A stretch of 64,000 bases of DNA from an uncultured Gemmatimonadota bacterium (GCA_964571855.1 CAZNDO010000017.1:8393-72392); one strand, 5' to 3'. Counted from the stretch's first letter, positions 1-64,000 are shown. Numbers and translations: made by a program. Notes: generated from the letters alone by a model not told the origin.

Positions 1-1759
<1,759 letters not shown>

Positions 1760-1814
1760 GGCGGCGGACTCTACCACCGGGGCCGCGGCGGCGGCGCGCC
1801 CCGCTTGCTTCCCG

Positions 1815-1828
1815 ACCTATCGATAGGT
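1815..1828. promoter_or_regulatory. Perfect 14-bp palindrome ACCTATCGATAGGT, 12 bp upstream of the TetR start codon. It is a probable TetR operator.
   Basis: Read directly: ACCTATC/GATAGGT is self-complementary. It sits in the 81-bp divergent region between the kinase start (1759) and the TetR ATG (1840). Confidence 0.5.
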
Positions 1829-1839
1829 AGGCTGCCCCC

Positions 1840-2439
1840 ATGACCGCCCCCGCCCCGGACACCCGGACCGCCCTGCTGGACCTGGCCCAGGAGCTGGCCC
1901 AGACGCGCGGGCTGAACGCGTTCAGCTTCCAGGATCTCGCGCGGGGCGTGGGGATCCGCACCGCCAGCGTGCACCATCACTTCCCCACGAAGGCGGACCT
2001 GGCCCGCGAGCTGCTGGCCCGCTACCGGGATCGGTTCCGCGCGCGCCTCGGGGATCTCGAGCGCCGCGCCCGCAGTCCGCGCCGGCGTCTGGACCTCTTC
2101 TGCGGCCTGTTCCTGGACACGCTGCGCGAAGGGAACCGGCTGTGCCTGTGCGGCATGCTGGCCACCGAGTTCACCACGCTGCCCGAGCCCGCGCGCGCCG
2201 AGGTGCGCGCCTTCTACGACGAGACCGAGGCGTGGCTGGCCGGGGTCCTCGAGGAAGGCCGGCGGTCGCGCGCGTTCCGGCTGCACGGTCCCGCGCCCCA
2301 GATGGCGGCGTCGCTGCTCGCCACTCTGGAGGGCGCCATGATCTCCGCACGCACGTTCGGCGACGAGCGGCGTCTCGCGCGCGCCGCGAAGTGGGCGGTG
2401 GCCTCGCTGGCCGCGCCCGCGCGTCCGCGCGGATCCTGA
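1840..2439 (+). CDS. TetR/AcrR family transcriptional regulator
   Basis: A 199-aa protein whose N-terminal HTH region LDLAQELAQTRGLNAFSFQDLARGVGIRTASVHHHFPTKADL is typical of TetR_N. It is divergent from the kinase gene, and a palindrome lies immediately upstream. Confidence 0.85.
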   Translation: MTAPAPDTRTALLDLAQELAQTRGLNAFSFQDLARGVGIRTASVHHHFPTKADLARELLARYRDRFRARLGDLERRARSPRRRLDLFCGLFLDTLREGNRLCLCGMLATEFTTLPEPARAEVRAFYDETEAWLAGVLEEGRRSRAFRLHGPAPQMAASLLATLEGAMISARTFGDERRLARAAKWAVASLAAPARPRGS

Positions 2440-2561
2440 ACCCCGCCGGCCCCGTCGACGGCGGAGCGGACCCGTCCCGCGGGACGCCGTCCGGGAGGCG
2501 ACGGGACTCGAACGGATCCGCGCCCGGCCCCCGCCGGGGCGGAGCCCGGAGGTGCGCACTC

Positions 2562-3059
2562 ATGGGACGTAGAATCGCGTGGACGGGGCTCGTGGGCTTC
2601 GCGGTCCTCGCGGCCGCCTGGACCGCGACGCCGGCCGCCGGGGCGGACGGGACGCCGAGCCCGGAACGCCAGAAGGTGTACGCCGAGATCGAAGCCGCCT
2701 TCGGCTTCGTGCCGGGGTTCCTGAAGACGATCCCGGACATCTCGCTCGCGCACGAGTGGAACACGCTCCGCACCGTGCAGATGGAGCCCGGCGCGATCCC
2801 GAACAAGTACCGGGAGCTGATCGGTCTGGCGGTGGCGGCGGCGAGCGGCTGCGAGTACTGCGCCTACTTCCACACGCAGTTCGCGAGGCTCAACGGCGCC
2901 ACGGACGCCGAGATCGAGGACGCCGTGCACTTCGCGAAGTCCAACAAGGGCTGGAGCACCTACCTGCACGGCATGCAGTACGACCTCGACGAGTTCCGGA
3001 AGGACGTGGATCGCATCTGCGCGCACGCGAAGGCGCAGGCATCCGCCGCCGCGAAGTGA
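2562..3059 (+). CDS. Carboxymuconolactone decarboxylase (AhpD-like) family protein with a signal peptide
   Basis: The ATG at 2562 has a GGAGG 9 nt upstream. The protein starts MGRRIAWTGLVGFAVLAAAW and contains the CMD-family CxxC motif AASGCEYCAYFH. The longer ORF 2142..3059 is an N-terminal over-extension. Confidence 0.75.
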   Translation: MGRRIAWTGLVGFAVLAAAWTATPAAGADGTPSPERQKVYAEIEAAFGFVPGFLKTIPDISLAHEWNTLRTVQMEPGAIPNKYRELIGLAVAAASGCEYCAYFHTQFARLNGATDAEIEDAVHFAKSNKGWSTYLHGMQYDLDEFRKDVDRICAHAKAQASAAAK

Positions 3060-3164
3060 CGCCGGGGCCCTCGCCCCCCCCCGGGGCGAGGGCCTATACT
3101 GCCGCCGCACCTCGGCAAGGTCCTCATCGCCGCAGCACGCCGGCCCCTGATCCGGAGGTCTCGC

Positions 3165-3353
3165 ATGAGACGCACGTGCTGGTTCCTGTTCGCACTCTCC
3201 GTCCTCGCCATGCTCCTCGGCGCCGTGTCCCGGTTCGGCCCGCAGCCGCTGTTCGCCGGCATCGGCGCCGGAACGTTCTGGAAGGCCGCCATGGCCTTCC
3301 TGGCCTACGCCGTGACCCTGCGGCTCCTGGCCCCGGACGCCCGGCCCGCGTGA
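3165..3353 (+). CDS. Small (62-aa) hydrophobic membrane protein of unknown function
   Basis: GGAGG lies 6 nt upstream of the ATG at 3165. The protein has two predicted TM segments and is followed directly by a strong hairpin. Confidence 0.5.
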   Translation: MRRTCWFLFALSVLAMLLGAVSRFGPQPLFAGIGAGTFWKAAMAFLAYAVTLRLLAPDARPA

Positions 3354-3357
3354 CCCC

Positions 3358-3402
3358 GGGGCGCCGGAGACCTCCCGGCGCCCCTTCGTCGGCGTTGTTA
3401 TT
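3358..3402 (+). terminator. Candidate intrinsic terminator. A 10-bp GC stem GGGGCGCCGG/CCGGCGCCCC with loop AGACCTC is followed by the tail TTCGTCGGCGTTGTTATT.
   Basis: The stem is a perfect inverted repeat read from the sequence. It begins 5 nt after the TGA at 3351-3353. Confidence 0.5.
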
Positions 3403-3411
3403 CCATAATGC

Positions 3412-3447
3412 TTGACTTCTGGAATGATCCGGCGTAGGTTCCGTGCA
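3412..3447 (+). promoter_or_regulatory. Sigma70-like promoter TTGACT-17-TAGGTT placed for a leaderless arsR-like transcript. The inverted repeat ATTCCA-N14-TGGAAT overlaps the -35.
   Basis: TTGACT is at 3412-3417 and TAGGTT at 3435-3440, with the ATG at 3447, so the transcription start would fall at or near the start codon. The inverted repeat is a candidate ArsR operator. Confidence 0.35.
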
Positions 3448-4079
3448 TGGCGACGACCCCGAAGCGCGGAGCGCGCCCCCGCCACACCCGGCGAAGCGGC
3501 CGCGCCGCCCTGCAGGCGCTGGCCTCCCCCGCGCGCCAGGAGCTGCTGGCGGCGCTGGACGGCCGCGCCTCGGTGCGGGAGCTGGCGGCGCGGCTGGGCC
3601 GCTCGCGGCAGGCCCTGCACTACCACGTGGCGGTGCTGGAGAAGGCGGGACTCATCCGCGCCGCGGAGTGGCGCGGCGAGGGGCGCGACCGCGAAGCCGT
3701 GTACGAGGCCGTGGCGGATGCCCTGACCGTGGGCGCGCACGCCATCTCGCGCACGGAGCTGGACGCCGGCGAACGCGCGGCGCGCGCCATGCTCCGGCTC
3801 ACCGGCCGGGAGCTGGCCCGCGCGCTGCCCGAGCTCCGCGCCATCGGGACGCCGGGGGTCCGGGAGCTGATGGCCCTGCGCGGCAAGGCGCGGCTCACGC
3901 CCGCGAAGCTGGCGCGCGCGAACGCCCTGATCGACGAGTTGCTGGCCCTCTTCGGCCAGCCGCCGCCGGATGAGGACGCGAAGCTCTACGCCCTCACGCT
4001 CGTGCTCACCCCGTCCCGCGACGCGTCGACGTCCGGGCCCCCGCGCCGGCGTCCCGCGCGCCGGAGGAGGAATCGATGA
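3447..4079 (+). CDS. ArsR/winged-helix family transcriptional regulator
   Basis: The N-terminal region LQALASPARQELLAALDGRASVRELAARLGRSRQALHYHVAVLEKAGLI is HTH_20/ArsR-like. Its stop overlaps the next start (ATGA). Confidence 0.75.
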   Translation: MATTPKRGARPRHTRRSGRAALQALASPARQELLAALDGRASVRELAARLGRSRQALHYHVAVLEKAGLIRAAEWRGEGRDREAVYEAVADALTVGAHAISRTELDAGERAARAMLRLTGRELARALPELRAIGTPGVRELMALRGKARLTPAKLARANALIDELLALFGQPPPDEDAKLYALTLVLTPSRDASTSGPPRRRPARRRRNR

Positions 4080-4807
4080 ACCCCGGTCCGCTGGACCATC
4101 TCGTGGCGTTCCTGCTCGTCGTGGCGTTCCCGGTATACGGGGCGCTCACGTACCCGAAGCTCGTGGCCGCCGTGCGCGCGGGCCGCAAGGATGCGCGCGT
4201 GAACGAGTACCGCTGGACCGCCGCCATCCAGTGGGCGCTCGTCGCCCTCACGCTCACGGTGTGGCTGGGTGCGGGCCGCTCCCTCCCCGCACTGGGGCTC
4301 ACCGTGCCCGGGGACGCGCGCACGCTCGTCGGCGCCGCGCTCGCCGCGCTCGGCCTCGGCCTCCTCGCGGCGCAGTGGGCGCAGATCCGCCGCGCGGACG
4401 ACTCCGGGCGCGCGCAGTACCGCGAGGCCCTGCGCAACGTGCAGGAGATGATGCCGCACACCGGGGAGGAGGGGCGCTGGTTCCGCGTGCTCTCCGTGAC
4501 CGCGGGCATCTGCGAGGAGATCCTGTTCCGCGGCTTCCTCATCGCGTACTTCGGCGCGTACGTCGGCGTCTGGCCGGCCGTGGCCCTGAGTGCCGTTGCA
4601 TTCGGATTCGGGCACTTCTACCAGGGCGCGGCAGGCGTGGTGAAGACCGGGCTCGTCGGCGCCGTGGCCGGCGCGCTGTACGCCGGCACCGGCTCCCTCC
4701 TGTGGCCCATGCTGCTGCACGCGGCGGTGGACCTCCAGGCGGGAGCCATCGCGCTGCGCGTCCTGCCGGAGGCGCCGCCTCCCGCGCCCGCCGCGTGGCA
4801 CTCCTGA
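4076..4807 (+). CDS. CPBP (CAAX/Abi) family intramembrane metalloprotease
   Basis: It carries the three family motifs: EEILFRGFL, FGFGHFYQ and HAAVD. It is polytopic and overlaps the arsR-like gene by 4 bp. Confidence 0.8.
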   Translation: MNPGPLDHLVAFLLVVAFPVYGALTYPKLVAAVRAGRKDARVNEYRWTAAIQWALVALTLTVWLGAGRSLPALGLTVPGDARTLVGAALAALGLGLLAAQWAQIRRADDSGRAQYREALRNVQEMMPHTGEEGRWFRVLSVTAGICEEILFRGFLIAYFGAYVGVWPAVALSAVAFGFGHFYQGAAGVVKTGLVGAVAGALYAGTGSLLWPMLLHAAVDLQAGAIALRVLPEAPPPAPAAWHS

Positions 4808-4896
4808 CCGTTTCCTGACGACACCATGACCTCCCGGTGGGGCGACCCGCCGCTCCCCGGGAGGACACTGGCCTCCCGCACTCCGCCGGAGGTCCC

Positions 4897-6624
4897 ATGA
4901 GCCTGCGCCCCGTCGCCTGCCTGATCCCGTCCGCCCTTCTCGCGGCCGCCGCCCCGGTCGCCGCCGCCACCTTCACGAAGGTCACGTCCGGCGTCGTGGT
5001 CCAGGACGCCTCCGAATCCACGGGCGGCGCCTGGGAGGACTTCGACGCGGACGGCGACCCCGACCTGTTCGTCTCCTGCGGCAACCTGGCGGCGGCGAAC
5101 AACCGGCTGTACCGGAACGACTTCGGCCTCTTCTTCGCGCTCGTCCCGGGCCCGGTGGCCGCGGACGGCACGCCGTCCATCGGCGGCGCGTGGGGCGACA
5201 TGGACGGCGACGGCGACCCCGACCTGCACGTGTCGAACCGGCAGGGCGTGGACAACCTCCTGTACCGCAACGACGGCGCGGGCGCCTTCGCCCCCGTCAC
5301 CACCGGCGGCCCCGTCACTTCCGGCGGGAACTCGAACTCCGCCTCCTGGGTGGACATCGACCTCGACGGCGACCTCGATCTCTTCGTGATCGAGTTCAAC
5401 GAGACGAACCACCACTGGCGCAACGACGGCGGCGTCTTCACGGCGGTCACCACCGGTCCGCACGTGACCGAGACCTCGTTCTCCATCAGCGGCGTGTGGA
5501 GCGACTACGACCGCGACGGCGACTCCGACCTGTACGTGGCGAACGGCGGCAACCAGCACAACGCCCTGTACCGCAACGACGGCGGCACGTTCGTGAACGT
5601 GACCGCCGCCGCCCAGCTCCAGCACGGCGGCAACACGATCGGCGCGAGCTGGGGCGACTGGGACAACGACGGCTGGTCCGACCTCCTCGCCGCCAACACG
5701 CTCGGGCAGAACGAGGTGCTGTACCGCAACCTCGGCGACGGCACGTTCGAGCGCATCCTGACCGGGCCCGTCGTCACCGCCGGCGGCAACTCCGTCGGCA
5801 GCGCGTTCGGGGACGTCGACAACGACGGCGACCTCGACCTCTTCGTAGGGAACGACGGCACGGACAACGCCCTCTTCCGCAACGACGGCGGCGGCGCATT
5901 CACACGGATCACCACCGGCGCGATCGTCACGGACGGCGGCCAGACCTTCGGCGTCTCCCTCGCCGACTGGAACTCCGACGGCTGGCTGGACGCCTTCGCG
6001 GCGAACCGGCTGGACGAGGACGACTTCCTGTACACGAACGACGGCGGCGCGAACCGGTGGCTGGAGGTGGCGCTGACCGGCACCGTGTCGAACCGCACGG
6101 GGATCGGCACGCGCGTGGAGGCGTACGCCACCATCGGCGGGGTCCCGGTGCGGCAGATGCGCGAGCGCCAGTCGCAGAGCGGCTACAACAGCGCGGCCGA
6201 CCCGCGGCTGCACTTCGGCCTCGGCGACGCGGCCACGGTGGACTCGCTGGTGGTGGCGTGGCCGTCCGGGCTCGTGGAGACGCTGCGCGACGTGGCGGTG
6301 GACCAGGTCCTCGCCCTCGTGGAGGGTGCCACCCTGACCGGCGCGCCGGAAGCGGCATCCGCTCCGCTCGGCGCCCTGCGCGTGGCGCCGAACCCCGCGC
6401 GCGGCGACGCCGCGATCCGCTGGTCCGCGCCGGGCGGCGACACGGTGGCCGTGCGCATCTTCGACCTGCGCGGCCGCCTCGTGCGTTCCCTCGCCCCGTC
6501 CGCGCACGAGGCGGTGTGGGACGGCCGCGACGACGCCGGCCGCGCGGTGGCCGCCGGCACGTACTTCGCGGTGGCGACCGGTCGCGAGCGCACCGGGATC
6601 GCGCGGATGACGCGGTTGCGCTGA
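4897..6624 (+). CDS. CRTAC1/ASPIC-UnbV family protein with FG-GAP/VCBS repeats and a C-terminal FlgD-Ig/T9SS-like domain
   Basis: GGAGG lies 5 nt upstream of the ATG at 4897, and the protein begins with a signal peptide, MSLRPVACLIPSALLAAAAPVAAA. Repeated DxDGDGDxDL motifs are present, the UnbV/ASPIC signature is NRTGIGTRVEAY, and the C-terminal domain reads PNPARGDAAIRW..VAVRIFDLRGRLVRSL..WDGRDDAGRAVAAGTYF. Confidence 0.8.
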   Translation: MSLRPVACLIPSALLAAAAPVAAATFTKVTSGVVVQDASESTGGAWEDFDADGDPDLFVSCGNLAAANNRLYRNDFGLFFALVPGPVAADGTPSIGGAWGDMDGDGDPDLHVSNRQGVDNLLYRNDGAGAFAPVTTGGPVTSGGNSNSASWVDIDLDGDLDLFVIEFNETNHHWRNDGGVFTAVTTGPHVTETSFSISGVWSDYDRDGDSDLYVANGGNQHNALYRNDGGTFVNVTAAAQLQHGGNTIGASWGDWDNDGWSDLLAANTLGQNEVLYRNLGDGTFERILTGPVVTAGGNSVGSAFGDVDNDGDLDLFVGNDGTDNALFRNDGGGAFTRITTGAIVTDGGQTFGVSLADWNSDGWLDAFAANRLDEDDFLYTNDGGANRWLEVALTGTVSNRTGIGTRVEAYATIGGVPVRQMRERQSQSGYNSAADPRLHFGLGDAATVDSLVVAWPSGLVETLRDVAVDQVLALVEGATLTGAPEAASAPLGALRVAPNPARGDAAIRWSAPGGDTVAVRIFDLRGRLVRSLAPSAHEAVWDGRDDAGRAVAAGTYFAVATGRERTGIARMTRLR

Positions 6625-6628
6625 GCGG

Positions 6629-7321
6629 TCAGCGGCGGAGGCGGTAGCCCAGCTTCCGCACGGTGAGGATGTGCCGCGGGCGGGCAGGGTCCTCCTCCAG
6701 CTTGCGGCGCAGCTCGCCCACGTGGGTGTCCACGGTGCGGGATTCCACCGTGGCGGGGTAGCCGAACACGCGCTCCAGCAGCTCGGTGCGGGACACGACG
6801 TTGCCGCGCCGGTCGTACAGCTCCAGCAGCAGCGCGAACTCCTTCGGCGTGAGCGCAACGGCGGCGCCGCGGGCGCGGACGCTGCGCGTGCCGCGGTTGA
6901 TCTCCACGGCGCCGAAGCGCTCCCACGCCTCCTCCGGGTCGGCGGCCGCGGGCGCGCCGCCGCCGCGGCGCAGCAGCGCCTGCACGCGCGCCAGCAGCTC
7001 GAGCAGGCTGAACGGCTTCGTGACGTAGTCGTCCGCGCCCCACTTCAGCCCGCGCACGCGGTCCATCTCCTCGCCGCGCGCGGTCAGCATCAGCACGGGC
7101 ACGGCGCAGCCGTCGGCGCGCAGCCGGCGCAGCACCTCGTAGCCGTCCGGCGCGGGGATCATGATGTCCAGGATGACGAGGGCGTAGCGGCCGGACCGGG
7201 CCTCGGTGAGCGCCGCCTCGCCGTCCGCGACCGCGTGCACCTCGTGCCCCTCGAACTCCAGGTTCGTGCGCAGGCCGTGCGCCAGCTCCGCGTTGTCCTC
7301 CACCACGAGGATCCGCGTCAT
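6629..7321 (-). CDS. OmpR/PhoB-family response regulator
   Basis: MTRILVVEDNAELAHGL is followed by a receiver domain and a winged-helix output domain (TVDTHVGELRRKL). Its start overlaps the stop of the kinase gene. Confidence 0.85.
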   Translation of the reverse strand: MTRILVVEDNAELAHGLRTNLEFEGHEVHAVADGEAALTEARSGRYALVILDIMIPAPDGYEVLRRLRADGCAVPVLMLTARGEEMDRVRGLKWGADDYVTKPFSLLELLARVQALLRRGGGAPAAADPEEAWERFGAVEINRGTRSVRARGAAVALTPKEFALLLELYDRRGNVVSRTELLERVFGYPATVESRTVDTHVGELRRKLEEDPARPRHILTVRKLGYRLRR

Positions 7322-8919
7322 GGCGCGGCGCCCTCCGCCGGCGTCGCGGGAATCCGCAGCACGAAGCGGGCCCCGCCCCCTTCCCGCTCTTCCACGGACG
7401 CGGTCCCGTGGTGCAGCGCCGCGATGTCCTTCACCACCGCCAGTCCGAGCCCGGAGCCCGCGGTCGCCGAACCGCGGTCCCGATCCAGGCGGAAGAACCG
7501 CTCCCACACGCGCTCGCGCTCCGCGACCGGAACGCCGGGACCGTGATCCTCCACCGCCAGCGCCACGTCCGCCCCCGCGCGCGCCGCGACGAGCACGATC
7601 TCCTGGCCCTTCGGCCCGTACTTCACCGCGTTGTCCAGGAGGTTGGACACGGCCTGCCGCAGGAGGAACGCGTCCGCGTGCACGCGAAGCCCCGGCGCGG
7701 CCCGGCAGCGCAGGTCCATCCCGCGCGCGGCGGCGAACGCGCGGAAGGACGCCGCCGTATCCTCGGCGAGTGCGCCGACATCCACCGGGCGCAGCTCCGC
7801 CGTGAGCGCGCCGCGGCCCGCGCGCGACGCGAGCAGCACGTTGTCCACGAGGTGCGTGAGCCGCTCGCTCTCGCGCTCCGCCACCTCCAGCGCGTGGTCG
7901 CGCTCCGCGGCGTCGCGCACGCGGCCCAGGCGCACCGTCTCCGCGGACAGCCGGATGTTCGCGAGCGGCGTGCGCAGCTCGTGCGAGACGCTGGCCAGGA
8001 AGTCCTCGCGCAGCCGGGCGGTGGCGGCCTCGCGGCGGAGCTGGACGAGGGCGAACGCCAGCAGCGCGACCGCCAGCGCCAGCAGCGCCAGCATCCACGG
8101 CAACGTGGACGGCGGCACGCCGCCCGCCACGAGCGCGGGCGCGGCACCGGGATCGATGCGCACGCGCGCCACCATCCCGTCCAGCACGGGCGGCGCGGCC
8201 TCGTGCGCGGTGAAGTCCCCGGCGAGCGGCCCGGGCTCGCCCGCGAGCAGCGACCCGTCGGTCCCCTCCAGCCGCCACCGGAGCCAGGCCGGCGCCGCGT
8301 CACCGTGCAGCAGGAACCGGGGGAGCACGGGCGCCACCGCCACGATGCCCAGCAGCTCCTCCCGCAGCGCGTCCGGCTCGAAGCGGAAGATCCACGCCGC
8401 CGCGGGCGCGCCGTCCGCGGCACGGACAAGCCAGTACGCGAAGCGGAGGTCCTCCCGCAGCACCGCGCCCCAGTCCGGCCCGCTCCCCGCGGCGTCCCGG
8501 GCGCGATCGCCCAGCGTCCGGACGATCGCCGCGTCCTCCCCGGCCGTCCCCGACGTCCCCGCCGCATCCCCCGCCAGCGGCACGCGCCGGATCTCCCGGA
8601 CCGCCGCCAGCGCGTCGCGACCCCGGGGCGGCGCCGTCCGCTCCAGCTCCCGCGGGTCCACGGCCGGCCCCGCGCCGGACGCCTCCAGGTTCACCGCCTG
8701 CCCCGCCAGCGCCACGCAGGTGTAGGCCCCGAAGCGCACCTGCAGCCGCTCCACCAGCCCGGTGGCCCCCACCTGGGCATAGTTCGCCAGGGCCTGCCGG
8801 GCCACCTCGCGGTGGGATCGCTCGGCCCGGAACGCGGCGAAGGCAAGGACCACGGCCACGGCCAGGAGCAGCCCGAGCCACGCGGCCAGGAGGCGTGAGC
8901 CGTGGAGGAAGCGGGCCAT
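7318..8919 (-). CDS. Sensor histidine kinase (membrane-bound, HisKA plus HATPase_c)
   Basis: The protein starts MARFLHGSRLLAAWLGLLLAVAVVL and has the H-box SHELRTPLANI, the N-box NLLDNAVKYG and the G-box GSGLGLAVVKDI. It overlaps the response-regulator gene by 4 bp. Confidence 0.8.
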   Translation of the reverse strand: MARFLHGSRLLAAWLGLLLAVAVVLAFAAFRAERSHREVARQALANYAQVGATGLVERLQVRFGAYTCVALAGQAVNLEASGAGPAVDPRELERTAPPRGRDALAAVREIRRVPLAGDAAGTSGTAGEDAAIVRTLGDRARDAAGSGPDWGAVLREDLRFAYWLVRAADGAPAAAWIFRFEPDALREELLGIVAVAPVLPRFLLHGDAAPAWLRWRLEGTDGSLLAGEPGPLAGDFTAHEAAPPVLDGMVARVRIDPGAAPALVAGGVPPSTLPWMLALLALAVALLAFALVQLRREAATARLREDFLASVSHELRTPLANIRLSAETVRLGRVRDAAERDHALEVAERESERLTHLVDNVLLASRAGRGALTAELRPVDVGALAEDTAASFRAFAAARGMDLRCRAAPGLRVHADAFLLRQAVSNLLDNAVKYGPKGQEIVLVAARAGADVALAVEDHGPGVPVAERERVWERFFRLDRDRGSATAGSGLGLAVVKDIAALHHGTASVEEREGGGARFVLRIPATPAEGAAP

Positions 8920-9072
8920 GGCGACGATCCCGTGGTTCGGGTGGCCTGCCGCGCGGCACCGCGGCCCGGTGGGTTGCGCAGCCACGGTAGCGAACGCCGG
9001 CCGGCTCGGCAATCGGGCGGGCGATCCTGACGAAGATCAGTGCGCGCGGCACGATTTCGACGGCCGCACCGG

Positions 9073-9116
9073 TTGACCCCCCGCCGTTCCGTTCCTATTG
9101 TGCATATGCACACAAT
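9073..9116 (+). promoter_or_regulatory. Promoter TTGACC-17-TATTGT with the perfect 14-bp palindrome TGTGCATATGCACA covering the -10 and transcription start, upstream of the DUF134 gene
   Basis: Read directly: TTGACC is at 9073-9078, TATTGT at 9096-9101, and the palindrome at 9100-9113. This is the classic layout of a repressor operator overlapping a promoter. Confidence 0.45.
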
Positions 9117-9133
9117 CACCGAGGTCACGTGCC

Positions 9134-9442
9134 GTGCCCAGACCGCCGAAGCCCCGCCGCTGCCGCACCTTCCACGGGGACCGCGTCTTCAAGCCGCGCA
9201 GCATCCCCATGACGGACCTCGCCGTCGTCCCGCTCGGGCTGGACGAACTGGAGGCGATGCGGCTGTGCGACCTCGTGGGGCTGGACCAGGAGACCGCGGG
9301 TGGCCGCATGAAGGTCTCCCGCGGCACGGTGCAGCGGCTGTTGCAGTCCGGACGGGCGAAGGTCCTCTCCGCCCTCGTGGACTCGCAGGCCCTGGTGATC
9401 GGAGGGGGGAGCCATCATGAAGGTCTGCATCCCCACGCTTGA
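9134..9442 (+). CDS. DUF134 (UPF0251) family predicted DNA-binding protein
   Basis: PRPPKPRRCRTFHGDRVFKPRSIPMTDLAVVPLGLDELEAMRLCDLVGLDQE..VSRGTVQRLLQSGRAKV matches the DUF134 pattern. The likely start is GTG 9134, with GAGG upstream. A TTG at 9098 is the alternative. Confidence 0.65.
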   Translation: MPRPPKPRRCRTFHGDRVFKPRSIPMTDLAVVPLGLDELEAMRLCDLVGLDQETAGGRMKVSRGTVQRLLQSGRAKVLSALVDSQALVIGGGSHHEGLHPHA

Positions 9443-9830
9443 CGGCCGCGGGCTGGAAGCCACCGTGGCCAGCCACTTCGGGAGCGCGCCCGTCTTCACG
9501 CTCGTGGACGTGGAGACCCGCCGCACGCACATCCTGGCGAACGAAGAGACCCACGGGGACCACACCGGCTGCCACTCGTCCGGGCGGTTGCATCGCCTGG
9601 GCGTGGACGCGGTCCTGTGCCGCGGCATGGGGCGGCAGGCGTTCACGCGCCTCGCCGAGGACGGCATCGCCGTGTTCGTGGTGCACGACGCGGACGTGAC
9701 GGCGGCCATGGACGCCCTTTGCACCGGCCGCGCCCGGCTGCTCACGGCCGAGCAGGCCTGCGGCGGCGGGCACGGACACGGTTGCGGGGACGCGGCGAAC
9801 CGCGGCCTCCCGCACGAGGTCGGCCGCTAG
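9417..9830 (+). CDS. Dinitrogenase FeMo-cofactor-binding (NifX/NafY-like, Nitro_FeMo-Co) family protein
   Basis: MKVCIPTLDGRGLEATVASHFGSAPVFTLVDVET is typical of that family. It overlaps the DUF134 gene, and the two families are known to co-occur. Confidence 0.65.
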   Translation: MKVCIPTLDGRGLEATVASHFGSAPVFTLVDVETRRTHILANEETHGDHTGCHSSGRLHRLGVDAVLCRGMGRQAFTRLAEDGIAVFVVHDADVTAAMDALCTGRARLLTAEQACGGGHGHGCGDAANRGLPHEVGR

Positions 9831-9966
9831 GGTCGCTCCCGGCTCGCGTCCCGCGCCGGTCGACCGCCGTGCGCGGCGCGTGGTATGGATCGGTCTCGAC
9901 GCGCCGGGAACCCCGAGCCCCTCGGGCGTGTACCTCCGGCGACCTCATCCCCGGGAGCAGCAAGAC

Positions 9967-10917
9967 ATGGCGAAGAAGATCATCGCCGTCGTGGGCGCCA
10001 CCGGCGCCCAGGGCGGAGGGCTCGTGCGCGCGATCCTCGCGGACCGGGACGGCGGGTTCGCCGTTCGCGCCCTCACGCGGAACCCGGGCTCGGACAAGGC
10101 GAAGGCCCTTTCCGCCGCCGGCGCCGAGGTCGTGGCCGCGGACCTGGACGATCCCGACAGCCTGAAGCGCGCCTTCCGCGGCGCGCACGGCGCGTTCTGC
10201 GTCACGAACTTCTGGGAGCACTTCTCCCCGGACAAGGAACTGGCGCAGGCGAAGAACATGGCGGATGCGGCGAAGGCGGAGAAGGTGGCGCACGTCATCT
10301 GGTCCACGCTGGAGGACACGCGCAAGCTCTCGCCGCTCACGGACGCGCACATCCCCACGCTGCACGGCAAGTACAAGGTCCCGCACTTCGACGCGAAGGG
10401 GGAGGCGGACGCGCACTTCGCGGCGTCGGGCGTGCCCACCACGTTCCTGCTCACGTCGTTCTACTGGGAGAACTTCGTCTTCTTCGGAATGAACCCGAAG
10501 CCGGACGCGGAAGGCACGCTGGTCTTCGCGCTGCCGATGGACGACGCGAAGCTCCCGGGCATCGCGGTCGAGGACATCGGGAAGTGCGCGTACGCCATCT
10601 TCCGGCAGGGGCCGTCCGGGTTCGCCGGGAAGTACGTGGGCATCGCCGGGGACCACGTGACGGGCAGCGAGATGGCGGCCGCCATGTCCAAGGCGTTCGG
10701 CCGCACGGTCCGCTGCAACGCGGTGCCGCCGGAGGTCTACCGCTCGTTCGGATTCCCGGGCGCGGACGATCTCGGCAACATGTTCCAGTACAAGCGGGAC
10801 TTCAACGCGCAGTTCACGGGCGCGCGCCGGCTGGAGGTGGCGCGCTCGCTGAACCCGGACATGCTCACGTTCGAGGCGTGGCTCGAGGCGAACAAGGACC
10901 GGATCCCGCGCGAGTAG
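9967..10917 (+). CDS. NmrA-family NAD(P)-binding protein
   Basis: MAKKIIAVVGATGAQGGG is a Rossmann GxxGxxG motif. The rest has an NmrA-like profile. Confidence 0.85.
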   Translation: MAKKIIAVVGATGAQGGGLVRAILADRDGGFAVRALTRNPGSDKAKALSAAGAEVVAADLDDPDSLKRAFRGAHGAFCVTNFWEHFSPDKELAQAKNMADAAKAEKVAHVIWSTLEDTRKLSPLTDAHIPTLHGKYKVPHFDAKGEADAHFAASGVPTTFLLTSFYWENFVFFGMNPKPDAEGTLVFALPMDDAKLPGIAVEDIGKCAYAIFRQGPSGFAGKYVGIAGDHVTGSEMAAAMSKAFGRTVRCNAVPPEVYRSFGFPGADDLGNMFQYKRDFNAQFTGARRLEVARSLNPDMLTFEAWLEANKDRIPRE

Positions 10918-10949
10918 CCGCCGCCGCGATCAGTCCAGACGCAGCGTCA

Positions 10950-10982
10950 GCTCCACGAGCCGCTCCCCCCGCCGCACGGTGA
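10950..10982 (+). terminator. GC-rich hairpin, stem CCGCTCCCCC/GGGGGAGCGG with a 13-nt loop, 33 nt downstream of the nmrA-like stop. There is no U-tract.
   Basis: The inverted repeat was read from the sequence. Confidence 0.3.
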
Positions 10983-11107
10983 GGGGGAGCGGCGTCCCGC
11001 GCAGCGCCTCCACGCGCGCGACGGTCTTGAATCCGGGCGGGCGTCACTGCAGAATCGGCACTCCCCCGCGACCGCTGCCACGGCATCCTGCTCCGTGGAG
11101 GCAGAAC

Positions 11108-11458
11108 ATGGATCGGCGCGAGTTCCTGGCGAAGGCGGGCGTGGTGGCCACGTGGGCCGCGGTGGCGGTGCGCGTGGGCGGTTGCGGCGACGACGGGGAC
11201 GGCAACCCCATGGACGGCGACGACGGGGACGTGACCGGGTCCGTCGCGAGCAGCTCCGGCCACACGCACGCGGTCTCCATCTCGGCGGCGCAGATCGACG
11301 CGGCGAACGCGGTCACCCTCACGCTGTCGAACTCGGCCGGGCACGTGCATGAGGTGTCGCTGACCGCGGATCAGGTCATGGACATCGGCGCCGGAGCGCG
11401 GGTGACCGCGGTCAGCACGAACGACAGCGGCCACACGCACGCGGTCACGTTCAACTGA
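11108..11458 (+). CDS. Tat-signal lipoprotein with three SGHxHxV repeats. It is a putative small metal-binding protein of unknown family.
   Basis: GGAGG lies upstream of the ATG. MDRREFLAKAGVV is a twin-arginine motif, and the lipobox is VGGC. The mature roughly 80-aa part contains SSGHTHAVS, SAGHVHEVS and SGHTHAVT. Confidence 0.6.
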   Translation: MDRREFLAKAGVVATWAAVAVRVGGCGDDGDGNPMDGDDGDVTGSVASSSGHTHAVSISAAQIDAANAVTLTLSNSAGHVHEVSLTADQVMDIGAGARVTAVSTNDSGHTHAVTFN

Positions 11459-13808
11459 CGTCGCGTCCGGCGCGCGCCACCTCGAACGTGATGCGACCGA
11501 GCTGCCGGCCGTCCACGACCTGATCGATCGCGAGCGGCGTCCAGTCGAAGGCCGATCCCGCCGGAACGGTCACGCGCACGAGGACCTCGGCGTCGTCGTC
11601 CGCGTCGAGCCGGAGACGCAGCGGCCGCCGGCGCAGCTCGCCGAGCGTCCACGTGCCGGACGCCCCGGCGAGCCGCGCGGCGTCCATGGCCACGTGCGCC
11701 CCGTCCGGCAGGCCCGACCCGAACCGCAGCTCGTGCTGCGCCGGTCCCTCGGGCATCCCGCGCAGCCGCATGCGGAAGCGCGCGTCCTCGCCCGGGACCG
11801 GCGCGCGCCGCTGCCGGCTGAGCATCCGCAGCCGCCCCGAACCCCGGAGGAAGGCGAGATATTCCTCCGTCGACGCCTCCGCGTGCGGGAGCCCGTTCCC
11901 CTCGGCCTCGTCCGCGATCCCCGCGATCCAGCTCAGCGGCCCGCCCGGGATGTCCGCGGGAAGCGACCACGGCTTCGAGACCTTCACGCCCCCGGAGGGG
12001 ACGCCGTCCACGGCCATGCGGCCAAGCGGCCGCCAGAACCGCGGGTGCAGGAACGGGGACGGCTCCGACCACCACAGCGCAACCTCCACGTCCTGGACCT
12101 CGGGCGTCCGGTTCCGCACGCGAACGCGCACGCTGCCCCCGGGCGACGCATCGGCGGGTGCGAACGCCTGGTGGCGCATCTCGGGATGGTCGAACGGTGG
12201 CGGCGGCGGACCCGGGCGCGGGACGAGGATGTCCGGGCAGAGGAACTTGTAGAAACGGTGGGCGCGATCGTTCAGTTCCGTCAGCTCGTCCATCAGGAGC
12301 ACGCGCGCCGCGGAAGGAAGCTCCAGCGCGGCCTTCGCAAGATCCGGCTGCGGGCCGATCCGATGCGTGGCCTCCTCCTCGTAGTACGGGTCCTCCGGGC
12401 GGAACGTCTGCGGCCAGCCGAAGTCCTCGTTCCGCAGGAGATCCCGCAGCGCCTGCGGCTCGGCGGGCGGACCCTCCGCCGCGCCGTCCACGCCGAGACG
12501 GCGTTTGTGCGCGGCCTGGAGCAGCGCCACCACTCCCCCGACGATGGCGGTGGCCGCGGACGTGGCCGAGAACCAGCGCGCCACCACCTCCGTGGCCGGG
12601 CAGCCCGGGTTCAGGACCGCCCCGCCCAGGCCCGGTTCCCGCGAGCACGCCGTGACCTCCGCGGACGCGGACGCGTGGCAGTCCACCCGGGGCCCGTAGT
12701 TCGTGCCGTGGATGGCCTGACCATCCGATTCGCGCCAGCGCACACGCGTGGCGCCGTCGTCCCCCAGGGTGCCCCCGCCCACGACGATGGCGCCGGAGTC
12801 GTCGGCGGACGGGTCCCAGTCGAAGTACTCGCCGTCCGGATCGACTCCCTTGAAGGAACCCCCCAGGCTGCCCAGGCCGTTCCCGGCCGGTTCCACCACG
12901 GCGATGCCGCGGCCGACGGCCACCTGGATGGCGCGGAAGACGTCCGGGTTGATCTCGACGGGGAACGACTTGGGCTCCCTCGACGTGGGCGCCATGCTCC
13001 ACTCGCCGGCCGCCGGGAGGAAGGCCTCGTGCTCGAGCACGAGCACGTCGCCCGCCACGAGCCCCTCGCCGGCGCCGGGCGTGTCGCCGAGCGCGCGGTC
13101 GATGGCCTCGCCCATGCTCGCCTCGTCCGGCACGGCGCTGAACGCAAGGCGCGCGCCGTACGCGATCCCGCGCGTCCCTTCCTCTCCGGACGACCCGAAC
13201 GGCCGCGCTCCGATCACGCCGAGCGCCGCCGTGCCGTGGCGGTACGCGGTCTCGCTGCTCCCGGCGGGCATCGCGGGCATCGCGGTGTCCGCCAGGAACT
13301 CCACGTGCTGCAGCGACTCGTGCGGATCGTACGCGGTGTCGCAGACGCACACGCGCACGCCGGCGCCGTCGGTCTCGCTCCACAAGGCGGCCGGGCCCAC
13401 GCCCACGGGCGATTCCGCGAGGTAGTCCTGCTGCGCCTGGTAGTCCGTCGCGACCGGCGAGCAAGGACGCGTGGGCAGCGCGAGCACGGCCTGCTCCACA
13501 TCCGATCGGGCCCGCAGCCGCGCCAGCAGGTCGCGCACGTCGTCCACGTCCGCGGGCAGCCGGACGCGGAGGAACCGATCCAGGCTGCGGCCACCCCCCG
13601 GACGAGCGAGCGGATGACCCTGCGCGATCAGGCGGCGCGCGAAGCGCGGGAAGCTCATGCGGGGCACGGCGCCCTGCGGGAGCAGCCGGGCGAAGCGCAC
13701 GAAGGGCGCCCCATCCTCCAGAAGCCCCTGGCCGCCCTGCTCCAGGACGGAGTCCCCCTCCGCGAGCTTCACGATCAGCTCGACCGGGATGCGGCGTGCG
13801 GGGCTCAC
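11451..13808 (-). CDS. S8 (subtilisin-like) serine peptidase with no signal peptide and a large C-terminal extension
   Basis: The catalytic triad context is VRVCVCDTAYD (Asp), YRHGTAALGVIG (His) and FSATSAATAIVGGVVAL (Ser). The N-terminal ELIVKLAEGD region is propeptide-like. The GTG start at 13808 overlaps the upstream stop (GTGA), which suggests translational coupling. Confidence 0.75.
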   Translation of the reverse strand: MSPARRIPVELIVKLAEGDSVLEQGGQGLLEDGAPFVRFARLLPQGAVPRMSFPRFARRLIAQGHPLARPGGGRSLDRFLRVRLPADVDDVRDLLARLRARSDVEQAVLALPTRPCSPVATDYQAQQDYLAESPVGVGPAALWSETDGAGVRVCVCDTAYDPHESLQHVEFLADTAMPAMPAGSSETAYRHGTAALGVIGARPFGSSGEEGTRGIAYGARLAFSAVPDEASMGEAIDRALGDTPGAGEGLVAGDVLVLEHEAFLPAAGEWSMAPTSREPKSFPVEINPDVFRAIQVAVGRGIAVVEPAGNGLGSLGGSFKGVDPDGEYFDWDPSADDSGAIVVGGGTLGDDGATRVRWRESDGQAIHGTNYGPRVDCHASASAEVTACSREPGLGGAVLNPGCPATEVVARWFSATSAATAIVGGVVALLQAAHKRRLGVDGAAEGPPAEPQALRDLLRNEDFGWPQTFRPEDPYYEEEATHRIGPQPDLAKAALELPSAARVLLMDELTELNDRAHRFYKFLCPDILVPRPGPPPPPFDHPEMRHQAFAPADASPGGSVRVRVRNRTPEVQDVEVALWWSEPSPFLHPRFWRPLGRMAVDGVPSGGVKVSKPWSLPADIPGGPLSWIAGIADEAEGNGLPHAEASTEEYLAFLRGSGRLRMLSRQRRAPVPGEDARFRMRLRGMPEGPAQHELRFGSGLPDGAHVAMDAARLAGASGTWTLGELRRRPLRLRLDADDDAEVLVRVTVPAGSAFDWTPLAIDQVVDGRQLGRITFEVARAGRDVS

Positions 13809-14653
13809 GGGTACCACCAGGGCGGTTCCTGCGTCTTGCCCTCGGTGCTGCCGCCCTCGGGCTTCGCGGAGACGACCACGCGCGTGACCGCGGGGATCGA
13901 CACGCGGTCGAACCGGTCCTTCGAGTGGTCGCCGTCCGTGCTCTCCACGAGTTCCCACGCCTGGACCTCGAACGCGTCCCCGAACCAGAACTCGAACTTC
14001 TTGTCGGTCCGGTACAGCCCGTCGGTCCCGGGCGCCTGCGTCGACTTCGCCGTGAACCCGCCCGGTCCTTGCCAGTACGAGATCACCGCACGCACGCGCT
14101 CCATGTCCGGGTGGAGCTGCCGTCCGCGCTTGCAGACGTCCGAGACCTCCCCGGGACCGACCACGGCATCGGAGCCGCCGCAACCGTCGGCGACCTTCCT
14201 GTTGGGGAACAGCCAGAACGCCTCGTCCGGATCCAGCGGCGTCGGCGACTTCGCCAGGTCCTTCCAGCTCCCCACGATGTTGATCCAGACGAAGGGATCG
14301 CCGTCCGCCAGCCGGCTGGAGTAGACGACGGCGCCCGTGGCGTCGTACAGGGCGAGGCTGTCGAGCACGTAGTCCACGTCGGGGAAGTTCCCCACCTGCA
14401 CGAGGAACCCCGTCCAGAAGTAGGACGAGTCCTCCGACACCGTCCCCGCGTGATGGAAGCGGTTGTTGGTGGGGGCCCAGGTGGCCGCGTCCACGTGCTC
14501 GAGCACGAGGTTCGCGGCGCCGGTCGTCGTCGGCGCGGGCTCCCCCGTCACCGGAGTGACGGGCGACGGGCGCCAGGGCCATCGCCACAGGACGATGACG
14601 AGCACGATGATCAGGATCGGACAGAACCAACGGCAGAACCAGCGTCCGCTCAT
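13805..14653 (-). CDS. Hypothetical single-pass membrane protein of 282 aa with an aromatic-rich extracytoplasmic domain
   Basis: A strong SD GGGAGGAAG lies before the ATG at 14653. The protein starts MSGRWFCRWFCPILIIVLVIVLWRW, which is a TM helix. No family was recognised. Its stop overlaps the S8 start. Confidence 0.6.
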   Translation of the reverse strand: MSGRWFCRWFCPILIIVLVIVLWRWPWRPSPVTPVTGEPAPTTTGAANLVLEHVDAATWAPTNNRFHHAGTVSEDSSYFWTGFLVQVGNFPDVDYVLDSLALYDATGAVVYSSRLADGDPFVWINIVGSWKDLAKSPTPLDPDEAFWLFPNRKVADGCGGSDAVVGPGEVSDVCKRGRQLHPDMERVRAVISYWQGPGGFTAKSTQAPGTDGLYRTDKKFEFWFGDAFEVQAWELVESTDGDHSKDRFDRVSIPAVTRVVVSAKPEGGSTEGKTQEPPWWYP

Positions 14654-14669
14654 CGCTTCCTCCCGCGAC

Positions 14670-17645
14670 TCACTGCCAGTCGCCCACGGCCACGAACGGA
14701 CCCCAAGTATAGGGGTGCGCGTGCCCGGATTTCGACCTCTGCTTCGCGAGCATCTCCCGCGAGGCCTCCCGCACCGCCTGTGCCGTCGCGAGCCCGCGCG
14801 ACCAGTGCGCGTCGTACACGTGTTGCATCCAGTCGCGCGTGGCCTCGTCATCCACGTCCCAGAGGCTCAGCAGGAGCGTGTGGACGCCGGCCAGCTCGAA
14901 CGCGCGGCGCAGCCCCAGCACGCCCTCGCCGCGCCGGATCTCCCCGAGCCCGGTGTCGCACGCGGAGAGCACGGCCCACCGCGTTCCGGCGAGGTCCGAC
15001 GTGGCGATTTCCTCCGCGGTCAGCACCCCGTCGTCCGGACCCTCCCGTCCGTTCGCGCCGGCAAGGGCCAGGCCGGACAGCGGCCACCGCCGGCCGCCGC
15101 CGGCCGGCGTGCGCACGACCGCCCCGATCCCGCGCGTGCCGGGCCGCGCCGCGTCCGGGGCGCCGTCCAGGAAGAAGCCGTGCGTGGCCAGGTGCACCAC
15201 CTCGCGGCCCTTCGCCCGCGCGATCACCGCGGACTCCGTGGCCTCGACACCGGCGAGAACCACCGGGGCGCCGAGTTCCGCCGCGGGCCAGGCGGCGCGC
15301 AGCGCGCGCACCTCCTCGCGCGTGCCGGGGAGCGGCTCGAAGCGCGGCAGGCGGCCGGCCGGGCGCGTGCCTTCGCCGTACGCCACATCCCCCACGAAGA
15401 GCGCGCCGTTCACGGGACGATCCGGCCACGGCCGCAGGAGATCGCGCTCCGCCGAGAGCTGGTGGAAGCACGGGCCCGTCTCCACCAGCCACGCATCCCC
15501 CGCGGCCGGGAGCGCCGCGAAGTTCACGAGGTGCAGCGAGCCGTCCGGCACGAGGATCACGGTGTCCGCGCCCGACACGCGCGGCGCCACCTTGTCCCAC
15601 ACGCTCGCCCGCAACGCGGCGCCGGCCGCGCGACATGCGCGCGCCGCCTCGGGGCCCGCGTCCGCCGCCCCGCGCTCGACGGACGCGCGCCACGCCGCCA
15701 CGGCCGCGTCCACGCGGGCCGCGTCGTCGAGGTCCACGAGCTGCGGCCTCGCGCCCGCGGTGGCCACCCATGCCGCGTACCGTGCCGGCGCCCGCCCGTC
15801 GGCGCGGAGACGGACGAACGCCACCAGACCCGCGCGCGGCGGGATGGCCGCCAGCGCGGCGTCGCCGCCGATCTCCGGTCCGCTCCCGGACCCGGCCGCC
15901 CGGCGGGCGATCGCCCGTTCCGCGCGGTCGCGCCGCTCCACGGCGGCGTCGATCCGCGCGCGATGCGCGGCCTCGGCCACTCCCTCTCCGGGTCCCGCGA
16001 CCAGCCGCTGGGCGAGCTCGCGGCTCGCGGCGCGCAGCTCCCGCAGCAGCCCGGGATCGGACGCCGCCGCGCGCCGGCGACGCAGCGTGTCCAGCACGAG
16101 CGCGCGCGAGCGAACGAGGGCGTCGAAGACGCGCGCGTCCGCCGCGGGATCGGGGCGCGCGCCCAGGCGGAACCGGTGCGCCTGATCCAGCCCGCCGCCG
16201 CGGACGTCCGCGAAGCGGACCGCTTCCCCCTCGGGCAGGAGATCGATGGTCAGCTCGGCGTGCGCGCGCGCGACGGTCTCGGACCGCAGCGCCGCCGCCA
16301 GCGCCGCCGCGTCGTTCCCCGCGCCCGCCTCCGCGCGGGCGATCGCCTCGCACGCCTCGGCCACCCGGGGATTCGCCGGTCCCACGGTCCGCTCGAAGAT
16401 CCCGAGCGCCTCGGTGGCCGCCGCGCGGGCCTTCCCGAACCGCGCCGCCTCCGTCTCCGCGCGCGCCAGTTGCAGGAGGGCGCTGCCCAGGAACACGCTC
16501 TGCGTGCCGCGCCGGCGGATCTCCACGAGACGCGTCAGCTCGCGGACCGCCAGGTCCACCTGGCCGCGTTCCAGGTCCACCTGCCCCAGCCGCTCGAGGG
16601 ACGCGGTGGTCTGCACGTGCTGCTCGCCCAGCCTCGCCTTGCGCACCGCGAGGGTCCGCTCGAGGAGGGCGCGCGCCTCGTCGGCGCGCCCCGCCGCGAG
16701 CAGCACGTCCGCCAGGTTCATGCGCGTCGACGCCACGGTCAGCCCGTCCTCGCCCTCCTCCTCGATCTGCGCGGCGCACACCTCGCGCAGGATCTCCTCC
16801 GCGCGCTCGTGCCGGCCGAGCGCGGACTGCACCAGGGCGAGGTTGTTGCGGCACGAGAGCGCGAGCGGATCGCCGGGGGGAAGGGACGCCAGCGCGGCCT
16901 CGTACTCGTCGCGCGCGGCGGCGTACTCGTCCAGCTGGAGCAGCGTTCCGGCGAGCCCGTTGTGCGCCCACGCCACGAGCGGATGCTGCGGCGCGGCGTT
17001 CCCCAGGACCTCGAGGCACTTCGCGTACACCTCGCGCGCCCGCTCGAAGTCGGCGCCCTCGCCGATGAGCCGCCCGTAGTTGTACAGCGTCTTCGCGTAC
17101 GTCACCGGATCGCCCGCCGCGTCGATCGGCAGCACGCGCTCGAAGACCGCGGACGCCTCCTCCAGGAGGTCGCGGTCCACGTACAGGTTCGCGAGGATCT
17201 TGAACGACAGGGCGCGCGCCGCCTCGGGCGAGCCGGCCACGTCGTGCAGCGCCACGGCGCGCTCCGCCTCGCGACGCGCGGACTCGAAGTCCCCGGCGCG
17301 GTGGTAGGCCTGGGCGAGGCGGCTCGTGGCGGTGGCGGCGCGGGTGCGATCGCCGGTGGCCGCGGTGCGGCGCGCGAGCTGCAGCGCGAGGTCCACGGCG
17401 TCCTCGCCGCCGCCCTTCACGGCGATGTCCACCATCTCCTGCAGGACCTCCAGCGCGAACTCCTCGTCCCCGCCCGCACCGGCGCGACTCCACAGCGCGC
17501 GCGCCCGGTCGCGGGCCTCCGCGAGCTGCCCGCCCCGGTGCAGCGACCGCACGGCGTCCAGCTCCGCGCGCGCGGCGTCGTCCACGGCGGGCGCCGGCGC
17601 GGCCGCGAGGGCCAGGAGGAGCACGAGCGCGAGGTTGCGCATCAC
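14670..17645 (-). CDS. Secreted TPR-repeat protein with a C-terminal CHAT (caspase-like) protease domain
   Basis: The signal peptide is MMRNLALVLLLALAAAPAPA and about 400 aa of TPR-like repeats follow. The CHAT His/Cys dyad sits in VVHLATHGFF and AVLSACDTGLGE. The start is 3 nt after the upstream kinase stop. Confidence 0.8.
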   Translation of the reverse strand: MMRNLALVLLLALAAAPAPAVDDAARAELDAVRSLHRGGQLAEARDRARALWSRAGAGGDEEFALEVLQEMVDIAVKGGGEDAVDLALQLARRTAATGDRTRAATATSRLAQAYHRAGDFESARREAERAVALHDVAGSPEAARALSFKILANLYVDRDLLEEASAVFERVLPIDAAGDPVTYAKTLYNYGRLIGEGADFERAREVYAKCLEVLGNAAPQHPLVAWAHNGLAGTLLQLDEYAAARDEYEAALASLPPGDPLALSCRNNLALVQSALGRHERAEEILREVCAAQIEEEGEDGLTVASTRMNLADVLLAAGRADEARALLERTLAVRKARLGEQHVQTTASLERLGQVDLERGQVDLAVRELTRLVEIRRRGTQSVFLGSALLQLARAETEAARFGKARAAATEALGIFERTVGPANPRVAEACEAIARAEAGAGNDAAALAAALRSETVARAHAELTIDLLPEGEAVRFADVRGGGLDQAHRFRLGARPDPAADARVFDALVRSRALVLDTLRRRRAAASDPGLLRELRAASRELAQRLVAGPGEGVAEAAHRARIDAAVERRDRAERAIARRAAGSGSGPEIGGDAALAAIPPRAGLVAFVRLRADGRAPARYAAWVATAGARPQLVDLDDAARVDAAVAAWRASVERGAADAGPEAARACRAAGAALRASVWDKVAPRVSGADTVILVPDGSLHLVNFAALPAAGDAWLVETGPCFHQLSAERDLLRPWPDRPVNGALFVGDVAYGEGTRPAGRLPRFEPLPGTREEVRALRAAWPAAELGAPVVLAGVEATESAVIARAKGREVVHLATHGFFLDGAPDAARPGTRGIGAVVRTPAGGGRRWPLSGLALAGANGREGPDDGVLTAEEIATSDLAGTRWAVLSACDTGLGEIRRGEGVLGLRRAFELAGVHTLLLSLWDVDDEATRDWMQHVYDAHWSRGLATAQAVREASREMLAKQRSKSGHAHPYTWGPFVAVGDWQ

Positions 17646-17648
17646 GCC

Positions 17649-19355
17649 TCAGGGAACGGGGTTGTCCAGCTCCACGCGCCAGGTCCACGGGCCGTCGCGA
17701 TCCGACGCATCGCGGATCCGCTCGAACACGCGCTCCAGGGGAGTGGCCGCGCGCACCGGCTCCCCACCCGTCCCCTTCACGACCCCGCCGATGCCGCGCA
17801 CCCTGCGCGCCACCTGCTCCAGATCCGCGGGCGTGACCTCCACCGGGACACCGGCCGCGGCCTCCGGCACGTCCGCGATCGCCGCCTCCAGCGACTCCAG
17901 CCGCTCCGTGGACGCGATCACGTACACGCGCTCGCGGCCGCCCGCGCTCGTGACCGCCCAGCTGGCCGCCGCGCCGTCCAGGCGGCCGGGCAGGCGGTGC
18001 GTCGCGCCGGCGGGAAGCGGGTTGTGCGCATCGGTCCCGCTCAGCGGGAACAGGAGGTGCACCTGCCCGGCATCGTCCTCGTTCAGCACGTACGCCCACA
18101 CGTCCCGGCTGCCGCGCAGATCCAGGTTCAGCAGGTCCCCGGGACGGACGGATCCGCCGCTGGCCAGCTCGGCCGTCCCGGCGTCGCGCGTGCGCAGGAG
18201 CGCCGCGGTGACGTCGAGCGGCGGCGGCGCAAGGGAGCGCCACACGAGCACGCCGGTCAGCACCGCCGCCGCGCCGATCGCGACCGGCGCCGCCCAGCGA
18301 CGCGCGAGCGAGCGCACGGGCGACACGCCGACGGACGCCGCGAGCGACCGCTCCATCTCGCCCGCGCTCCGGTACCGCTCCGCCGGGTCCCGCGCGAGGG
18401 CGCGCTCCACCACGGCCACGAACGCGGCCGGCGCGTCGGGCCGCGCGTCCCGCAGCGGCGTGAACTCGCCGCGGCGGTGACGGTCGCGCAGCTCGCGCGG
18501 CGACGTGGCATCCACCGGGTACCTCCCGGACACCAGCCGGTACAGCAGCACGCCCACCGCGTACAGGTCCGCGGCGGTGGCGCCCCGCTCGCCTTCGAAC
18601 ACCTCGGGCGCCAGGTACCGCGACGTACCCACGAACGCCTCGTGGTCCGGCAGCGACTCCACGCGGCGCGCGTCCACGGTGGTGCTGAAGTCCATGAGCA
18701 CGATGCGCCCGCCCTCCTCGCGCATCACGTTCGCGGCCTTCACGTCGCGATGCACGAGTCCGGCCGCGTGGACGGCAGCGAGCGCCTTCAGGACTTCCAC
18801 CCCGATCGCCACCGCCTCACGCGGACCGAACGTGCCGCGCTCCTCGAGGCACTGCTCGAGGGTGCGCCCCTGCACGAGCTCCATCCAGATCCCGACACGC
18901 CCGTCGCGGACGCGCGCGCCGTGCACCACCACCACGTTCGGATGCCGGATGCGCGCGAGCCCCTGCGCCTCGCGGAGCAGCGCCTGCGGGTCCGTGCCGC
19001 AGGTGCCCTTGAGGATCTTCAGCGCGACGTCCTTCTTCAGGTCCGGGTCGCGGGCGCGGTACACCTCGCCGCAGCCGCCGTGGCCGATGCGGTCCAGGAT
19101 CTCGAGCGAGCCCCACGCGCGCAGGCGTTCGCCGGATCCTCCCTCGTCCGCGCGGGCCGGGGTGGCCGCGGGCTGCATGCGCTCCGTGGAGTCGAAGCCC
19201 AGCGGATCGCGCTGGATGGCGCCGAGCCGCTCGAGGACGCGCAGGTTCGCGATGAGCCGGCCGTCGTCCGTGTCGTCGATCTCCGCGTTCCAGTCCACGG
19301 GTTGCGCGTCCGCCACGGCGCCGGCGATGCGCTCCAGGCGATCCGGTGCCATCAT
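17649..19355 (-). CDS. Transmembrane Ser/Thr protein kinase with an extracytoplasmic DUF4384-like C-terminal domain
   Basis: The gene starts ATGATG at 19355, overlapping the sigma-factor stop. It carries GHGGCGEVYRA, VALKIL, HRDVKAANVM, DFSTT and GTSRYLAPE. A TM helix WAAPVAIGAAAVLTGVLVW separates the kinase from a roughly 270-aa C-terminal domain. Confidence 0.8.
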   Translation of the reverse strand: MMAPDRLERIAGAVADAQPVDWNAEIDDTDDGRLIANLRVLERLGAIQRDPLGFDSTERMQPAATPARADEGGSGERLRAWGSLEILDRIGHGGCGEVYRARDPDLKKDVALKILKGTCGTDPQALLREAQGLARIRHPNVVVVHGARVRDGRVGIWMELVQGRTLEQCLEERGTFGPREAVAIGVEVLKALAAVHAAGLVHRDVKAANVMREEGGRIVLMDFSTTVDARRVESLPDHEAFVGTSRYLAPEVFEGERGATAADLYAVGVLLYRLVSGRYPVDATSPRELRDRHRRGEFTPLRDARPDAPAAFVAVVERALARDPAERYRSAGEMERSLAASVGVSPVRSLARRWAAPVAIGAAAVLTGVLVWRSLAPPPLDVTAALLRTRDAGTAELASGGSVRPGDLLNLDLRGSRDVWAYVLNEDDAGQVHLLFPLSGTDAHNPLPAGATHRLPGRLDGAAASWAVTSAGGRERVYVIASTERLESLEAAIADVPEAAAGVPVEVTPADLEQVARRVRGIGGVVKGTGGEPVRAATPLERVFERIRDASDRDGPWTWRVELDNPVP

Positions 19356-19915
19356 GACCCCTCCCCGTCGTTCATCTCCGCGGCCAGCGTGACCAGGCCG
19401 CGCGTGACCAGCATGCGCGCCGCGTCCGGCGACGGGAGGCCCAGCGCCTCGGCGAGCTGCGCGTACGCGTAGCCCATCTCCAGGCGCAGGACCACCGCCT
19501 CGCGCTGCGCGGCGGTCAGCTTCTCCAGGGCGCGCTCGTAGCGCTCCAGCATCTCCGCGCGGATCACGCGCTCCAGGGGCGAGAGCTGCGGGGAGGCGTG
19601 CTCGTCGGACAGCGGCGCGGACTCGGGCTGCCGGCGCGTGCGGCGCACGTGGTCGCGGATCTGGTTCAGCACGGCGCGACGCAGGTAGACGAGCAGGGCG
19701 CCCTCGTGCCGGGACTCGAACGCCGGCAGGTGGCGCAGGGAGCGCACCAGCGTGTTCTGCACGAGGTCGTCCGTGTCCACGAGGTCGCGCGCGGCCGCGG
19801 GGAGGCGGCCGGTGGCCCAGCGCTGGAGCATGGGCACCATGCGCCGGAGCAGCCGCTCGCGCGCGGCGTCGTCGCCGTCGCGGATGAGTTCCAGCAGGCT
19901 GGCCGTGGACTCCAT
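19352..19915 (-). CDS. ECF-type sigma-70 family RNA polymerase sigma factor
   Basis: The protein starts MESTASLLELIRDGDDAARERLL. Region 2 reads DDLVQNTLVRSLRHLPAFE and region 4 reads AQREAVVLRLEMGYAYAQLAEALGLP. Its stop overlaps the kinase start. Confidence 0.8.
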   Translation of the reverse strand: MESTASLLELIRDGDDAARERLLRRMVPMLQRWATGRLPAAARDLVDTDDLVQNTLVRSLRHLPAFESRHEGALLVYLRRAVLNQIRDHVRRTRRQPESAPLSDEHASPQLSPLERVIRAEMLERYERALEKLTAAQREAVVLRLEMGYAYAQLAEALGLPSPDAARMLVTRGLVTLAAEMNDGEGS

Positions 19916-20049
19916 CCCGCTCCTCGCGTCCGGCCTGGACAGGGGACGACCGGTGTGCGGCGGCGACCCTGGGGGGCTGGCCGCCGGTGCAGCGTGGAGA
20001 TCCGGGACCGAGGGTAGCGCCCAAAGCCGGAGCGCCGCAACCATCCGCG

Positions 20050-21762
20050 ATGCCATGGGTTTCGTCCTCCCTGCCCGACCCAACGCCATCCGTCCGGGAA
20101 CCGAACGCCGCGGGGGACGTCCGGAGGGTGCACGTTGCGGCCCCGGAACATCCGGGGCACACTCGACGCCCTTGCGCCCGGTCCCCGGCGCCCGAGGAGC
20201 CCGTGAGCAGCCAGCCGTCCGACACCCGAGCCGAACGCGTCCGCCGTGCCCGCGCGAGCGACGTCACCAGTTCCGGCGTCCTCGGCGACGCCGCGGCCAG
20301 CCTGCGCCTGGCGTGCTTCGTCTGGATCGGGCTCTGGGGCTTCGGCCTCTTCATGAACCTCGTGGTGGGGCCGCTCATCTCCCCAGGACAGCCCATGGAC
20401 GACGCCTGGCCCTGGCCGGCGGCGCCCGTGGCCTTCGCCCTGATCGCGGTCTCCGCCGGCCTGGTGGCGCTCACGCGCGAGAGGAACCTCCCCTCCACCC
20501 AGCTCCTGGATCTGGCGCTCGGCTACGAGGTGCTGCTGGCGTTCGGGATCGGGCTCGTGAACCAGTGGACGCCGAACACGGTGGGGCTGTCCTGGATCTG
20601 CGTGATGATCCTGGTGCACCCGCTCATCGTGCCGGCCACCACGGGGCGCGCGTTCCTGGCCGGCGTGATCGCGGCGAGCATGGATCCCGTGGGGCTGGCC
20701 ATCACGGCGGCGCGCGGCGTGGAGGTGCCGCCGGTGTCCACCATCGTGTGGACGTACCTGCCGAACTACATCTGCGCGGTGCTGGCAGTGCTGCCGGCGC
20801 GCGTGCGCTACCGTCTGGAGCAGAGCCGCCAGGTGGAGAGGGAGCTCGGCAGCTACCGCCTGGGCGAACTCATCGGCAAGGGCGGCATGGGCGAGGTGTA
20901 CCGCGCGGAGCACCGCATGCTGGCGCGGCCGGCCGCGGTGAAGCTGGTGCGGCCGGAGCTGCTGGGCGCGTCGGACCTGTCGCGGCGGCAGCGACTGGCC
21001 GCGCGCTTCGAGCGCGAGGCGCAGGTGACCGCGAAGCTCCGCTCGCCGCACACCGTGAGCGTGTACGACTACGGCATCACGGACGACGGCACGTTCTACT
21101 ACGTGATGGAACTGCTGGAAGGCGTGACGCTGGAGACGCTGGTGCAGGAGTACGGCCCGGCGCCGGCGGCGCGCGCCGTGCACATCCTGGCGCAGGTCTG
21201 CGACTCGCTCGCCGAGGCGCACGAGGCGGGACTGGTGCACCGCGACATCAAGCCCGCGAACGTGTACCTGTGCCGGTACGGCCGGCGCGCGGACTTCGTG
21301 AAGGTGCTGGACTTCGGCCTGGCGAAGCCGATGGACCGCGACGACGACACCGCGAGCACGGCGGGCGCGTCCATCACGCAGGGCTTCGCGCTGGCCGGGA
21401 CCCCCGCGTTCATGGCGCCGGAGCAGGCCATGGGCGGCGAGATGGGTCCCTACACGGACATCTACGCCGTGGGCTGCGTGGCGTACTGGCTCCTGACCGG
21501 ACAGCTCGTGTTCGGCGGGCGCAGCGCCATGGAGATCATCGCGCACCATGCGAAGGACCGCGCGCCGGCGCCGTCGGCGGCCACCGAGCTGGAGGTGCCG
21601 GCGGCGCTGGATGACGTGATCATGCAGTGCCTGGAGAAGGACCCGGCGAAGCGCCCGCGCAGCGCGGAGGAGCTGGCCCGCTGCCTGCGGGCGGCGTGTC
21701 CGGAGGAGTGGGGCCGGGAGCGGGCGTGGCGGTGGTGGGAGCGGCACCGGCCGGAGGCTTGA
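20050..21762 (+). CDS. Ser/Thr protein kinase with a polytopic N-terminal membrane domain
   Basis: Five or six TM helices precede GKGGMGEVYRAEH, HRDIKPANVYL, DFGLAKP and GTPAFMAPE. It is divergent from the ECF sigma gene across 134 bp. Confidence 0.8.
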   Translation: MPWVSSSLPDPTPSVREPNAAGDVRRVHVAAPEHPGHTRRPCARSPAPEEPVSSQPSDTRAERVRRARASDVTSSGVLGDAAASLRLACFVWIGLWGFGLFMNLVVGPLISPGQPMDDAWPWPAAPVAFALIAVSAGLVALTRERNLPSTQLLDLALGYEVLLAFGIGLVNQWTPNTVGLSWICVMILVHPLIVPATTGRAFLAGVIAASMDPVGLAITAARGVEVPPVSTIVWTYLPNYICAVLAVLPARVRYRLEQSRQVERELGSYRLGELIGKGGMGEVYRAEHRMLARPAAVKLVRPELLGASDLSRRQRLAARFEREAQVTAKLRSPHTVSVYDYGITDDGTFYYVMELLEGVTLETLVQEYGPAPAARAVHILAQVCDSLAEAHEAGLVHRDIKPANVYLCRYGRRADFVKVLDFGLAKPMDRDDDTASTAGASITQGFALAGTPAFMAPEQAMGGEMGPYTDIYAVGCVAYWLLTGQLVFGGRSAMEIIAHHAKDRAPAPSAATELEVPAALDDVIMQCLEKDPAKRPRSAEELARCLRAACPEEWGRERAWRWWERHRPEA

Positions 21763-21780
21763 CACCCGACCGGCCGGTCG

Positions 21781-21812
21781 GCTACTTTGTCCACCAAGCG
21801 AACAAAGTCCGT
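21781..21812. promoter_or_regulatory. Inverted-repeat operator ACTTTGTCCAC-N3-GCGAACAAAGT, 10 bp upstream of the lipoprotein gene. It is site A of a motif that recurs three times.
   Basis: Read directly. The same half-site GCGAACAAAGT / ACTTTGTTCGC recurs at 34581-34603 and 39101-39129. Confidence 0.45.
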
Positions 21813-21821
21813 TCCGGAGGA

Positions 21822-23180
21822 ATGCCCATGATGCCGAGCGGCCGATCGGGCTGGGCCGTGGCGGCGGCCCTGGCCGCCTTCGGGGCGACCGGCTGCGAGC
21901 GCGACACCGGCGGCCTGGGCCCGGCCCCCGTGGACACCGACCCCGCGGTCTTCCTCGACGACTTCGCGGACGGCGTCATCTTCCAGCCGTTCCTCGACAC
22001 GAAGGTGGACGTGGCCGCCCGCGATCTCGAGCAGCGGCAGCGCGGCACGGCTTCCCTTCGGATCACCGTCCCCGGTCCGGGAGACGACACCGGACTCTAC
22101 GCCGGAGGCGCCTTCACCGCGGAGCAGGAGCGCGATCTCACGTCCTACAACGCGCTCACCTTCTGGGCGAAGGGCAGCCGGACGGCCACCCTGGACGTGG
22201 CCGGGCTGGGGAACGACAACACGGGCACATCCCGCTACACGGCCACCCGCTCCGCCATCCCCTTGACCACGGAGTGGACGAAGATCGTCCTCCCCGTCCC
22301 GCTGCCGGATCGGCACGGGCTGGAGCGCGGGCTGTTCTTTTTCGCCGAGGGGTTCGAGCAGGACCAGGGCTACACGCTGTGGTTCGACGAGGTGCAGTTC
22401 GAGAACCTCGCCGCGGTGACGAACCCGCGGCCCACGCTCCTCCCCGCCACGCGCTCCGTGTTCGTGGGCCAGACGGTGGCCATGCAGGACACGCGCACGA
22501 CGTTCGCCGTGGACGGCTCCGACGTGACCGTGTTCCACACGCCCTCCTACTTCACGTTCCTCTCGTCGGACGAGAGCGTGGCGCAGGTCGTGGGCGACGA
22601 GGTGCGCATCGTGGGCGGGGGAACCGCCATCATCACCGCGCGGCTCGGTGACGTCGTCGCGGGCGGCCGCGTGACGCTGAACTCCTCCGCGCCGCCGCCG
22701 GACACCGCGCCCACGCCCGCCGTCCCCGCCGCCGACGTGATCTCGCTGTTCAGCAACGCGTACGTCGATCGCCCGGTGGACACGTGGTCCACGTCCTGGG
22801 ACACGGCCGACGTCACCGATCTCTCGATCGCGGGCGACGACCTCAAGGCCTACACGGGGCTCGGGTTCGCCGGCATCGAGTTCGCCACGCCCACGATCGA
22901 CGCGTCGGCGATGACCCACTTCCACGTGGACGTCTGGGCGCCGGACGGCTTCTTCATCAAGCTCAAGCTCGTGGACTTCGGCGCGGACGGCCGCTTCGGG
23001 GGCGGCAACGACACGGAGTCCGCGGAGATCGGTTTCCTGATTGCCAACGGGGAGTGGGTCGGGTTCGATATCCCCCTGAGCAGCTTCACCGGTCTCGGGG
23101 CGCGGGCGCACCTCGCGCAGTGGATCCTGCTGGGGAACCCGAGCGTCCTGTACGTGGACAACGTCTACTTCCACAGGTGA
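21822..23180 (+). CDS. Surface lipoprotein with two beta-sandwich (CBM-like) modules flanking a Big_2 domain. It is a putative glycan-binding protein.
   Basis: GGAGG lies upstream of the ATG. The protein starts MPMMPSGRSGWAVAAALAAFGATGC, with the lipobox Cys. The Big_2-like segment is SSDESVAQVVGDEVRIVGGGTAIITARLGDVVAG. Confidence 0.65.
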   Translation: MPMMPSGRSGWAVAAALAAFGATGCERDTGGLGPAPVDTDPAVFLDDFADGVIFQPFLDTKVDVAARDLEQRQRGTASLRITVPGPGDDTGLYAGGAFTAEQERDLTSYNALTFWAKGSRTATLDVAGLGNDNTGTSRYTATRSAIPLTTEWTKIVLPVPLPDRHGLERGLFFFAEGFEQDQGYTLWFDEVQFENLAAVTNPRPTLLPATRSVFVGQTVAMQDTRTTFAVDGSDVTVFHTPSYFTFLSSDESVAQVVGDEVRIVGGGTAIITARLGDVVAGGRVTLNSSAPPPDTAPTPAVPAADVISLFSNAYVDRPVDTWSTSWDTADVTDLSIAGDDLKAYTGLGFAGIEFATPTIDASAMTHFHVDVWAPDGFFIKLKLVDFGADGRFGGGNDTESAEIGFLIANGEWVGFDIPLSSFTGLGARAHLAQWILLGNPSVLYVDNVYFHR

Positions 23181-23196
23181 TTCGGCGAAAGGCACG

Positions 23197-24447
23197 ATGC
23201 CCCGACGCGTACCGCCCCGTCCGAAACGTGCGCCCGGGTCCGGCCGACCTCGTCCCCTCGCGGATTCCGTCCTCCGGCTGATCTGGGAGAGGCGGCGGAT
23301 CTCGCGGGCCGACATCGCGCGCGAGGCCGTGCTCTCCCGTTCCACCGTGTCCGACATCGTGGGCGGCCTGCTCCCCGGCGGTCTCGTGGCGGAGGTCGGC
23401 GCGGGGGCGTCCCGCGGCGGCCGGCGCCCGATCGTCCTGGAGTTCCAGGACGACCACTGCGCCATCCTCGGCATCGAGATGGGCGCGGCCCACGTCGCGG
23501 TGGCGCTGACCGACCTGCGCGGGAGGATCCTCGCATGGTCGGAACGCCGCCATCCCGTCCGCTCCGACCCGAAGGGAACGCGCGCCCTGCTCGCGGAGCT
23601 GTGCGACGAGTGCCTGGAGGCCGGCGGGTGCGAGCGGCAGCGGCTGCTCGGGATCGGCGTGGCCGTCCCGAGCCCGGTGCACCCGTCGCACCCCGAGCGG
23701 CTCTCCGAGGTCGTGCTCCCCGCCTGGAAGGGACAGAGCCGGCTGGAGTCGCTGCGGGACCGCTACGGCGTCCCGCTCCTCGTCGACAACGACGCCAACC
23801 TCGGCGCGCTCGCGGAGCAGTGGTGGGGCGCGGGGCGCGGCGTGTCGGACTTCGCGTACATCAAGATCGCCACCGGCCTCGGCTCCGGGCACGTGATCGA
23901 CGGGCGCGTGTACCGCGGCGCCACCGGCGTCGCCGGGGAGATCGGGCACGTGGCCATCGATCCGCACGGCGCCCCGTGCGTGTGCGGGTTGCGGGGCTGC
24001 CTCGCCACGCTCGTCGGCGCCGCCGCGCTGGAGGCCCGGGCGCGCACCCTCCTCGTGCAGTACCCGGACAGCCGGCTCCTGGCCGGCTCGATCAACGTGG
24101 ACGCGATCGAGGACGCCGCACTCACCGGGGATCCGCTCGCCCTGCACGTGGTCCGGGAGGCGGCCGAGCACCTCGGCATCGCCATCGCGGGCATGCTGAA
24201 CCTCATGAACCCCAGCCTCGTGATCCTCGGCGGCGGGCTCTCGCGCGTGCGGGAACTCCTGCTCGCGCCGGTCCGCGAGACCACGCGCCGCCGCACGCTC
24301 GTCAGCTCGCTCGCGGCCTCGCAGATCCGGATCAGCGAGCTCGGCACGCGCGCGATCGCGCTGGGCGCGGCCACGCTGGTCCTGGACGCCGCTCTCGCGG
24401 ACCCGCGGCTGTTCCCCGATCCGGGCCGCCGGACCGGGACGCGATGA
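23197..24447 (+). CDS. ROK-family transcriptional regulator (HTH plus sugar-kinase-like domain)
   Basis: The N-terminal winged HTH is RRRISRADIAREAVLSRSTVSDIVGGLL. The ROK zinc motif is GHVAIDPHGAPCVCGLRGCLA. Confidence 0.85.
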   Translation: MPRRVPPRPKRAPGSGRPRPLADSVLRLIWERRRISRADIAREAVLSRSTVSDIVGGLLPGGLVAEVGAGASRGGRRPIVLEFQDDHCAILGIEMGAAHVAVALTDLRGRILAWSERRHPVRSDPKGTRALLAELCDECLEAGGCERQRLLGIGVAVPSPVHPSHPERLSEVVLPAWKGQSRLESLRDRYGVPLLVDNDANLGALAEQWWGAGRGVSDFAYIKIATGLGSGHVIDGRVYRGATGVAGEIGHVAIDPHGAPCVCGLRGCLATLVGAAALEARARTLLVQYPDSRLLAGSINVDAIEDAALTGDPLALHVVREAAEHLGIAIAGMLNLMNPSLVILGGGLSRVRELLLAPVRETTRRRTLVSSLAASQIRISELGTRAIALGAATLVLDAALADPRLFPDPGRRTGTR

Positions 24448-26120
24448 TGCGGCCGGCCTCGCCCGGCCGGGCCGCGGCCGTCGCGCGGGCGTGCGCGCTG
24501 GCGCTCGGGGTCGCCGGCTGCTCCCCCGAGCGGACGCCGCCGCCGCCCGGGATCCTGGTGGTGTCGCAGGAGCAGGCGGCCGCCTGGTCGCGGAACTTCA
24601 ACCCGCTCACCACCGCCGCCGCGCCGCGCTGGCCCACGATGGCGGGCGTGTACGAGCCCCTCTTCGTGTTCAACAGCGTACAGGCCGAGCAGGTGCCGTG
24701 GCTGGGCGTGGCCGCGGAGTGGGCCGAAGGGAACCGCGTCCTGAGGATCGCCACGCGCCGGGGCGTGCAGTGGTCGGACGGCGCGCCGTTCACGGCCCAC
24801 GATGTGGCGTACACGTTCGATCTCCTGCGCCGCCGGCCCGCGCTGGACCGGCGCGGCGTCTGGTCGTTCCTGGAGGACGTGACGGCGCCGTCCGACACGA
24901 CCGTGTCGTTCCGGTTCAAGCGGGTGTTCGTCCCGGGATTCGGCGAGGTGGCCGCGCAGCCCATCGTGCCGCGTCACGTCTGGGAGAAGGTGGAGGATCC
25001 CGTGACGTTCGCGAACGAGTCCCCGGTCGGCACGGGCCCGTTCACCGAGGTGCGCGTCTTCCGGCCGCAGGTGTACGAACTCGGACGGAATCCGCACTAC
25101 TGGCAGGCGGGCCGCCCCCTCGTGGAGGCGCTGCGCTTCCCCGCGTACCCGGCGAACGACCGCGCGAACCTGGGGCTGGTGTTCGACGAGGTGGACTGGG
25201 CCGGGAACTTCATCCCCGCGATCGACCGCGTGTTCGTGGAGCGCGACCCGGAGCACCACCGCTACTGGTTCCCGCTCACGGGGAGCACCGTGTTCCTGTA
25301 CGCGAACACCACGCGCCCCCCGTTAGACGACGTGCGCGTGCGCGAGGCGCTGAGCCGCGGCATCGACCGGGAACTGCTCGTGGACGTGGCCCTGCACCGG
25401 TACTCCCGCCCCGCCGACGCCACCGGGCTGAGCGACGCGTACGCCGCGTGGCGCCGGGACGACATCGCGGCCGCCGCGACGTGGACCGTCCACGATCCCG
25501 GTGCGGCCGCGGCGCTCCTGGACAGCGCGGGCTTCGCGCGCGGGCCCGACGGGATCCGCCGCGACCGGGACGGCCGCGCCTGGAAGTACGAGATCCTCAC
25601 CGTCTCCGGATGGTCGGACTGGGTGCGCGCGGCGCAGGTCATCGCCCGCGGGTTCCGCGAGCTCGGCATCGACGCATCCGTGCGCACGTACGACTTCGGG
25701 GCCTGGTTCCAGGCGGTGCAGGAGGGCCAGTTCGACCTCACGATCGGCTGGTCCAACGAGGGCCCCACGCCGTACGTCTTCTACCGCTGCCTCATGTCCG
25801 CCGGCACGGTGAAGCCCGTCGGGGAGACCGCCGGCGCGAACTGGCACCGGTACGCGAGCGTCGCGGCGGACTCCGTGCTCGCCGCGTTCGAGCGCGAGGT
25901 GGACGTCGCGCGCCAGCACGAGCTCGCCGCCGAGCTGCAGCGCACGTTCGCCCGGGAGATCCCGGCGATCCCGCTGTATCCGAACCCGTCGTGGGCGGAG
26001 TACAACACGCGCCGCTTCGAGGGCTTCCCCTCGGCGGCGGATCCGTACGCGGACCCGTCCCCGAACAAGTTCGACCGCGGCGAGATCCTCCTCGTCCTCA
26101 CATCGCTGCGGCCGCGGTAG
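24444..26120 (+). CDS. ABC transporter substrate-binding lipoprotein (family 5, Opp/Dpp-like, here oligosaccharide-associated)
   Basis: ATGATG overlaps the ROK stop. The protein starts MMRPASPGRAAAVARACALALGVAGCS and has an SBP_bac_5 profile. Confidence 0.8.
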   Translation: MMRPASPGRAAAVARACALALGVAGCSPERTPPPPGILVVSQEQAAAWSRNFNPLTTAAAPRWPTMAGVYEPLFVFNSVQAEQVPWLGVAAEWAEGNRVLRIATRRGVQWSDGAPFTAHDVAYTFDLLRRRPALDRRGVWSFLEDVTAPSDTTVSFRFKRVFVPGFGEVAAQPIVPRHVWEKVEDPVTFANESPVGTGPFTEVRVFRPQVYELGRNPHYWQAGRPLVEALRFPAYPANDRANLGLVFDEVDWAGNFIPAIDRVFVERDPEHHRYWFPLTGSTVFLYANTTRPPLDDVRVREALSRGIDRELLVDVALHRYSRPADATGLSDAYAAWRRDDIAAAATWTVHDPGAAAALLDSAGFARGPDGIRRDRDGRAWKYEILTVSGWSDWVRAAQVIARGFRELGIDASVRTYDFGAWFQAVQEGQFDLTIGWSNEGPTPYVFYRCLMSAGTVKPVGETAGANWHRYASVAADSVLAAFEREVDVARQHELAAELQRTFAREIPAIPLYPNPSWAEYNTRRFEGFPSAADPYADPSPNKFDRGEILLVLTSLRPR

Positions 26121-26130
26121 GGGGAACCGG

Positions 26131-27114
26131 ATGCGCCATCTCCTCCAGAGGCTGGGCTTCTACCTGATCGCGGGCTGGACCGCCGTCACGCTCAACTTCT
26201 TCCTCCCGCGGCTCATGCCGGGCGACCCTGCCACGGCGCTCTTCGCCCGGTTCCGCGGCCGGCTGGGTCCCGAGGCCCTCGACGCGCTGCGCGAGACGTT
26301 CGGCCTCACCGACGCCCCGCTCCTGTCGCAGTACCTGACGTACCTGGCGCACATCCTGCGGGGCGACCTCGGCATCTCGGTCGCGTACTTCCCGGCGCCG
26401 GTGGCCTCGGTGCTCGGCACGGGGCTGCTCTGGACGGCGTTCCTCGCGGGGTCGGCGCTGCTCATCAGCTTCGCGCTGGGCACCGTCCTCGGCATCGTGG
26501 CCGCCTGGTGGCGACGCGGCTGGGTGGACACGTGGCTGCCGTCCGCGCTCGTGTTCGTGGGAGCGTTCCCCTACTTCTGGCTGGCCATGGTCGCCCTCTA
26601 CGTCCTGGGGTTCACGGCCGGCCTCTTCCCGCTGGGGCACGCGTACGGGGAGGAGTCCGTGCCCGCGTTCACGGCGGCGTTCGCGCTCGACGTGCTGCGG
26701 CACGCCGCGCTCCCCGTGGGCACGGTGGTCGTGGCCACGCTGGGCGGATGGCTCCTCACCATGCGGAACACCATGGTCACCGTGCTCGGCTCGGATTACG
26801 TGAACCTGGCCCGGGCGAAGGGGCTGCCCACGTCCCGCGTGGTCCTCCGCTATGCCGCGCGCAACGCGCTGCTGCCCAGCGTCACGGGGTTCGGCATGGC
26901 GCTGGGGTTCGTCCTCGGCGGATCGCTGCTCACGGAGATCGTGTTCTCCTACCCGGGCCAGGGCTACCTGCTGGTCCAGGCCGTGCGCAACCAGGACTAC
27001 CCGCTGATGCAGGGCATCTTCCTCGTCATCACGCTGGCCGTGCTGGGCGCCAACTTCCTCGTGGATCTGGTGTACCTGCGGCTGGATCCGCGCACGCGGG
27101 AGTCCGGGTCGTGA
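26131..27114 (+). CDS. ABC transporter permease (DppB/OppB-like)
   Basis: Six TM segments and a BPD_transp_1 profile. Confidence 0.8.
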   Translation: MRHLLQRLGFYLIAGWTAVTLNFFLPRLMPGDPATALFARFRGRLGPEALDALRETFGLTDAPLLSQYLTYLAHILRGDLGISVAYFPAPVASVLGTGLLWTAFLAGSALLISFALGTVLGIVAAWWRRGWVDTWLPSALVFVGAFPYFWLAMVALYVLGFTAGLFPLGHAYGEESVPAFTAAFALDVLRHAALPVGTVVVATLGGWLLTMRNTMVTVLGSDYVNLARAKGLPTSRVVLRYAARNALLPSVTGFGMALGFVLGGSLLTEIVFSYPGQGYLLVQAVRNQDYPLMQGIFLVITLAVLGANFLVDLVYLRLDPRTRESGS

Positions 27115-28052
27115 GCGCCGCCGCCGAGATCCGCGGCGCGGGCCTGGCCGCGTGGGGGCGGGCCATCCGCCGCGATCGCAAGGCCACGATCGGCGCGGCC
27201 ATCCTCGCCGTGTTCCTCGCGCTGGCCGTCGCCGGGCCGTGGTTCGTGGGCGATCCGGACGCGCTGGTCGGCGTGCCGCTGCAGCCCCCGTCCGCCGCGC
27301 ACTGGCTCGGCACCACCGGCCAGGGGCAGGACGTCCTCGCCCAGCTCGTGGTGGGCACGCGCACCTCCCTGGCCATCGGGTTCGGCGTGGGCCTCGCCGT
27401 GGTTCTCATCGGGGCGCTGATCGGGGTCGCCGCCGGCTACTTCGGCGGGCGCGTGGACGCCGTGCTGTCCCTGCTGTTCAACGTGTTCCTCGTCCTGCCC
27501 GGATTGCCGCTGGCCATCGTGATCGCCGCGTACCTCCCGTCCGGGCCGCTCACGCTCGCGCTGGTGCTCGTGGTGACGGGCTGGGCGTGGAACGCGCGCG
27601 TGCTCCGCGCGCAGACGCTGGCGGTGCGCCGCCGCGACTTCGTGGCCGCGGCCGTGGTGTCCGGGGAGTCCCACGTCCGCATCGTGACGCGCGAGATCCT
27701 CCCCACGCTCACGTCGCTCCTCGTGTCCCAGGTGATCGGCAGCACGGTGTACGCCATCGGCGCGCAGGTGGGCCTGGAGTTCCTCGGGCTCGGCGACGTC
27801 GCGGCCGTCACCTGGGGCACGAACCTGTACTGGGCGCAGAACGACTCCGCGCTCCTCACGCGCGCGTGGTGGACGTTCGCTCCCACCGGCGCCTGCGTGG
27901 CGCTCGTGGGGTTCGGGCTCACGCTCCTGAACTCCGGCTTCGACGAGATCTCCAACCCCCGGCTGCAGCTGGAGCGCGCATGGCGCGAGCACCTCGGGCG
28001 ACACGGCACGTCGCCGGGGCGCTCCACGCCGGTGGTGAGCCGCCATGCCTGA
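27111..28052 (+). CDS. ABC transporter permease (DppC/OppC-like)
   Basis: The GTG start overlaps the upstream stop (GTGA). The protein has a polytopic permease profile. Confidence 0.75.
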   Translation: MSAAAEIRGAGLAAWGRAIRRDRKATIGAAILAVFLALAVAGPWFVGDPDALVGVPLQPPSAAHWLGTTGQGQDVLAQLVVGTRTSLAIGFGVGLAVVLIGALIGVAAGYFGGRVDAVLSLLFNVFLVLPGLPLAIVIAAYLPSGPLTLALVLVVTGWAWNARVLRAQTLAVRRRDFVAAAVVSGESHVRIVTREILPTLTSLLVSQVIGSTVYAIGAQVGLEFLGLGDVAAVTWGTNLYWAQNDSALLTRAWWTFAPTGACVALVGFGLTLLNSGFDEISNPRLQLERAWREHLGRHGTSPGRSTPVVSRHA

Positions 28053-29028
28053 GCCCCTGCTCTCCATCCGCGACCTCTCCGTGGACTACGTCACGGACCG
28101 CGGTCCCGTGCGCGCCCTCGACGGCGTGTCGCTGACCGTGGCGCGCGGCGAGACGCTGGGCATCGCCGGCGAGTCGGGCAGCGGCAAGTCCACGCTGGCG
28201 CAGGCGCTGCTGCGGATCCTCCCGCCGCCCGCCGTCATCTCCTCCGGCGAGGTGCGGTTCGAGGGCGTGGACATCCTGACCATGGACGAGGCGGGCCTGC
28301 GCGCCCTGCGCTGGCGGCGGATCGCCATGGTGTTCCAGAGCGCGATGGACTCGCTGAACCCCGTGATCCCGGTCGGCGAGCAGATCGTGGACACGCTCCG
28401 CGCGCACGGCGCCGCCGACCCGCGCGAGGCGACGCGGCGCGCGGCCGAGCTGCTGGGGATGGTGGACATCGCGGCCGACCGCCTGCGCGCCTATCCGCAT
28501 CAGCTGTCGGGCGGCATGCGGCAGCGCGTGGGCATCGCCCTCGCGCTCGCGCTGGACCCGGCGCTGCTCATCCTGGACGAGCCCACCACGGCGCTCGACG
28601 TCATCGTGGAGCGGGACATCCTGGATCGCATCCGGGACCTGCAGGGCCGGCTGGGGTTCGCCGTGCTCTTCATCACGCACGATCTCGCGCGCATGCTGCA
28701 GGTGTCCGACCGCGTCGCCGTCTTCTACGCGGCCCGCCTCGCGGAGATCGGTCCGGTGGAGTCGCTGCGGCGGACGCCGCGCCACCCGTACACGGAGGGA
28801 CTGCTGCGCGCCTTCCCGTCCGTGCACGGGGACTCGTCCCCGGACAGCATCCCCGGCGCGCCGCCGAGCCTCATGTCACCGCCCGCGGGATGCCGCTTCC
28901 ACCCGCGCTGTCCGCGCGTGGTGGACCGCTGCCGCACGGACACTCCCCGCGCCGTGACCTCCGCCGGCGGGCACGTGGCCTGGTGCCACCTCGCGGACGT
29001 CCCGCCTCACAGCGAGAAGTGCAGGTAG
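28045..29028 (+). CDS. ABC transporter ATP-binding protein (DppD/OppD-like)
   Basis: Walker A GESGSGKST, signature LSGGMRQRV and Walker B LLILDEPTTALD. The C-terminal oligopeptide-type CxxC region is present. Confidence 0.85.
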   Translation: MPEPLLSIRDLSVDYVTDRGPVRALDGVSLTVARGETLGIAGESGSGKSTLAQALLRILPPPAVISSGEVRFEGVDILTMDEAGLRALRWRRIAMVFQSAMDSLNPVIPVGEQIVDTLRAHGAADPREATRRAAELLGMVDIAADRLRAYPHQLSGGMRQRVGIALALALDPALLILDEPTTALDVIVERDILDRIRDLQGRLGFAVLFITHDLARMLQVSDRVAVFYAARLAEIGPVESLRRTPRHPYTEGLLRAFPSVHGDSSPDSIPGAPPSLMSPPAGCRFHPRCPRVVDRCRTDTPRAVTSAGGHVAWCHLADVPPHSEKCR

Positions 29029-32000
29029 GTCCGCACCTCCCACTCGCTCCCGTTGGCGGACACCGCCGTCGGATCGCAGACCGGCACGCCGTAGGCGTCC
29101 TCCACCAGGGCCGGGCAGAACCTCGGCGAGTTCTCGTCCAGGGACCGCCACATCCCGCGGACGCCGACGCGCGTCTGCGGATGTGCGAACCAGCGCGGCG
29201 CGCCGAGCGTGTGCGATAGGTCGGCCATCAGCTGCGCCGGGAACGTGAGGTTGAAGTCCCGGTGGTAGTCGTACGGGCCCCAGTCGTTGAACTTCGCATA
29301 CGCCGCGAGCGCCTCGGCCTTCCACGTGATCCGCACGCCGGCACCGGCGCGACGGACCAGGCGCGGGCTGTCGCCGGGCGGCTCGGTCGTCCCCGCGTAC
29401 ATCTGCAGGATGGAGCGGAGGTCCGGGCCGGCCGCGGACACGATGCGCGCGGTCACCTCCCACAGGTCACGCGCCGGCGTGGATGTGGGGAACGCGAACG
29501 TGGTCCGCCCGTCGCCGAGGATGCCGATGGCCGCGTCCTGCGAGGTCTCGAACTCACGCACGACGAACCCCAGGCTGGCCGCGAAGCCCGCGTCCTCCCG
29601 CACGTCGTTGTCCCAGGCCCACATCCACGTGGCCGGCGTGGGATCGTAGGCGAGGAGCAGCTCCGCCGCGGTCATCTCGCGGTTCGCGCGCACCGCGAAG
29701 GGATCGTCCAGCACGTTGCGCAGCCGTCCCGGCGCCGGCGCGTCGGCCGGCATCGGCCCCACGATGGGCTTCTGCCACAGGAAGTTCGGCGCCACCTGGA
29801 AGCGCCCGAGGTTCCACGCCAGCCCGGTGAGCACATTCGTCTGGTTCCCGGATCCGCTGTCCTCGAGCCGCCACCCGGTGAACGTGATGGTCTCGGTGGG
29901 CCCGCCGTCCGCCACGAGGCCCATGTACGCGCCCTGCGCGTACCAGTTCCAACGCCCCTGCTGCCACGTGAGCTTCGCTTTCGCGCCGAACGCGTCCGAC
30001 GTGCGCACCGTGTCCCGCAGGACGCGAACGCCGGACGGGGTCTCCTCCGCGAGGTCGAACGTGTCGCCCACCTTCGTGTCCCCGGACCAGATGCCGCCGG
30101 TCTCCAGGCCGATCGGCCCCCGGCGGCCCGCGAACTGCAGCGTGGCCTTGCGCGTCTTCGGGAGCGGCACCGCGATCGAGCTGACCACCGAGGACTGCCG
30201 CGCCACGTCCTCCTGGTAGATCCCGGTGACGTCGAGCGGGCCCACGCGCCGGCCGTACTTCAGGAGCACCGCCGGGTTCGCGCCCCACCACAGCTCCGGA
30301 CCGATCGCGAGCGCCGCGCCCGACAGGCTCCGCTTCCCGTGCATCTCCACGCCGAGCGGCGCCTCGCCGTTGTACGTGTCGATGTTCCCGCCGTAGTTCG
30401 CCTCGCGGTACAGCCCGAAGAAGTCCCCGTCGTACCCCCAGTGGTAGTGGCCGGTGCGGTAGAACCCCTCCAGCGAGAACCAGCGATCGTCCCAGGAGAC
30501 GCCGGCGCGGTACACCTTCACGCGCTCGATGTCCCGCAGCTCCAGCGAGTCCCCGTCGGCCACCACCGTCCGCGGCCGTCCGCGGTTCTCGTAGAAGATC
30601 TCGTCGATGGGGTTCTCGGGAACGCGGCCGAGCACGTTGACCGAGAGCGTGCCCGTGACGTTCTGCGACGGCGCCGCCTCGACGTCGATGAAGAACGACT
30701 GCATCTGGTCGAAGCCGCGGAACGCCGGCACCGCGGAGCCCGGAGCGGGATCCTGCGGCGTGGTCGTCTTCCGGCCGCCCGTGTTGATCGTCTCGAACAC
30801 CAGGCGCAGCCCGGTGATGCGCGCCCGCGCGGCGGACTCCCCGAGCAGCACGGCGCGGTCGCCCCGCGCCCGCAGCGCGGCGTCGGCCGAGCGGATGGAC
30901 GCGAAGTGGCGGCGCACCGCCGGCAGGTCCGTCCCCGGCGCGTACGGATCCAGCCGGAAGGCGTCCTGCAGCACGTAGTACGCGGCGCGCGGGTACACGT
31001 CGTACAGGCCGCGCGCGTCCGGGCGACCCTTCGCCGTGATCCCCCACCACTCCTCGTTCATGTTGTTGTCGCCTTCCACGTAGTCTTCCACGTAGCCGCC
31101 GTTCGGCCAGGAGGCGTTCGTGTCGTGCACGTCCAGCCGCTCCTCCTGCCGGAACTTCCACCAGCCGTCGCTCCATTGGAAGACCAGTCCGCCGATGCAG
31201 TTCCCGGCCCGCCCCTTCCCGGCGGACTGCTCGTAGATCTCCTGCCACTGCCCCAGGAGGTAGCGGCTCTGCATCGCCTGGTCCTCGCGCATCTCCCGCG
31301 CGTTCCAGGCATCGGCGCCGAACTCCGTGAACAGCACGGGAAGGCCCAGCTTCTCCTTCACCACGTCGTAGAGATCGCGCGCGGAGATGCCGCGGTAGCA
31401 GTTCGTGCCGAACACGTCGAGGTCGGGGCACTCCTTCGCGATGATGTCGATGTACTGGACGTCCCCGTTCGCGATGGCCACCGGCCGGTCGGGGTCGCGC
31501 CGCTTCACCTCGCGGGCGACCTCCCCGAACAGCGAGTACAGGAACGTGGCGCGGGCGGCGTCCCGCTCCCCCTCCGGGAGCGCCTCGATCTCGAAGGAGC
31601 TCCAGGAGAGTCCGTAGTTGTTCTCGTTCCCGAGCAGCCACATCAGCACGCCGGGCGTGCCGCGGAAGTCGTCCACGAGCTGCAGGATCTCGGCCTTCAC
31701 CGCCTCGCGGAGCCGCGGATCCGAGTAGTCGGTCTGCGGGTACCACACGCCGTCCAGCGTGAACCCGTAGCGCGCCATCGGGTGGTTCACGACCGTCCAG
31801 ATGCCCCAGCGGTCGTGGATGTACCGCACCCAGCGCGGCGGCACGCCGGCGTACTGGCGGAGCGCGTTCACGCCCATGTCGCGCAGCAGCGGCATCTCGC
31901 GCTCCAGCGCGTCGACGATGACGTCGTCGGGCTGGGTCCAGAGGCTGTACGCGTAGTTCTGCCCGATCGGGACGTAGTCCCAGTTCACTCCGAGGACCAT

Positions 32001-32162
32001 GAAGTCCCGCCCGTCCACGACGAGCCGTTCGCCGGACGCGTCGGACACGACGCGCACGACGGAGCCGGCGGGACCGGCGCCGGGGTCAGCGGCGGCAACG
32101 CCGGTCCCCGCCGCGGCGAACCCCAGCGCCGCCAGCGCGGCCGCCACCGCCGCGCGGATCAT
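29007..32162 (-). CDS. Secreted glycoside hydrolase (clan GH-A TIM-barrel-like catalytic module) with a roughly 560-aa beta-rich C-terminal domain of unknown function
   Basis: The ATG at 32162 overlaps the GH1 stop (ATGA). The signal peptide is MIRAAVAAALAALGFAAAGTGVAAA. The acid/base-like motif is LLGNENNYG and the nucleophile-like motif is PVLFTEFGADAW. The C-terminal half shows alternating amphipathic beta-strand patterns. The 1578-aa track ORF fuses this gene with upstream genes read in another frame. Confidence 0.65.
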   Translation of the reverse strand: MIRAAVAAALAALGFAAAGTGVAAADPGAGPAGSVVRVVSDASGERLVVDGRDFMVLGVNWDYVPIGQNYAYSLWTQPDDVIVDALEREMPLLRDMGVNALRQYAGVPPRWVRYIHDRWGIWTVVNHPMARYGFTLDGVWYPQTDYSDPRLREAVKAEILQLVDDFRGTPGVLMWLLGNENNYGLSWSSFEIEALPEGERDAARATFLYSLFGEVAREVKRRDPDRPVAIANGDVQYIDIIAKECPDLDVFGTNCYRGISARDLYDVVKEKLGLPVLFTEFGADAWNAREMREDQAMQSRYLLGQWQEIYEQSAGKGRAGNCIGGLVFQWSDGWWKFRQEERLDVHDTNASWPNGGYVEDYVEGDNNMNEEWWGITAKGRPDARGLYDVYPRAAYYVLQDAFRLDPYAPGTDLPAVRRHFASIRSADAALRARGDRAVLLGESAARARITGLRLVFETINTGGRKTTTPQDPAPGSAVPAFRGFDQMQSFFIDVEAAPSQNVTGTLSVNVLGRVPENPIDEIFYENRGRPRTVVADGDSLELRDIERVKVYRAGVSWDDRWFSLEGFYRTGHYHWGYDGDFFGLYREANYGGNIDTYNGEAPLGVEMHGKRSLSGAALAIGPELWWGANPAVLLKYGRRVGPLDVTGIYQEDVARQSSVVSSIAVPLPKTRKATLQFAGRRGPIGLETGGIWSGDTKVGDTFDLAEETPSGVRVLRDTVRTSDAFGAKAKLTWQQGRWNWYAQGAYMGLVADGGPTETITFTGWRLEDSGSGNQTNVLTGLAWNLGRFQVAPNFLWQKPIVGPMPADAPAPGRLRNVLDDPFAVRANREMTAAELLLAYDPTPATWMWAWDNDVREDAGFAASLGFVVREFETSQDAAIGILGDGRTTFAFPTSTPARDLWEVTARIVSAAGPDLRSILQMYAGTTEPPGDSPRLVRRAGAGVRITWKAEALAAYAKFNDWGPYDYHRDFNLTFPAQLMADLSHTLGAPRWFAHPQTRVGVRGMWRSLDENSPRFCPALVEDAYGVPVCDPTAVSANGSEWEVRTYLHFSL

Positions 32163-33553
32163 GGACGCCTCCCGTGCGGCAGCTCCAGCACGGCCTCGTC
32201 GATGGTCCCGTTCGAGATCACGTCGCGGTACCAGAAGGCGCTGTCCTTGGGCAGCCGCTCCTGCGTGGCGAAGTCCACCCACCACAGGCCGAAGCGCTTC
32301 TGGTAGCCGAATCCCCACTCGAAGTTGTCCATGAGCGACCAGGCGAAGTAGCCGTCCACCGGAACGCCGTCGCCGCGGGCGCGCAGCACGGCGCCGAGGT
32401 GGGCGCGAAGGTACTCCACCCGTCGCGAGTCGGCGATGCGGCCGGTCGCATCCGGCGCGTCGCCGTAGGCGGCGCCGTTCTCCGTGATGAGGATCCGCGG
32501 CGGGGCGTAGTCCCTCTGCACGCGGACCAGGAGGTCGTGGAGCCCCTGCGGGTGGACCTCCCAGCCCATGTCGGTCAGCTCCTCCTTCGGCGCCATGGGC
32601 ACGCCGGCGAAGCCGCCGTCCTTCCCCGCGCGCATCACCGCGCGGCTGTAGTAGTTGATCCCCAGGAAGTCCGTCGGCGCGCCGATGACCTCCATGTCCC
32701 CCGGGTGCGCGAACGGCATGGCGGCGGACGCGAGGTGTCCGCGGCGCACGCGGTCCCGCACGGCGTCCTCGGGATACGATCCCCGGTAGAGCGGGTCCAG
32801 GTACCAGCGGTTGAAGAACCCGTCGAAGTTCCGGGCGGCATCCGCGTCCGCCGCGCTCGCGGACGCGGGGTACGACGGCGTGAGGTTCAGGACGATGCCC
32901 ACCTGCGCCTCCCGGACCCGCGCGCGCAGCCGCTCCACCGCGCGGCCGTGCGAGAGGAGGACATGGTGGGCCACCACCAGGGACTCCGCGGGATCGCGAT
33001 GCCCGGGCGCATGCTCGCCGGTCTCGTGGCCCAGCGTGGCGATGCACCACGGCTCGTTGTGCGTGACCCAGTGATCCACGCGGTCGCCGAGTCGTTCGGC
33101 CACCACGTCGGCGTATTCCGCGAACGCATCCACGGTCTCGCGCGCCGCCCATCCCCCGCGGTCCTGCAGCGCCTGGGGAAGGTCCCAGTGGTACAGCGTG
33201 ACCAGCGGGCGGATCCCGGAGGCGAGCAGCGCGTCCACGAGGGAGTCGTAGAAGTCCAGGCCGGCCGGATTCACCGCGCCGCGCCCGTCCGGAATCACGC
33301 GCGGCCACGCGATCGAGAAGCGGTACGCGTTCGCCCCGAGCCATCGCAGGAGCTCCGCGTCGGCGGACCAGCGGTGGTAGTGGTCGCAGGCGACCGAGGC
33401 ATCCGACCCGTCGGCGATCCGCCCGGGCGTGCGGGCGAACCGGTCCCAGATGGACTCCCCGCGTCCGCCCTCGTCGAAGGCGCCCTCGATCTGGTGGGCG
33501 GACGTGGCCGTCCCCCACAGGAAGTCGCTCGGAAACGCGTTCCGGTTCGTCAC
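32159..33553 (-). CDS. GH1 beta-glucosidase
   Basis: GGAAGGAG lies upstream of the GTG at 33553, which overlaps the ATPase stop (GTGA). NAFPSDFLWGTATSAHQIEGA is present, with the acid/base motif TENG in ILITENGAAY and the nucleophile-region motif THNEPW (VTHNEPWC). Confidence 0.85.
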   Translation of the reverse strand: MTNRNAFPSDFLWGTATSAHQIEGAFDEGGRGESIWDRFARTPGRIADGSDASVACDHYHRWSADAELLRWLGANAYRFSIAWPRVIPDGRGAVNPAGLDFYDSLVDALLASGIRPLVTLYHWDLPQALQDRGGWAARETVDAFAEYADVVAERLGDRVDHWVTHNEPWCIATLGHETGEHAPGHRDPAESLVVAHHVLLSHGRAVERLRARVREAQVGIVLNLTPSYPASASAADADAARNFDGFFNRWYLDPLYRGSYPEDAVRDRVRRGHLASAAMPFAHPGDMEVIGAPTDFLGINYYSRAVMRAGKDGGFAGVPMAPKEELTDMGWEVHPQGLHDLLVRVQRDYAPPRILITENGAAYGDAPDATGRIADSRRVEYLRAHLGAVLRARGDGVPVDGYFAWSLMDNFEWGFGYQKRFGLWWVDFATQERLPKDSAFWYRDVISNGTIDEAVLELPHGRRP

Positions 33554-34554
33554 CGCTCGGCTCCTTCCGGGTAGAGATGGCAGCGCACCGATCCGCCCGC
33601 CAGGTCCCTCGGGCGGGGATCCTCGGTGCGGCACCGGTCCAGGATGTCGGGGCAGCGGGGCGCGAACGGGCAGCCCGCCGTCTCCCCCAGCTCCGCGCGA
33701 ACCGGCGCCGGCAGCCCCGGCGCCGGAGCGCGCCGTTCCGCATCGGCGATGGCGGCGAGCAGCGCGCGCGTGTACGGATGGGCCGGCCGCGCGATCAGCG
33801 CGTCCGGCGCGCCCTCCTCCACGATGCGGCCGCGGAAGAGCACGAGCACGCGGTCCGCCAGGTAGCGCGCGGACGCGAGATCGTGCGTGATGAGAAGGAT
33901 GGAGAGGCCCCGCTCCCGCTTGAGCGACGCCAGGAGCTTCAGGATCCCCATGCGGATGGACACGTCGAGCATGGACGTGGGCTCGTCCGCCACCAGGATC
34001 TCGGGCTCCACCGCCAGGGCGCGCGCGATCGCCACGCGCTGGCGCTGCCCGCCGGAGAGCTCGTAGGGGCGACGCGTGATGAACTCCTCCGCGGGCTCGA
34101 GGCCCACGGTGCGGAGCAGTCGGAGCGCCGCTTCCCGCGCCTCGTCCCGGCCTCCGGTCACGTGGCCGTGCCGGCGGAGCGGGCGGACGAGGTGGTGCTC
34201 CACGTCATGGGCGGGATTCAGCGATCCGAAGGGATCCTGGAACACCATCTGGACCCGCCGGCGGTACGCGAGGGAGGCGCCGCGCCGCTCCCGCGCCAGC
34301 AGGTCCTGCCCGTCGAGCCGGATCTCGCCGCCGTCGGGGTGGTCGAGGCGCAGCAGCAGTCGGGCGATGGTGCTCTTCCCGCTGCCCGACTCCCCGACCA
34401 GCGCCACCGCCTCCCCGCGGCGGACGCGGAAGGAGACGTCGCGGACCGCGGTGACGGGAGCGATCCGGCGCAGGAACCCGTTGCCGGCAAAGGACTTGTG
34501 GAGGCCGCGAACGTCCAGGAGATCGGCAGGGGCTGCCGCCGGCAGAGCGGGCAT
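33550..34554 (-). CDS. ABC transporter ATP-binding protein (DppF/OppF-like)
   Basis: Walker A GESGSGKST, signature LSGGQRQRV and Walker B ILVADEPTSMLD. It is translationally coupled to the GH1 gene. Confidence 0.85.
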   Translation of the reverse strand: MPALPAAAPADLLDVRGLHKSFAGNGFLRRIAPVTAVRDVSFRVRRGEAVALVGESGSGKSTIARLLLRLDHPDGGEIRLDGQDLLARERRGASLAYRRRVQMVFQDPFGSLNPAHDVEHHLVRPLRRHGHVTGGRDEAREAALRLLRTVGLEPAEEFITRRPYELSGGQRQRVAIARALAVEPEILVADEPTSMLDVSIRMGILKLLASLKRERGLSILLITHDLASARYLADRVLVLFRGRIVEEGAPDALIARPAHPYTRALLAAIADAERRAPAPGLPAPVRAELGETAGCPFAPRCPDILDRCRTEDPRPRDLAGGSVRCHLYPEGAER

Positions 34555-34580
34555 CTCTCGGATTCCTCCGTGCGGAAACC

Positions 34581-34603
34581 ACTTTGTTCGCCTGCCGAAC
34601 ATA
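34581..34603. promoter_or_regulatory. Inverted-repeat operator ACTTTGTTCGC-N4-CGAACATAGTG in the divergent region between the ABC ATPase and CBM-protein genes. This is site B.
   Basis: Read directly. One mismatch to the consensus half-site. Confidence 0.45.
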
Positions 34604-34721
34604 GTGTAGGATCCTCCGGACGGTGTCAAGAAAGAGCGGCTCCCGCGGGGACCCGACCTTGGCACCCGCATCGCCGGCCCGGAAGGACCGGACGATCGTG
34701 CCACCGAGAGGAGACACGGTA

Positions 34722-35372
34722 ATGAGGAATCGCAACAGCGTGGTGTGCTCCCTGGTCGCCGCCTCGTCGCTCGTGCTGTTCGGGGCGCCGGAGCCCGCTG
34801 CCGCGCAGCTGCTCAACCCCGGGTTCGAGAGTCCGGACGCGTCCGGCGGGGACGTGGCCGGGACGGCGGACTGGAACTCCTTCAACTTCGTGTTCACGAC
34901 GGCCGCGATCTCGCGCAGCGGCAGCCAGTCCCTGAAGACGTTCGGGCCGTTCGGTCCGGGCGGCGGCTCGGGCTGCGTGCAGCGGGTCCCGGCCGCGCCG
35001 GGTCAGACGTGGGTGGGCGAGATCTACGCGATGAACGCCTCGTTCGACCCGCTGGATGCCGTGGACTTCGGCGTGTACAAGATCGAGTTCCTGGACGCGG
35101 GCGGGAACCTCGCCGCGGGTGGCCTCTTCGGCGTCGACGTCTTCGAGTCCGTTCAGTTCAACGCGTCGTTCGGCACGGACACGTGGACCCTGCTCGGGGT
35201 GGGCACGGCCGCGGCCCCGCCCAACACGGCGTGGGCGCAGGCCGTGATCGTGAAGGTGGACCTCGACGGCGCCAACGGCGGCTCGATCTTCTGGGATGAC
35301 GCCTCGCTCCGTCAGCCGACGGTGGCGGTGGAGTCCTCGTCGTTCGGGCGCATCAAGCAGCTGTTCCGCTAG
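34722..35372 (+). CDS. Secreted CBM4/9-like carbohydrate-binding protein
   Basis: GAGAGGAGA lies upstream of the ATG. A signal peptide is followed by the hallmark AAQLLNPGFESP N-terminus of CBM_4_9. Confidence 0.7.
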   Translation: MRNRNSVVCSLVAASSLVLFGAPEPAAAQLLNPGFESPDASGGDVAGTADWNSFNFVFTTAAISRSGSQSLKTFGPFGPGGGSGCVQRVPAAPGQTWVGEIYAMNASFDPLDAVDFGVYKIEFLDAGGNLAAGGLFGVDVFESVQFNASFGTDTWTLLGVGTAAAPPNTAWAQAVIVKVDLDGANGGSIFWDDASLRQPTVAVESSSFGRIKQLFR

Positions 35373-35458
35373 ACGTCCCGACGACGGCGGTCCGGGCCCC
35401 CGCAGCGGGGCCCGGCCGCGACGGGATCCCGATCGTGCGGACGAAGGAGCGAGACGAG

Positions 35459-36889
35459 ATGAGAACGGTTCTCCCCGGTTCCTGCCTCGCGGTGTTCCTG
35501 GCGGCGGCCGCCCTCGCGCCCGCCCCGGCCGCCGCGCAGAACCTCCTGGTCAACCCCGGATTCGAGTCCGGGTACGCCGGCTGGACCACGTTCGGCAACG
35601 GCGTGCAGCTCTCCGCGGCGTCGGGTGACTTCATCATCCGCACGGGTGCGGAGGCCTCCAAGATCTACGGCGAGTTCACCGGCTGCCCCATCCCCAGCTT
35701 CGACGTGGGCGGGTACTTCCAGTCCTTCACTCCGGTCGCGGGACGGGACTACGAGTTCAGCGGCTACGCGCGGGTGTCCTCCGACGACCCCATGCTCGGC
35801 ACCGTCACCTGCCAGAAGAACCGGTGCGTGGCGAAGATCGCGTTCTTCAACGCGGCGAGCGGCGGCACGGAGATCTCCTCGAACGAGATCGTCATCGGCG
35901 ACGGCAACACCCCGCTGAACCAGTGGGTGCCCTTCGCGGTCACGGCCCCGGTGCCGCCGGGCGCGCTGCGCATGGAGGCGCTGATCCTCTTCCTGCAGCC
36001 GGCGTGCGACGAGGGCGCCGTGTTCGTGGACGACCTCTTCCTCGCGTCGCGCGTGCCGGTCACCACGCCGAACCTCCTCGTGAACCCCAGCTTCGACACG
36101 AACCTGAGCGGCTGGACGGCGTTCGGCAACGCGCTGTACGAGGGGCGCGGGAACACGCTCCCGCAGTTCGCGTTCGCGCGGCGCACTCCCCCCGGCGCGA
36201 TGAAGATGTACTCCACGTTCGTGCTGGGTTCGGACTCCGGCGTGTACCAGGGCTTCGCGGCGACCCCCGGCTCGGAGTGGGAGATGACGCTGCACTCCCT
36301 GAACGCCTGCGCCGAGGATCCCATCGACGGCACGAGCGACAGCTACGCCACGGCGAAGATCTCGTTCCTGGACGGCTCCTTCCCCGCCGTCGAGATCGGC
36401 TCCGCCGAGAAGGTGATCGTGAACGCGGCCTCGCCCAAGGGCACGTGGGTGAAGCACCGCATCGTGGCGCAGGCCCCGGTGGGCACGTTCACCGTCCGCG
36501 CGTACGTGCTGTTCATCTCGCCGTCGCTGCTGCCGCAGGACGCGTGCTTCATCGACGACGTCTCGCTCCGGCAGACGGTCATCACCGGCGTGGACGTCGT
36601 GGAGCCGGCCCTCGTCCCGGAGCTGAAGCAGAACGTGCCGAACCCGTTCCGCGGTTCCACGCGGATCGAGTTCGTGCTGCCGCGCACGGAGGGCGTGGAC
36701 CTGGCGGTGTACGACGTGGCCGGTCGCCGCGTCACCACGCTCGTCGATCGCCCGCTCGAGGCCGGCGCGCACACGGTGACCTGGGACGGCCGGCTGCCCG
36801 ACGGCGCCGCCGCCGCGGCCGGCGTGTACCAGTACGTCCTGCGCACCTCGGAGGGGCAGACCTCCCGGCGGATGATGCACCTGAAGTAG
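35459..36889 (+). CDS. Secreted protein with two CBM4/9-like modules and a C-terminal FlgD-Ig/T9SS-like sorting domain
   Basis: AAGGAG lies 8 nt upstream of the ATG at 35459. The two modules begin AQNLLVNPGFESG and TPNLLVNPSFDTN. The C-terminal domain reads NVPNPFRGSTRIEFVLPRTEGVDLAVYDVAGRRVTTLV..WDGRLPDGAAAAAGVY. Confidence 0.75.
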   Translation: MRTVLPGSCLAVFLAAAALAPAPAAAQNLLVNPGFESGYAGWTTFGNGVQLSAASGDFIIRTGAEASKIYGEFTGCPIPSFDVGGYFQSFTPVAGRDYEFSGYARVSSDDPMLGTVTCQKNRCVAKIAFFNAASGGTEISSNEIVIGDGNTPLNQWVPFAVTAPVPPGALRMEALILFLQPACDEGAVFVDDLFLASRVPVTTPNLLVNPSFDTNLSGWTAFGNALYEGRGNTLPQFAFARRTPPGAMKMYSTFVLGSDSGVYQGFAATPGSEWEMTLHSLNACAEDPIDGTSDSYATAKISFLDGSFPAVEIGSAEKVIVNAASPKGTWVKHRIVAQAPVGTFTVRAYVLFISPSLLPQDACFIDDVSLRQTVITGVDVVEPALVPELKQNVPNPFRGSTRIEFVLPRTEGVDLAVYDVAGRRVTTLVDRPLEAGAHTVTWDGRLPDGAAAAAGVYQYVLRTSEGQTSRRMMHLK

Positions 36890-36980
36890 GAACAAGCCCC
36901 CGCGAAGGGTGCAGGCGGCCGCGTCCGGGTTCCGGGCGCGGCCGCTCCGTTTCCGGGGCGCCCGGCCCGCGGGCACCCGG

Positions 36981-39047
36981 CTAACGCAGCAGGGTCATCT
37001 TCCGGAGCGAAGTGCCGTCGGCCGTGAGCAGCCGGTAGAAGTAGGTGCCGGCCGCGAGCCGCCGGCCGGCGTCGTCGCGACCGTCCCACGCGACACGGTG
37101 GCTGCCGGCCGGCCGCGCGCCCGCCACGAGCGTGCGCACCTTGCGCCCGGCCACATCGAAGATCGACAGCTCCGCCACGCCTTCGCGCGCGAGCTCGAAG
37201 AGGATGTCGGTGCCCGGCGAGAAGGGATTGGGCTCATTGCGGAGCCCCGCCGGCGGGCCGGCCGCCGTGACGGGCGCCGCCGTCGGGTCGGGGCCGTAGC
37301 CGAAGTCGAGAGCCGGCGCGATCTCCTCGCACGCCAGCGCGCGCGCGAAGATGTCCGGGGTCCCGGTGCCGTCCGGGTCGAACGTGGGCACGAGCCCCGC
37401 GGGCAGCGAAGCCGCGTCCACGCGCACCTCGTAGTCCCCGCCGAGCAACGCCGGGAACTGGTACGTGCCGCCCGTTCCCGTGGTCGTGGTGGCCACGACG
37501 AGCCCGAGGGCCGGGTCGAAGAGCCGCACGGTGACGCCGACCAGCCCCGCCTCGCCCCCGTCCGGCACGCCGTCGCCGTCCGCGTCGTTCCACACGCGCC
37601 CGGAGATCGCCGCGGTCTGGCGCGTGAACGCCCAGCGATCCGTGCGGAAGGTCACGTCGGCGCCGCTGAGGCTCACCACGGAGATCACGACGACGATCAG
37701 TTGCCCGTTCCCGCCGGCCGACACCGGCCGCGGATCGAAGATGCCGTTGCCGCCGAAGTGGAAGGAGTTGTCGTCGAAGAAGCTCGCGAGGGGGATGGTC
37801 ACGCGCTGCCAGCCGCCGCCCGCGATCGCGCCGGGGCCGGAAGGACCGACAACGAGGTTGTACTGGAACTCGTCGTCGCCGCCGTTCGGCGTCCCGGGGA
37901 TGGAGTTGTTCCCGTCGTCGTCGTCCTGCAGGTTGATCTCCAGGCGGTAGCTCTGCCCGGGGTCCGGGTTGATCCACAGCGTGAAGTGCGTGGCGTCGGA
38001 GACGTTCATGGGGTTGCCGCGGCCGAAGCCGCCGAAGAACCCCGGCGTGCCGCCGGAGCCCCAGCCGGTCTGGAGCGACACGTCGCAGCCCTGGAGAGGC
38101 GGCAGGTCCGTGAAGTTCGCGCCGATCCCGCCGCCGCCGACCGAGCCGCCGAACGAGAACCAGTTGTTGCCGAAGGGATTCCCGTGCTCCATCCCGTCGA
38201 AGAGCGTGGTGCACGCGCCGAGGTCCACGCCCGGCTCCTGGTACACGCGCACCCAGTCCACGATCAGGTGCTGCGGGAACACGGTGGTGCCGTCCGGCGG
38301 ACCCGGGAGGTTCCCGCCGACCGCCATGTTGAGCAGCAAGTGGAAGCGCTCGTCGAAGGGAGCCGGGTACGGCCCGCCCGTGGAGTACCAGTTCTTCTGC
38401 TCCGCGTACTGGAAGCCGTCCACGTACCAGCGGATCGAGCAGTCGTCCCACTCCAGCGCGAACACGTGGAAGTCGTCGTGGAAGGTGCCGGAGGGCAGCG
38501 TGTACGAGTTCGACGTGAACGTGTTCGCCGGGTACGTGCCGCCGTAGTGGAGCGTGCCGAAGACGTTCGCCGGCTGGTGGCCGAGGTACTCGAGGATGTC
38601 GATCTCGCCGCTCGCGGCCCAGGTTCCGTACACCGCATCGGTCGGGAGCATCCACAGTGCCGGCCACAGCCCCCGCCCGATGGGCATCTTCGCCCGCATC
38701 TCGATGCGCGCGTGCGTCCAGTCCCCGCGGTTCAGCGTGCGGAGCCGGGCGGACGTGTAGCTCGCCCCGCCGAAGTTCTCCTGCTTGGCCGTGATCGTGA
38801 GGAGGCCGCCACCCAGGGTGGCGTTCTCGGCGCGGTAGTACTGGAGCTCGTTGTTCCCCCAGCCGCACAGCGACGGGCAGCCCGTGCCGATCTGGGGCTC
38901 CCACTTGGACGTGTCGAGCTGCGTGCCGTCGAACTCGTCCGACCACACCAGCTCCCAGTCCGCCCGCGCGGGGGCGGCGGAAGCGAGGGCGAGGGCGGCG
39001 ACGGCGGCAGCGGGAACGACGAGCCGCGGTCCGAGGTGCAGGAACAT
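36981..39047 (-). CDS. GH16 endo-1,3(4)-beta-glucanase (laminarinase-type) with a Cna-B/SdrD-like domain and a FlgD-Ig/T9SS-like C-terminal domain
   Basis: GGAGG lies upstream of the ATG at 39047, and a signal peptide follows. The GH16 catalytic motif ExDxxE appears as GEIDILEY. The Cna-B-like segment is ISGRVWNDADGDGVPDGGEAGLVGVTVRLF. The C-terminal domain reads NEPNPFSPGTDILFEL..FDVAGRKVRTL..WDGRDDAGRRLAAGTYFYRL. Confidence 0.85.
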   Translation of the reverse strand: MFLHLGPRLVVPAAAVAALALASAAPARADWELVWSDEFDGTQLDTSKWEPQIGTGCPSLCGWGNNELQYYRAENATLGGGLLTITAKQENFGGASYTSARLRTLNRGDWTHARIEMRAKMPIGRGLWPALWMLPTDAVYGTWAASGEIDILEYLGHQPANVFGTLHYGGTYPANTFTSNSYTLPSGTFHDDFHVFALEWDDCSIRWYVDGFQYAEQKNWYSTGGPYPAPFDERFHLLLNMAVGGNLPGPPDGTTVFPQHLIVDWVRVYQEPGVDLGACTTLFDGMEHGNPFGNNWFSFGGSVGGGGIGANFTDLPPLQGCDVSLQTGWGSGGTPGFFGGFGRGNPMNVSDATHFTLWINPDPGQSYRLEINLQDDDDGNNSIPGTPNGGDDEFQYNLVVGPSGPGAIAGGGWQRVTIPLASFFDDNSFHFGGNGIFDPRPVSAGGNGQLIVVVISVVSLSGADVTFRTDRWAFTRQTAAISGRVWNDADGDGVPDGGEAGLVGVTVRLFDPALGLVVATTTTGTGGTYQFPALLGGDYEVRVDAASLPAGLVPTFDPDGTGTPDIFARALACEEIAPALDFGYGPDPTAAPVTAAGPPAGLRNEPNPFSPGTDILFELAREGVAELSIFDVAGRKVRTLVAGARPAGSHRVAWDGRDDAGRRLAAGTYFYRLLTADGTSLRKMTLLR

Positions 39048-39100
39048 GCGATGCCTCCGGCGGGCGGGCGAAGGTCCGGGGGAAGAACCGGGGGGATTAT

Positions 39101-39129
39101 ACACTTCGTGCGGCCTGCGAACAAAGTGT
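39101..39129. promoter_or_regulatory. Inverted-repeat operator ACTTCGTGCGG-N3-GCGAACAAAGT, about 55 bp upstream of the GH16 start. This is site C.
   Basis: Read directly. The right half-site is perfect. Confidence 0.4.
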
Positions 39130-39164
39130 CGCGAGGGAGCAGGCGGCGGCGAGCCGGGGCAAGG

Positions 39165-39992
39165 TCAACCCGGTCCCCCGCCGGCCCCTTTCCATGACTC
39201 ACCGGGAAGAAGCGGTGCGAGCCTCGTGAGGACGTACTCGGCGGCCGCTCCGGGATCCCAGGTCGTACCGGTGGCGAGCAGCGGTCCGATGTCCCCTTGG
39301 AACACGCGGTCCTCGAGCTTCTCGTGCAGGTTCCGCTCGAACTCCGCGCGAGAGACGCGCAGGCCGTCGTTTTCGAGGTACCGCAGGAAGCAACGGACGA
39401 GTCTTCCGGCGTCCACGTCGAGCGAGCGGGCCAGCGCCCAGAGGTCGAACAGGTCCCGGCCCTTCCTGCGTTGATACAGGGCACGCAGCTTCGTGCCAAG
39501 GAGCTCGTCGAGCTCGAAGGTGGTGACGTCGGCGCGCCCGCTCCACCAGCGACTGGGAACCTCGAATGGGCGGCGGGCGAGGCCCAGCACCGACATGTGT
39601 TCGCGGGAGTTGATCTCCACCTTGAGCCGCTTCGTCTGGACGGGCGCGATCTCGGTCAGGAAGCCGTAGTGGAGCGTGACGCGCCCGTGCCCCTGCTTCC
39701 AACGCGGCGTTCCGAGCCACGGATCGAGTCGTTCGTGGACTGCATCCAGGACCGCTCCGATGGGACCTGGCTCGACCTGGACGAGATCGATGTCCTCCGA
39801 GTACCGCGCCGGCGAGTCGAGGAAGAGCTTGTGCAGCGCGGTCCCGCCCCGGAAGGCGACCACCCGCTGCAGCACCTCGGCGGAGTACAGCTCGACGAGC
39901 GCTCGCGAAAGGACAAGATCCTGCTCGACGTGCTCGTCGAGCGCCCACGGTGCCCTCACGCGCCACTCGGTGATGAAGGCGCGTTGGATCAA
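39165..39992 (-). CDS. AbiEii/AbiGii-family nucleotidyltransferase toxin (type IV toxin-antitoxin)
   Basis: EQDLVLSRALVELYS..AFRGGTALHKLFLDSPARYSEDIDLV is the DUF1814/AbiEii signature. The likely start is the TTG at 39992, which overlaps the antitoxin stop (TTGA). Confidence 0.75.
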   Translation of the reverse strand: MIQRAFITEWRVRAPWALDEHVEQDLVLSRALVELYSAEVLQRVVAFRGGTALHKLFLDSPARYSEDIDLVQVEPGPIGAVLDAVHERLDPWLGTPRWKQGHGRVTLHYGFLTEIAPVQTKRLKVEINSREHMSVLGLARRPFEVPSRWWSGRADVTTFELDELLGTKLRALYQRRKGRDLFDLWALARSLDVDAGRLVRCFLRYLENDGLRVSRAEFERNLHEKLEDRVFQGDIGPLLATGTTWDPGAAAEYVLTRLAPLLPGESWKGAGGGPG

Positions 39993-40840
39993 CCGTCCAC
40001 CTCGACTCGCTCGTTGACGACCACGCGCCAGCGTCGATCGATGGGGCACCCCTTCCCCGGTCGACCCGGTCGGAGCACCGTGCTCCTGGGGGCCGCGCGC
40101 GCGACCAGCTCCGAAAGGGCCTTCGTCCGCTCACAGGCGCCGATGAGGTCGAGGACGTATCCGAGTCGCTGCGCGTGCACGAGTTCGCCATTCGCGGTGG
40201 CCGCCTCGGCGAGCCGACGGGCGTCGAGCCTCTCCGCAAGGTCCGCGAGGATCGTGGCCACGTTCCCGAGCCCCCCTGCCGAAGGCGCGTAGCGCAGGAG
40301 ATCGATCGCGGTCGCCTCCGGCGTGGAGACCCGCATGCTGCTGGTTTCGGTCTTCAGCCGCACGGTCGGAGTGCGCTCGAGATGGCGCTTGCCCAGGAAC
40401 CTGATCCGCGTTCTTCCCGCCACGACGACTCTGGCGGCCTGCTTCGTGACGACCTGGAACTCCTGAGGCTGCTGGTGTGCGGCGCCATACAAGCCCGCGG
40501 CGGACAGCCCCCCGACGTAGTAGCTCTTGCCGAGGTGGCGCATGAGGTCGTCGATGAACCAGGAGGGCGGCGGAGCTCCGGCGGACCGGTACTCCACAGG
40601 AACGATGACATAGAAGCCGCGCTTCGGGACGGCGAGCCGTCCCCGGGCGGACAGTCTCAGCACCGCCTTCTTGAGCATGACGGCGCTCGTTCCGAGCGCG
40701 GCGAGTGCGTCGGCGCGATCGAACGTGTAGCGCCCCGCAGCCTGCAGGTCGTCCACCCGTTCGCTCAGCGATCGGTATCCGGGCCGGCGACTCCGCACAG
40801 GCGCCTCCGCGAACGTCGGCGAACGCAGAACGTACCCCAT
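39989..40840 (-). CDS. AbiEi-family antitoxin / transcriptional regulator
   Basis: SLSERVDDLQAAGRYTFDRADALAALGTSAVMLKKAVLRLSARGRLAVPKRGFYVIVP matches the AbiEi N-terminal wHTH. The start is either the ATG at 40840 or the one at 40885. A TTGACA / GATCAT promoter-like pair sits upstream of 40840. Confidence 0.7.
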   Translation of the reverse strand: MGYVLRSPTFAEAPVRSRRPGYRSLSERVDDLQAAGRYTFDRADALAALGTSAVMLKKAVLRLSARGRLAVPKRGFYVIVPVEYRSAGAPPPSWFIDDLMRHLGKSYYVGGLSAAGLYGAAHQQPQEFQVVTKQAARVVVAGRTRIRFLGKRHLERTPTVRLKTETSSMRVSTPEATAIDLLRYAPSAGGLGNVATILADLAERLDARRLAEAATANGELVHAQRLGYVLDLIGACERTKALSELVARAAPRSTVLRPGRPGKGCPIDRRWRVVVNERVEVDG

Positions 40841-40989
40841 TTGGGGCCTTTCTGCAATCGATGTGGACACGTTCGTTGGCGGCATGATCCGGACTCCCCA
40901 AGTGTCAATCGAGTGATCCGCGGAGAACCTCGCGTTCGCGGAACGTCCCGCGACGCGGCCGTTCTTCTCGAACAGGATCGGGTCGGCCC

Positions 40990-41313
40990 CTAGACCGACA
41001 AGGCCCGTCTCGCCCGCCGCGGCCCGGCCCGCAGCAGCGCTTCCTTGTCCACCTTCCGCATCCGCTTGATCCGCGCCTCCAGCCGCAGCGCCGCTTCACG
41101 CGTGGGAACGCCGACGGTGAGCACGAGCTGCAGCGGTCCGCGGCCGCGCAGGTACTTCGCGCCGCGCGGGCTGCCGGACGCATGCTCGGCGACGCGTCGC
41201 GGCACGTCCTTGGCGATGCCCGTGTACAGGGAGCCGTCCCGGCAGCGGAGGATGTAGACGCTCCACCCGGTGCGCGGATGCTGCACGGGGCGGGAGCGCG
41301 CGGACGGCGGCAT
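40990..41313 (-). CDS. GIY-YIG nuclease superfamily protein (YhbQ/UPF0213-like)
   Basis: WSVYILRCRDGSLYTGIAKDVPRRVAEH..GAKYLRGRGPLQLV. Confidence 0.8.
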   Translation of the reverse strand: MPPSARSRPVQHPRTGWSVYILRCRDGSLYTGIAKDVPRRVAEHASGSPRGAKYLRGRGPLQLVLTVGVPTREAALRLEARIKRMRKVDKEALLRAGPRRARRALSV

Positions 41314-41414
41314 CCCGTGACCCTAGCAGGCCGTTCCGCTACGGGCTACGGCCCGGGCGGGAGCCCCGCCGCGCCCCCGGACGCGGCGGGGCCATGTGAG
41401 GCTGATTCGTACAA

Positions 41415-43769
41415 TCACCTCACAACGATCATCCGGCGCCCGACGCTCGCCCCCGCCCCTTCGAGTCGGTAGAAGTAGACGCCGTTCGAGACCGCCCGAC
41501 CGTCGTCCCCGGTGCCGTCCCATTGCACTTCGTGGCGACCCGCTGCCGTCCGCGCGTCGACCAACCGGCGCACCGCGCGCCCGGCCACGTCGTAGACAGT
41601 CAGCCGGGTCGTCGCGGCCGCGGGACTCGACCAGGCGATCACGGTCGAGGCGCGGAAGGGGTTGGGCCGGTTCTGCTCGAGGGTCAGCGCCGGCGCCGTG
41701 AACGCGCCGGCAACCGACGTCGGGTTGGAGGTCTCGACCGTCAGCACCGCGATCCCGCGGCCGATCACGCTCATCCAGAGCTCGTAGCCACCGGGGAGCG
41801 ACTTCACCTCCATGTCGACGAGCGGACCATCGGGGAAGTCCGTGAACGAACCCGGGGTCTGCGGGAAGACCTGGGCGATCGCGCCGTCCCACGAGAAGAG
41901 CCCCCGCCCCTCCGCGGGGAAGGCGCTGTCGTAGGTCATCCACACCTTTCCGTCCGGTGACACCTGTTCCGGGTAGACGTAGTCCCCCGGGAACGGCCAC
42001 CCCAGGTGGCTCTGCCACACTTCGTGCGTGCCGGTCGTCGGGTCGACGCGATAGAGCAACCCTCCGTTCGCGCCGGTCCCGGCTACCCAGCATGCGCCAT
42101 CCCCGGCCACCGCGAGGCCCTCGAAGAACGAGGTCAACTCCGGGAAGTCCTCGACCCCGCGCGAGAAGCTGTAGCTCCCGTCGGTCCGGAGGATCCTCCA
42201 TCCCTCGTTGGCCCACACGGTGCCCGGGCGCGACGGATCGACCTGCAGCCTGCCGCTCCACCCGCCGGTGTCGATCTGGTTGAACGCGCCCCCCTCGAAG
42301 ATCCCCAGGCCGCCGTAGTGCCCCATGCCCCACAGCCGCCCGAGCGAGTCCTCGACGTACGCCTCCATCTGGTCGAATCCGCCCGGGATCTCGTTCCAGG
42401 TCGTCCCGTCGTACTCGTGGGTGAATGTGTTGATCGGGTTGGCCACGACCTGGCCGTTCGAAGCCCGGACGTGGACGGCCTCGCTCTGCGGCGCGCCGGG
42501 CCAGGGCCACGGTTCCGTCAGCCCGTACCCCAGTTGATTGACGAAGCCGGTCCACCGCTCCCCGTCGAACCTCACCATTCCGCCCACACCGGGGGATGCG
42601 TTCGCGGTCGCGTACACGTCGCCGGTCGCGGCGTCGATCGCAAGGTCCTGGTTGAAGAGATCGAACTGGCTCGTGTTGGTGATGCGGTAGCGCTGCCAGG
42701 ATCCGGTGATCGCGTCGCGTCGCACCGCGCCTCCCGTGCCCTGCCCGCACAGCCAGATGTTGCCCTCGGCGTCGATGTCCAGGTCCTCGATGAAGCCGCT
42801 GTGCGGCACCGGCCCGAGGTCGGTCCACGCCGTGCCGTTGAACCGGTACAGGTTCCCGTATCCGTTCACGACGAGCGCCTGCAGGTTGCCGAATGCCCGC
42901 AGCGCGGCGATCCCGACCTGCGGGTGCATGGGCGGCAATGGGGGCGTGATCCAGGTCCCGTCCGGCCGGATGCAGTCGAGCGTCTCCTCGCCCTGGATGC
43001 CGATCCACCGTTGCATCCAGAGATTCCCCTTGTCGTCGACCGAATCGAGCGACACCAGATGCGACGGATTGCCGGAGGTCGCCGGGAAGCTGTCCCAGGT
43101 CTGCGTGATGCTGTTCCAGCGCTCCATGGGCGAGAAGCCCTCGCCGGACGCCCAGAGGTAGTACCCCCCGCCGGTCCTCGCCTGGGCCGCGATCTTGAGG
43201 CCGCCATGCCCGTCGATGTGGACCCAGGTGTCGGTGCCCGGGTCGTAGCGGGTCAAGCCGCCCCCGGCCCAGGCCGACCCGCTAGCGGAAATCCAGAGGG
43301 TGCCGTCCGGGGCAAGCGAGATGTCCTGCGTCACGCCTCCCGGCAATGCCGAGTTCCCCGGGCCGTACCTCACGAGCGAACCAGGGCCCGCGGCCAGGTT
43401 CATCCTGAGCACGCCGCGCCAGGTCCCCAGCCACAGATTCCCCTGGCCGTCTTCCACGATGTCGTTCACGCGCGCGACCCCGACCTCGTACTCGCTCCCG
43501 ATCACCGGGTAGTCGACGTTCGAGACGTTCATCCACCGGTTCTCCGCCTGGATGAACTTCGCGACCCCGCCCTCCTCCTGGAGCGCGTCATACCCGCCGA
43601 TCCACGGATCGCCGTCCGGCCCGATCCAGATCGCATGGTTGAAGTCCCCCTGGATCCCGGTATTCCCGGGGCGGTAGTAGCGCCAAGCGAAGGAATCGGC
43701 GGCGACCGACTGGGTGGCAGCCGTGACGAGTAGTGCAGCACAGGAAAACGCGCGGTACGGATCTCTCAT
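41415..43769 (-). CDS. Secreted beta-propeller protein (two-component-regulator-propeller / Reg_prop-like repeats) with a FlgD-Ig/T9SS-like C-terminal domain
   Basis: The signal peptide is MRDPYRAFSCAALLVTAATQSVAA. Repeated GNLWxGT-type blades are present. The C-terminal domain reads NRPNPFRASTVIAWSSP..LTVYDVAGRAVRRLV..WDGTGDDGRAVSNGVYFYRL. Confidence 0.75.
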   Translation of the reverse strand: MRDPYRAFSCAALLVTAATQSVAADSFAWRYYRPGNTGIQGDFNHAIWIGPDGDPWIGGYDALQEEGGVAKFIQAENRWMNVSNVDYPVIGSEYEVGVARVNDIVEDGQGNLWLGTWRGVLRMNLAAGPGSLVRYGPGNSALPGGVTQDISLAPDGTLWISASGSAWAGGGLTRYDPGTDTWVHIDGHGGLKIAAQARTGGGYYLWASGEGFSPMERWNSITQTWDSFPATSGNPSHLVSLDSVDDKGNLWMQRWIGIQGEETLDCIRPDGTWITPPLPPMHPQVGIAALRAFGNLQALVVNGYGNLYRFNGTAWTDLGPVPHSGFIEDLDIDAEGNIWLCGQGTGGAVRRDAITGSWQRYRITNTSQFDLFNQDLAIDAATGDVYATANASPGVGGMVRFDGERWTGFVNQLGYGLTEPWPWPGAPQSEAVHVRASNGQVVANPINTFTHEYDGTTWNEIPGGFDQMEAYVEDSLGRLWGMGHYGGLGIFEGGAFNQIDTGGWSGRLQVDPSRPGTVWANEGWRILRTDGSYSFSRGVEDFPELTSFFEGLAVAGDGACWVAGTGANGGLLYRVDPTTGTHEVWQSHLGWPFPGDYVYPEQVSPDGKVWMTYDSAFPAEGRGLFSWDGAIAQVFPQTPGSFTDFPDGPLVDMEVKSLPGGYELWMSVIGRGIAVLTVETSNPTSVAGAFTAPALTLEQNRPNPFRASTVIAWSSPAAATTRLTVYDVAGRAVRRLVDARTAAGRHEVQWDGTGDDGRAVSNGVYFYRLEGAGASVGRRMIVVR

Positions 43770-43967
43770 CGTGTCTTCCCCGTCACTCGAGCTGGGTGGA
43801 ATGCCAGCCAACGCCGGGAGTGCGCCGACGCCTGACGGCAACGCCCGGGGTGATCACTCCTGGACCCGTGCACAGCGCCGCACAATACCTGATGGATGGA
43901 TCCGGAACTACGGACGGCGGCGCGACGGCGGAGATACCGGGCAGGGAAGGCAGCCTGTCATGCGGTG

Positions 43968-44678
43968 TCAGCGATACAGCGCCTTGACACGACCCCATCG
44001 CGCCACCGCCACCGCCTCCCCGGCGCCCGTGGCTGCTCCCTGCCGGAACCGGTAGTAGGTGACCTCGGCCCGCGCATTCGCCGCCCCCGTCACGTCGCCG
44101 ATGTGGATTCGGTTCAGGCCAAGCGCAAGCCCCGTGGGGTCCGAGGAGATCAGGGCGCCGTCCACGAAGTACTCGAGCGTGGAGGGCGGGGTCCACTCCA
44201 TCCGGTAGTCGTGGAACTGGGTGTTGTCGTACGCGGTGGTGAGAACCGTGCCCACGACGTTCCGGATCGCACCGGGCAAGATCCCCAGCTGCCAGAGCGA
44301 GACCCCGTCCCCGAATCCAACCGCGAAGCCACCGCCGATGAACGCGCCTCCGTCGTGCTCCGACTCCAGGACCCGTGCCCGGAACTCGATGACGAGAGGC
44401 TCGGATGGGGACACACTCCCGCCCCGCGCGTAGAACGAGGTGGTCCCGCCGGCCGCACCGAGTTCATAGGGCATGGTGTCCACCGAGAGGACGCCCCCGG
44501 CAGCGCTCCACGTGGGAGACTCCGCGGCCGGCACGCCCGAAGTGGAGTAGGTCCAACCTTGCGCCGACGGCAGGGACGCGAAGTCGAGGCTGACATCCGT
44601 GGCGTGCGCCTGACCGGACAGCAGGGTGAGGGCGAGCAGCGCACCGGCGACTGCGCCGCCCGGTTGATGGGAATTCAA
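43968..44678 (-). CDS. Secreted hypothetical protein (concanavalin/LamG-like beta-sandwich suspected)
   Basis: AGGAG lies 8 nt upstream of the TTG at 44678. The signal peptide is NSHQPGGAVAGALLALTLLSGQAHA. No family was recognised. Confidence 0.5.
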   Translation of the reverse strand: MNSHQPGGAVAGALLALTLLSGQAHATDVSLDFASLPSAQGWTYSTSGVPAAESPTWSAAGGVLSVDTMPYELGAAGGTTSFYARGGSVSPSEPLVIEFRARVLESEHDGGAFIGGGFAVGFGDGVSLWQLGILPGAIRNVVGTVLTTAYDNTQFHDYRMEWTPPSTLEYFVDGALISSDPTGLALGLNRIHIGDVTGAANARAEVTYYRFRQGAATGAGEAVAVARWGRVKALYR

Positions 44679-44906
44679 GGTCCAGCTCCTGGACACTGGG
44701 AACGGCTAGAGGATCCCTGGGATCAGGGACCGGCAAGTCTGCGATGGCGAGCCCTGCCGGATCAAGGGAGGTGGCGTGGCGGCATGGTCGTCACCGCAGC
44801 CGGCCGTTCCGCCACGCCCGCCTCGGCGGCGGAGGTTGTACGCGCTCCAGGCGGTGCGCGGGCGCTCCCCTGAGCGCGCGTGGGAGCCGGATCTCGGCAT
44901 CGGCTA

Positions 44907-46298
44907 CTAGCCGCCCGACCTATCGCCGGCTCGCTCGAACCGCACGATCGTGGCGAACCACTCGTCCTGATACTCCCCCAGGAACCTCTGCCGATCCTCG
45001 GGCGGCCACGACCGCAAGATCCCTCGCATCGAGTCCGAGATGGCGTGGGACAGCGGTCGCAGCTCGCGGTCGAAGGTCACGACCACGGGTGCCGCGTTCG
45101 CGTCCACGATGGCCTGGATCCGCGTGGAGTCACCCGCACCGGTCACGATGAAGCTCGCAATCCGAAGCCGCTCGATCTCGAGAAGGTCCATGAAGCGCTG
45201 CTCGAACCGGGGGAGGACGACACGTACGAGGGAGGAGTCCGGCACCGGCGAGTCCGCGCCGACCAACGAGTCCACGGATGCGCCCGAGAAGTGGCGTTCG
45301 TCCAGCAGGAAGATCGTGGCGCCCTGATACGCTTTGCCGTTGTTCGTGCCGGCGGCGATCACCTCATCCTTGCCGTCGGCGTCGAGATCGAACGACTGGA
45401 CGTCGTAGATCACGCCCCAGTTGTAGTAGGCCCCCAGGATCGTCCCGTCCTCACGGTACGCGGTCAACGACGACGGGAACCACATGCTGTGGAGGCGCAA
45501 CGCGACGACTTCCGGGCTGCCGTCGCCGTCGAGATCGGCGGTGTGGAAGCGCGACACCGTCATGGATCCGGGGACGCCCATCTCCTTCCCGAAGATCCGA
45601 CGGGTTGCGCCCGAGTCCGCGGCGCGCTTCCAGATCGACTCTCCGGTCAGGAAGTCCCGCGCGTGGACGACGCCGCCTTCGGGGCCATCCCCCTTCAGCC
45701 CGTAAAGCAGTGTGCGGCGGCCCGTCCACGGTGCTTCCCCGAAGACCTCGACGGTGGCGTCGTGCGCCTCGGACCAGAGCGTGCCGAACGGCGGCGCTTG
45801 TACGGAGATCGTGCGACCACTGGTGACCACGTACGCCATGCGCCCGCGCATCGCCGGCAGGAGGAGAAGCACGGCGACAGCCACGGCCAGGAGCATCGCA
45901 AGCAAGAGGAGCCACCACGGCCACCGGCCGCGCCCCTCGGGCACGAAGAGCTCCCCTTCGGGACGCTGACGACTCACGCGACCCCTCAGGGTCTCCCTTG
46001 CCCACTCCAGATCCCGCGAGCAGTCGCCACAGAGGCCCAGGTGGGCCGCCTCGCCCGGTGTTGGCACGCGCCCTTCGGCCATCGCCGCCACGGCGTCGGA
46101 CGAGAGGTGGCGGAGATTGGCCGCCAGCACGAGCGACCGCTGGTCCCTGGTCCAGGCCAGGAGCCTCGCGCAGTCACCGCAGCCGGCCACGTGAGTCTCC
46201 AGCTCCGTGGCCTGGTCCGCCGCAAGCTCACCCTCGAGGTAATCGAGGATCACACCGTCGCAGTGCAACCGCTCGGGAGGCCCGGGGTCAGGAGGCAA
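44907..46298 (-). CDS. Anti-sigma factor with a zf-HC2 domain, one TM helix and an FG-GAP/VCBS-like periplasmic domain
   Basis: CDGVILDYLEGELAADQATELETHVAGCGDCARLL is the zf-HC2 motif. The TM helix is WWLLLLAMLLAVAVAVLLLL, and the periplasmic part contains DLDGDGSPEV and DLDADGKDEV. It overlaps the upstream sigma gene. Confidence 0.7.
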   Translation of the reverse strand: MPPDPGPPERLHCDGVILDYLEGELAADQATELETHVAGCGDCARLLAWTRDQRSLVLAANLRHLSSDAVAAMAEGRVPTPGEAAHLGLCGDCSRDLEWARETLRGRVSRQRPEGELFVPEGRGRWPWWLLLLAMLLAVAVAVLLLLPAMRGRMAYVVTSGRTISVQAPPFGTLWSEAHDATVEVFGEAPWTGRRTLLYGLKGDGPEGGVVHARDFLTGESIWKRAADSGATRRIFGKEMGVPGSMTVSRFHTADLDGDGSPEVVALRLHSMWFPSSLTAYREDGTILGAYYNWGVIYDVQSFDLDADGKDEVIAAGTNNGKAYQGATIFLLDERHFSGASVDSLVGADSPVPDSSLVRVVLPRFEQRFMDLLEIERLRIASFIVTGAGDSTRIQAIVDANAAPVVVTFDRELRPLSHAISDSMRGILRSWPPEDRQRFLGEYQDEWFATIVRFERAGDRSGG

Positions 46299-46812
46299 GG
46301 CGGTACGCCCCCTTCAGGCAACGATGGACCTGCATGCGAAGGGCCCCCACGGTCTTCCCCCACTGCTTGGCCAGTTCCTCGTAGGGCTCGCCATGGAACA
46401 TGCGCTGGACGAGGAGCTTCGGACAGTCCGGCATCTCCCTCCCCAGCCGGCTCAGGATCCCGATGACCTGGATCCTGGCCAGCACGGACTCGGGCGCCGC
46501 ATCAGGAAGCAGGCCGGCGTAACCTCGCTCCGCCCGACGGCGCCGCTCCTCCCGGCGGTACATCCTGACGTAGGTGTGGAAAACCGTGCGTCCGACGTAT
46601 GCCTGGATCTCGCGCCCGCCGGGCCGCTCCATCCTACGGAACGCTGCCGACCGCCAGATGGCCGCTTCGGCCTCGCTCGCCACGTCGTCACGGTCGAACC
46701 CCTCGTGGCTTCTCCACACGTAGGTCCGCGCCGCCGCGACGCATAGCCGGTGGATCTCCTCGATCGTGGTCGGGAAAAGGTCATCGCCACCTGCAGCGTC
46801 GTCGATCGACAG
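46288..46812 (-). CDS. ECF sigma factor. The start is uncertain and may be a CTG near 46812.
   Basis: The region 2-like segment is DVASEAEAAIWRS..ERPGGREIQAYVGRTVFHTYVRMYRREERRR. The region 4 HTH is VQRMFHGEPYEELAKQWGKTVGALRMQVHRCLKGAYRL. GGGAGG lies just upstream of the proposed start. Confidence 0.6.
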   Translation of the reverse strand: MSIDDAAGGDDLFPTTIEEIHRLCVAAARTYVWRSHEGFDRDDVASEAEAAIWRSAAFRRMERPGGREIQAYVGRTVFHTYVRMYRREERRRRAERGYAGLLPDAAPESVLARIQVIGILSRLGREMPDCPKLLVQRMFHGEPYEELAKQWGKTVGALRMQVHRCLKGAYRLAS

Positions 46813-47099
46813 GACGCACCTCCCGCCAGGGTCCCCTCCGCCCGGACATCGGCGACCGAGCCTAGATCCGCGTCCGGAGCCGGACAAGCCGGATCCTGCA
46901 ACTTTGTCTGTGACAGTTCCTCGCCTGCGCGCCTCTTCCCTGTCAGGTGGTGCGGAACGACAGAAGGACAGCACGACGCCAACGCTGCGCGTCGGCCTCG
47001 GATTCCGCCCTCCCGCCTCTCCCCGGCACCGTCGAGCGGGGTGCGAGGCCCTCGGTTCGACGGAGTACCTTCGTGTCGAGAGACCGGAAGGGACAGGAC

Positions 47100-48974
47100 A
47101 TGGTTCATAAGACGACTTCCAGGATGGCGCTCGCGGTGGCGCTCCTCCTCCTGGGGGGCTCTCGTGGCACCGCGGCGAGCTGGCAGACCTGGCTCCATGA
47201 CGACTTCGACGTGCTCGACTCCGGTCGCTGGAACGCGGCCGGGACCGGCTCCGTCGCTGCTGTGGGTGGTCAGCTGCAGATCGGAAGCGGCCCCGCGATC
47301 GGCAGCGGCGAACAGGTGGAATCGGTGGCCAGTTTCAACCTGGCGTCCTGCAACTACGCCCTGACGATCCGGTGCCGTCCGCAGACGCCGCTCGTCGACC
47401 GCAATGACAGCGCCAACTGGGGCTTCATGCACACCGAGGATCCGGCGTACTCCCTGCTCCACTTCAAGCTGCTCACGTGCTATCCGCCGGACCCGGAGTG
47501 GTACGCGGAGGTCACCGATCAGGTGGCCTCGAAGACCCTGCACCGTCGGGTGCTGGGGAACTCCGGTTGGGAGCCGATGACCGAGTACCGGATCGAGGTG
47601 GTGGACGGTGTCGCGACGTTCTTCGTGGACGGCGACGTCGTGTTCGTTCACGGGTGCCCACCGCTCCCGCCTGGTGACTACCGGATCCACCTGAACAAGA
47701 CGTCTCCCGGCGCGGATCGCTACCTGTACGTGGACTCCGTGCATCTCGAGTTCGACGCGGAGGACCCGGACTGCGCCGTGGCGCGACCGACCATCCTGAT
47801 GTCCTCGGATCGGTCCGCGAACGGTAGCCACGACATCTGGGCGATGGAGCCGGACGGGCTCTGGCTTCGCCCGCTGACGGACACCCCGTCCGTGGATGAG
47901 TGGTATCCCCGGATCTCACCGGAGGGCCGCCGGATCCTCGCGACCTCGAGGGACTCGAGCCTCGGCAGCCGCGGGAACGGCCGGCTCTACCTGATGGACG
48001 CCGACGGCGGCAACCGGCGCGAGATCTTCACGAACGTCCCGAACAAGTCGCCGCTCGCGGCGGCGTGGTCGGCGGACGGAACGCGAATCCTCCTCGGGGT
48101 CCACCTGGGCCCGGACGACGAGCGCCACGACCTCTGGAGCTACGAGTTGCTGCCGAACGGCGATGCCGCGGACCCCGTTCCGCTCACGGCTCAGGCGGAG
48201 ATCTCCCAGGCAGCCGCGCCGCACGTGTCCCCGGATGGATCTCTCGTCGCGTTCTCCGGCGGCGAGGTCGGGGCGCGCGCCGGGCTGCATGTCGTGGACA
48301 CGGCCGGGGGACACCAGTACACGATGCACGTGGCCTCCGGGGATCCGACCGTGAACCTGCAGTTCCCGCGCTGGTCGTCCGACGGGCAGAGCCTCGTGGC
48401 TCAGGCGGAGTTCCCCGGAGGTACGCACCAGGTCCGCCTGGTGGCCTATCCCGGCGGTGCCCAGGACACGGTGACGGCCGGTACGGGCCACAATCACCCC
48501 ACGTTTCGTTCCGACGTCTCGATCCTCTTCGGCTCGGCGTGGGCCGGTACGCCCGACGTCTGGGGGATCGACGCCGACGGGACGAACGCCGCACCGATCC
48601 TCGTTGATCCGGCCAGCGACCAGATGCCCGAGTACGGAGCGCTGGTGCTGCTTCCGGACGAGGTCCCCACCGCGGCGCCCGATGCGGCAGCGAGCATCGT
48701 GGACCCGGCCGGAGAGCTTGTCGTGTACCCGAACCCCAATGGCAGCCGCGAATTCGAGGTGCGGTACGCCGCGCCGCGTGGCGGCCCCGTGCATCTGGAC
48801 GTGTTTGACGTCGCGGGCCGCAGGATCCGCTCGTTGGGATCGCGCGCCTCGGCCGGCCTCGTGCGCTGGGACGGTACCGACGGCGACGGGCGCCGTGTCA
48901 CGGCAGGCGTGTACTTCATCCGGCTTCGGGCCGACGGGGGCACGCGAGCGAAGCGGGTCGTCATCGTGAACTGA
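47100..48974 (+). CDS. Secreted protein with a LamG-like N-terminal domain, TolB/PD40-like beta-propeller repeats and a FlgD-Ig/T9SS-like C-terminal domain
   Basis: GGAAGG lies upstream of the ATG. The signal peptide is MVHKTTSRMALAVALLLLGGSRGTAA. The PD40-like repeats are SPEGRRILATS, SADGTRILLG, SPDGSLVAFSG and SSDGQSLVAQ. The C-terminal domain reads VYPNPNGSREFEVRYAAP..LDVFDVAGRRIRSL..WDGTDGDGRRVTAGVYFIRL. Confidence 0.75.
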   Translation: MVHKTTSRMALAVALLLLGGSRGTAASWQTWLHDDFDVLDSGRWNAAGTGSVAAVGGQLQIGSGPAIGSGEQVESVASFNLASCNYALTIRCRPQTPLVDRNDSANWGFMHTEDPAYSLLHFKLLTCYPPDPEWYAEVTDQVASKTLHRRVLGNSGWEPMTEYRIEVVDGVATFFVDGDVVFVHGCPPLPPGDYRIHLNKTSPGADRYLYVDSVHLEFDAEDPDCAVARPTILMSSDRSANGSHDIWAMEPDGLWLRPLTDTPSVDEWYPRISPEGRRILATSRDSSLGSRGNGRLYLMDADGGNRREIFTNVPNKSPLAAAWSADGTRILLGVHLGPDDERHDLWSYELLPNGDAADPVPLTAQAEISQAAAPHVSPDGSLVAFSGGEVGARAGLHVVDTAGGHQYTMHVASGDPTVNLQFPRWSSDGQSLVAQAEFPGGTHQVRLVAYPGGAQDTVTAGTGHNHPTFRSDVSILFGSAWAGTPDVWGIDADGTNAAPILVDPASDQMPEYGALVLLPDEVPTAAPDAAASIVDPAGELVVYPNPNGSREFEVRYAAPRGGPVHLDVFDVAGRRIRSLGSRASAGLVRWDGTDGDGRRVTAGVYFIRLRADGGTRAKRVVIVN

Positions 48975-49226
48975 GCGGCGACACGACTGCCGCAGGGAGT
49001 CCCGGGCGGCCCGGGATCGCGAGGGGGACGCGCTTCTTGTCGCGCCATCCATCTCGCGCCCGGGCCGCCCGCGTGGCACGGCCGTCACGGGGGTGGGCCG
49101 GTCCACCACGGCCCACGACCGGTTCGAGAGAAGCGGCGTGAACGAGGTTTGCCGGAGGCGGGTCCGTTCCCTAGAATCCCGGCAGCGTGATCGTCCGACC
49201 CGTCCCCTGGACCCCAAGGAGCACCC

Positions 49227-51863
49227 ATGGTCCGGTCCTTCCTGCTCGGCCTGCTCGCGGCGGCCCTCCCCGCCCTGACCCACGCCCAGTCCGTCCAGGC
49301 CCCGCGCCTGCACGTGCTGGAGAACGGCCTGCGGATCCTCACCGTGGAGGACCACTCCGTTCCCCTCGTGACCGTGACGTGGAGCGCGCACGTGGGCGAC
49401 AGCGCCGAGCCGCCGGACTTCGTGGGCAACTCGCACTACCTGGAGCATCTCCTGCTCTTCCGCGGCACGGAGAAGCACCCGAAGAACGCCATCGGCGAGT
49501 GGGTAGCGGGCCGCGGCGGCTACCTCAACGGCCACACGTGGTACGACTACACCACCTTCGAGATCATGTGCGCACCGTCCGACCTGGACGAGGCGCTCGC
49601 TCGGCACCGCGAGATGATGTTCCACGCGGCGTTCTCCGGCGAGGACTTCGAGCTGGAGAAGAAGGCGGTGTTCGAGGAGCTGCGCTCGTCGCTGGATCAG
49701 CCGTACGGGTATCTCTGGCTCACGTCACCCTACAAGATGTACCCGGGCGAGACGTACTACTCGCGCTCCACGATCGGCACGATCGAGAGCGTGCAGGCCG
49801 CCACCGTGCAGCGCGTGCGCAAGTACTACAAGGACTACTACGTCCCCAGCAACATGACGGTGGCGATCGTGGGGGACATCGACACGGACGAGGCCGTGGC
49901 GAAGGCGCGCGCGCAGTTCGCCTCCTACCCCGCCGGCAAGGCGCCGGCGCCGCGCTACCAGCCCATGGGCATGAAGCCCGGCATCACCGTGGTCACCGAG
50001 GAACGCGACCAGGGCAAGGCGTACTTCGTGCTCGCGTTCGAGGGACCGGACGCGGCGTCGCCGGACTGGTTCCCCTACGTGGTGCTGACCGCCTATCTCG
50101 CGAACGGCAACACCGCGCTGCTGCGCGACGAGCTGGTGACGCAGCGGGAGCTGCTGGACGAGCTGTCCATGGACGCCCTCCCGCGGAAGTACCCGTCGGG
50201 TTGGCAGTCGTTCGACGGCGAGGGGGAGCCGGGGAAGATCGCGGAGGCCGTGGGCGCCATGTGGGAGCTGGCGGCGGAGGTGGCCGCCGGGCGCGTCACG
50301 GACGAGGACGTGGAGCTGGCGCGCCAGCGTCTCGTGGCCGCGCACGGCGTGCAGTGCGACGACCAGTACAACGTGGCGTCCCGGCTCGTGGAAGCGGACG
50401 CGCACGGGGACTACCGGCTGTTCTCGGAGTTCCCGGAGCGGCTGGCGCAGGTGACGCGCGCGGATGTGCGGGCCGTGGCGCGCAAGTACCTCACGCCGGA
50501 CCACTTCTTCCTGATGGCCAGCTTCCCGAAGGACGGCACGCCGGAGGGCTTCGAGGACGCCATCCGCGCGACCGGCGAGGAGACGGGCGGCGGTGCGGAC
50601 CTCACGTCCACGGTGCTGGCCTCCGGAGCCACGTTGATCCACGAGTCGCGGCCGGGGGCGTCGGTGGAGAGCTTCACCGTGGCGGTGCAGGCCGGCGACC
50701 GCGACGGCGACGCGGCCGGGCTGGCCAGCGCCGTGGCGCGGCTGATGACGCGGCAGACCAAGTCCATGGACAAGGACGAACTGCAGGACTACCTGGACCG
50801 CAACGCGTTCCGGCTGGCTTCGTGGACCACGGCGGACGGCGCGTTCTTCTCCGTGCAATGCCCGGCGGGATCCTCCGAGGAGGCAGCGAAGCTCCTCGTG
50901 GACGTGCTCACCGCGCCCGCGTTCCCCGAGGACGAGTGGGAGGCGCTGCGTACGGAGATCCTGGCGGAGATCGGCCGGGCCGTGGACCAGCCCGCGACGG
51001 TCGCGCGCGACGCGCTGCAGACCGCGATCTTCGGCGGCACGCCGTACGGGCGCTCCATGGAGGACGAGCGCGCGGCCGTGGCGGAGCTGACCACGAAGGA
51101 CCTCGCGGCGTTCTGGAAGGAGCGGTACCGCGCGGGCGCGATGGCCGTGTGCTTCTGCGGCGACGCGGGCGCGGAGGATGTGGCCGAGGCGCTGGCCGGA
51201 TTGGCGAAGGTGAAGGGCAACGCGCCGGCACGCGCGGAGATCGAAGGCGACCGCCCCGAGGGCGAAGAGCACCTTGCGAAGCCCATGGCCGGCAAGACGC
51301 AGGCGAACCTGTACGTGGCGTGGCCCGCTCCCGCGCTCGGCACGGACGACTGGGTGCGCTGGGCGCTCGCCGAGAAGGCGATCGGCGGCGACCTCGCGGG
51401 CCGGCTGTGGAAGCTGCGCCAGGACGAAGGGCTGGCCTACAGCGTGTGGATGGAAGGCTGGGCGCGGCGGGACTTCCCCATCACCTACGTGTACATGGCC
51501 ACCGCCGCGGAGCAGCGCGAGAAGGCGCTGGCGGCGATCCACCGCGAGGTGAAGAAGGCCGCGGCGGGACTCACCGAGGAGGAGTTGGCGCGCGTGAAGG
51601 TCTCGTTCCTGGCCACGATCAACCGCCTGGACCGGACCGCGCAGCGGCGCTCGAACCGGATGGCGGACTGGTGGAGCCTGGGCCTGCCCGTGGACTGGCG
51701 CACGCGGATGGCGGAGGTCGTGCAGGAGACGACGCTCGCGGACGTGAACCGCGTGGTGGCGAGCGTGGTGGATCCCGCGCGGTACCACTTCGTGGAGGCG
51801 GGGACGGTGCCGGAGGTTGCCGGCGGCGGCAGCGGGGCGGGAGCGGGGGCGGGAGGGCGGTGA
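49227..51863 (+). CDS. M16-family zinc peptidase (pitrilysin-like, two M16 units)
   Basis: AAGGAG lies 6 nt upstream of the ATG, and a signal peptide follows. The inverted zinc motif is HYLEHLLF (HxxEH). Confidence 0.85.
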   Translation: MVRSFLLGLLAAALPALTHAQSVQAPRLHVLENGLRILTVEDHSVPLVTVTWSAHVGDSAEPPDFVGNSHYLEHLLLFRGTEKHPKNAIGEWVAGRGGYLNGHTWYDYTTFEIMCAPSDLDEALARHREMMFHAAFSGEDFELEKKAVFEELRSSLDQPYGYLWLTSPYKMYPGETYYSRSTIGTIESVQAATVQRVRKYYKDYYVPSNMTVAIVGDIDTDEAVAKARAQFASYPAGKAPAPRYQPMGMKPGITVVTEERDQGKAYFVLAFEGPDAASPDWFPYVVLTAYLANGNTALLRDELVTQRELLDELSMDALPRKYPSGWQSFDGEGEPGKIAEAVGAMWELAAEVAAGRVTDEDVELARQRLVAAHGVQCDDQYNVASRLVEADAHGDYRLFSEFPERLAQVTRADVRAVARKYLTPDHFFLMASFPKDGTPEGFEDAIRATGEETGGGADLTSTVLASGATLIHESRPGASVESFTVAVQAGDRDGDAAGLASAVARLMTRQTKSMDKDELQDYLDRNAFRLASWTTADGAFFSVQCPAGSSEEAAKLLVDVLTAPAFPEDEWEALRTEILAEIGRAVDQPATVARDALQTAIFGGTPYGRSMEDERAAVAELTTKDLAAFWKERYRAGAMAVCFCGDAGAEDVAEALAGLAKVKGNAPARAEIEGDRPEGEEHLAKPMAGKTQANLYVAWPAPALGTDDWVRWALAEKAIGGDLAGRLWKLRQDEGLAYSVWMEGWARRDFPITYVYMATAAEQREKALAAIHREVKKAAAGLTEEELARVKVSFLATINRLDRTAQRRSNRMADWWSLGLPVDWRTRMAEVVQETTLADVNRVVASVVDPARYHFVEAGTVPEVAGGGSGAGAGAGGR

Positions 51864-51905
51864 GGCGGCGCGCCATCGTAGAACGGCGCGCTACCCGACG
51901 AAGCG

Positions 51906-52667
51906 TCAGGTCCCGAACTGGACCGCGAGGTACCGGTCCACCGCCGCCGCGTCGCTCGCATGGAGGTCATCGAGCCGTTCCATGAGCTGATCCGCGACGG
52001 CCACGCCCCTGGCCGGCTTCTTCAGGACCTTGATCGAGGGGCCGAGCCGTCGCGGACCGGCGAGAGTCGGAAGCGTGCCGATTCCGAGGCTCCCGCCGGG
52101 GTCGCGGAGTTCGATGCCTTGCACGTGCGCCGTGACCGAGTTGTACGTCTCGTTGCTGACGACGAGCCACGGCGTGGCGCTGCCGCACACGGACCACACC
52201 GACAGGCGAGGCACGGGGGACGGCCGGCCGTCGGCGGCCACGTCACGAGGCGCCCGGAAGACCTTCGCCAAGGACGCCATCCGGCCCGGGAGCTGCAGCT
52301 GGACCGCAAGGAGGTCCAGGGCGCCGAAGCCGCGACGGCATCCCTGCCCCGAGAAGAACCGCTCATCCACCCTCCCGGACCGGGCCGGAAGGCGGCTTGC
52401 CTCGCGGGTGGCGATGAGCGTCGCGGTGATGGGCCGCGTCGTGTCGAATGGGCGACCACGCTCCGCGTGGTAGATCCCCGCGTCGTCGAGAAAGCACGCG
52501 AACGGGAAGCGGACCTGGGCCGTGCTGCCGAGCGAGGACGAGATGACCGTCACCAGGCCGGTGTCGCGCGTGTACTCCTCCGAGCTCACCCCGAACGCGA
52601 AGTGGCGCAGCCCGGAGCGCGGTTCACCGGGCAGGTCGATCCCGATCTCGTAGACGTCTCCTCGCAT
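51906..52667 (-). CDS. Hypothetical protein of 253 aa
   Basis: AGGAGG lies 11 nt upstream of the ATG at 52667. The amino-acid composition looks protein-like, but no family was recognised. Confidence 0.4.
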   Translation of the reverse strand: MRGDVYEIGIDLPGEPRSGLRHFAFGVSSEEYTRDTGLVTVISSSLGSTAQVRFPFACFLDDAGIYHAERGRPFDTTRPITATLIATREASRLPARSGRVDERFFSGQGCRRGFGALDLLAVQLQLPGRMASLAKVFRAPRDVAADGRPSPVPRLSVWSVCGSATPWLVVSNETYNSVTAHVQGIELRDPGGSLGIGTLPTLAGPRRLGPSIKVLKKPARGVAVADQLMERLDDLHASDAAAVDRYLAVQFGT

Positions 52668-52826
52668 CCCAACCGGTCCTCCTGCACGCTCGGGCCGTGC
52701 GATCCGGAGACTCCTGCGTGGCTCTTGCCCTGCCGCCCAGTCGCGAGCGAAGTGTACCGCGTCGGAAAGAGCAGTGCGCACGTCGCTGACCGGCGCAGGA
52801 CGGACGCAGCGAGGTCCGAGGGGAGT

Positions 52827-53246
52827 TCAGAGCTTGGCGTTCTTCCGTCCGAGATCGCGATCGCGTGCCCGCCTGCCCGCGAGGAACGAGCTCGTCAAGC
52901 CCAGCACAGCGGTCGTTCCGAGGATGCCGCCCGCAGCGTCGTGCCCCTCGAGGACGAGGATGAACGAGAGCGTCCCGAAGAGCACGGCAAGGACGAACGC
53001 CATGAATTGGCCCCGGCGTTCGTTGGCCGCGTTGCCGGGGATCACAACGGCCTCGATCCGCCTGCGGTGGGCGGCCTGGTCCTCGGCCATGCGGAGAATC
53101 CGTTCGGCCGCGCCAGGGAGGATCTCTTCGTACCGCCGGAGCATCTCCGGCGACGGAATCGGACCCTGGTAGGCTTCAGCCTTCGTGGTGACGCGCGTCT
53201 CGGCCCGGGGAGTGGCGGACCCGCTACCTTGCCCGGGGTTGGGCAT
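52827..53246 (-). CDS. DUF2335-family predicted membrane protein
   Basis: GPIPSPEMLRRYEEILPGAAERILRMAEDQAAHRRRIE is followed by two TM helices. This is the DUF2335 pattern. Confidence 0.65.
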   Translation of the reverse strand: MPNPGQGSGSATPRAETRVTTKAEAYQGPIPSPEMLRRYEEILPGAAERILRMAEDQAAHRRRIEAVVIPGNAANERRGQFMAFVLAVLFGTLSFILVLEGHDAAGGILGTTAVLGLTSSFLAGRRARDRDLGRKNAKL

Positions 53247-53863
53247 GAGGGCCCTGGGACATCGCGAGTCGCAGGTCATCCCCGACGACACCCCAGTCCG
53301 AGGCGATGGCCGCAGCGTCCGCGCGGTCTCCGTCCGACCAATCGTTGTAGCTGTGCTGCGACAGGGTGGCGCCGAGGTCGAACACCCGGGCAACGCCGGT
53401 CAGGAAGGATGGCCGGGCAAACAGGAAGTCGGTGCAGCTCACGCGGACTCCGGATGGCAAGGCTGGAGACTCCTCGGGGAGTTTGGGCCCGTCCGCGGGC
53501 CGTGAGGCTCCGTGGACCGAACGGTAGAGCACTCTAGGTCGAGCCCGCAGGCCCGTCAACGGCCCGGCCGGAGCGGACGTGTCGCAACTTGTTGGGGATC
53601 AGGGAGTTCCATCTTTTGGAGACCGTACGCACGTCCATGTCCACAAGGTCGTTCGGAGCGGCAAGGCCGTCAGTTCTTCCGCTCCGCCTCGCGCCAGGAA
53701 CGTGCCATGCGCTCCAGGTCGTCCACGATTGCGAGCCAGTCGTGCAGCGTGGCCGGGTCGAAATCCGCACGCCGTGACGCGATGGATCGGGTGCTGCTCC
53801 ATGTCGTTCCTACCTCAGCGGCTCGATCCTCACACAGGACGGATCTCCCAGCAGCGGTACATG

Positions 53864-54997
53864 CTACGGACTCCCTCCCGCAATCCGCTTCCAGACTTTG
53901 TCGCCTACATCAGCAGCCGCTTGCGGGAAGTTCCGGATCGGGTCCACACGACCGCTGAAGGTCACGTTCCCTTCGAGTCCGCAGAAGCACTTGCCGCACG
54001 CCTCGGTCAGCTTGCCGCTGCGGATCCGTTCGCGAAGCGGATGGGGCTCATTGAGGACTTCGTGCACGCTCTTCCGCTTCACGGAGTCCTCGGTCGGCAG
54101 GATGGCACAGATCGACACACGGCCGTCGTGCCCCAGGGAGATCCGCTCGCACGCTACCAGGCAGTAGAACTTGTTCACGAGGCCGTCGTAGCTCGGTCGG
54201 CCGGCGGCGCGGTTCCGGAAGTAGCGGCCGATCCAACGCAGGAGTTCGCCGGCGTTGGTCGCCAACCCGAACTCCCGGGCCCGGCCCACGGCGCGCCGGA
54301 GGGTCCGCTCCAGTTCGGGCACTTCTTCCGGGATCAGGAGCAGTTCCGGCTTCCCGACCTTCGCCGTGAGAGGCGGGTAGTTCGGGGCGTCGGTGACCGG
54401 CTGGAAACCGACGGACGTGAACCCGTGCTCGGCCGCCAGGGGCACCAGCTCGTCCACCCGGCGGAAGTTCAGCCGGGTGATCACCGCCCTCAGGTTCCGC
54501 CGGGTGCGGCGCAGGCGCGCCAGCGCGGCCAGCGTCTCCCGGGCCATCCGGTTCGCGTGCGGGCTGTTGCGGATCGCGTTGTGCTCTTCGGGAACGACGG
54601 AGTCCAGCGACAGGTCGATCTCCGCCACGTGCTGGTCCAGAACGGCCAGACGGGCGTCATCGAACGCGCGGGGAACCGATCCGCTCGTGATGGTGGAGAC
54701 CCGGAGCCCGGCGCGCGCGAAGCCGATAAGCACTTCCGAAATGTCCCGCCGGACGAAGGGCTCCCCACCGCCGACGAACACACCCTGCACGCCTTCTCGG
54801 GCGATGTCATCCGCCAGGACCCGCAACTCCTCGGTCGTCCAGTCCTTGTGGTGATCCAGGGACCGGCACTCGCACATCAGGCAGTCCAGCGGGCAGCGGC
54901 CGGTCACGTTCAGGTCGACGACCCGGATTCGCGTCCGGCCGGCGCGGTAGTCGCGGATGGTGGCGAGGTTCTCGGCCACCGCGGCAAGAAGTCCCAT
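53864..54997 (-). CDS. Radical SAM enzyme with a C-terminal SPASM/twitch-type cysteine cluster
   Basis: GGAGGGGA lies upstream of the ATG at 54997. The CxxxCxxC motif is TGRCPLDCLMC. The C-terminal cysteines are CERISLGHDGRVSICA and CGKCFCG. Confidence 0.8.
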   Translation of the reverse strand: MGLLAAVAENLATIRDYRAGRTRIRVVDLNVTGRCPLDCLMCECRSLDHHKDWTTEELRVLADDIAREGVQGVFVGGGEPFVRRDISEVLIGFARAGLRVSTITSGSVPRAFDDARLAVLDQHVAEIDLSLDSVVPEEHNAIRNSPHANRMARETLAALARLRRTRRNLRAVITRLNFRRVDELVPLAAEHGFTSVGFQPVTDAPNYPPLTAKVGKPELLLIPEEVPELERTLRRAVGRAREFGLATNAGELLRWIGRYFRNRAAGRPSYDGLVNKFYCLVACERISLGHDGRVSICAILPTEDSVKRKSVHEVLNEPHPLRERIRSGKLTEACGKCFCGLEGNVTFSGRVDPIRNFPQAAADVGDKVWKRIAGGSP

Positions 54998-55072
54998 TCC
55001 CGATGTCCCCTCCGGCAGTCGATGCGAGGCGCATCCTACGTTACATTGGTCTCCGACTCAACGGGGGCGCGC

Positions 55073-56377
55073 ATGCATCGGGGATTGAAGACGGGGCGTG
55101 CGGTGCGCGTCGTGTGCGGCGCCGGGGTGTTCCTCGCCGCCGCGGCCGGGGCCGGGGCGACGTACTACGGGAAGGGTCCTCTGCCCCTGGCGTCCGATGC
55201 CGCCCGGTTCGGGGGATCGGCCGTCGCCCGACTGCTGTACGCCGGAGACCTCCGGCAGGCCCGGACGCTCTCCGCGGCGTACGTCGTTGGGGTTCCGCGG
55301 TCGTCGCCGGGGGCTCCCGCGGAAACCTGGGCGGCGGCGGCCCGAACCGCGCCCCGGCTGGCCTTCGACGCGCGCAGCGCCGGCCTGGTCAGCCTCCCGT
55401 CCCATGCCTTCGTCTACGAGTCACCGGACAGCCCGTTCCTGGCGAGGCTTCGCGAGGACCAGGGCTTGGACGAGGTGATCGCCGGGCACTCCGATGAGTA
55501 CGAGGCGCAGCTCGCCCTCGGGCGGTGGGCAGGAACGCGCTTCCCCCACCGGATGGATGTGCGCCCCCCGGATTATCCCTGGTTCGACCCCGTGCTCCTG
55601 CTTGATGCCTCCGCCCGGGGCGAAGCCTACTGGTGCGAGATCGCCGCGCGCCTGACGGTGTACGCCGCCGCGTCCGTGGGATGGCCCGCCCGGATTGCCG
55701 TGGTCTCGCGCGTCGGGGGCTCGCCCTACGACCACGCCGTCGCGGAGCTGTGGTCCAACCAGTTCCGGAAGTGGTACGTCCTCGACACGGACTACAACCA
55801 CGTGTTCGAGGTGGAAGGACGCCCGCTGTCCGCCTTCGAGCTGTGCCACGCGGGGCCGGAGCTTGCGGCGGCGGGGAAGCTCTCCCTGCGGCGATTCGCT
55901 CCGGTCAAGGAAGGTGTGGATCCGACGCGGGACCAGATCCCTTACTTCGCCTACGTCCACGTGGACCTCCGGAACGACTGGCTCTCCAGGCGCCTCCGCC
56001 CCGGAAGTCCCGCCGGCGGGGACCGGAACACCCTCTGGACCCGCCGGGAGGGCACGCCGGACCTCCTGACGTTCCGGCAACGGGAGGACGAACAGGACGC
56101 ATTCGACTGGCCCGTGAACTCCGTGGAGCTCCGCGCGCTCGCCGCCACGGACTCTCCCGGTGGGTCGGTGACGATCCGCCTGGGCTTCCGCGCGTACGCC
56201 CCGTACTTCGAGGGATTCGCCCTGTCCGTGGACCACGGGGACTGGGCACGAGTGGACGGTGCGGTCCGGGAGGTCGTCCTCGCCCCCGGTACCCACGAGG
56301 TGGCGGCGCGGGTGCTCACGCGCGGGGGACCAGGCCCTCCCGCCTCGGTTCGACTGGAGGTCCGCCCGGGGTCATGA
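55073..56377 (+). CDS. Transglutaminase-like (papain-fold cysteine protease superfamily) protein with an N-terminal signal/TM segment
   Basis: The protein starts MHRGLKTGRAVRVVCGAGVFLAAAAGAGA. The catalytic-Cys context YWCEIAARLTVYAAASVGWPARIAVVS matches the transglutaminase-core pattern G.C..fA..f..l.ra.GiPaRvv. Downstream His (YDHAVAELW) and Asp (VLDTDYN) candidates are present. Confidence 0.65.
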   Translation: MHRGLKTGRAVRVVCGAGVFLAAAAGAGATYYGKGPLPLASDAARFGGSAVARLLYAGDLRQARTLSAAYVVGVPRSSPGAPAETWAAAARTAPRLAFDARSAGLVSLPSHAFVYESPDSPFLARLREDQGLDEVIAGHSDEYEAQLALGRWAGTRFPHRMDVRPPDYPWFDPVLLLDASARGEAYWCEIAARLTVYAAASVGWPARIAVVSRVGGSPYDHAVAELWSNQFRKWYVLDTDYNHVFEVEGRPLSAFELCHAGPELAAAGKLSLRRFAPVKEGVDPTRDQIPYFAYVHVDLRNDWLSRRLRPGSPAGGDRNTLWTRREGTPDLLTFRQREDEQDAFDWPVNSVELRALAATDSPGGSVTIRLGFRAYAPYFEGFALSVDHGDWARVDGAVREVVLAPGTHEVAARVLTRGGPGPPASVRLEVRPGS

Positions 56378-57434
56378 CGTCGGCGGGAACCTCGGGGAAG
56401 GGCGGTTCCCACCCACCGTGCGCGGGCGGTCGAGCGGCCGGGTCCATCGCCGGATTGGCCTCGCCCAGGTGCCACTGCCGCCAGAAGTTCGTGGTCTTGT
56501 CCACGTGGCAGTCGTCGCACCGGGGTGGTCCCTGACGGTTGTTCTCCCGTCGGAGGCGGTAGGCAGGTCCGTTCCAGATCTCCTCCACGTCCTGCTTCAG
56601 GACGGTGCCCAGCGCCTCCCTGGGTGACCACTCGTTGCAGCACGGAAAGACATCGCCGTTGAAGTTGACGGCCATGAACTGCCAGAGGTAGTGGCAGCGT
56701 GATCCGATGTCCCGGTGGATCCGGTGGCCCCCACGCCACGCCGTCCCCACCGGCTTCCACTTCGCCTCGAGCCCCTTCGGAGTGTAGATCTCGATGACCG
56801 AGAAGTCCGCCTCATAGGACTCCGCCAGCGCCTGGGCCGCGGGCACCTCGTGCTCGTTGTACCGGTGCACGATCATCTTCCACGTGATCCGCGGGTTCCG
56901 GGCCTTGCGGGAGCGCTGGACGGCACGAAGCGTGTCCAGGTTCCGGAGGACGGTGGCGAGCTTCCCGCGGCGCCGGAAGATCTCGTACGTGCGCTGCGAA
57001 GCGCCGTCGATGGACAGCTGCAGCCGGTTCAGGTCGGAAGACACGAGCCGCTCGGCAAGGTCGCGGTCGAAGTGCTCCACGGAGAAGTTCGACTGGACGA
57101 GCACGTCGATGCGGCGGCGCCTGGCGAGGGCGATGATGTCGCAGAGATCCGGGTTCAGGAACGGTTCTCCCCACATGGAGAGATTCAGGTGCACGGCCGC
57201 CGGGAATCGGTCCAACACCTCGCGCGCGGCATCGAGCGTGAGGAAGCCGCGGGGGATTCCCGGCTCCCGGAAGGTCGTGGCGCAGAGCGGGCAGCGGAGA
57301 TTGCAGGCGTTGCCCGGCTCCAGGGCGATGGCGAAGGGGCGGCCCATCACGACGGGGTTGCGGAGGAGGCGTTCCTGGAGCTGGACCAGGCGCTTGTTGA
57401 GGAGGCGGAGAGGGTACGGCCACGGGTGCGGCAT
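56316..57434 (-). CDS. Radical SAM / SPASM-domain enzyme (second paralogue)
   Basis: The CxxxCxxC motif is GNACNLRCPLC. The SPASM-like cysteines are CHYLWQFMAVNFNGDVFPCCNEW..PRCDDCH. The start is either the ATG at 57434 or the one at 57347. The 3' end overlaps the convergent transglutaminase-like gene by 62 bp. Confidence 0.75.
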   Translation of the reverse strand: MPHPWPYPLRLLNKRLVQLQERLLRNPVVMGRPFAIALEPGNACNLRCPLCATTFREPGIPRGFLTLDAAREVLDRFPAAVHLNLSMWGEPFLNPDLCDIIALARRRRIDVLVQSNFSVEHFDRDLAERLVSSDLNRLQLSIDGASQRTYEIFRRRGKLATVLRNLDTLRAVQRSRKARNPRITWKMIVHRYNEHEVPAAQALAESYEADFSVIEIYTPKGLEAKWKPVGTAWRGGHRIHRDIGSRCHYLWQFMAVNFNGDVFPCCNEWSPREALGTVLKQDVEEIWNGPAYRLRRENNRQGPPRCDDCHVDKTTNFWRQWHLGEANPAMDPAARPPAHGGWEPPFPEVPADVMTPGGPPVEPRREGLVPRA

Positions 57435-57526
57435 GCGCGGGCGGTCCGGGACTGGGGGTGCAACGCGTGATGTGGGAGGCAGGATACTCGAGCACGCCGA
57501 TGGTTGGAACGCCGGCGTTGACCTCG

Positions 57527-57559
57527 GACCGTGGGGACGGCTGGCGCCCCCACGGTCGC
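57527..57559 (-). terminator. Hairpin with a 10-bp stem GACCGTGGGG/CCCCACGGTC, just downstream of the repeat-protein stop. There is no U-tract.
   Basis: Read directly. Confidence 0.3.
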
Positions 57560-57569
57560 GAGGGGCGAT

Positions 57570-59987
57570 CTACCGCGTCACGAGCATGCTGCGGCTCCGT
57601 TCGAGTCCTGCGGCGGCCACGCGACAGACATAGACGCCGCTCGCAAGGGGGTGCCCGTGCTCATCCACGGCATCGAATCGCACGTCGTGCCAGCCTGCCG
57701 GCTGATCCGTAAGGGTCCGGGTCCACACCCGTCGTCCGCGTACGTCGAACACGGAGAGCACGACGTCCGACGCGCGAGCGAGCCCGAAGCGAAGGGTGGT
57801 CGTTGCCCGGAACGGATTGGGAGCGTTGGGGAGAAGTGCCATGGCGGCTGTCGCGAGCAGGTCCTGTGCGCTCGTGGATCCCGCGACGAAGGCCTCCGGC
57901 GAGGGAGGGCTCTCGTTGCCGTGCACGTCAACGGCAGTCACGACGTAGTGATACGCCACTCCCGGGATGGGACTCGCGTCCACGAAGACGGTGTCTGTCG
58001 TCGCCCCCAGGAAGGACTGGCTATCCGGAACGACCCCTGGTTGCTTCGAGCGATACACCGCGTAGTCCCGGAGGTCGGCCGCGATGGAAGGCACCCAGGC
58101 GAGCCGCACGCCCGCCGGGACGCTCCGCTCCGCCTCGAGCATCGATGGCGCCACAGGCGCCAGATTGTCGACGGAGTAGCCGCTGTCCGGATCCGACGGC
58201 CAGAAGGTCCCGGCGCTCGTCGTGTGCGCAATGACCAGGAAGTAGTGCATGGCCGGCGACGCCGCCGTGGAGTCGCTTCGGGTCTCGACCGTGTAGCTGT
58301 ACGCGGGAAAGTAGATCGCGTCCTGCTCCCCGATCCACTCCCAGTAGAAGTCCCCGCGTGGAGTCGACTGGATCCACGTCGCCGAACCACGGAACCCCTG
58401 GCGGAGATCCGTCGGGTCAACAAGGCGCCCGGTCACCGTGCCCCCCGCACCCGCCTCCACGGGGCGGGTGGCACGCCAGATCGAGTAGTGCTCAATGGCG
58501 CGATCGTCCACGTCCCTCTGGCTCGCCAGCCAATCGAGAGCGACCTTGCCCCCTTCGTCGCCCCGGACATCCGCCGCCAGGTCGATCGTCGGTTCGGGGC
58601 GGCCCCAGTAGCCGTGGCGCGGTTCGATACGCTGCGCGAAGACGTCGCGCGCGACGTTGGATCGACCGTCGTCCCACGCCACGATGGCCCCGCCCGTCCC
58701 GTCCAGGACGATGCTGGGTGTGTGCTGGGCGTAGGGCGCCGCACACACTGACACGTAGGTTGAACCACCGATCCACCCGACTCTCCCCGTGGCGTCCACA
58801 TGGCTGGCGCGGATGTCCGAGGCTCCCGTGGCATCGTACTCCCACGTGACGTAGGCGCCACCCTGGCCATCAGCGACGATCGCAGGCCACATGTCGTAGG
58901 GGTATCCGGTGTCGCTCAGGAGCACTCCCTGGGTCTCCCACTGGGGCACTCCGGACTCGTTAACCCGCTGGACATAGATGTCCGGATACGAGTTCGTGGT
59001 GCGTGTGTCCTCCCACGCGATGATCGCGCCGCCCGCCGCATCGGTCACGGTCACGGGATTCCGCTGATCGTATTGGGCGGAACACACGGCGACCCCATTG
59101 GCGGCCCACTGCGACAGGCCGCTCGCATCGAATCGGTCGCCGTAGATGTCCAGCGGCCCGCTGCGACGGTCCTCCCAGAAGAAGATCGCTCCTCCCACAC
59201 CGTCCGCGAGAACCTGGGGATGCCACTGGTCATTGCTCGCTACGCAGACGGCTACACCGTTCGCCGCCCACATCGGGGAGCCCGCCGCATTGACCCGTCT
59301 CGCATAGACGTCCAGCCCTGATCGGTAGTCCTCCCAGACGACGATCGATCCGCCCGACCCGTCCGGCGCCACCTTCGCGCCCCGCTGCTCGCCACCCGAC
59401 AGGCACACGGCCACGCCGTTGGAAGTCCATGAAGGCACGCCGTCCTGGCCCAATCGTGCAGCGTAGATGTCGGCGTTGCCGCTGCGCGTGTCTTCCCACG
59501 CGAGGAGGAACCCGCTTCCGCCATCTCCAAAGAGCGCCGGGTTCGTCTGCTCTCCGGCAGCTGTACACACCGGAACTCCATCGCTGATCCACATCGGCAC
59601 GCCGTCCCCGCCTAGACGTTGTGCATAGATGTCGTTTGTGCCGTTCCGGTAGTCGTGCCACGCGATCACGGCGCCGCCCGCCCCGTCGGACACGGCCACG
59701 ACGCTATCCTGCTGGTTCGTCGCGAGGCACACGGGCACGCCGTTCGTCGCCCAGAGCGGCTCTCCCAGCGCCGTCACGCGCTGTGCGAAGATGTCCCAGT
59801 GGCTGCCATTGCGGAAGTCTCTCCAGATGACGATCGCGCCTCCGGCCCCGTCACTGACCGACTTCGCGGACTGCTGGTCGCCGGCTGCGCGCCCGAGCCC
59901 CGTCCCGTTGAACACCCATTCCGCATCTGCAACCGTCGTTATCGCGCACGCCACAATCACTGCAATGGCCACTGTCGCCACTCGCAT
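57570..59987 (-). CDS. Secreted repeat protein with at least 8 tandem roughly 50-aa repeats, an Fn3-like region and a FlgD-Ig/T9SS-like C-terminal domain
   Basis: AGGAGAG lies 8 nt upstream of the ATG at 59987. The signal peptide is MRVATVAIAVIVACAITTVADA. The repeat is NGV(P/A)VC.A...Q..P....DGAGGAI.AW.D.R.G..DIYAQR. The C-terminal domain reads LLPNAPNPFRATTTLRFGL..LSVFDVRGRRVWTRTL..HGHPLASGVYVCRV. Confidence 0.75.
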   Translation of the reverse strand: MRVATVAIAVIVACAITTVADAEWVFNGTGLGRAAGDQQSAKSVSDGAGGAIVIWRDFRNGSHWDIFAQRVTALGEPLWATNGVPVCLATNQQDSVVAVSDGAGGAVIAWHDYRNGTNDIYAQRLGGDGVPMWISDGVPVCTAAGEQTNPALFGDGGSGFLLAWEDTRSGNADIYAARLGQDGVPSWTSNGVAVCLSGGEQRGAKVAPDGSGGSIVVWEDYRSGLDVYARRVNAAGSPMWAANGVAVCVASNDQWHPQVLADGVGGAIFFWEDRRSGPLDIYGDRFDASGLSQWAANGVAVCSAQYDQRNPVTVTDAAGGAIIAWEDTRTTNSYPDIYVQRVNESGVPQWETQGVLLSDTGYPYDMWPAIVADGQGGAYVTWEYDATGASDIRASHVDATGRVGWIGGSTYVSVCAAPYAQHTPSIVLDGTGGAIVAWDDGRSNVARDVFAQRIEPRHGYWGRPEPTIDLAADVRGDEGGKVALDWLASQRDVDDRAIEHYSIWRATRPVEAGAGGTVTGRLVDPTDLRQGFRGSATWIQSTPRGDFYWEWIGEQDAIYFPAYSYTVETRSDSTAASPAMHYFLVIAHTTSAGTFWPSDPDSGYSVDNLAPVAPSMLEAERSVPAGVRLAWVPSIAADLRDYAVYRSKQPGVVPDSQSFLGATTDTVFVDASPIPGVAYHYVVTAVDVHGNESPPSPEAFVAGSTSAQDLLATAAMALLPNAPNPFRATTTLRFGLARASDVVLSVFDVRGRRVWTRTLTDQPAGWHDVRFDAVDEHGHPLASGVYVCRVAAAGLERSRSMLVTR

Positions 59988-60095
59988 GGCACACTCTCCT
60001 GTCGGCCCGCCACGGACCACCTGAACGCGTACGTGCGGCGCCAGATTACTTGGGCGTGTCTTCGGGCGCCATGTCTGTCTGCCGAATTCTGATGC

Positions 60096-60109
60096 GCTCA
60101 GTCCTGACA
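60096..60109. promoter_or_regulatory. Perfect 14-bp palindrome CTGACAATTGTCAG in the 126-bp region upstream of the repeat-protein gene
   Basis: Read directly. It is a candidate transcription-factor site. An alternative reading is a short hairpin after the GT4 stop at 60114. Confidence 0.35.
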
Positions 60110-60113
60110 ATTG

Positions 60114-61397
60114 TCAGACCCGCGTACCGGCGACATCTGCGTCCGGAGTCTGCAAGAGCGAGATCTCTTCGAGTGGCGTCTCCGCGGCTCTCGCGGGCAC
60201 TGGGGTCGCCATGGCATCCGCTGGCGCTTCCCGCTCGCGATCGTCTTCCTGGTCTCCTCCCAACAACGCGTGGACGTGCGAGATCGCCTTCGTCCAGTCG
60301 AACCGATGCTGGACCCACTCCCGCCCGGCCGCGCCAAGGCGGGCCCGCCGGGTCCCGTCGGCCAGCAACGCGACGATCGCCTGATCCAGCGGCGACGGCC
60401 CGCTGCAGTCCACGACCATCCCCGTCTCCCCCGCCCGCATCGTCTCCGCCGTCCCCCCCGACGCCCCCGCCACCACCGCCTTCCCGCACGCCTGCGCCTC
60501 CAGGAGCACGATCCCGAAGCCCTCGATGTCCCGCCCGACGGTCCGGTTCGGCAGCACGAAGAGGTCGCACTGCTGGTGGCACCGGAGCAAGGTGTCGTCG
60601 TCCACGTCGCCGAGGAACTGCACGTTCGCGCCCAGTCCCAGGCTCCGCGTGAGCGCCATCAGGCTCTCCCGCTCCTCCCCGTCGCCGACGATCGCGTACA
60701 GCACATCCGGGAACCGCTCCCGGACCTTGGGCAGCGCGCGGATCAGCATGTCGTGGCCCTTGCGCTTCTGGAGGCGGCCGACGGTCAGGATCACCGGGCC
60801 GTCCCAGCCGAGGCGCCAGCGGAGCGCCGGGTCCCGCGGGGCGGGAACGAACCGGGACGCGTCCACGCCCGGGTGCAGCACGTGGAGCTTCCGCGACGGC
60901 ATCCTCCACGTCGCCGCCACGAGGCGCGCCGTGTTCTCGCTGTTGCAGATCAGCCGCTCGGCGCCCGTGAACACGTGGTGGACCATCCAGCTCAGCTCGC
61001 GGCTCGTGGCGGCGGTCTCCGCGTCCTCGCCGTGGACGAAGCAGTCGTACGGCGGGCCTCCGGCGAAGCGGAGCACACGGGCCGCCCATCCCTCGGGAAG
61101 GCAGCGGGCGCAGTGGATCCGGGTCACGTCCTCGCGGCGGACGAGATGGCGGAGCGTGCGCACGGTGCGCTCGTAGTACCGCAGCGCCGAGAGGTTCCGC
61201 AGATCCCAGCGGTCGGAGTGCAGTGGGAAGCGCCGCACGTCGAGGTCGTGCGCGGCGTCGAACGCCTGCTGGTCCGGGTGCGTGCCCACGGCCAGGACGT
61301 ACCGGTCACGCGGCAGTCGGCTGTAGAGGTCGAAGAACCAACGGCCGCTGCCGCCCTTCGCGGGCGGGAAGTTCTCGCTGAGCAACAGGGTCTTCAT
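60114..61397 (-). CDS. Glycosyltransferase family 4 (GT4, RfaB-like)
   Basis: AAGGGGGG lies upstream of the ATG at 61397. The protein starts MKTLLLSENFPPAKGGSGRWFFDLY and has the E-x7-E region EGFGIVLLEAQACGKAVVA. The track ORF 60114..61763 is N-terminally over-extended. Confidence 0.8.
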   Translation of the reverse strand: MKTLLLSENFPPAKGGSGRWFFDLYSRLPRDRYVLAVGTHPDQQAFDAAHDLDVRRFPLHSDRWDLRNLSALRYYERTVRTLRHLVRREDVTRIHCARCLPEGWAARVLRFAGGPPYDCFVHGEDAETAATSRELSWMVHHVFTGAERLICNSENTARLVAATWRMPSRKLHVLHPGVDASRFVPAPRDPALRWRLGWDGPVILTVGRLQKRKGHDMLIRALPKVRERFPDVLYAIVGDGEERESLMALTRSLGLGANVQFLGDVDDDTLLRCHQQCDLFVLPNRTVGRDIEGFGIVLLEAQACGKAVVAGASGGTAETMRAGETGMVVDCSGPSPLDQAIVALLADGTRRARLGAAGREWVQHRFDWTKAISHVHALLGGDQEDDREREAPADAMATPVPARAAETPLEEISLLQTPDADVAGTRV

Positions 61398-61632
61398 GGC
61401 GCCCCCTTGCGGCTGGACGGCGATGAGGAAGCGACGCCGTCCGTAAGTCAGCCGCCGCGCCGGGGGCGCGACCTGCGAGGAGCCGCGACGACCGCCGAGG
61501 CCGGCACCGGGGCCGGACGGGGTCGCCGTGGCTGCGACGGGGGGATCGTGGGGGGGGCGGGCCCTCCACATCAAGCGGATTGTTACCTGGGCCGATGACT
61601 TTCTGCAGTGCGGCGCAAGGCCCGCCGCGGGG

Positions 61633-62202
61633 TCAGGGCCCCGCGACGAGTCGGCTGGCCGGAAGGCGCGACTCCCGCAGCAGGAGGTCGCCGGCGGCCC
61701 GGACCGACCGTCCCTCCAACCCCAGGAGCAGGAACGCCGCATGGGACCGGTACGCGAATCCACGGATCCCTGCCCCGGACAGGGACTCCAGCTTCCCGGC
61801 GAGCTCCTCCGCTTCCCTCCCCCGCTGCAGGCTCTGGTCGAACACGAGCGCCAGCGCGTCCGGCTGGCCGTCGAGGATCCCGTTCACCTCGGCCGCGAAG
61901 ACGTACGCGCAGCCGCGGCGCCCCCGAAGCTCCTGCAGCCGGAGGCCGGTGTCCGGGTCCAGGAACACGTGCCCCTTCCATGCCCGGGCCGGCTCGAAGA
62001 AAGCGTGCCGATCCGTGCGGGGCTCGAGGGCCGCAGTGGACAGCAGCGGAACGCCCAGTAATCGCGAGAACGCCGTCGCATCGTCCGGTGTCACCGGCTC
62101 CGTGAACATCGGGTGCGCCGCCCAGGCGCCCAGCGGAGCAAGCCATCGCAGCAGGCTCTGCTTGACGATGTCGTACGAGTCGCCGAAGTAGCGGACGTGC
62201 AC
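61633..62202 (-). CDS. Hypothetical 189-aa protein immediately downstream of the DUF2075 ATPase gene
   Basis: The in-frame GTG at 62202 lies 11 nt after the upstream stop. The protein starts (M)HVRYFGDSYDIVKQSLLRWLAPLGAWAAHPMFTEP. No family was recognised, and the start is uncertain. Confidence 0.45.
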   Translation of the reverse strand: MHVRYFGDSYDIVKQSLLRWLAPLGAWAAHPMFTEPVTPDDATAFSRLLGVPLLSTAALEPRTDRHAFFEPARAWKGHVFLDPDTGLRLQELRGRRGCAYVFAAEVNGILDGQPDALALVFDQSLQRGREAEELAGKLESLSGAGIRGFAYRSHAAFLLLGLEGRSVRAAGDLLLRESRLPASRLVAGP

Positions 62203-62213
62203 GGCCGTCCCCG

Positions 62214-64000
62214 CTATGCCGGCTTCCAGCCGGTCGCGCGGCGCAGCACTGCATCCGCCAGTTCGTCCCTTTCCGCCGCCTCGGGCAGGTCGGACAGGGA
62301 GCGGCGGATGCTGGCCCGGAGGGCCTCCCGCAGACGGGCGTCCGCCCGCCAGTCCGCGAGGTCCTCGCGCTCCAGGTGGAGGGCCACGTCGTTGACCATG
62401 GCCACGAGCGCCGTCTCCTCGATCCCTGGCGTGCACCGGGCGAAAAGCGGCCACAGCTCGAGGCCAAGCCGCGTGAGTCCCCGCAGGTGCCGCGTGCTGG
62501 CCTCGGGATCGGCCGCCAGCGGACGCGTGGGTGCGTCGCCCCGGAGGGGCTTGGCCCGGTCGGGACGGGACTCCACGCGGCTGCGCACGAACGCCTCGGT
62601 GGCCGGATCGAGGAACGTCACCCAGCAACCCTTCAGGCCACGCGTGAGGAGCACGCGGTAGGTGTTCTTCACGAGGCGGAGGAACTCGTCGTCCCCCTTT
62701 GCCCTGTTGACCTTCGTGTCCTTGCTCGCCGTTCGGTCCCCGATCCACTCTCCGCGGACGGGGTCGTACCGCAGATCCCTGCCGACGATGACGCCCACGT
62801 AGTCGAACTCGAAGCCCTGGGCCGTGTACACGCAGCCGACCTGCCCGAGGCCGTTCGGGTCCGTCGCCCAGAAGTTGGACTTCGGGATGCCCTTCGGCAG
62901 CCTCGTCGTCTCGGATCGGGCGTTCCAGGGACGGCGCCAGTCACCCACCTGCACGTCCTCCACGAGCCTCCCGGCCTTCAGCTCCTTCGCCCACGGCCAG
63001 CAGAACCCGGCCACCAGCCGCGACGGCTCACCTGCGGCATCCCTCTCGCGCACCATGCGATCGAGTTCCTCCACCGAGGGGACGATCCGGAAGTCGAACT
63101 CGTTCGCGTCGTTCCACATGACATGCGGAGTGCGGTGGATTCCGAGCGTGTTGTCCACCCAGCCGATGAACGCCTCGGATCCCTTGCAGCGGAACTGCAC
63201 ATCCAGCTCGAACTCCTTGACCGGCAGCCCGCGCGCCGCGGCCGCGTCCCGGATCAGCTGCGAGCTGCCCACCTCGCCGGGGCGCACGACCTGGATGTCG
63301 TCGAGGAAGAAGACCGGCACGCGGGCTGCGTCGAGCAGCTCGTCCACCTGCCTTCCTGCTGGCCGGCTCGAGCGCTTGTGGAAGCGGTCCCCGCTGGACT
63401 CGCGGATACGATGCGCCTCGTCGCAGATCAGCACGTCGATGGAGCCGGGCGGCGCGCTCTCGAAGCTGTTGAAGTACTTGAAGACGCTCCGCGCGCGTGG
63501 CCCCACCGTTCTCTTCAGGTTCTCCGTGAACGCCTTCGAGCCCGTCGCGTGGAACGTGCTGTAGTCCGTGCGGCCGAGCGCGGCCAGGAGGTTCGCCGCG
63601 ATCACCGACTTCCCCGTCCCGGGGCCGCCGCGAACCAGCACGACCTGCCGCCCGCCGTGGTATCCCTGGCGGACCATGGCCAGGATCGAGTTGAAGACCA
63701 CGAGCTGCTCGTCCAGCAGCGTGTAGGCGCGGTTCCCCTCGATCATCGTGGCCACGTGCTTCATCAGCGCCTTGCTCGGGCGATGCGTGCCGTTCGCCAC
63801 GCGGTCCAGCACGTGCCCGGGATCGCCCCGCCCCACGCGGCGGCGGAGCTGCTCGGCCAGCTCGCCCACCTCCGCGCCGAAGAAGAGCGGCGCGCGGTCC
63901 ACGGCGTCCCGGTAGCGCGGGTCCAGGAGCTCCGCGCCGTCGGATCGCGCCGCGTTGTGCAGATAGGAGCACGCGCCCAGCGCCACCGGGTTCGTCCCCC
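62214..64000 (-). CDS. DUF2075-family (helicase-like P-loop NTPase, Schlafen-helicase-related) protein. The 5' end probably lies beyond the window.
   Basis: Walker A VRGGPGTGKS, Walker B/DEAH-like VLICDEAHRI and a DUF2075-type C-terminal region are present. The M shown at 63986 in the track is probably an internal GTG. Confidence 0.7.
   Translation of the reverse strand, partial: GTNPVALGACSYLHNAARSDGAELLDPRYRDAVDRAPLFFGAEVGELAEQLRRRVGRGDPGHVLDRVANGTHRPSKALMKHVATMIEGNRAYTLLDEQLVVFNSILAMVRQGYHGGRQVVLVRGGPGTGKSVIAANLLAALGRTDYSTFHATGSKAFTENLKRTVGPRARSVFKYFNSFESAPPGSIDVLICDEAHRIRESSGDRFHKRSSRPAGRQVDELLDAARVPVFFLDDIQVVRPGEVGSSQLIRDAAAARGLPVKEFELDVQFRCKGSEAFIGWVDNTLGIHRTPHVMWNDANEFDFRIVPSVEELDRMVRERDAAGEPSRLVAGFCWPWAKELKAGRLVEDVQVGDWRRPWNARSETTRLPKGIPKSNFWATDPNGLGQVGCVYTAQGFEFDYVGVIVGRDLRYDPVRGEWIGDRTASKDTKVNRAKGDDEFLRLVKNTYRVLLTRGLKGCWVTFLDPATEAFVRSRVESRPDRAKPLRGDAPTRPLAADPEASTRHLRGLTRLGLELWPLFARCTPGIEETALVAMVNDVALHLEREDLADWRADARLREALRASIRRSLSDLPEAAERDELADAVLRRATGWKPA

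Follow-up and report, generated by a model that had tools for sequence, protein, structure and literature searches.

Five consecutive genes of an uncultured Gemmatimonadota bacterium probably form one undescribed signalling unit in which extracytoplasmic proteolysis is linked to gene control. They occupy positions 11451-19915 on the minus strand of a 64,000-nucleotide stretch of DNA (hereafter "the window") and encode a sigma factor, a protein kinase, a caspase-like protease, an anchored protein of 282 aa and a subtilase. Many uncultured bacteria that are only distantly related have inherited the same five genes as a set, which are therefore probably one unit. An earlier note on this DNA had called the arrangement "not a described module," and indeed no description of it was found in the literature consulted. 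The genes, their main parts and a candidate promoter are the following:

20011..20040, minus strand: candidate promoter 5' of the sigma gene (TTGCGG, N18, TACCCT; GGCGC immediately precedes the second hexamer)
19352..19915, minus strand: ECF-type sigma factor, 187 aa (Pfam and NCBIfam)
17649..19355, minus strand: Hanks-type Ser/Thr kinase, 568 aa (Pfam and hydropathy)
14670..17642, minus strand: exported TPR-CHAT caspase-like protease, 990 aa (Pfam and hydrophobic N-terminus), with a signal-peptide-like N-terminus (~17583-17642), a TPR region and the CHAT domain (14679-15626)
13805..14653, minus strand: anchored protein of an unannotated family, 282 aa, with an N-terminal TM anchor (14570-14650), a beta-rich domain and a disordered, invariant C-terminal PPW tail (13808-13825)
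11451..13808 or 11451..13817, minus strand: subtilase (S8), 785 or 788 aa (Pfam Peptidase_S8), with a prodomain-like N-terminus (ELIVKL...), a catalytic domain (12432-13367) and a tandem beta-sandwich extension (11454-12341)

The tightly packed operon proposed in the earlier note is borne out by coding frames and by junctions that were read directly. Five consecutive minus-strand frames show a third-position GC of 0.93-0.98 and a low second-position GC, and gene callers place the same five limits in identical public contigs, with the S8 start at 13817. All four junctions are as had been described. In TCATGATG, the ATG of the kinase gene overlaps the stop of the sigma gene, and this overlap (ATGA) recurs in lineages L007 and L030. 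The kinase and CHAT genes meet at TGA GGC GTG ATG, leaving a gap of 3-6 nt, and a 16 nt spacer that includes GGGAGGAAG separates the CHAT gene from the 282-aa gene. At the last junction, CCGTGAGC, stop and start share a GTGA overlap, which couples translation of the S8 gene to the end of the 282-aa gene. Promoter-like elements, picked out by eye and regular expression without statistics, also lie 106-149 nt 5' of orthologous sigma genes: L007 repeats the layout of the window (GGTTGCAA, N18, TAGCCT), L030 has the second part alone in common (GGCGCTAGACT) and L018 carries TACAAT. The spacing of 134 bp reported for a second, divergent kinase gene holds if that gene starts at 20050 but becomes 287 bp with the start at 20203 chosen by gene callers. 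This kinase was discarded as a partner, as it is not conserved with the module in the other loci compared.

Loss of synteny among the CHAT, 282-aa and S8 genes in relatives had been named as the result that would speak against a functional unit. Instead, the 282-aa family gene is directly preceded by a TPR-CHAT gene in all of the approximately 13 independent lineages sampled (window, L001, L004, L007, L008-11, L015, L016, L017, L018/19, L020, L030, L031, L032, L033/34), and an S8 gene lies directly downstream wherever the contig continues. The pair of ECF sigma and DUF4384 kinase genes is attached in six of the seven lineages with visible flanks, namely the window, L007, L030, L031 and L034, as well as L018, where the order is permuted and the pair follows the S8 gene. 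L020 carries the triad of CHAT, 282-aa and S8 genes without a sigma-kinase pair nearby, and the triad can therefore function without that pair. Flanking genes differ and are unrelated between all module loci, and distant S8 relatives that lack a 282-aa gene also lack the CHAT, sigma and kinase neighbours. Since the gene order recurs in distant relatives amid unrelated flanks, it does not reflect chance adjacency, and the view of the five genes as one co-inherited unit is upheld.

Pfam backs the earlier domain calls for the sigma factor, the kinase with its DUF4384, the CHAT protein and the S8. The sigma factor matches Sigma70_r2 (8.5e-9), Sigma70_r4_2 (2.3e-7) and Sigma70_ECF (7.5e-9) above the Pfam cutoffs and the NCBIfam model sigma70-ECF with 61 bits (cutoff 42.9). 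The 187-aa product is accordingly predicted to be an ECF (group 4) sigma-70 factor, and its module orthologues show 43-68% identity. The kinase combines a Pkinase domain (3.2e-41, residues 85-328, 18372-19103) and a DUF4384 domain (7.9e-13, residues 403-484, 17904-18149), and hydropathy places a single TM segment between them (residues 353-376, 18228-18299). The topology claimed earlier, with a cytoplasmic kinase domain, one TM helix and DUF4384 outside, is thus supported. The motifs VALK, LVHRDVKAAN, MDFS and LAPE are intact and conserved in orthologues, two of which carry DFG. Judged by its catalytic Lys, HRD, DFG-type and APE elements, the protein is a Hanks-type Ser/Thr kinase. Residues 1-84 are conserved and cytoplasmic by topology and gave no Pfam match even at E 1, while the outside DUF4384 part ends in a conserved C-terminal strand. 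No anti-sigma domain was matched by Pfam in any of the five products. A class I or zinc anti-sigma factor like that of DdvA was considered and rejected, given this kinase N-terminus without Pfam match and a CHAT N-terminus that is only signal-peptide-like.

Pairs of ECF sigma factors and kinases are a known class, as had been stated earlier (PMC7826278). Adjacent Hanks kinases directly phosphorylate the sigma factor in EcfP/PknT and EcfK/PknS (PMC13147305; PMC7826278), the ECF43 pairs of Vibrio parahaemolyticus and Xanthomonas citri, respectively, and kinase pairs also occur in ECF59-62, 217, 267 and 283. The module resembles these systems in that the gene right after the sigma gene overlaps it and encodes a single-pass Ser/Thr kinase whose outside sensor domain is variable. 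An adjacent Hanks-type kinase gene and the lack of an anti-sigma gene are likewise features of the ECF43 type. In ECF43 sigmas, however, the acidic DxxD of region 2.2 is replaced by uncharged residues and a conserved Thr (QTTA-like; PMC13147305), whereas the module sigma retains it: the region reads D-T-D-D-L-V-Q in the window, following the pattern D-T-x-D-x-V-Q, and D-T-x-D is kept in six of six module sigmas, unlike in the ECF43 members described. Consequently, the best-understood mechanism of phospho-activation may not apply. A further difference is the co-inheritance of three envelope proteins, unreported for the ECF/kinase groups in the literature found.

The first of these envelope proteins matches CHAT (PF12770; 1.5e-53, residues 673-988, 289 of 289 profile positions) and TPR_12 (1.8e-34) in Pfam. 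The dyad of His (HLATHGFF) and Cys (LSACDT) is kept in all module CHATs checked, and the protein is predicted to be a CHAT peptidase of the caspase fold (clan CD). Hydropathy identifies its hydrophobic N-terminus as MRNLALVLLLALAAAPAPA, and signal peptides are found on the CHAT proteins in every lineage checked. All PDB chains that its sequence matches with an E-value of 0.01 or lower are TPR proteins, with no DdvA chain among them.

The 282-aa protein has no match in Pfam, NCBIfam or PADLOC. Its family comprises ~116 clusters at 50% identity among 1.84 billion representatives, and distant homologues are 25-47% identical. The AlphaFold model is confident (pLDDT 84) and matched no PDB fold. Hydropathy shows a hydrophobic segment at its N-terminus. 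The protein had been described as a membrane protein, but it is really an extracytoplasmic domain anchored at the N-terminus, and most homologues are lipoproteins. Most family members have a cysteine in a lipobox as well as two cysteines that covary.

The subtilase matches PF00082 (Peptidase_S8) at 2e-8 over residues 148-459. Asp (VCVCDTAY), His (HGT, H191), Asn (AGNG, N310) and Ser (ATSAAT, S417) align, and the order of the Asp-His-Ser triad together with the oxyanion Asn points to a subtilase. These residues are kept in seven of eight orthologues. In one lineage, the S8 has lost its catalytic Asp. Residues 1-140 gave no Pfam match at E 1 (Inhibitor_I9 was looked for); a predicted strand-helix pattern and the ELIVKL stretch resemble a prodomain, in a part of the model where confidence is low. 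The C-terminal extension measures ~290-300 aa, not the ~350 aa claimed earlier, and is modelled with confidence; its structure is similar to RbmA and to the C-terminal barrels of transglutaminases. The earlier description of this enzyme as signal-less holds for the window, where hydropathy detects no hydrophobic segment at the N-terminus; signal peptides are also missing in six other lineages, whereas the orthologues of another six have a Sec signal or a lipobox. The label "cytoplasmic," however, is unsafe, because about half of the orthologues carry such signals and PopC is periplasmic and secreted although it lacks one (PMC6434023). Conversely, given the missing signal in the window and six lineages, the S8 may not share a compartment with its partners there.

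What is observed is which genes are present and inherited together, which domains they encode, that the catalytic residues are intact and that export signals exist. From this we infer a working model of the protein-protein steps, in which an envelope proteolysis module is coupled to a kinase-controlled ECF sigma factor. We favour it tentatively, with slightly less than even confidence. The two proteases and the anchored 282-aa protein would constitute a periplasmic proteolytic sensing device. C-terminal peptides are classical ligands of TPR arrays, and the array in the CHAT protease would be likely to bind the invariant, disordered PPW tail; the 282-aa protein might serve this protease as tether, adaptor or substrate. 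The S8 might either process the anchored protein or be the target of its inhibition. The output of proteolysis would reach the DUF4384 ectodomain of the kinase, which would then phosphorylate the sigma factor as in known ECF/kinase pairs, and the phosphorylated sigma factor would switch on its regulon, probably including the operon itself. The protease cascade with sigma feedback suggested in the earlier note is a plausible hypothesis.

In its logic, the module appears related by analogy to two known systems, DdvA/DdvS and Craspase-Csx30-RpoE. In Myxococcus xanthus, the anti-sigma factor DdvA has a periplasmic TPR-CHAT part (PMC11506125). Both there and here, an ECF sigma factor is under trans-membrane control by a system with a periplasmic TPR-CHAT whose His-Cys dyad is intact. 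Unlike in DdvA, the module TPR-CHAT is secreted as a protein of its own and has a signal peptide only. Its transmembrane partner is a kinase instead of a zinc anti-sigma domain, the module additionally contains a subtilase and a new-fold protein, and no CBASS/CRISPR regulon lies nearby. In the type III-E Craspase system (Csx29, Csx30, Csx31, RpoE), the TPR-CHAT protease Csx29 cleaves Csx30, which binds the ECF sigma factor, and in some variants the C-terminal domain of Csx30 is a DUF4384, which is frequently found fused to proteases (bioRxiv 10.1101/2022.08.17.504292). Craspase employs the same three components as the module, namely a TPR-CHAT protease, an ECF sigma and a protein that controls the sigma and in some variants ends in DUF4384; its CHAT protease cuts that protein within the C-terminal domain. 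Craspase is cytoplasmic and RNA-guided, whereas the module CHAT is exported and DUF4384 lies on the outside of the kinase. Identity with type III-E Craspase was rejected, as the window holds no CRISPR array, the Pfam-scanned neighbours include no Cas7-11 or other cas gene and the CHAT protein has an export signal.

The strongest competitor of the working model, although rather unlikely, is a regulated secreted-protease cassette. In this case, the CHAT, S8 and 282-aa proteins would be a payload for degradation or maturation of envelope or extracellular proteins or for predation, the 282-aa protein would act as a co-transcribed protective inhibitor or chaperone, and the sigma-kinase pair would merely be the on-switch for an unrelated outside signal received via DUF4384. 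The triad without sigma-kinase pair in L020 fits this proposal, as does the abundance of secreted hydrolases in the window and related loci. Potempin lipoprotein genes of Tannerella directly precede the KLIKK peptidases that they inhibit, including the subtilisin-type mirolase (PMC9890683), which is among the PDB sequence matches of the S8 profile, and in the dentilisin operon of Treponema (PrcB-PrcA-PrtP), accessory lipoproteins are encoded alongside an S8 lipoprotein (PMC8167434). Both resemble the module in having a small lipoprotein gene directly 5' of a co-transcribed envelope peptidase. They share, however, no sequence or fold similarity with it (Pfam and the PDB matches listed) and have no CHAT, kinase or sigma partner. 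A potempin-like identity of the 282-aa protein was itself rejected, since it shows no structural similarity in the PDB and no potempin is among the matches listed. Moreover, sigma-kinase linkage in six of seven lineages and two gene orders is closer than one normally sees when a pair only regulates, and DUF4384 is independently associated with caspase-fold proteases.

A bolder version of the working model, which we regard as distinctly unlikely, would make the module a trans-envelope counterpart of Craspase-Csx30-RpoE: the periplasmic CHAT protease, docked through its TPR array on the PPW tail and primed or restrained by the S8, would cleave DUF4384 and thereby irreversibly switch the kinase, so that the sigma factor becomes phosphorylated.

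Less probable again is a generator of surface signals of the PopC/CsgA type, in which the S8, perhaps set free under regulation although it has no signal peptide, would cleave the 282-aa protein. The fragment that is released or left behind would be a signal for the kinase ectodomain, either in the producing cell or in its neighbour. PopC of M. xanthus, a subtilase of 50.8 kDa without signal peptide, is found in the periplasm and the medium; its operon partner PopD holds it, and its cleavage of p25 on the cell surface yields the p17 signal (PMC6434023). The coupling of the S8 start to the end of the 282-aa gene and the invariant C-terminal tail of that family would suit such a scheme. However, the likeness to PopC, PopD and CsgA is one of description (subtilisin-like, no signal peptide, control by an operon partner), no C-terminal beta-sandwich extension is described for PopC (PMC6434023), and no CHAT, kinase or sigma genes are described at its locus. 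The invariably linked CHAT protease would be left without a role, and half of the S8 orthologues are ordinary lipoproteins.

Slightly lower still we place an anti-phage or programmed-death system with CHAT and S8 executioners under kinase and sigma control; the framing as conflict or programmed death came from the earlier note and finds no support here. CHAT and other caspase-fold proteases are recurrent parts of defence systems, as are Ser/Thr kinases; DdvA/DdvS and Craspase join TPR-CHAT proteins to ECF sigmas in defence, and PADLOC kinase models match the kinase domain. Yet these PADLOC-DB v2 matches are generic to kinase domains, with none for the sigma, CHAT, 282-aa or S8 proteins; besides the lack of a CRISPR array in the window and of cas genes among the Pfam-scanned neighbours, the visible flanks are of metabolic or housekeeping type without defence islands, and an exported CHAT with an anchored partner fits an intracellular executioner poorly. 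Finally, a chance run of same-strand genes without functional unity is extremely improbable: at 73% GC, long shadow ORFs are frequent and starts often overlap stops, but the five genes recur at 25-68% protein identity amid unrelated flanks in at least six lineages, and the synteny of the triad throughout the sample contradicts it.

The known hosts are uncultured Gemmatimonadota-like bacteria, and practical work therefore needs heterologous reconstitution. ECF sigmas under Ser/Thr kinases are known, but few of the signals sensed by such kinases are. A link between TPR-CHAT proteases and the control of ECF sigmas has been made in two cases, DdvA, which has no known natural trigger, and Craspase. 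The module unites both themes in one compact, co-inherited unit and adds a subtilase and a protein family with a confidently modelled new fold, whose unannotated members become definable through their strict gene context. It offers a defined set of five proteins in which to study the role of DUF4384 and the route by which a caspase-like protease outside the cytoplasm communicates with a sigma factor and a kinase. If the trans-envelope switch resembling Craspase were true, DUF4384 would be a general caspase-substrate or receiver domain, and regulated proteolysis would represent a new way of gating bacterial kinases.

The window is 70-75% GC and its ORF lists are consequently crowded with shadow frames, so the real frames were picked by codon-position GC. 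Five successive minus-strand frames between 11451 and 19915 exhibited a GC content of 0.93-0.98 at the third codon position and near 0.5 at the second, and the same five gene limits are found in the gene calls of identical public contigs:

19352-19915, minus strand, sigma gene
17649-19355, minus strand, kinase gene
14670-17642, minus strand, TPR-CHAT gene
13805-14653, minus strand, gene of a 282-aa protein
11451-13808 (or 13817), minus strand, S8 protease gene

The tight packing claimed for these genes in the earlier note is borne out by the junctions, which were read directly from the sequence. The kinase start lies on the sigma stop in an ATGA overlap, 3-6 nt separate the kinase and CHAT genes, and the 16-nt spacer between the CHAT gene and the gene of the 282-aa protein includes GGGAGGAAG. 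The latter gene and the S8 gene share a GTGA overlap, which extends to 13 nt if translation of the S8 protease starts at GTG 13817. Facing the S8 gene from the opposite strand is a small ORF (10979-11458, plus strand, 116-159 aa, no Pfam match) that runs 8 nt into the 3' end of that gene. In the related loci L001 (117 aa), L007 (138 aa), L031 (190 aa) and L033 (247 aa), a small ORF in convergent orientation, again without a Pfam match, occupies the same position.

Pfam confirmed the domain identities proposed earlier, with Sigma70_r2, Sigma70_r4_2 and Sigma70_ECF in the sigma factor, Pkinase (3e-41) and DUF4384 (8e-13) in the kinase, CHAT (1.5e-53) and TPR in the CHAT protein, and Peptidase_S8 (2e-8) in the protease, while nothing was matched at E up to 1 by the S8 prodomain, the S8 C-terminal extension or the kinase N-terminus. 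Hydropathy likewise supports the suggested kinase topology, in which one transmembrane helix separates the kinase domain from DUF4384, and places at the N-terminus of both the CHAT and the 282-aa proteins a hydrophobic segment that is absent from the S8 protease.

Pfam, NCBIfam and PADLOC all lack a match to the 282-aa protein. Only four close relatives were retrieved from 5.8 billion proteins by a word-indexed search, and a profile built from these detected 116 family proteins among 1.84 billion cluster representatives at E up to 1e-3, 59 of which score below 1e-10. Most members are 200-310 aa long and the few shorter ones resemble fragments. In the alignment, a hydrophobic N-terminal segment ends in a lipobox-like Cys in most members, replaced by a plain transmembrane anchor in the window's protein. 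The alignment further contains a TYWQG motif, two nearly invariant cysteines (C158 and C174) that are lost jointly in two members, and an invariant Q-x-P-P-W tail at the C-terminus. The designation "membrane protein" in the earlier note should accordingly be replaced, as the N-terminal anchor or lipobox marks an anchored extracytoplasmic rather than an integral membrane protein, whose fold is best described as new or unrecognised. In 185,579 species-representative genomes the family is virtually lacking: a pattern scan with a 14-sequence alignment gave 11 matches, close to a hand-estimated chance number, none of them confirmed.

Loci were gathered for family members over the full similarity range using gene tables, tblastn and hmmsearch. 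Synteny of the CHAT, 282-aa and S8 genes in relatives, which the earlier note had named as a check, was upheld. In each of the ~13 independent lineages, the family gene is immediately preceded by the end of a TPR-CHAT gene, with the CHAT C-terminus 33-97% identical to that of the window, and, wherever the contig continues, immediately followed by the start of an S8 gene belonging to the same subfamily. The sigma-kinase(DUF4384) pair immediately precedes the CHAT gene in the window and at L007 (the same lineage as the MAG Gemmatimonadota bacterium DHS20C21), L030 (on a 6.45-Mb contig of ERZ25072999), L031 and L034; the ATGA overlap of sigma and kinase genes recurs at L007 and L030. At L018 the pair is found directly downstream of the S8 gene instead, and only at L020 does the triad of CHAT, family and S8 genes have opposite-strand neighbours on both sides. 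The flanking genes are of metabolic or housekeeping type and differ in each locus. A scan of species-representative genomes with the S8 alignment brought up a single genuine module locus, carried by a Gemmatimonadota MAG; the other eight loci hold unrelated or more distant S8 genes without family gene, CHAT, sigma or kinase neighbours. The module is mostly found in uncultured Gemmatimonadota-like bacteria, and its five genes can be regarded with high confidence as one functional unit.

Several loci show irregularities. At L016 (2062-2785) the S8 gene starts normally, with a lipobox and EIIVELKD, and is interrupted by a stop some 70 codons in; since the sequence after the stop reads like a transposase-type ORF, this may represent an insertion or an assembly break. 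The CHAT gene of L031 (7052-9937, on the low-coverage contig ctg311515_4x_l) and the kinase and S8 genes of L034 (5177-6842 and 10902-13798) are each called as two pieces, which are probably frameshift errors, real pseudogenisation being the alternative. Loci L008-L011, from a close relative, carry a diverged second family copy between the CHAT gene and the 93% identical orthologue (e.g., L010, 114-902 and 961-1809); it is 262 aa long and 47% identical, with an N-terminus that is signal-peptide-like rather than anchor-like. The closest stand-alone CHAT homologue (P0129) was rejected as a module member, as it is not located in a module.

Catalytic motifs are largely preserved. VALK, HRD, DF[G/S] and APE are kept in all five kinases checked (window, L007, L030, L031 and L018), His (THG) and Cys (SAC) in 5/5 CHAT proteins, and the Asp, His, oxyanion Asn and Ser of the protease in seven of eight S8 orthologues. 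The exception is the S8 protein of the L007 lineage (P0009, L007 10001-12466), which may be a pseudoprotease because its catalytic Asp is replaced by Gly and Pfam gives no S8 match. The other module genes of L007 are intact, and its family protein has lost both conserved cysteines.

The S8 N-terminus (ELIVKL) is itself the first strand of a prodomain-like segment. The absence of a signal peptide, as stated in the earlier note, held for every alternative start: GTG 13817 yields MVPVSPARR, and those farther upstream lie in a shadow frame. The S8 frame stays open through the entire upstream 282-aa gene, and a fusion of the two products by frameshift or readthrough was considered as an explanation for the missing signal. 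This was rejected, as codon-position GC shows the other frame to be coding there and the relative frames and gaps of the two genes vary between lineages. Signal-less S8 proteins with a conserved ~290-aa C-terminal extension are encoded in the window and at L001, L004, L007, L030 and L031. In the predicted structure, this extension is the sole confident part of an otherwise poor model and resembles tandem beta-sandwich modules, such as transglutaminase C-terminal barrels or RbmA. Six other lineages (L016, L017, L018, L020, L032 and L033) have S8 orthologues with predicted lipobox or Sec-type signals; the complete, aligned proteins of L018 and L020 lack the extension and contain a ~220-aa prodomain insert, which L017 shares, and the L033 protein has a greater length and a different build. 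At L015, a lipobox-type family protein occurs together with an S8 protein whose N-terminus is also signal-less (the contig ends before its C-terminus), and the family lipobox and the S8 signal state therefore do not simply covary. The Myxococcus subtilase PopC is signal-less, yet periplasmic and secreted, and is restrained by its operon partner PopD (PMC6434023). Given these export signals in orthologues and the precedent of PopC, the earlier label "cytoplasmic" for the S8 protease is unsafe. Ancestrally, the triad is predicted to have been located in the envelope.

The six module sigma factors form a clear orthologous set, sharing RWA[ST]GRLP and D-T-x-D-x-V-Q in region 2.2; the linker between sigma-2 and sigma-4 contains Ser-Pro in five of them and Thr-Pro in that of L030. 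ECF/kinase pairs are an established class (PMC7826278), and direct phosphorylation has been demonstrated for EcfP and EcfK (PMC13147305, PMC7826278). The sigma factor is not assigned to ECF43, as the hallmark of this group, loss of the acidic DxxD in region 2.2 (PMC13147305), is absent. The kinase N-terminal segment of ~80 aa is conserved. Several sigma orthologues are preceded, at a distance of 106-149 nt, by a candidate promoter-like element, and a scan of the operon returned one promoter-like site (0.1 expected) and one terminator-like site (1.0 expected):

20011-20040, minus strand, candidate promoter element TTGCGG, N18, TACCCT, resembling the elements upstream of sigma orthologues
14706-14735, minus strand, TCGAAA, N18, TATACT, the operon's sole match to a sigma-70-like promoter

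The second match falls in the 3'-terminal part of the CHAT gene, ahead of the 282-aa gene, and may be an internal promoter of the 282-aa and S8 genes or a chance occurrence.

Elsewhere in the window, five large secreted-type proteins end in FlgD_ig, apparently a common C-terminal tag for sorting or anchoring, and proteins with this domain flank the module at L030 and L020 too. The many FlgD_ig-tailed proteins, together with the Gemmatimonadota title of the L007 lineage, point to a probable Gemmatimonadota origin of the window. Two further Ser/Thr kinase genes are present; neither the one divergent from the sigma gene nor the protein gene after it is conserved beside the module in other lineages:

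4837-6624, FG-GAP/UnbV_ASPIC protein with C-terminal FlgD_ig
35435-36889, CBM_4_9 protein with C-terminal FlgD_ig
36981-39104, GH16+SdrD_B protein with C-terminal FlgD_ig
41415-43841, Reg_prop protein with C-terminal FlgD_ig
46947-48974, PD40 protein with C-terminal FlgD_ig
1-1777, minus strand, further Ser/Thr kinase gene
20050 (or 20203)-21762, plus strand, Ser/Thr kinase gene divergent from the sigma gene, no Pfam match in its N-terminal ~220-290 aa
21696-23180, protein of 450-494 aa after the divergent kinase, no Pfam match
62214-63986, minus strand, Schlafen group 3 DNA/RNA helicase domain protein (PF09848, 8e-85)

C-terminal peptides are common ligands of TPR arrays, and DUF4384 is the sole outside domain of the module's kinase. 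As DdvA shows, a periplasmic TPR-CHAT can act as the sensor through which an ECF sigma factor is controlled (PMC11506125). In type III-E CRISPR systems, the TPR-CHAT protein Csx29 cuts Csx30, which binds an ECF sigma factor, within its C-terminal domain; in some Csx30 variants this domain is DUF4384, which is often fused to proteases (bioRxiv 10.1101/2022.08.17.504292). On these grounds, an envelope protease device signalling through the kinase to the sigma factor is tentatively put forward as the overall explanation, with modest confidence in the particular wiring. The CHAT protein would dock onto the invariant, predicted disordered PPW tail of the anchored 282-aa protein, which the S8 protease would process or by which it would be restrained. 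The DUF4384 ectodomain would read the output of this periplasmic device, and the kinase would hand the signal to the sigma factor by phosphorylation.

The main rival, rather unlikely but the strongest of the alternatives, takes the triad for a regulated cassette of proteases accompanied by a potempin-like lipoprotein, with the sigma-kinase pair acting solely as its regulator; this reading is favoured by L020, where the triad is carried alone. A signal generator comparable to PopC/CsgA is improbable and falls behind the protease cassette. A defence or death system is slightly more doubtful still, as PADLOC was negative except for generic kinase matches, the window holds no CRISPR array and the flanks of module loci are not defence islands.

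The papers retrieved by full-text searches dealt with DdvA, Craspase or ECF43 or were reviews of ECF sigma factors, and none of them describes the five-gene module. Its components are of known kinds and its logic has partial precedents; what is new is the strict association of the five genes, the pairing of a separate exported TPR-CHAT protein with a DUF4384 kinase, and an unannotated family of predicted new fold, represented in the window by the 282-aa protein.

Follow-up and report, generated by a model that had tools for sequence, protein, structure and literature searches.

The question raised by this locus is whether an inverted repeat recurring ahead of several carbohydrate-related genes acts as the operator of one repressor, and whether that repressor is encoded among the genes it would control. 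The analysis covered a 64-kb stretch of DNA from an uncultured, Eisenbacteria-like bacterium, referred to below as the window, together with orthologous loci and metagenome records.

Palindromic sites and the genes they precede

All three palindromes described in an earlier sequence-only reading were found, within a few bases of where it had placed them. Of the spacer of 3 or 4 nt that it gave, only the shorter stood, since three nucleotides separate the half-sites in every case.

21784-21808, no strand assigned: operator S1, overlapping the putative -10 (GCTACT, 21781-21786) and start region
34581-34605, no strand assigned: operator S2, common to two divergent units, supported by matrix score and conserved layout
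39103-39127, no strand assigned: operator S3, supported by matrix score; in orthologous locus L060 the site precedes a GH16 gene heading the lipoprotein-ROK operon

S1 reads ACTTTGTCCACCAAGCGAACAAAGT, S2 reads ACTTTGTTCGCCTGCCGAACATAGT and S3 reads ACTTCGTGCGGCCTGCGAACAAAGT on the + strand (ACTTTGTTCGCAGGCCGCACGAAGT on the - strand). Every site is 25 bp long and has 0-1 mismatch to ACTTTGT-N11-ACAAAGT, a pattern that, at up to three mismatches, matched exactly S1-S3 in the 64-kb window, compared with 0.11 matches expected by chance. S1 and S3 (+ strand) and S2 (- strand) each contain one mismatch-free copy of the half-site GCGAACAAAGT; when one mismatch was allowed, 0.23 matches were expected by chance, and three were reached in none of 100 shuffles. 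S1 and S3 each carry one degenerate half-site (2 and 3 mismatches, respectively), so their affinities may differ. A weight matrix trained on sites of other genomes only scored S1, S2 and S3 at 31.6, 37.5 and 28.4 bits, while the next-best of the ~64,000 window positions reached 2.2 bits. The best score in Markov-simulated windows averaged 4.5 bits (95th percentile 11.3, 100 simulations), with one outlier at 30.5.

The sequence-only reading had assigned the genes at the three sites correctly. An independent gene call, made on the identical public contig, returned the same genes:

21828-23180, +: LIPO, a 450-aa lipoprotein (Cys23), first gene of operon 1; predicted CBM-like / Ig-like / CBM-like
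23197-24447, +: ROK-family transcriptional regulator, 416 aa, the proposed repressor; HTH, GGRR linker, ROK sugar-binding domain, Zn motif
24444-26120, +: family-5 (Opp/Dpp-type) solute-binding lipoprotein (SBP); SBP_bac_5 at 6e-63
26131-27114, +: ABC permease 1; BPD_transp_1
27111-28052, +: ABC permease 2; BPD_transp_1 and OppC_N
28045-29028, +: ABC ATPase, DppD-type, last gene of operon 1; ABC_tran and oligo_HPY
29007-32162, -: BIGGH, a 1051-aa secreted glycosidase, last gene of operon 2; predicted N-terminal GH158-like TIM barrel and C-terminal ~600-aa beta-barrel
32159-33553, -: GH1 beta-glucosidase; Glyco_hydro_1 at 1e-166, gene call
33550-34554, -: second ABC ATPase, DppF-type, first gene of operon 2; ABC_tran and oligo_HPY, gene call
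34722-35372, +: 216-aa protein of unknown family; GC3 0.93, gene call, and a homologue in locus L025 that follows a site
35459-36889, +: CBM4_9 protein with T9SS-type C-terminal domain; CBM_4_9, FlgD_ig and Por_Secre_tail
36981-39047, -: GH16 endo-beta-glucanase, 688 aa, with SdrD_B-like and T9SS-type C-terminal domains; Glyco_hydro_16 at 3e-18, EglC, BglS and Por_Secre_tail models, gene call

The distance to the gene downstream is 20 nt for S1 (LIPO) and 56 nt for S3 (GH16, start at ATG 39047 on the - strand). S2 is located between the DppF/GH1/GH operon and the CBM4_9 gene, as had been proposed, except that the 216-aa ORF, which has no Pfam match, intervenes before the latter. The orthologous CBM4_9 gene follows a class-B site in loci L044 and L051.

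The LIPO sequence gave no Pfam, NCBIfam or PDB sequence match; its AF2 model (pLDDT 89.5) matched tandem CBM22, SGBP-B 7kwb, CBM11 and Big_2-CBM56 in Foldseek, and longer homologues carry Big_2, CBM_11 and CBM4_9 domains. LIPO is thus probably a surface glycan-binding protein judging from its predicted fold, and the earlier label 'CBM/Big_2' holds by predicted structure and longer homologues, though not by any Pfam CBM or Big_2 match of its own. The GH1 protein scored 619 bits against the 478.5 cut-off of the NCBIfam equivalog TIGR03356 BGL, no signal peptide was seen in it, and its gene overlaps each neighbouring gene by 4 nt. For BIGGH, Pfam gave a weak GH2_C match and a profile search against the PDB weak matches to GH158 structures (6pal at 2e-4, 9oro at 1e-3). 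Its AF2 model had a pLDDT of 70, and the top Foldseek matches, again GH158 (9p26, 9oro, 6pal), reached E ~1e-11 but with low TM scores and an rmsd of ~20 Å, while the C-terminal half matched BtuB, FecA, AlgE and porins. With its predicted fusion of a GH158-like laminarinase and a barrel of outer-membrane type, BIGGH is the most unusual protein noticed in the locus.

Conservation of the sites and the ROK regulator

The sequence-only reading had proposed comparison with orthologous loci as a check, and there the motif recurs upstream of the same genes. The comparison set comprised 80 orthologous loci around ROK orthologues from Eisenbacteria/Krumholzibacteria-type MAGs (1.22 Mb), in which the motif is aCTTTGTTCGg-N3-cCGAACAAAGt and 82 sites were found at up to two mismatches, against none in 10 Markov simulations. 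A site was present upstream of the lipoprotein-ROK operon in 60 of 64 orthologous loci and upstream of the GH1/DppF operon in all 14 orthologous upstream regions, and LIPO-ROK forms a conserved core adjoining a site in nearly all 80 loci. At a threshold of 20 bits there were 98 sites; 91 of them had a homologue of one of the window's regulon genes starting no more than 450 nt downstream, and none was inside a mapped gene. Positions 8-11 and 15-18 of the operator were outside the search pattern; 8-10 and 16-18 were nevertheless 85-89% conserved, and 11 and 15 were 67% conserved. Across dozens of divergent genomes the sites are kept at orthologous positions, while their flanks are not conserved. 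A reciprocal, protein-blind scan of 241 million metagenome records for exact CTTTGTTCGG-N3-CCGAACAAAG, using DNA only, returned 44 loci, in 37 of which a LIPO or BIGGH homologue followed the site immediately, BIGGH being its most frequent direct target. In the window, the 1.22 Mb of orthologous loci and the metagenome scan alike, the motif was rare and was restricted to the 5' regions of these genes.

The regulator that the sequence-only reading had placed inside the locus is indeed there, is of repressor type, and belongs to the operon under the best-conserved site; its coupling to the SBP gene was also borne out, as the ROK stop and SBP start overlap as ATGA (24444-24447). The protein matches PF00480 at 3.2e-56 (residues 91-397), over residues 24-400 it can be aligned to positions 15-388 of the NagC model, and it aligns end to end with the Mlc and Lmo0178 structure chains. 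The N-terminal HTH and the linker can be read as RISRADIAREAVLSRSTVSDIV and SRGGRRP, the latter corresponding to the GGRR linker of ROK regulators (PMC4288165). Pfam HTH models gave no passing match to the window protein itself; HTH_24, MarR and IclR-HTH matches are found in close orthologues. The Zn motif GH-x(9-11)-CxCG-x2-GC is present as GHVAIDPHGAPCVCGLRGC, and H251, C261, C263 and C268 are invariant in 24 orthologues. The protein has the full NagC/Mlc-type repressor layout (ROK domain, HTH and linker, Zn motif), and palindromic operators are found at its putative targets, its own operon included. Assignment as a ROK sugar kinase was rejected, as the phosphate-binding motif (DxGxT / DIGGT-like) is degenerate (segment LGIEMGAAH) and a 90-aa N-terminal HTH extension is present; so was the glucokinase subfamily (score 178 against a cut-off of 260). 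It fell far short of the equivalog cut-offs for NagC (NF047937, 207 against 650 bits) and Mlc (NF049930, 176 against 530 bits). By these sequence comparisons it is a member of the ROK repressor family and an orthologue of neither NagC nor Mlc.

On the sequence evidence, the ROK protein (23197-24447) is with high probability the single dimeric, sugar-responsive repressor for which all three palindromes serve as operators. A real operator could instead serve a transcription factor encoded elsewhere, with the ROK protein acting as a sugar kinase or regulating other genes, and about a dozen metagenomic BIGGH-adjacent sites have no ROK gene in the few kb available. This is unlikely, however, as in nearly all 80 loci the best-conserved site heads an operon that includes the ROK gene, no conserved gene of the locus encodes another DNA-binding regulator, and the protein carries an HTH but not the phosphate-binding motif of the kinases. 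Moreover, a 25-bp palindrome with two 11-bp arms matches the 23-bp palindromes that ROK regulators bind and from which sugars release them (PMC3553997, PMC4288165).

Promoter geometry and the proposed regulon

Two promoter elements were read directly from the sequence:

21759-21764, +: -35 hexamer TTGACA of the lipoprotein-ROK-ABC operon promoter, conserved across loci
39096-39101, -: perfect -10 TATAAT of the GH16 promoter, one base past the operator

The stop codon of the upstream kinase gene sits within the TTGACA at 21759-21764. In 121 of 145 sites an exact TTGACA stood 18-21 nt from the operator edge (background density 6e-5 per nt), which places the operator over the -10/start region; this geometry fits a repressor. 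At S2, the - strand presents TTGACA (34629-34624), 17 nt and CACTAT (34606-34601), and the + strand TTGTTC (34584-34589), 17 nt and TAGGAT (34607-34612). The S2 layout was present in all 14 orthologous GH1/DppF upstream regions, with conserved ...ACATAGTgTATGAT-N11-cTGTCAAGa. In the GH16 promoter, a -35-like TTGTTC (39124-39119) lies inside S3. A simple, strict sigma-70 consensus scan of 21000-40000 called no promoter, that of S1 included, so the anatomy rests on TTGACA conservation and on hexamers, some with only 3/6 matches.

In the model we propose, each operator has two 11-bp half-sites (aCTTTGTTCGg) 3 bp apart and coincides with a promoter. For S1 and the - strand of S2, a TTGACA -35 is found 17-19 nt upstream, which puts the operator over the -10 hexamer and the transcription start. 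For S3 and the + strand of S2, a weak -35 (TTGTTC) is supplied by the left half-site itself, and a TATAAT-like -10 comes one base past the operator. Because the operators are so positioned, bound ROK would exclude RNA polymerase from the promoters.

The ROK protein might also be an activator or dual regulator where the -35 is weak, namely at GH16 and at the + strand unit of S2. NagC activates some promoters, and the -35-like TTGTTC at S3 and S2(+) matches at only three of six positions and lies inside the operator. We regard such a role as improbable, marginally more so than a factor encoded elsewhere: the operator centre is ~26 nt upstream of the expected start, between the -35 and -10 with a normal 17-nt spacer, a position that blocks RNA polymerase rather than recruiting it, and at S1 and S2(-) the -10 and the start lie under the operator.

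The inverted repeat might alternatively form an RNA hairpin in 5' leaders, affecting stability, attenuation or processing, as it would be transcribed at S1 and S2(-) and short folds of -4.2 to -8.4 kcal/mol are possible. Against this, among 100 unique sites one-sided changes broke the pair in 229 of 286 cases, and two-sided changes kept it in only 27 of 53; it is the sequence that is conserved and not the pairing. At S3 and S2(+) most of the repeat is upstream of the -10 and untranscribed, its distance from TTGACA is fixed, no Rfam match was obtained, and the S3 hairpin was no better than shuffled sequence (z = -0.85), making this reading very unlikely. Finally, chance matches or leftovers of repeated or mobile sequence, for which only the single 30.5-bit match in 1 of 100 simulations speaks, are refuted by the orthologous loci and the metagenome scan, in keeping with three sites against 0.11 expected, conservation at orthologous positions and no extended repeat around S1-S3.

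Returning to repression by the ROK protein, we infer a regulon of four transcription units, counted within the 64-kb window. The first would comprise the CBM lipoprotein, ROK itself (autoregulated), the solute-binding protein, both permeases and the DppD ATPase; the second, the DppF ATPase, the GH1 beta-glucosidase and the large GH158-like glycosidase; the third, the 216-aa and CBM4_9 proteins; and the fourth, GH16. In the proposed pathway, beta-1,3 or mixed-linkage glucan would be bound and cleaved by surface proteins, oligosaccharides would enter through the Opp-type ABC transporter, which would need products of operons 1 and 2, and GH1 would free glucose; glucose or a beta-glucobiose would then bind ROK and take it off the DNA. 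Binding by ROK, the sign of regulation, the sugar effector and release are all inferred. The earlier proposal of a beta-glucan regulon under one repressor is supported by the comparison, through the rarity of the motif, the repressor-type ROK in the locus and a beta-glucan-active gene set (GH16, GH1, the GH158-like glycosidase, the CBM4_9 protein and the CBM-Ig-CBM lipoprotein, some assigned by predicted structure). Taken together, a conventional bacterial sugar regulon for beta-glucan (laminarin-type) uptake and degradation is well supported.

Comparison with known systems

The window ROK protein shares with E. coli NagC/Mlc and Listeria Lmo0178, ROK repressors of characterised structure, the same length and order of wHTH, GGRR linker and ROK domain with Zn motif, and the operators of these regulators are also quasi-palindromic, with TT/AA in each arm. 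The targets and presumed effector differ from those of NagC/Mlc, being beta-glucan products here and GlcNAc-6-P or PtsG sequestration there.

Bacteroides beta(1,3)-glucan loci encode GH16, GH158, GH3, SGBPs and SusC/D (Dejean et al. 2020, PMC7157763; Tamura et al. 2021, PMC7974029). The window has the same enzyme and binder toolkit by predicted fold, GH16 present: the predicted BIGGH catalytic domain best matches BuGH158 (6pal) and GH158(Pro), and LIPO resembles SGBP-B 7kwb. It differs in having Opp-type ABC inner-membrane import, a ROK repressor and GH1 instead of GH3. No SusC/SusD pair or TonB-dependent receptor was found among the Pfam-scanned locus ORFs or the window's other large ORFs, and a Bacteroidota-type PUL was rejected, as adjacent SusC-like/SusD-like genes were not found among these ORFs. 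A tentative possibility is that Eisenbacteria, Krumholzibacteria and related uncultured lineages have a beta-glucan system without SusC/D, in which BIGGH alone might perform the outer-membrane step, its GH158-like laminarinase cutting at the surface and its ~26-strand barrel passing the products through its own pore, co-regulated by one repressor with an Opp-type importer whose ATPase genes are split over two operons.

A functional parallel is found in Thermotoga, where ROK regulators were validated by EMSA and glucose or cellobiose is the sugar that releases them (Kazanov et al. 2013, PMC3553997). As with T. maritima BglR (TM0032), a ROK repressor is found in a beta-glucan/beta-glucoside operon that it would autoregulate, and the Thermotogae ROK regulons likewise have ~23-bp palindromic operators near the promoter, reached by the same comparative reconstruction. 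The present system, in contrast, belongs to another phylum (an FCB-group diderm) and includes several promoters and T9SS-tailed surface proteins, and the operators are unrelated, that of BglR being AATTTCTTTCTGAGGAAGATAGA (23 bp) and the window site ACTTTGTTCGG-N3-CCGAACAAAGT (25 bp). The window ROK protein matched Lmo0178, NagC and Mlc at E ~1e-45 to 1e-38, and the Thermotoga ROK structure 2hoe at 3e-27 over the N-terminal part only. Since its sequence is closer to the former three than to 2hoe, it is an analogue of BglR rather than its orthologue, and the system as a whole is functionally analogous to that of Thermotoga BglR.

Palindromic sites and gene map of the locus

Since the G+C content of the window is 71.8 %, most of its long ORFs are spurious, and the gene map was drawn from third-position GC, Pfam and NCBIfam together with genes called independently on the identical contig in the public database, all of which agreed. 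The sequence-only reading had described three palindromic sites with a spacer of 3 to 4 nt. The sites (S1, S2 and S3) were present as described, each in the non-coding DNA in front of one or two units of the putative regulon; the spacer of 3 nt was borne out in every site, while that of 4 nt was not.

Sites and genes of the locus (window positions, strand)
21784-21808, site S1, ACTTTGTCCACCAAGCGAACAAAGT
21828-23180 (+), LIPO, lipoprotein
23197-24447 (+), ROK, ROK-family regulator
24444-26120 (+), SBP, family-5 solute-binding protein
26131-27114 and 27111-28052 (+), permeases
28045-29028 (+), DppD-type ATPase
32162-29007 (-), BIGGH, 1051-aa glycosidase
33553-32159 (-), GH1 beta-glucosidase (TIGR03356, 619 bits; cut-off 478.5)
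34554-33550 (-), DppF-type ATPase
34581-34605, site S2, ACTTTGTTCGCCTGCCGAACATAGT
34722-35372 (+), 216-aa protein
35459-36889 (+), CBM4_9 protein with T9SS-type tail
39047-36981 (-), GH16 with T9SS-type tail
39103-39127, site S3, ACTTCGTGCGGCCTGCGAACAAAGT

The 11-mer GCGAACAAAGT has one exact match in each site; allowing one mismatch, it gave three matches in the window against 0.23 expected, a number that none of 100 shuffles reached. The pattern ACTTTGT-N11-ACAAAGT with up to three mismatches matched only S1, S2 and S3 in the window (0.11 expected). When the window was scanned with a matrix built from 78 unique sites of orthologous loci, S2, S1 and S3 scored 37.5, 31.6 and 28.4 bits, respectively, and the next best position 2.2, while the best score per simulated window had a mean of 4.5 bits and a 95th percentile of 11.3, with one simulation at 30.5.

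The translational coupling proposed between ROK and SBP agrees with the map, the stop of the former and the start of the latter sharing ATGA (24444-24447), and the minus-strand junctions between DppF, GH1 and BIGGH each overlap by 4 nt. The DppD-type ATPase and BIGGH genes are convergent, and their 3′ ends overlap by 22 nt (29007-29028); similar 3′ overlaps of 6-16 nt were observed in the orthologous loci L040, L042, L059 and L067. Around the locus, genes of signalling and defence type abound (2-1816, 17649-20498, 20203-21762, 14670-17648, 62214-63998 and 53864-57569): three Ser/Thr kinases, an ECF sigma factor (from the gene-call list), a TPR-CHAT protein, a Schlafen-like helicase and two radical-SAM/SPASM proteins.

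Conservation and placement of the putative operator

Orthologues of ROK with 65-72 % identity were found by the hundreds in MAGs labelled Candidatus Eisenbacteria/Eiseniibacteriota, Krumholzibacteriota and others, and we fetched 80 loci around them (1.22 Mb) for comparison; of the related complete chromosomes OZ244210.1 and CP070763.1, 21 kb each were covered. The operator pattern with up to two mismatches occurred 82 times in 64 of these loci, as against no occurrence in ten Markov simulations. The 78 unique sites gave the frequency matrix aCTTTGTTCGg-nnn-cCGAACAAAGt, in which conservation was 85-89 % at positions 8-10 and 16-18, none of them fixed by the search pattern, and 67 % at positions 11 and 15. 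'GATC' and consensus variants of the operator co-occur in the same genomes.

As determined by tblastn, the conserved layout is site, LIPO, ROK, (small GH16), SBP, two permeases and DppD, continuing with BIGGH, GH1 and (DppF) on the minus strand, a site and CBM4_9; in loci of the Krumholzibacteria type the ABC genes are absent and both sites are kept. Among the 98 sites of at least 20 bits in the orthologous loci, 91 preceded a homologue of a window-regulon gene by no more than 450 nt (LIPO 70, GH1 13, BIGGH 2, ROK 2, CBM 2, the 216-aa protein 1 and GH16 1), and none inside a mapped gene. Conversely, a site was present in 60 of 64 LIPO upstream regions, with the site one gene farther upstream in three of the remaining four, and in all 14 GH1/DppF upstream regions. 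The seven high-scoring 'orphan' sites adjoin, where readable, FlgD_ig-tailed secreted proteins or short ORFs of no known family, and are nothing against the regulon.

Matches with three mismatches inside the BIGGH gene of 11 orthologous loci (L003 18689, L005 18649, L050 18667 and eight others) were rejected as operators: their matrix scores reach only -7 to 9 bits and the bases they cover code for a conserved peptide, DFVxGxNNMNEE, so that they are a coding coincidence.

We also searched a metagenome collection with the exact palindrome CTTTGTTCGG-N3-CCGAACAAAG and no protein information, which returned 44 loci. In 31 of them tblastn placed a correctly oriented homologue of LIPO or BIGGH immediately 3′ of the site, and in six further loci the flanking ORF showed a LIPO or BIGGH N-terminus; three matches on low-GC contigs had no adjacent ORF and look like chance. 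The gene most often directly downstream was BIGGH. A motif that was frequent and free of positional bias would have refuted the sequence-only reading; in this metagenome scan it was instead rare and strongly position-biased.

Most orthologous loci carry a gene for a GH16 lipoprotein of ~280 aa between ROK and SBP (e.g. L003 11300-12069). Neither L015 nor the window has it at the ROK-SBP junction; in the window, a 688-aa, T9SS-tailed GH16 is instead encoded 12 kb away and has an operator of its own, S3. The GH16 promoter is directly preceded by an AbiEi/AbiEii toxin-antitoxin pair and a gene for a GIY-YIG nuclease (39165-41322, minus strand), all in the same orientation as GH16; they resemble a mobile or defence module that was inserted beside the relocated GH16. 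By their record titles, the MAGs that hold close ROK orthologues in the same synteny are assigned not only to Eisenbacteria and Krumholzibacteria but also to Gemmatimonadota, Fibrobacteraceae, Bacteroidota and Latescibacterota (L002, L014, L020, L025, L069 and others), suggesting that the taxonomic labelling of the clade is inconsistent in public records.

Proposed promoter anatomy and the RNA-hairpin alternative

An inverted repeat at the 5′ end of transcription units could also act as an RNA element. We found no compensatory pattern: among 286 one-sided changes counted over 100 unique sites, 229 broke a potential pair, and two-sided changes kept pairing in 27 of 53 cases. The hairpins of S1-S3 are weak, that of S3 being no better than shuffled sequence, an Rfam search of the sites gave no match, and at S3 and on the plus strand of S2 the repeat lies mostly upstream of the -10 element. 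The conserved feature is the half-site sequence, not pairing, and the RNA reading was rejected.

When the sites were aligned on the operator, a conserved cTTGACA appeared upstream. Of 145 sites, 121 have an exact TTGACA at a distance of 18-21 nt from one of the operator edges, with ~0.1 expected from its background density of 6e-5 per nt; given this fixed distance, the -10 hexamer, typically cATACT, overlaps the first bases of the operator.

Putative promoters (-35 element, spacer, -10 element)
S1, plus strand: TTGACA (21759-64), 16 nt, GCTACT
S2, minus strand: TTGACA (34629-24), 17 nt, CACTAT
S2, plus strand: TTGTTC in the left half-site, 17 nt, TAGGAT one base past the operator
S3, GH16 strand (minus): TTGTTC in the left half-site, 17 nt, perfect TATAAT

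Sites of the S2 minus-strand class share an A-to-T departure at operator position 22 (ACATAGT) that improves the CACTAT element, plus-strand orthologues of S2 have TATGAT at -10, and at S3 the TATAAT is followed by GGAGG-N6-ATG at 39047. A strict sigma-70 consensus scan of 21000-40000 returned no promoters, so the proposed model rests on cross-genome conservation. At all of these promoters the putative operator falls within the stretch from -35 to about +15, a geometry that fits repression.

At the LIPO promoter (21759-21781), the -35 TTGACA contains the TGA with which the upstream Ser/Thr kinase gene ends. The promoter spacer is a GC-rich hairpin (CCGACCGGCCGGTCGG) flagged by a terminator scan; this hairpin may double as the terminator of the kinase gene.

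The candidate repressor, its proposed regulon and related systems

The ROK protein contains a ROK domain (3e-56) and aligned end to end with the NagC and Mlc models and with Lmo0178, VC2007-type and Mlc structures. Its scores are far below the NagC/Mlc equivalog cut-offs, and it is therefore a member of the family and not their orthologue. It presents an HTH (RISRADIAREAVLSRSTVSDIV), the Gly/Arg linker SRGGRRP, an element implicated in operator contact (PMC4288165), and the zinc motif GH-x9-CxCGxxGC, invariant in orthologues, while the kinase phosphate-binding motif is degenerate (GIEMGAA). Regulators of the ROK family are known to bind palindromes of 23 bp, from which sugars release them (PMC3553997).

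As for the products, GH16 matched laminarinase and 1,3-1,4-glucanase models. LIPO found nothing in Pfam, NCBIfam or PDB sequences, and structure prediction alone was informative: the model is CBM-like/Ig/CBM-like (pLDDT 89.5, high confidence), with predicted likenesses to tandem CBM22, CBM11 bound to mixed-linkage glucan, and Big_2-CBM56; domains of the Big_2, CBM_11 and CBM4_9 families occur in longer homologues. The putative catalytic domain of BIGGH best matched GH158 endo-beta-1,3-glucanases, and its prediction shows a GH158-like TIM barrel (~residues 36-445) followed by ~600 aa in ~26-28 long antiparallel strands. For this C-terminal half, Foldseek returned the outer-membrane barrels BtuB, FecA, AlgE, MOMP and OprD-like, and no Pfam family was found for the last 607 aa; if the model holds, BIGGH may combine an enzyme and a pore in one fusion protein. 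The two ATPases of the ABC transporter, a member of the Opp/Dpp family, lie in different operons under the same operator, an arrangement that makes functional sense only if both units are co-regulated. From these features of GH16, GH1, LIPO, BIGGH and the transporter, the substrate is most likely a beta-1,3 or mixed-linkage glucan.

Many secreted proteins carry FlgD_ig/Por_Secre_tail C-terminal domains (4819-6624, 35459-36889, 36981-39047, 41415-43841 and 46914-48974), implying type IX secretion in the organism.

The inverted repeat at three sites of the locus is confirmed as an observation, and its interpretation as a ROK repressor regulon is supported by rarity, placement, ROK features and gene families. 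Among the papers searched, none was relevant to a ROK regulon in Eisenbacteria or to a fusion of GH158 with a beta-barrel. The 25-bp operator, its weight matrix, the candidate repressor and four promoters would give phyla without cultured representatives (Eisenbacteria/Krumholzibacteria-type MAGs) a regulatory code of carbohydrate use that is concrete and testable, and any MAG can be screened for the regulon with the motif. By itself, without protein information, it singled out the two most tightly tied genes, LIPO (CBM-Ig-CBM, no known family) and the predicted glycosidase-barrel fusion. For bacterial gene regulation this would be a conventional ROK sugar regulon, a new lineage and no new principle, while the beta-barrel fusion, if the structure prediction is true, could change the picture of glycan uptake outside Bacteroidota.

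Among known systems, BglR of Thermotoga maritima controls beta-glucan/beta-glucoside genes and responds to glucose and cellobiose (PMC3553997). It is a functional analogue of the window ROK regulon, not orthologous, and its operator sequence is unrelated; by analogy, one might guess glucose or beta-glucobiose as effector. Bacteroides beta(1,3)-glucan loci have a similar enzyme set, and the predicted fold of LIPO resembles SGBP-B of a Bacteroides beta-glucan locus. In contrast to those loci, the window locus combines these enzymes with ABC import and has no SusC/D: no SusC/SusD or TonB-dependent receptor genes were seen among the window's large ORFs.
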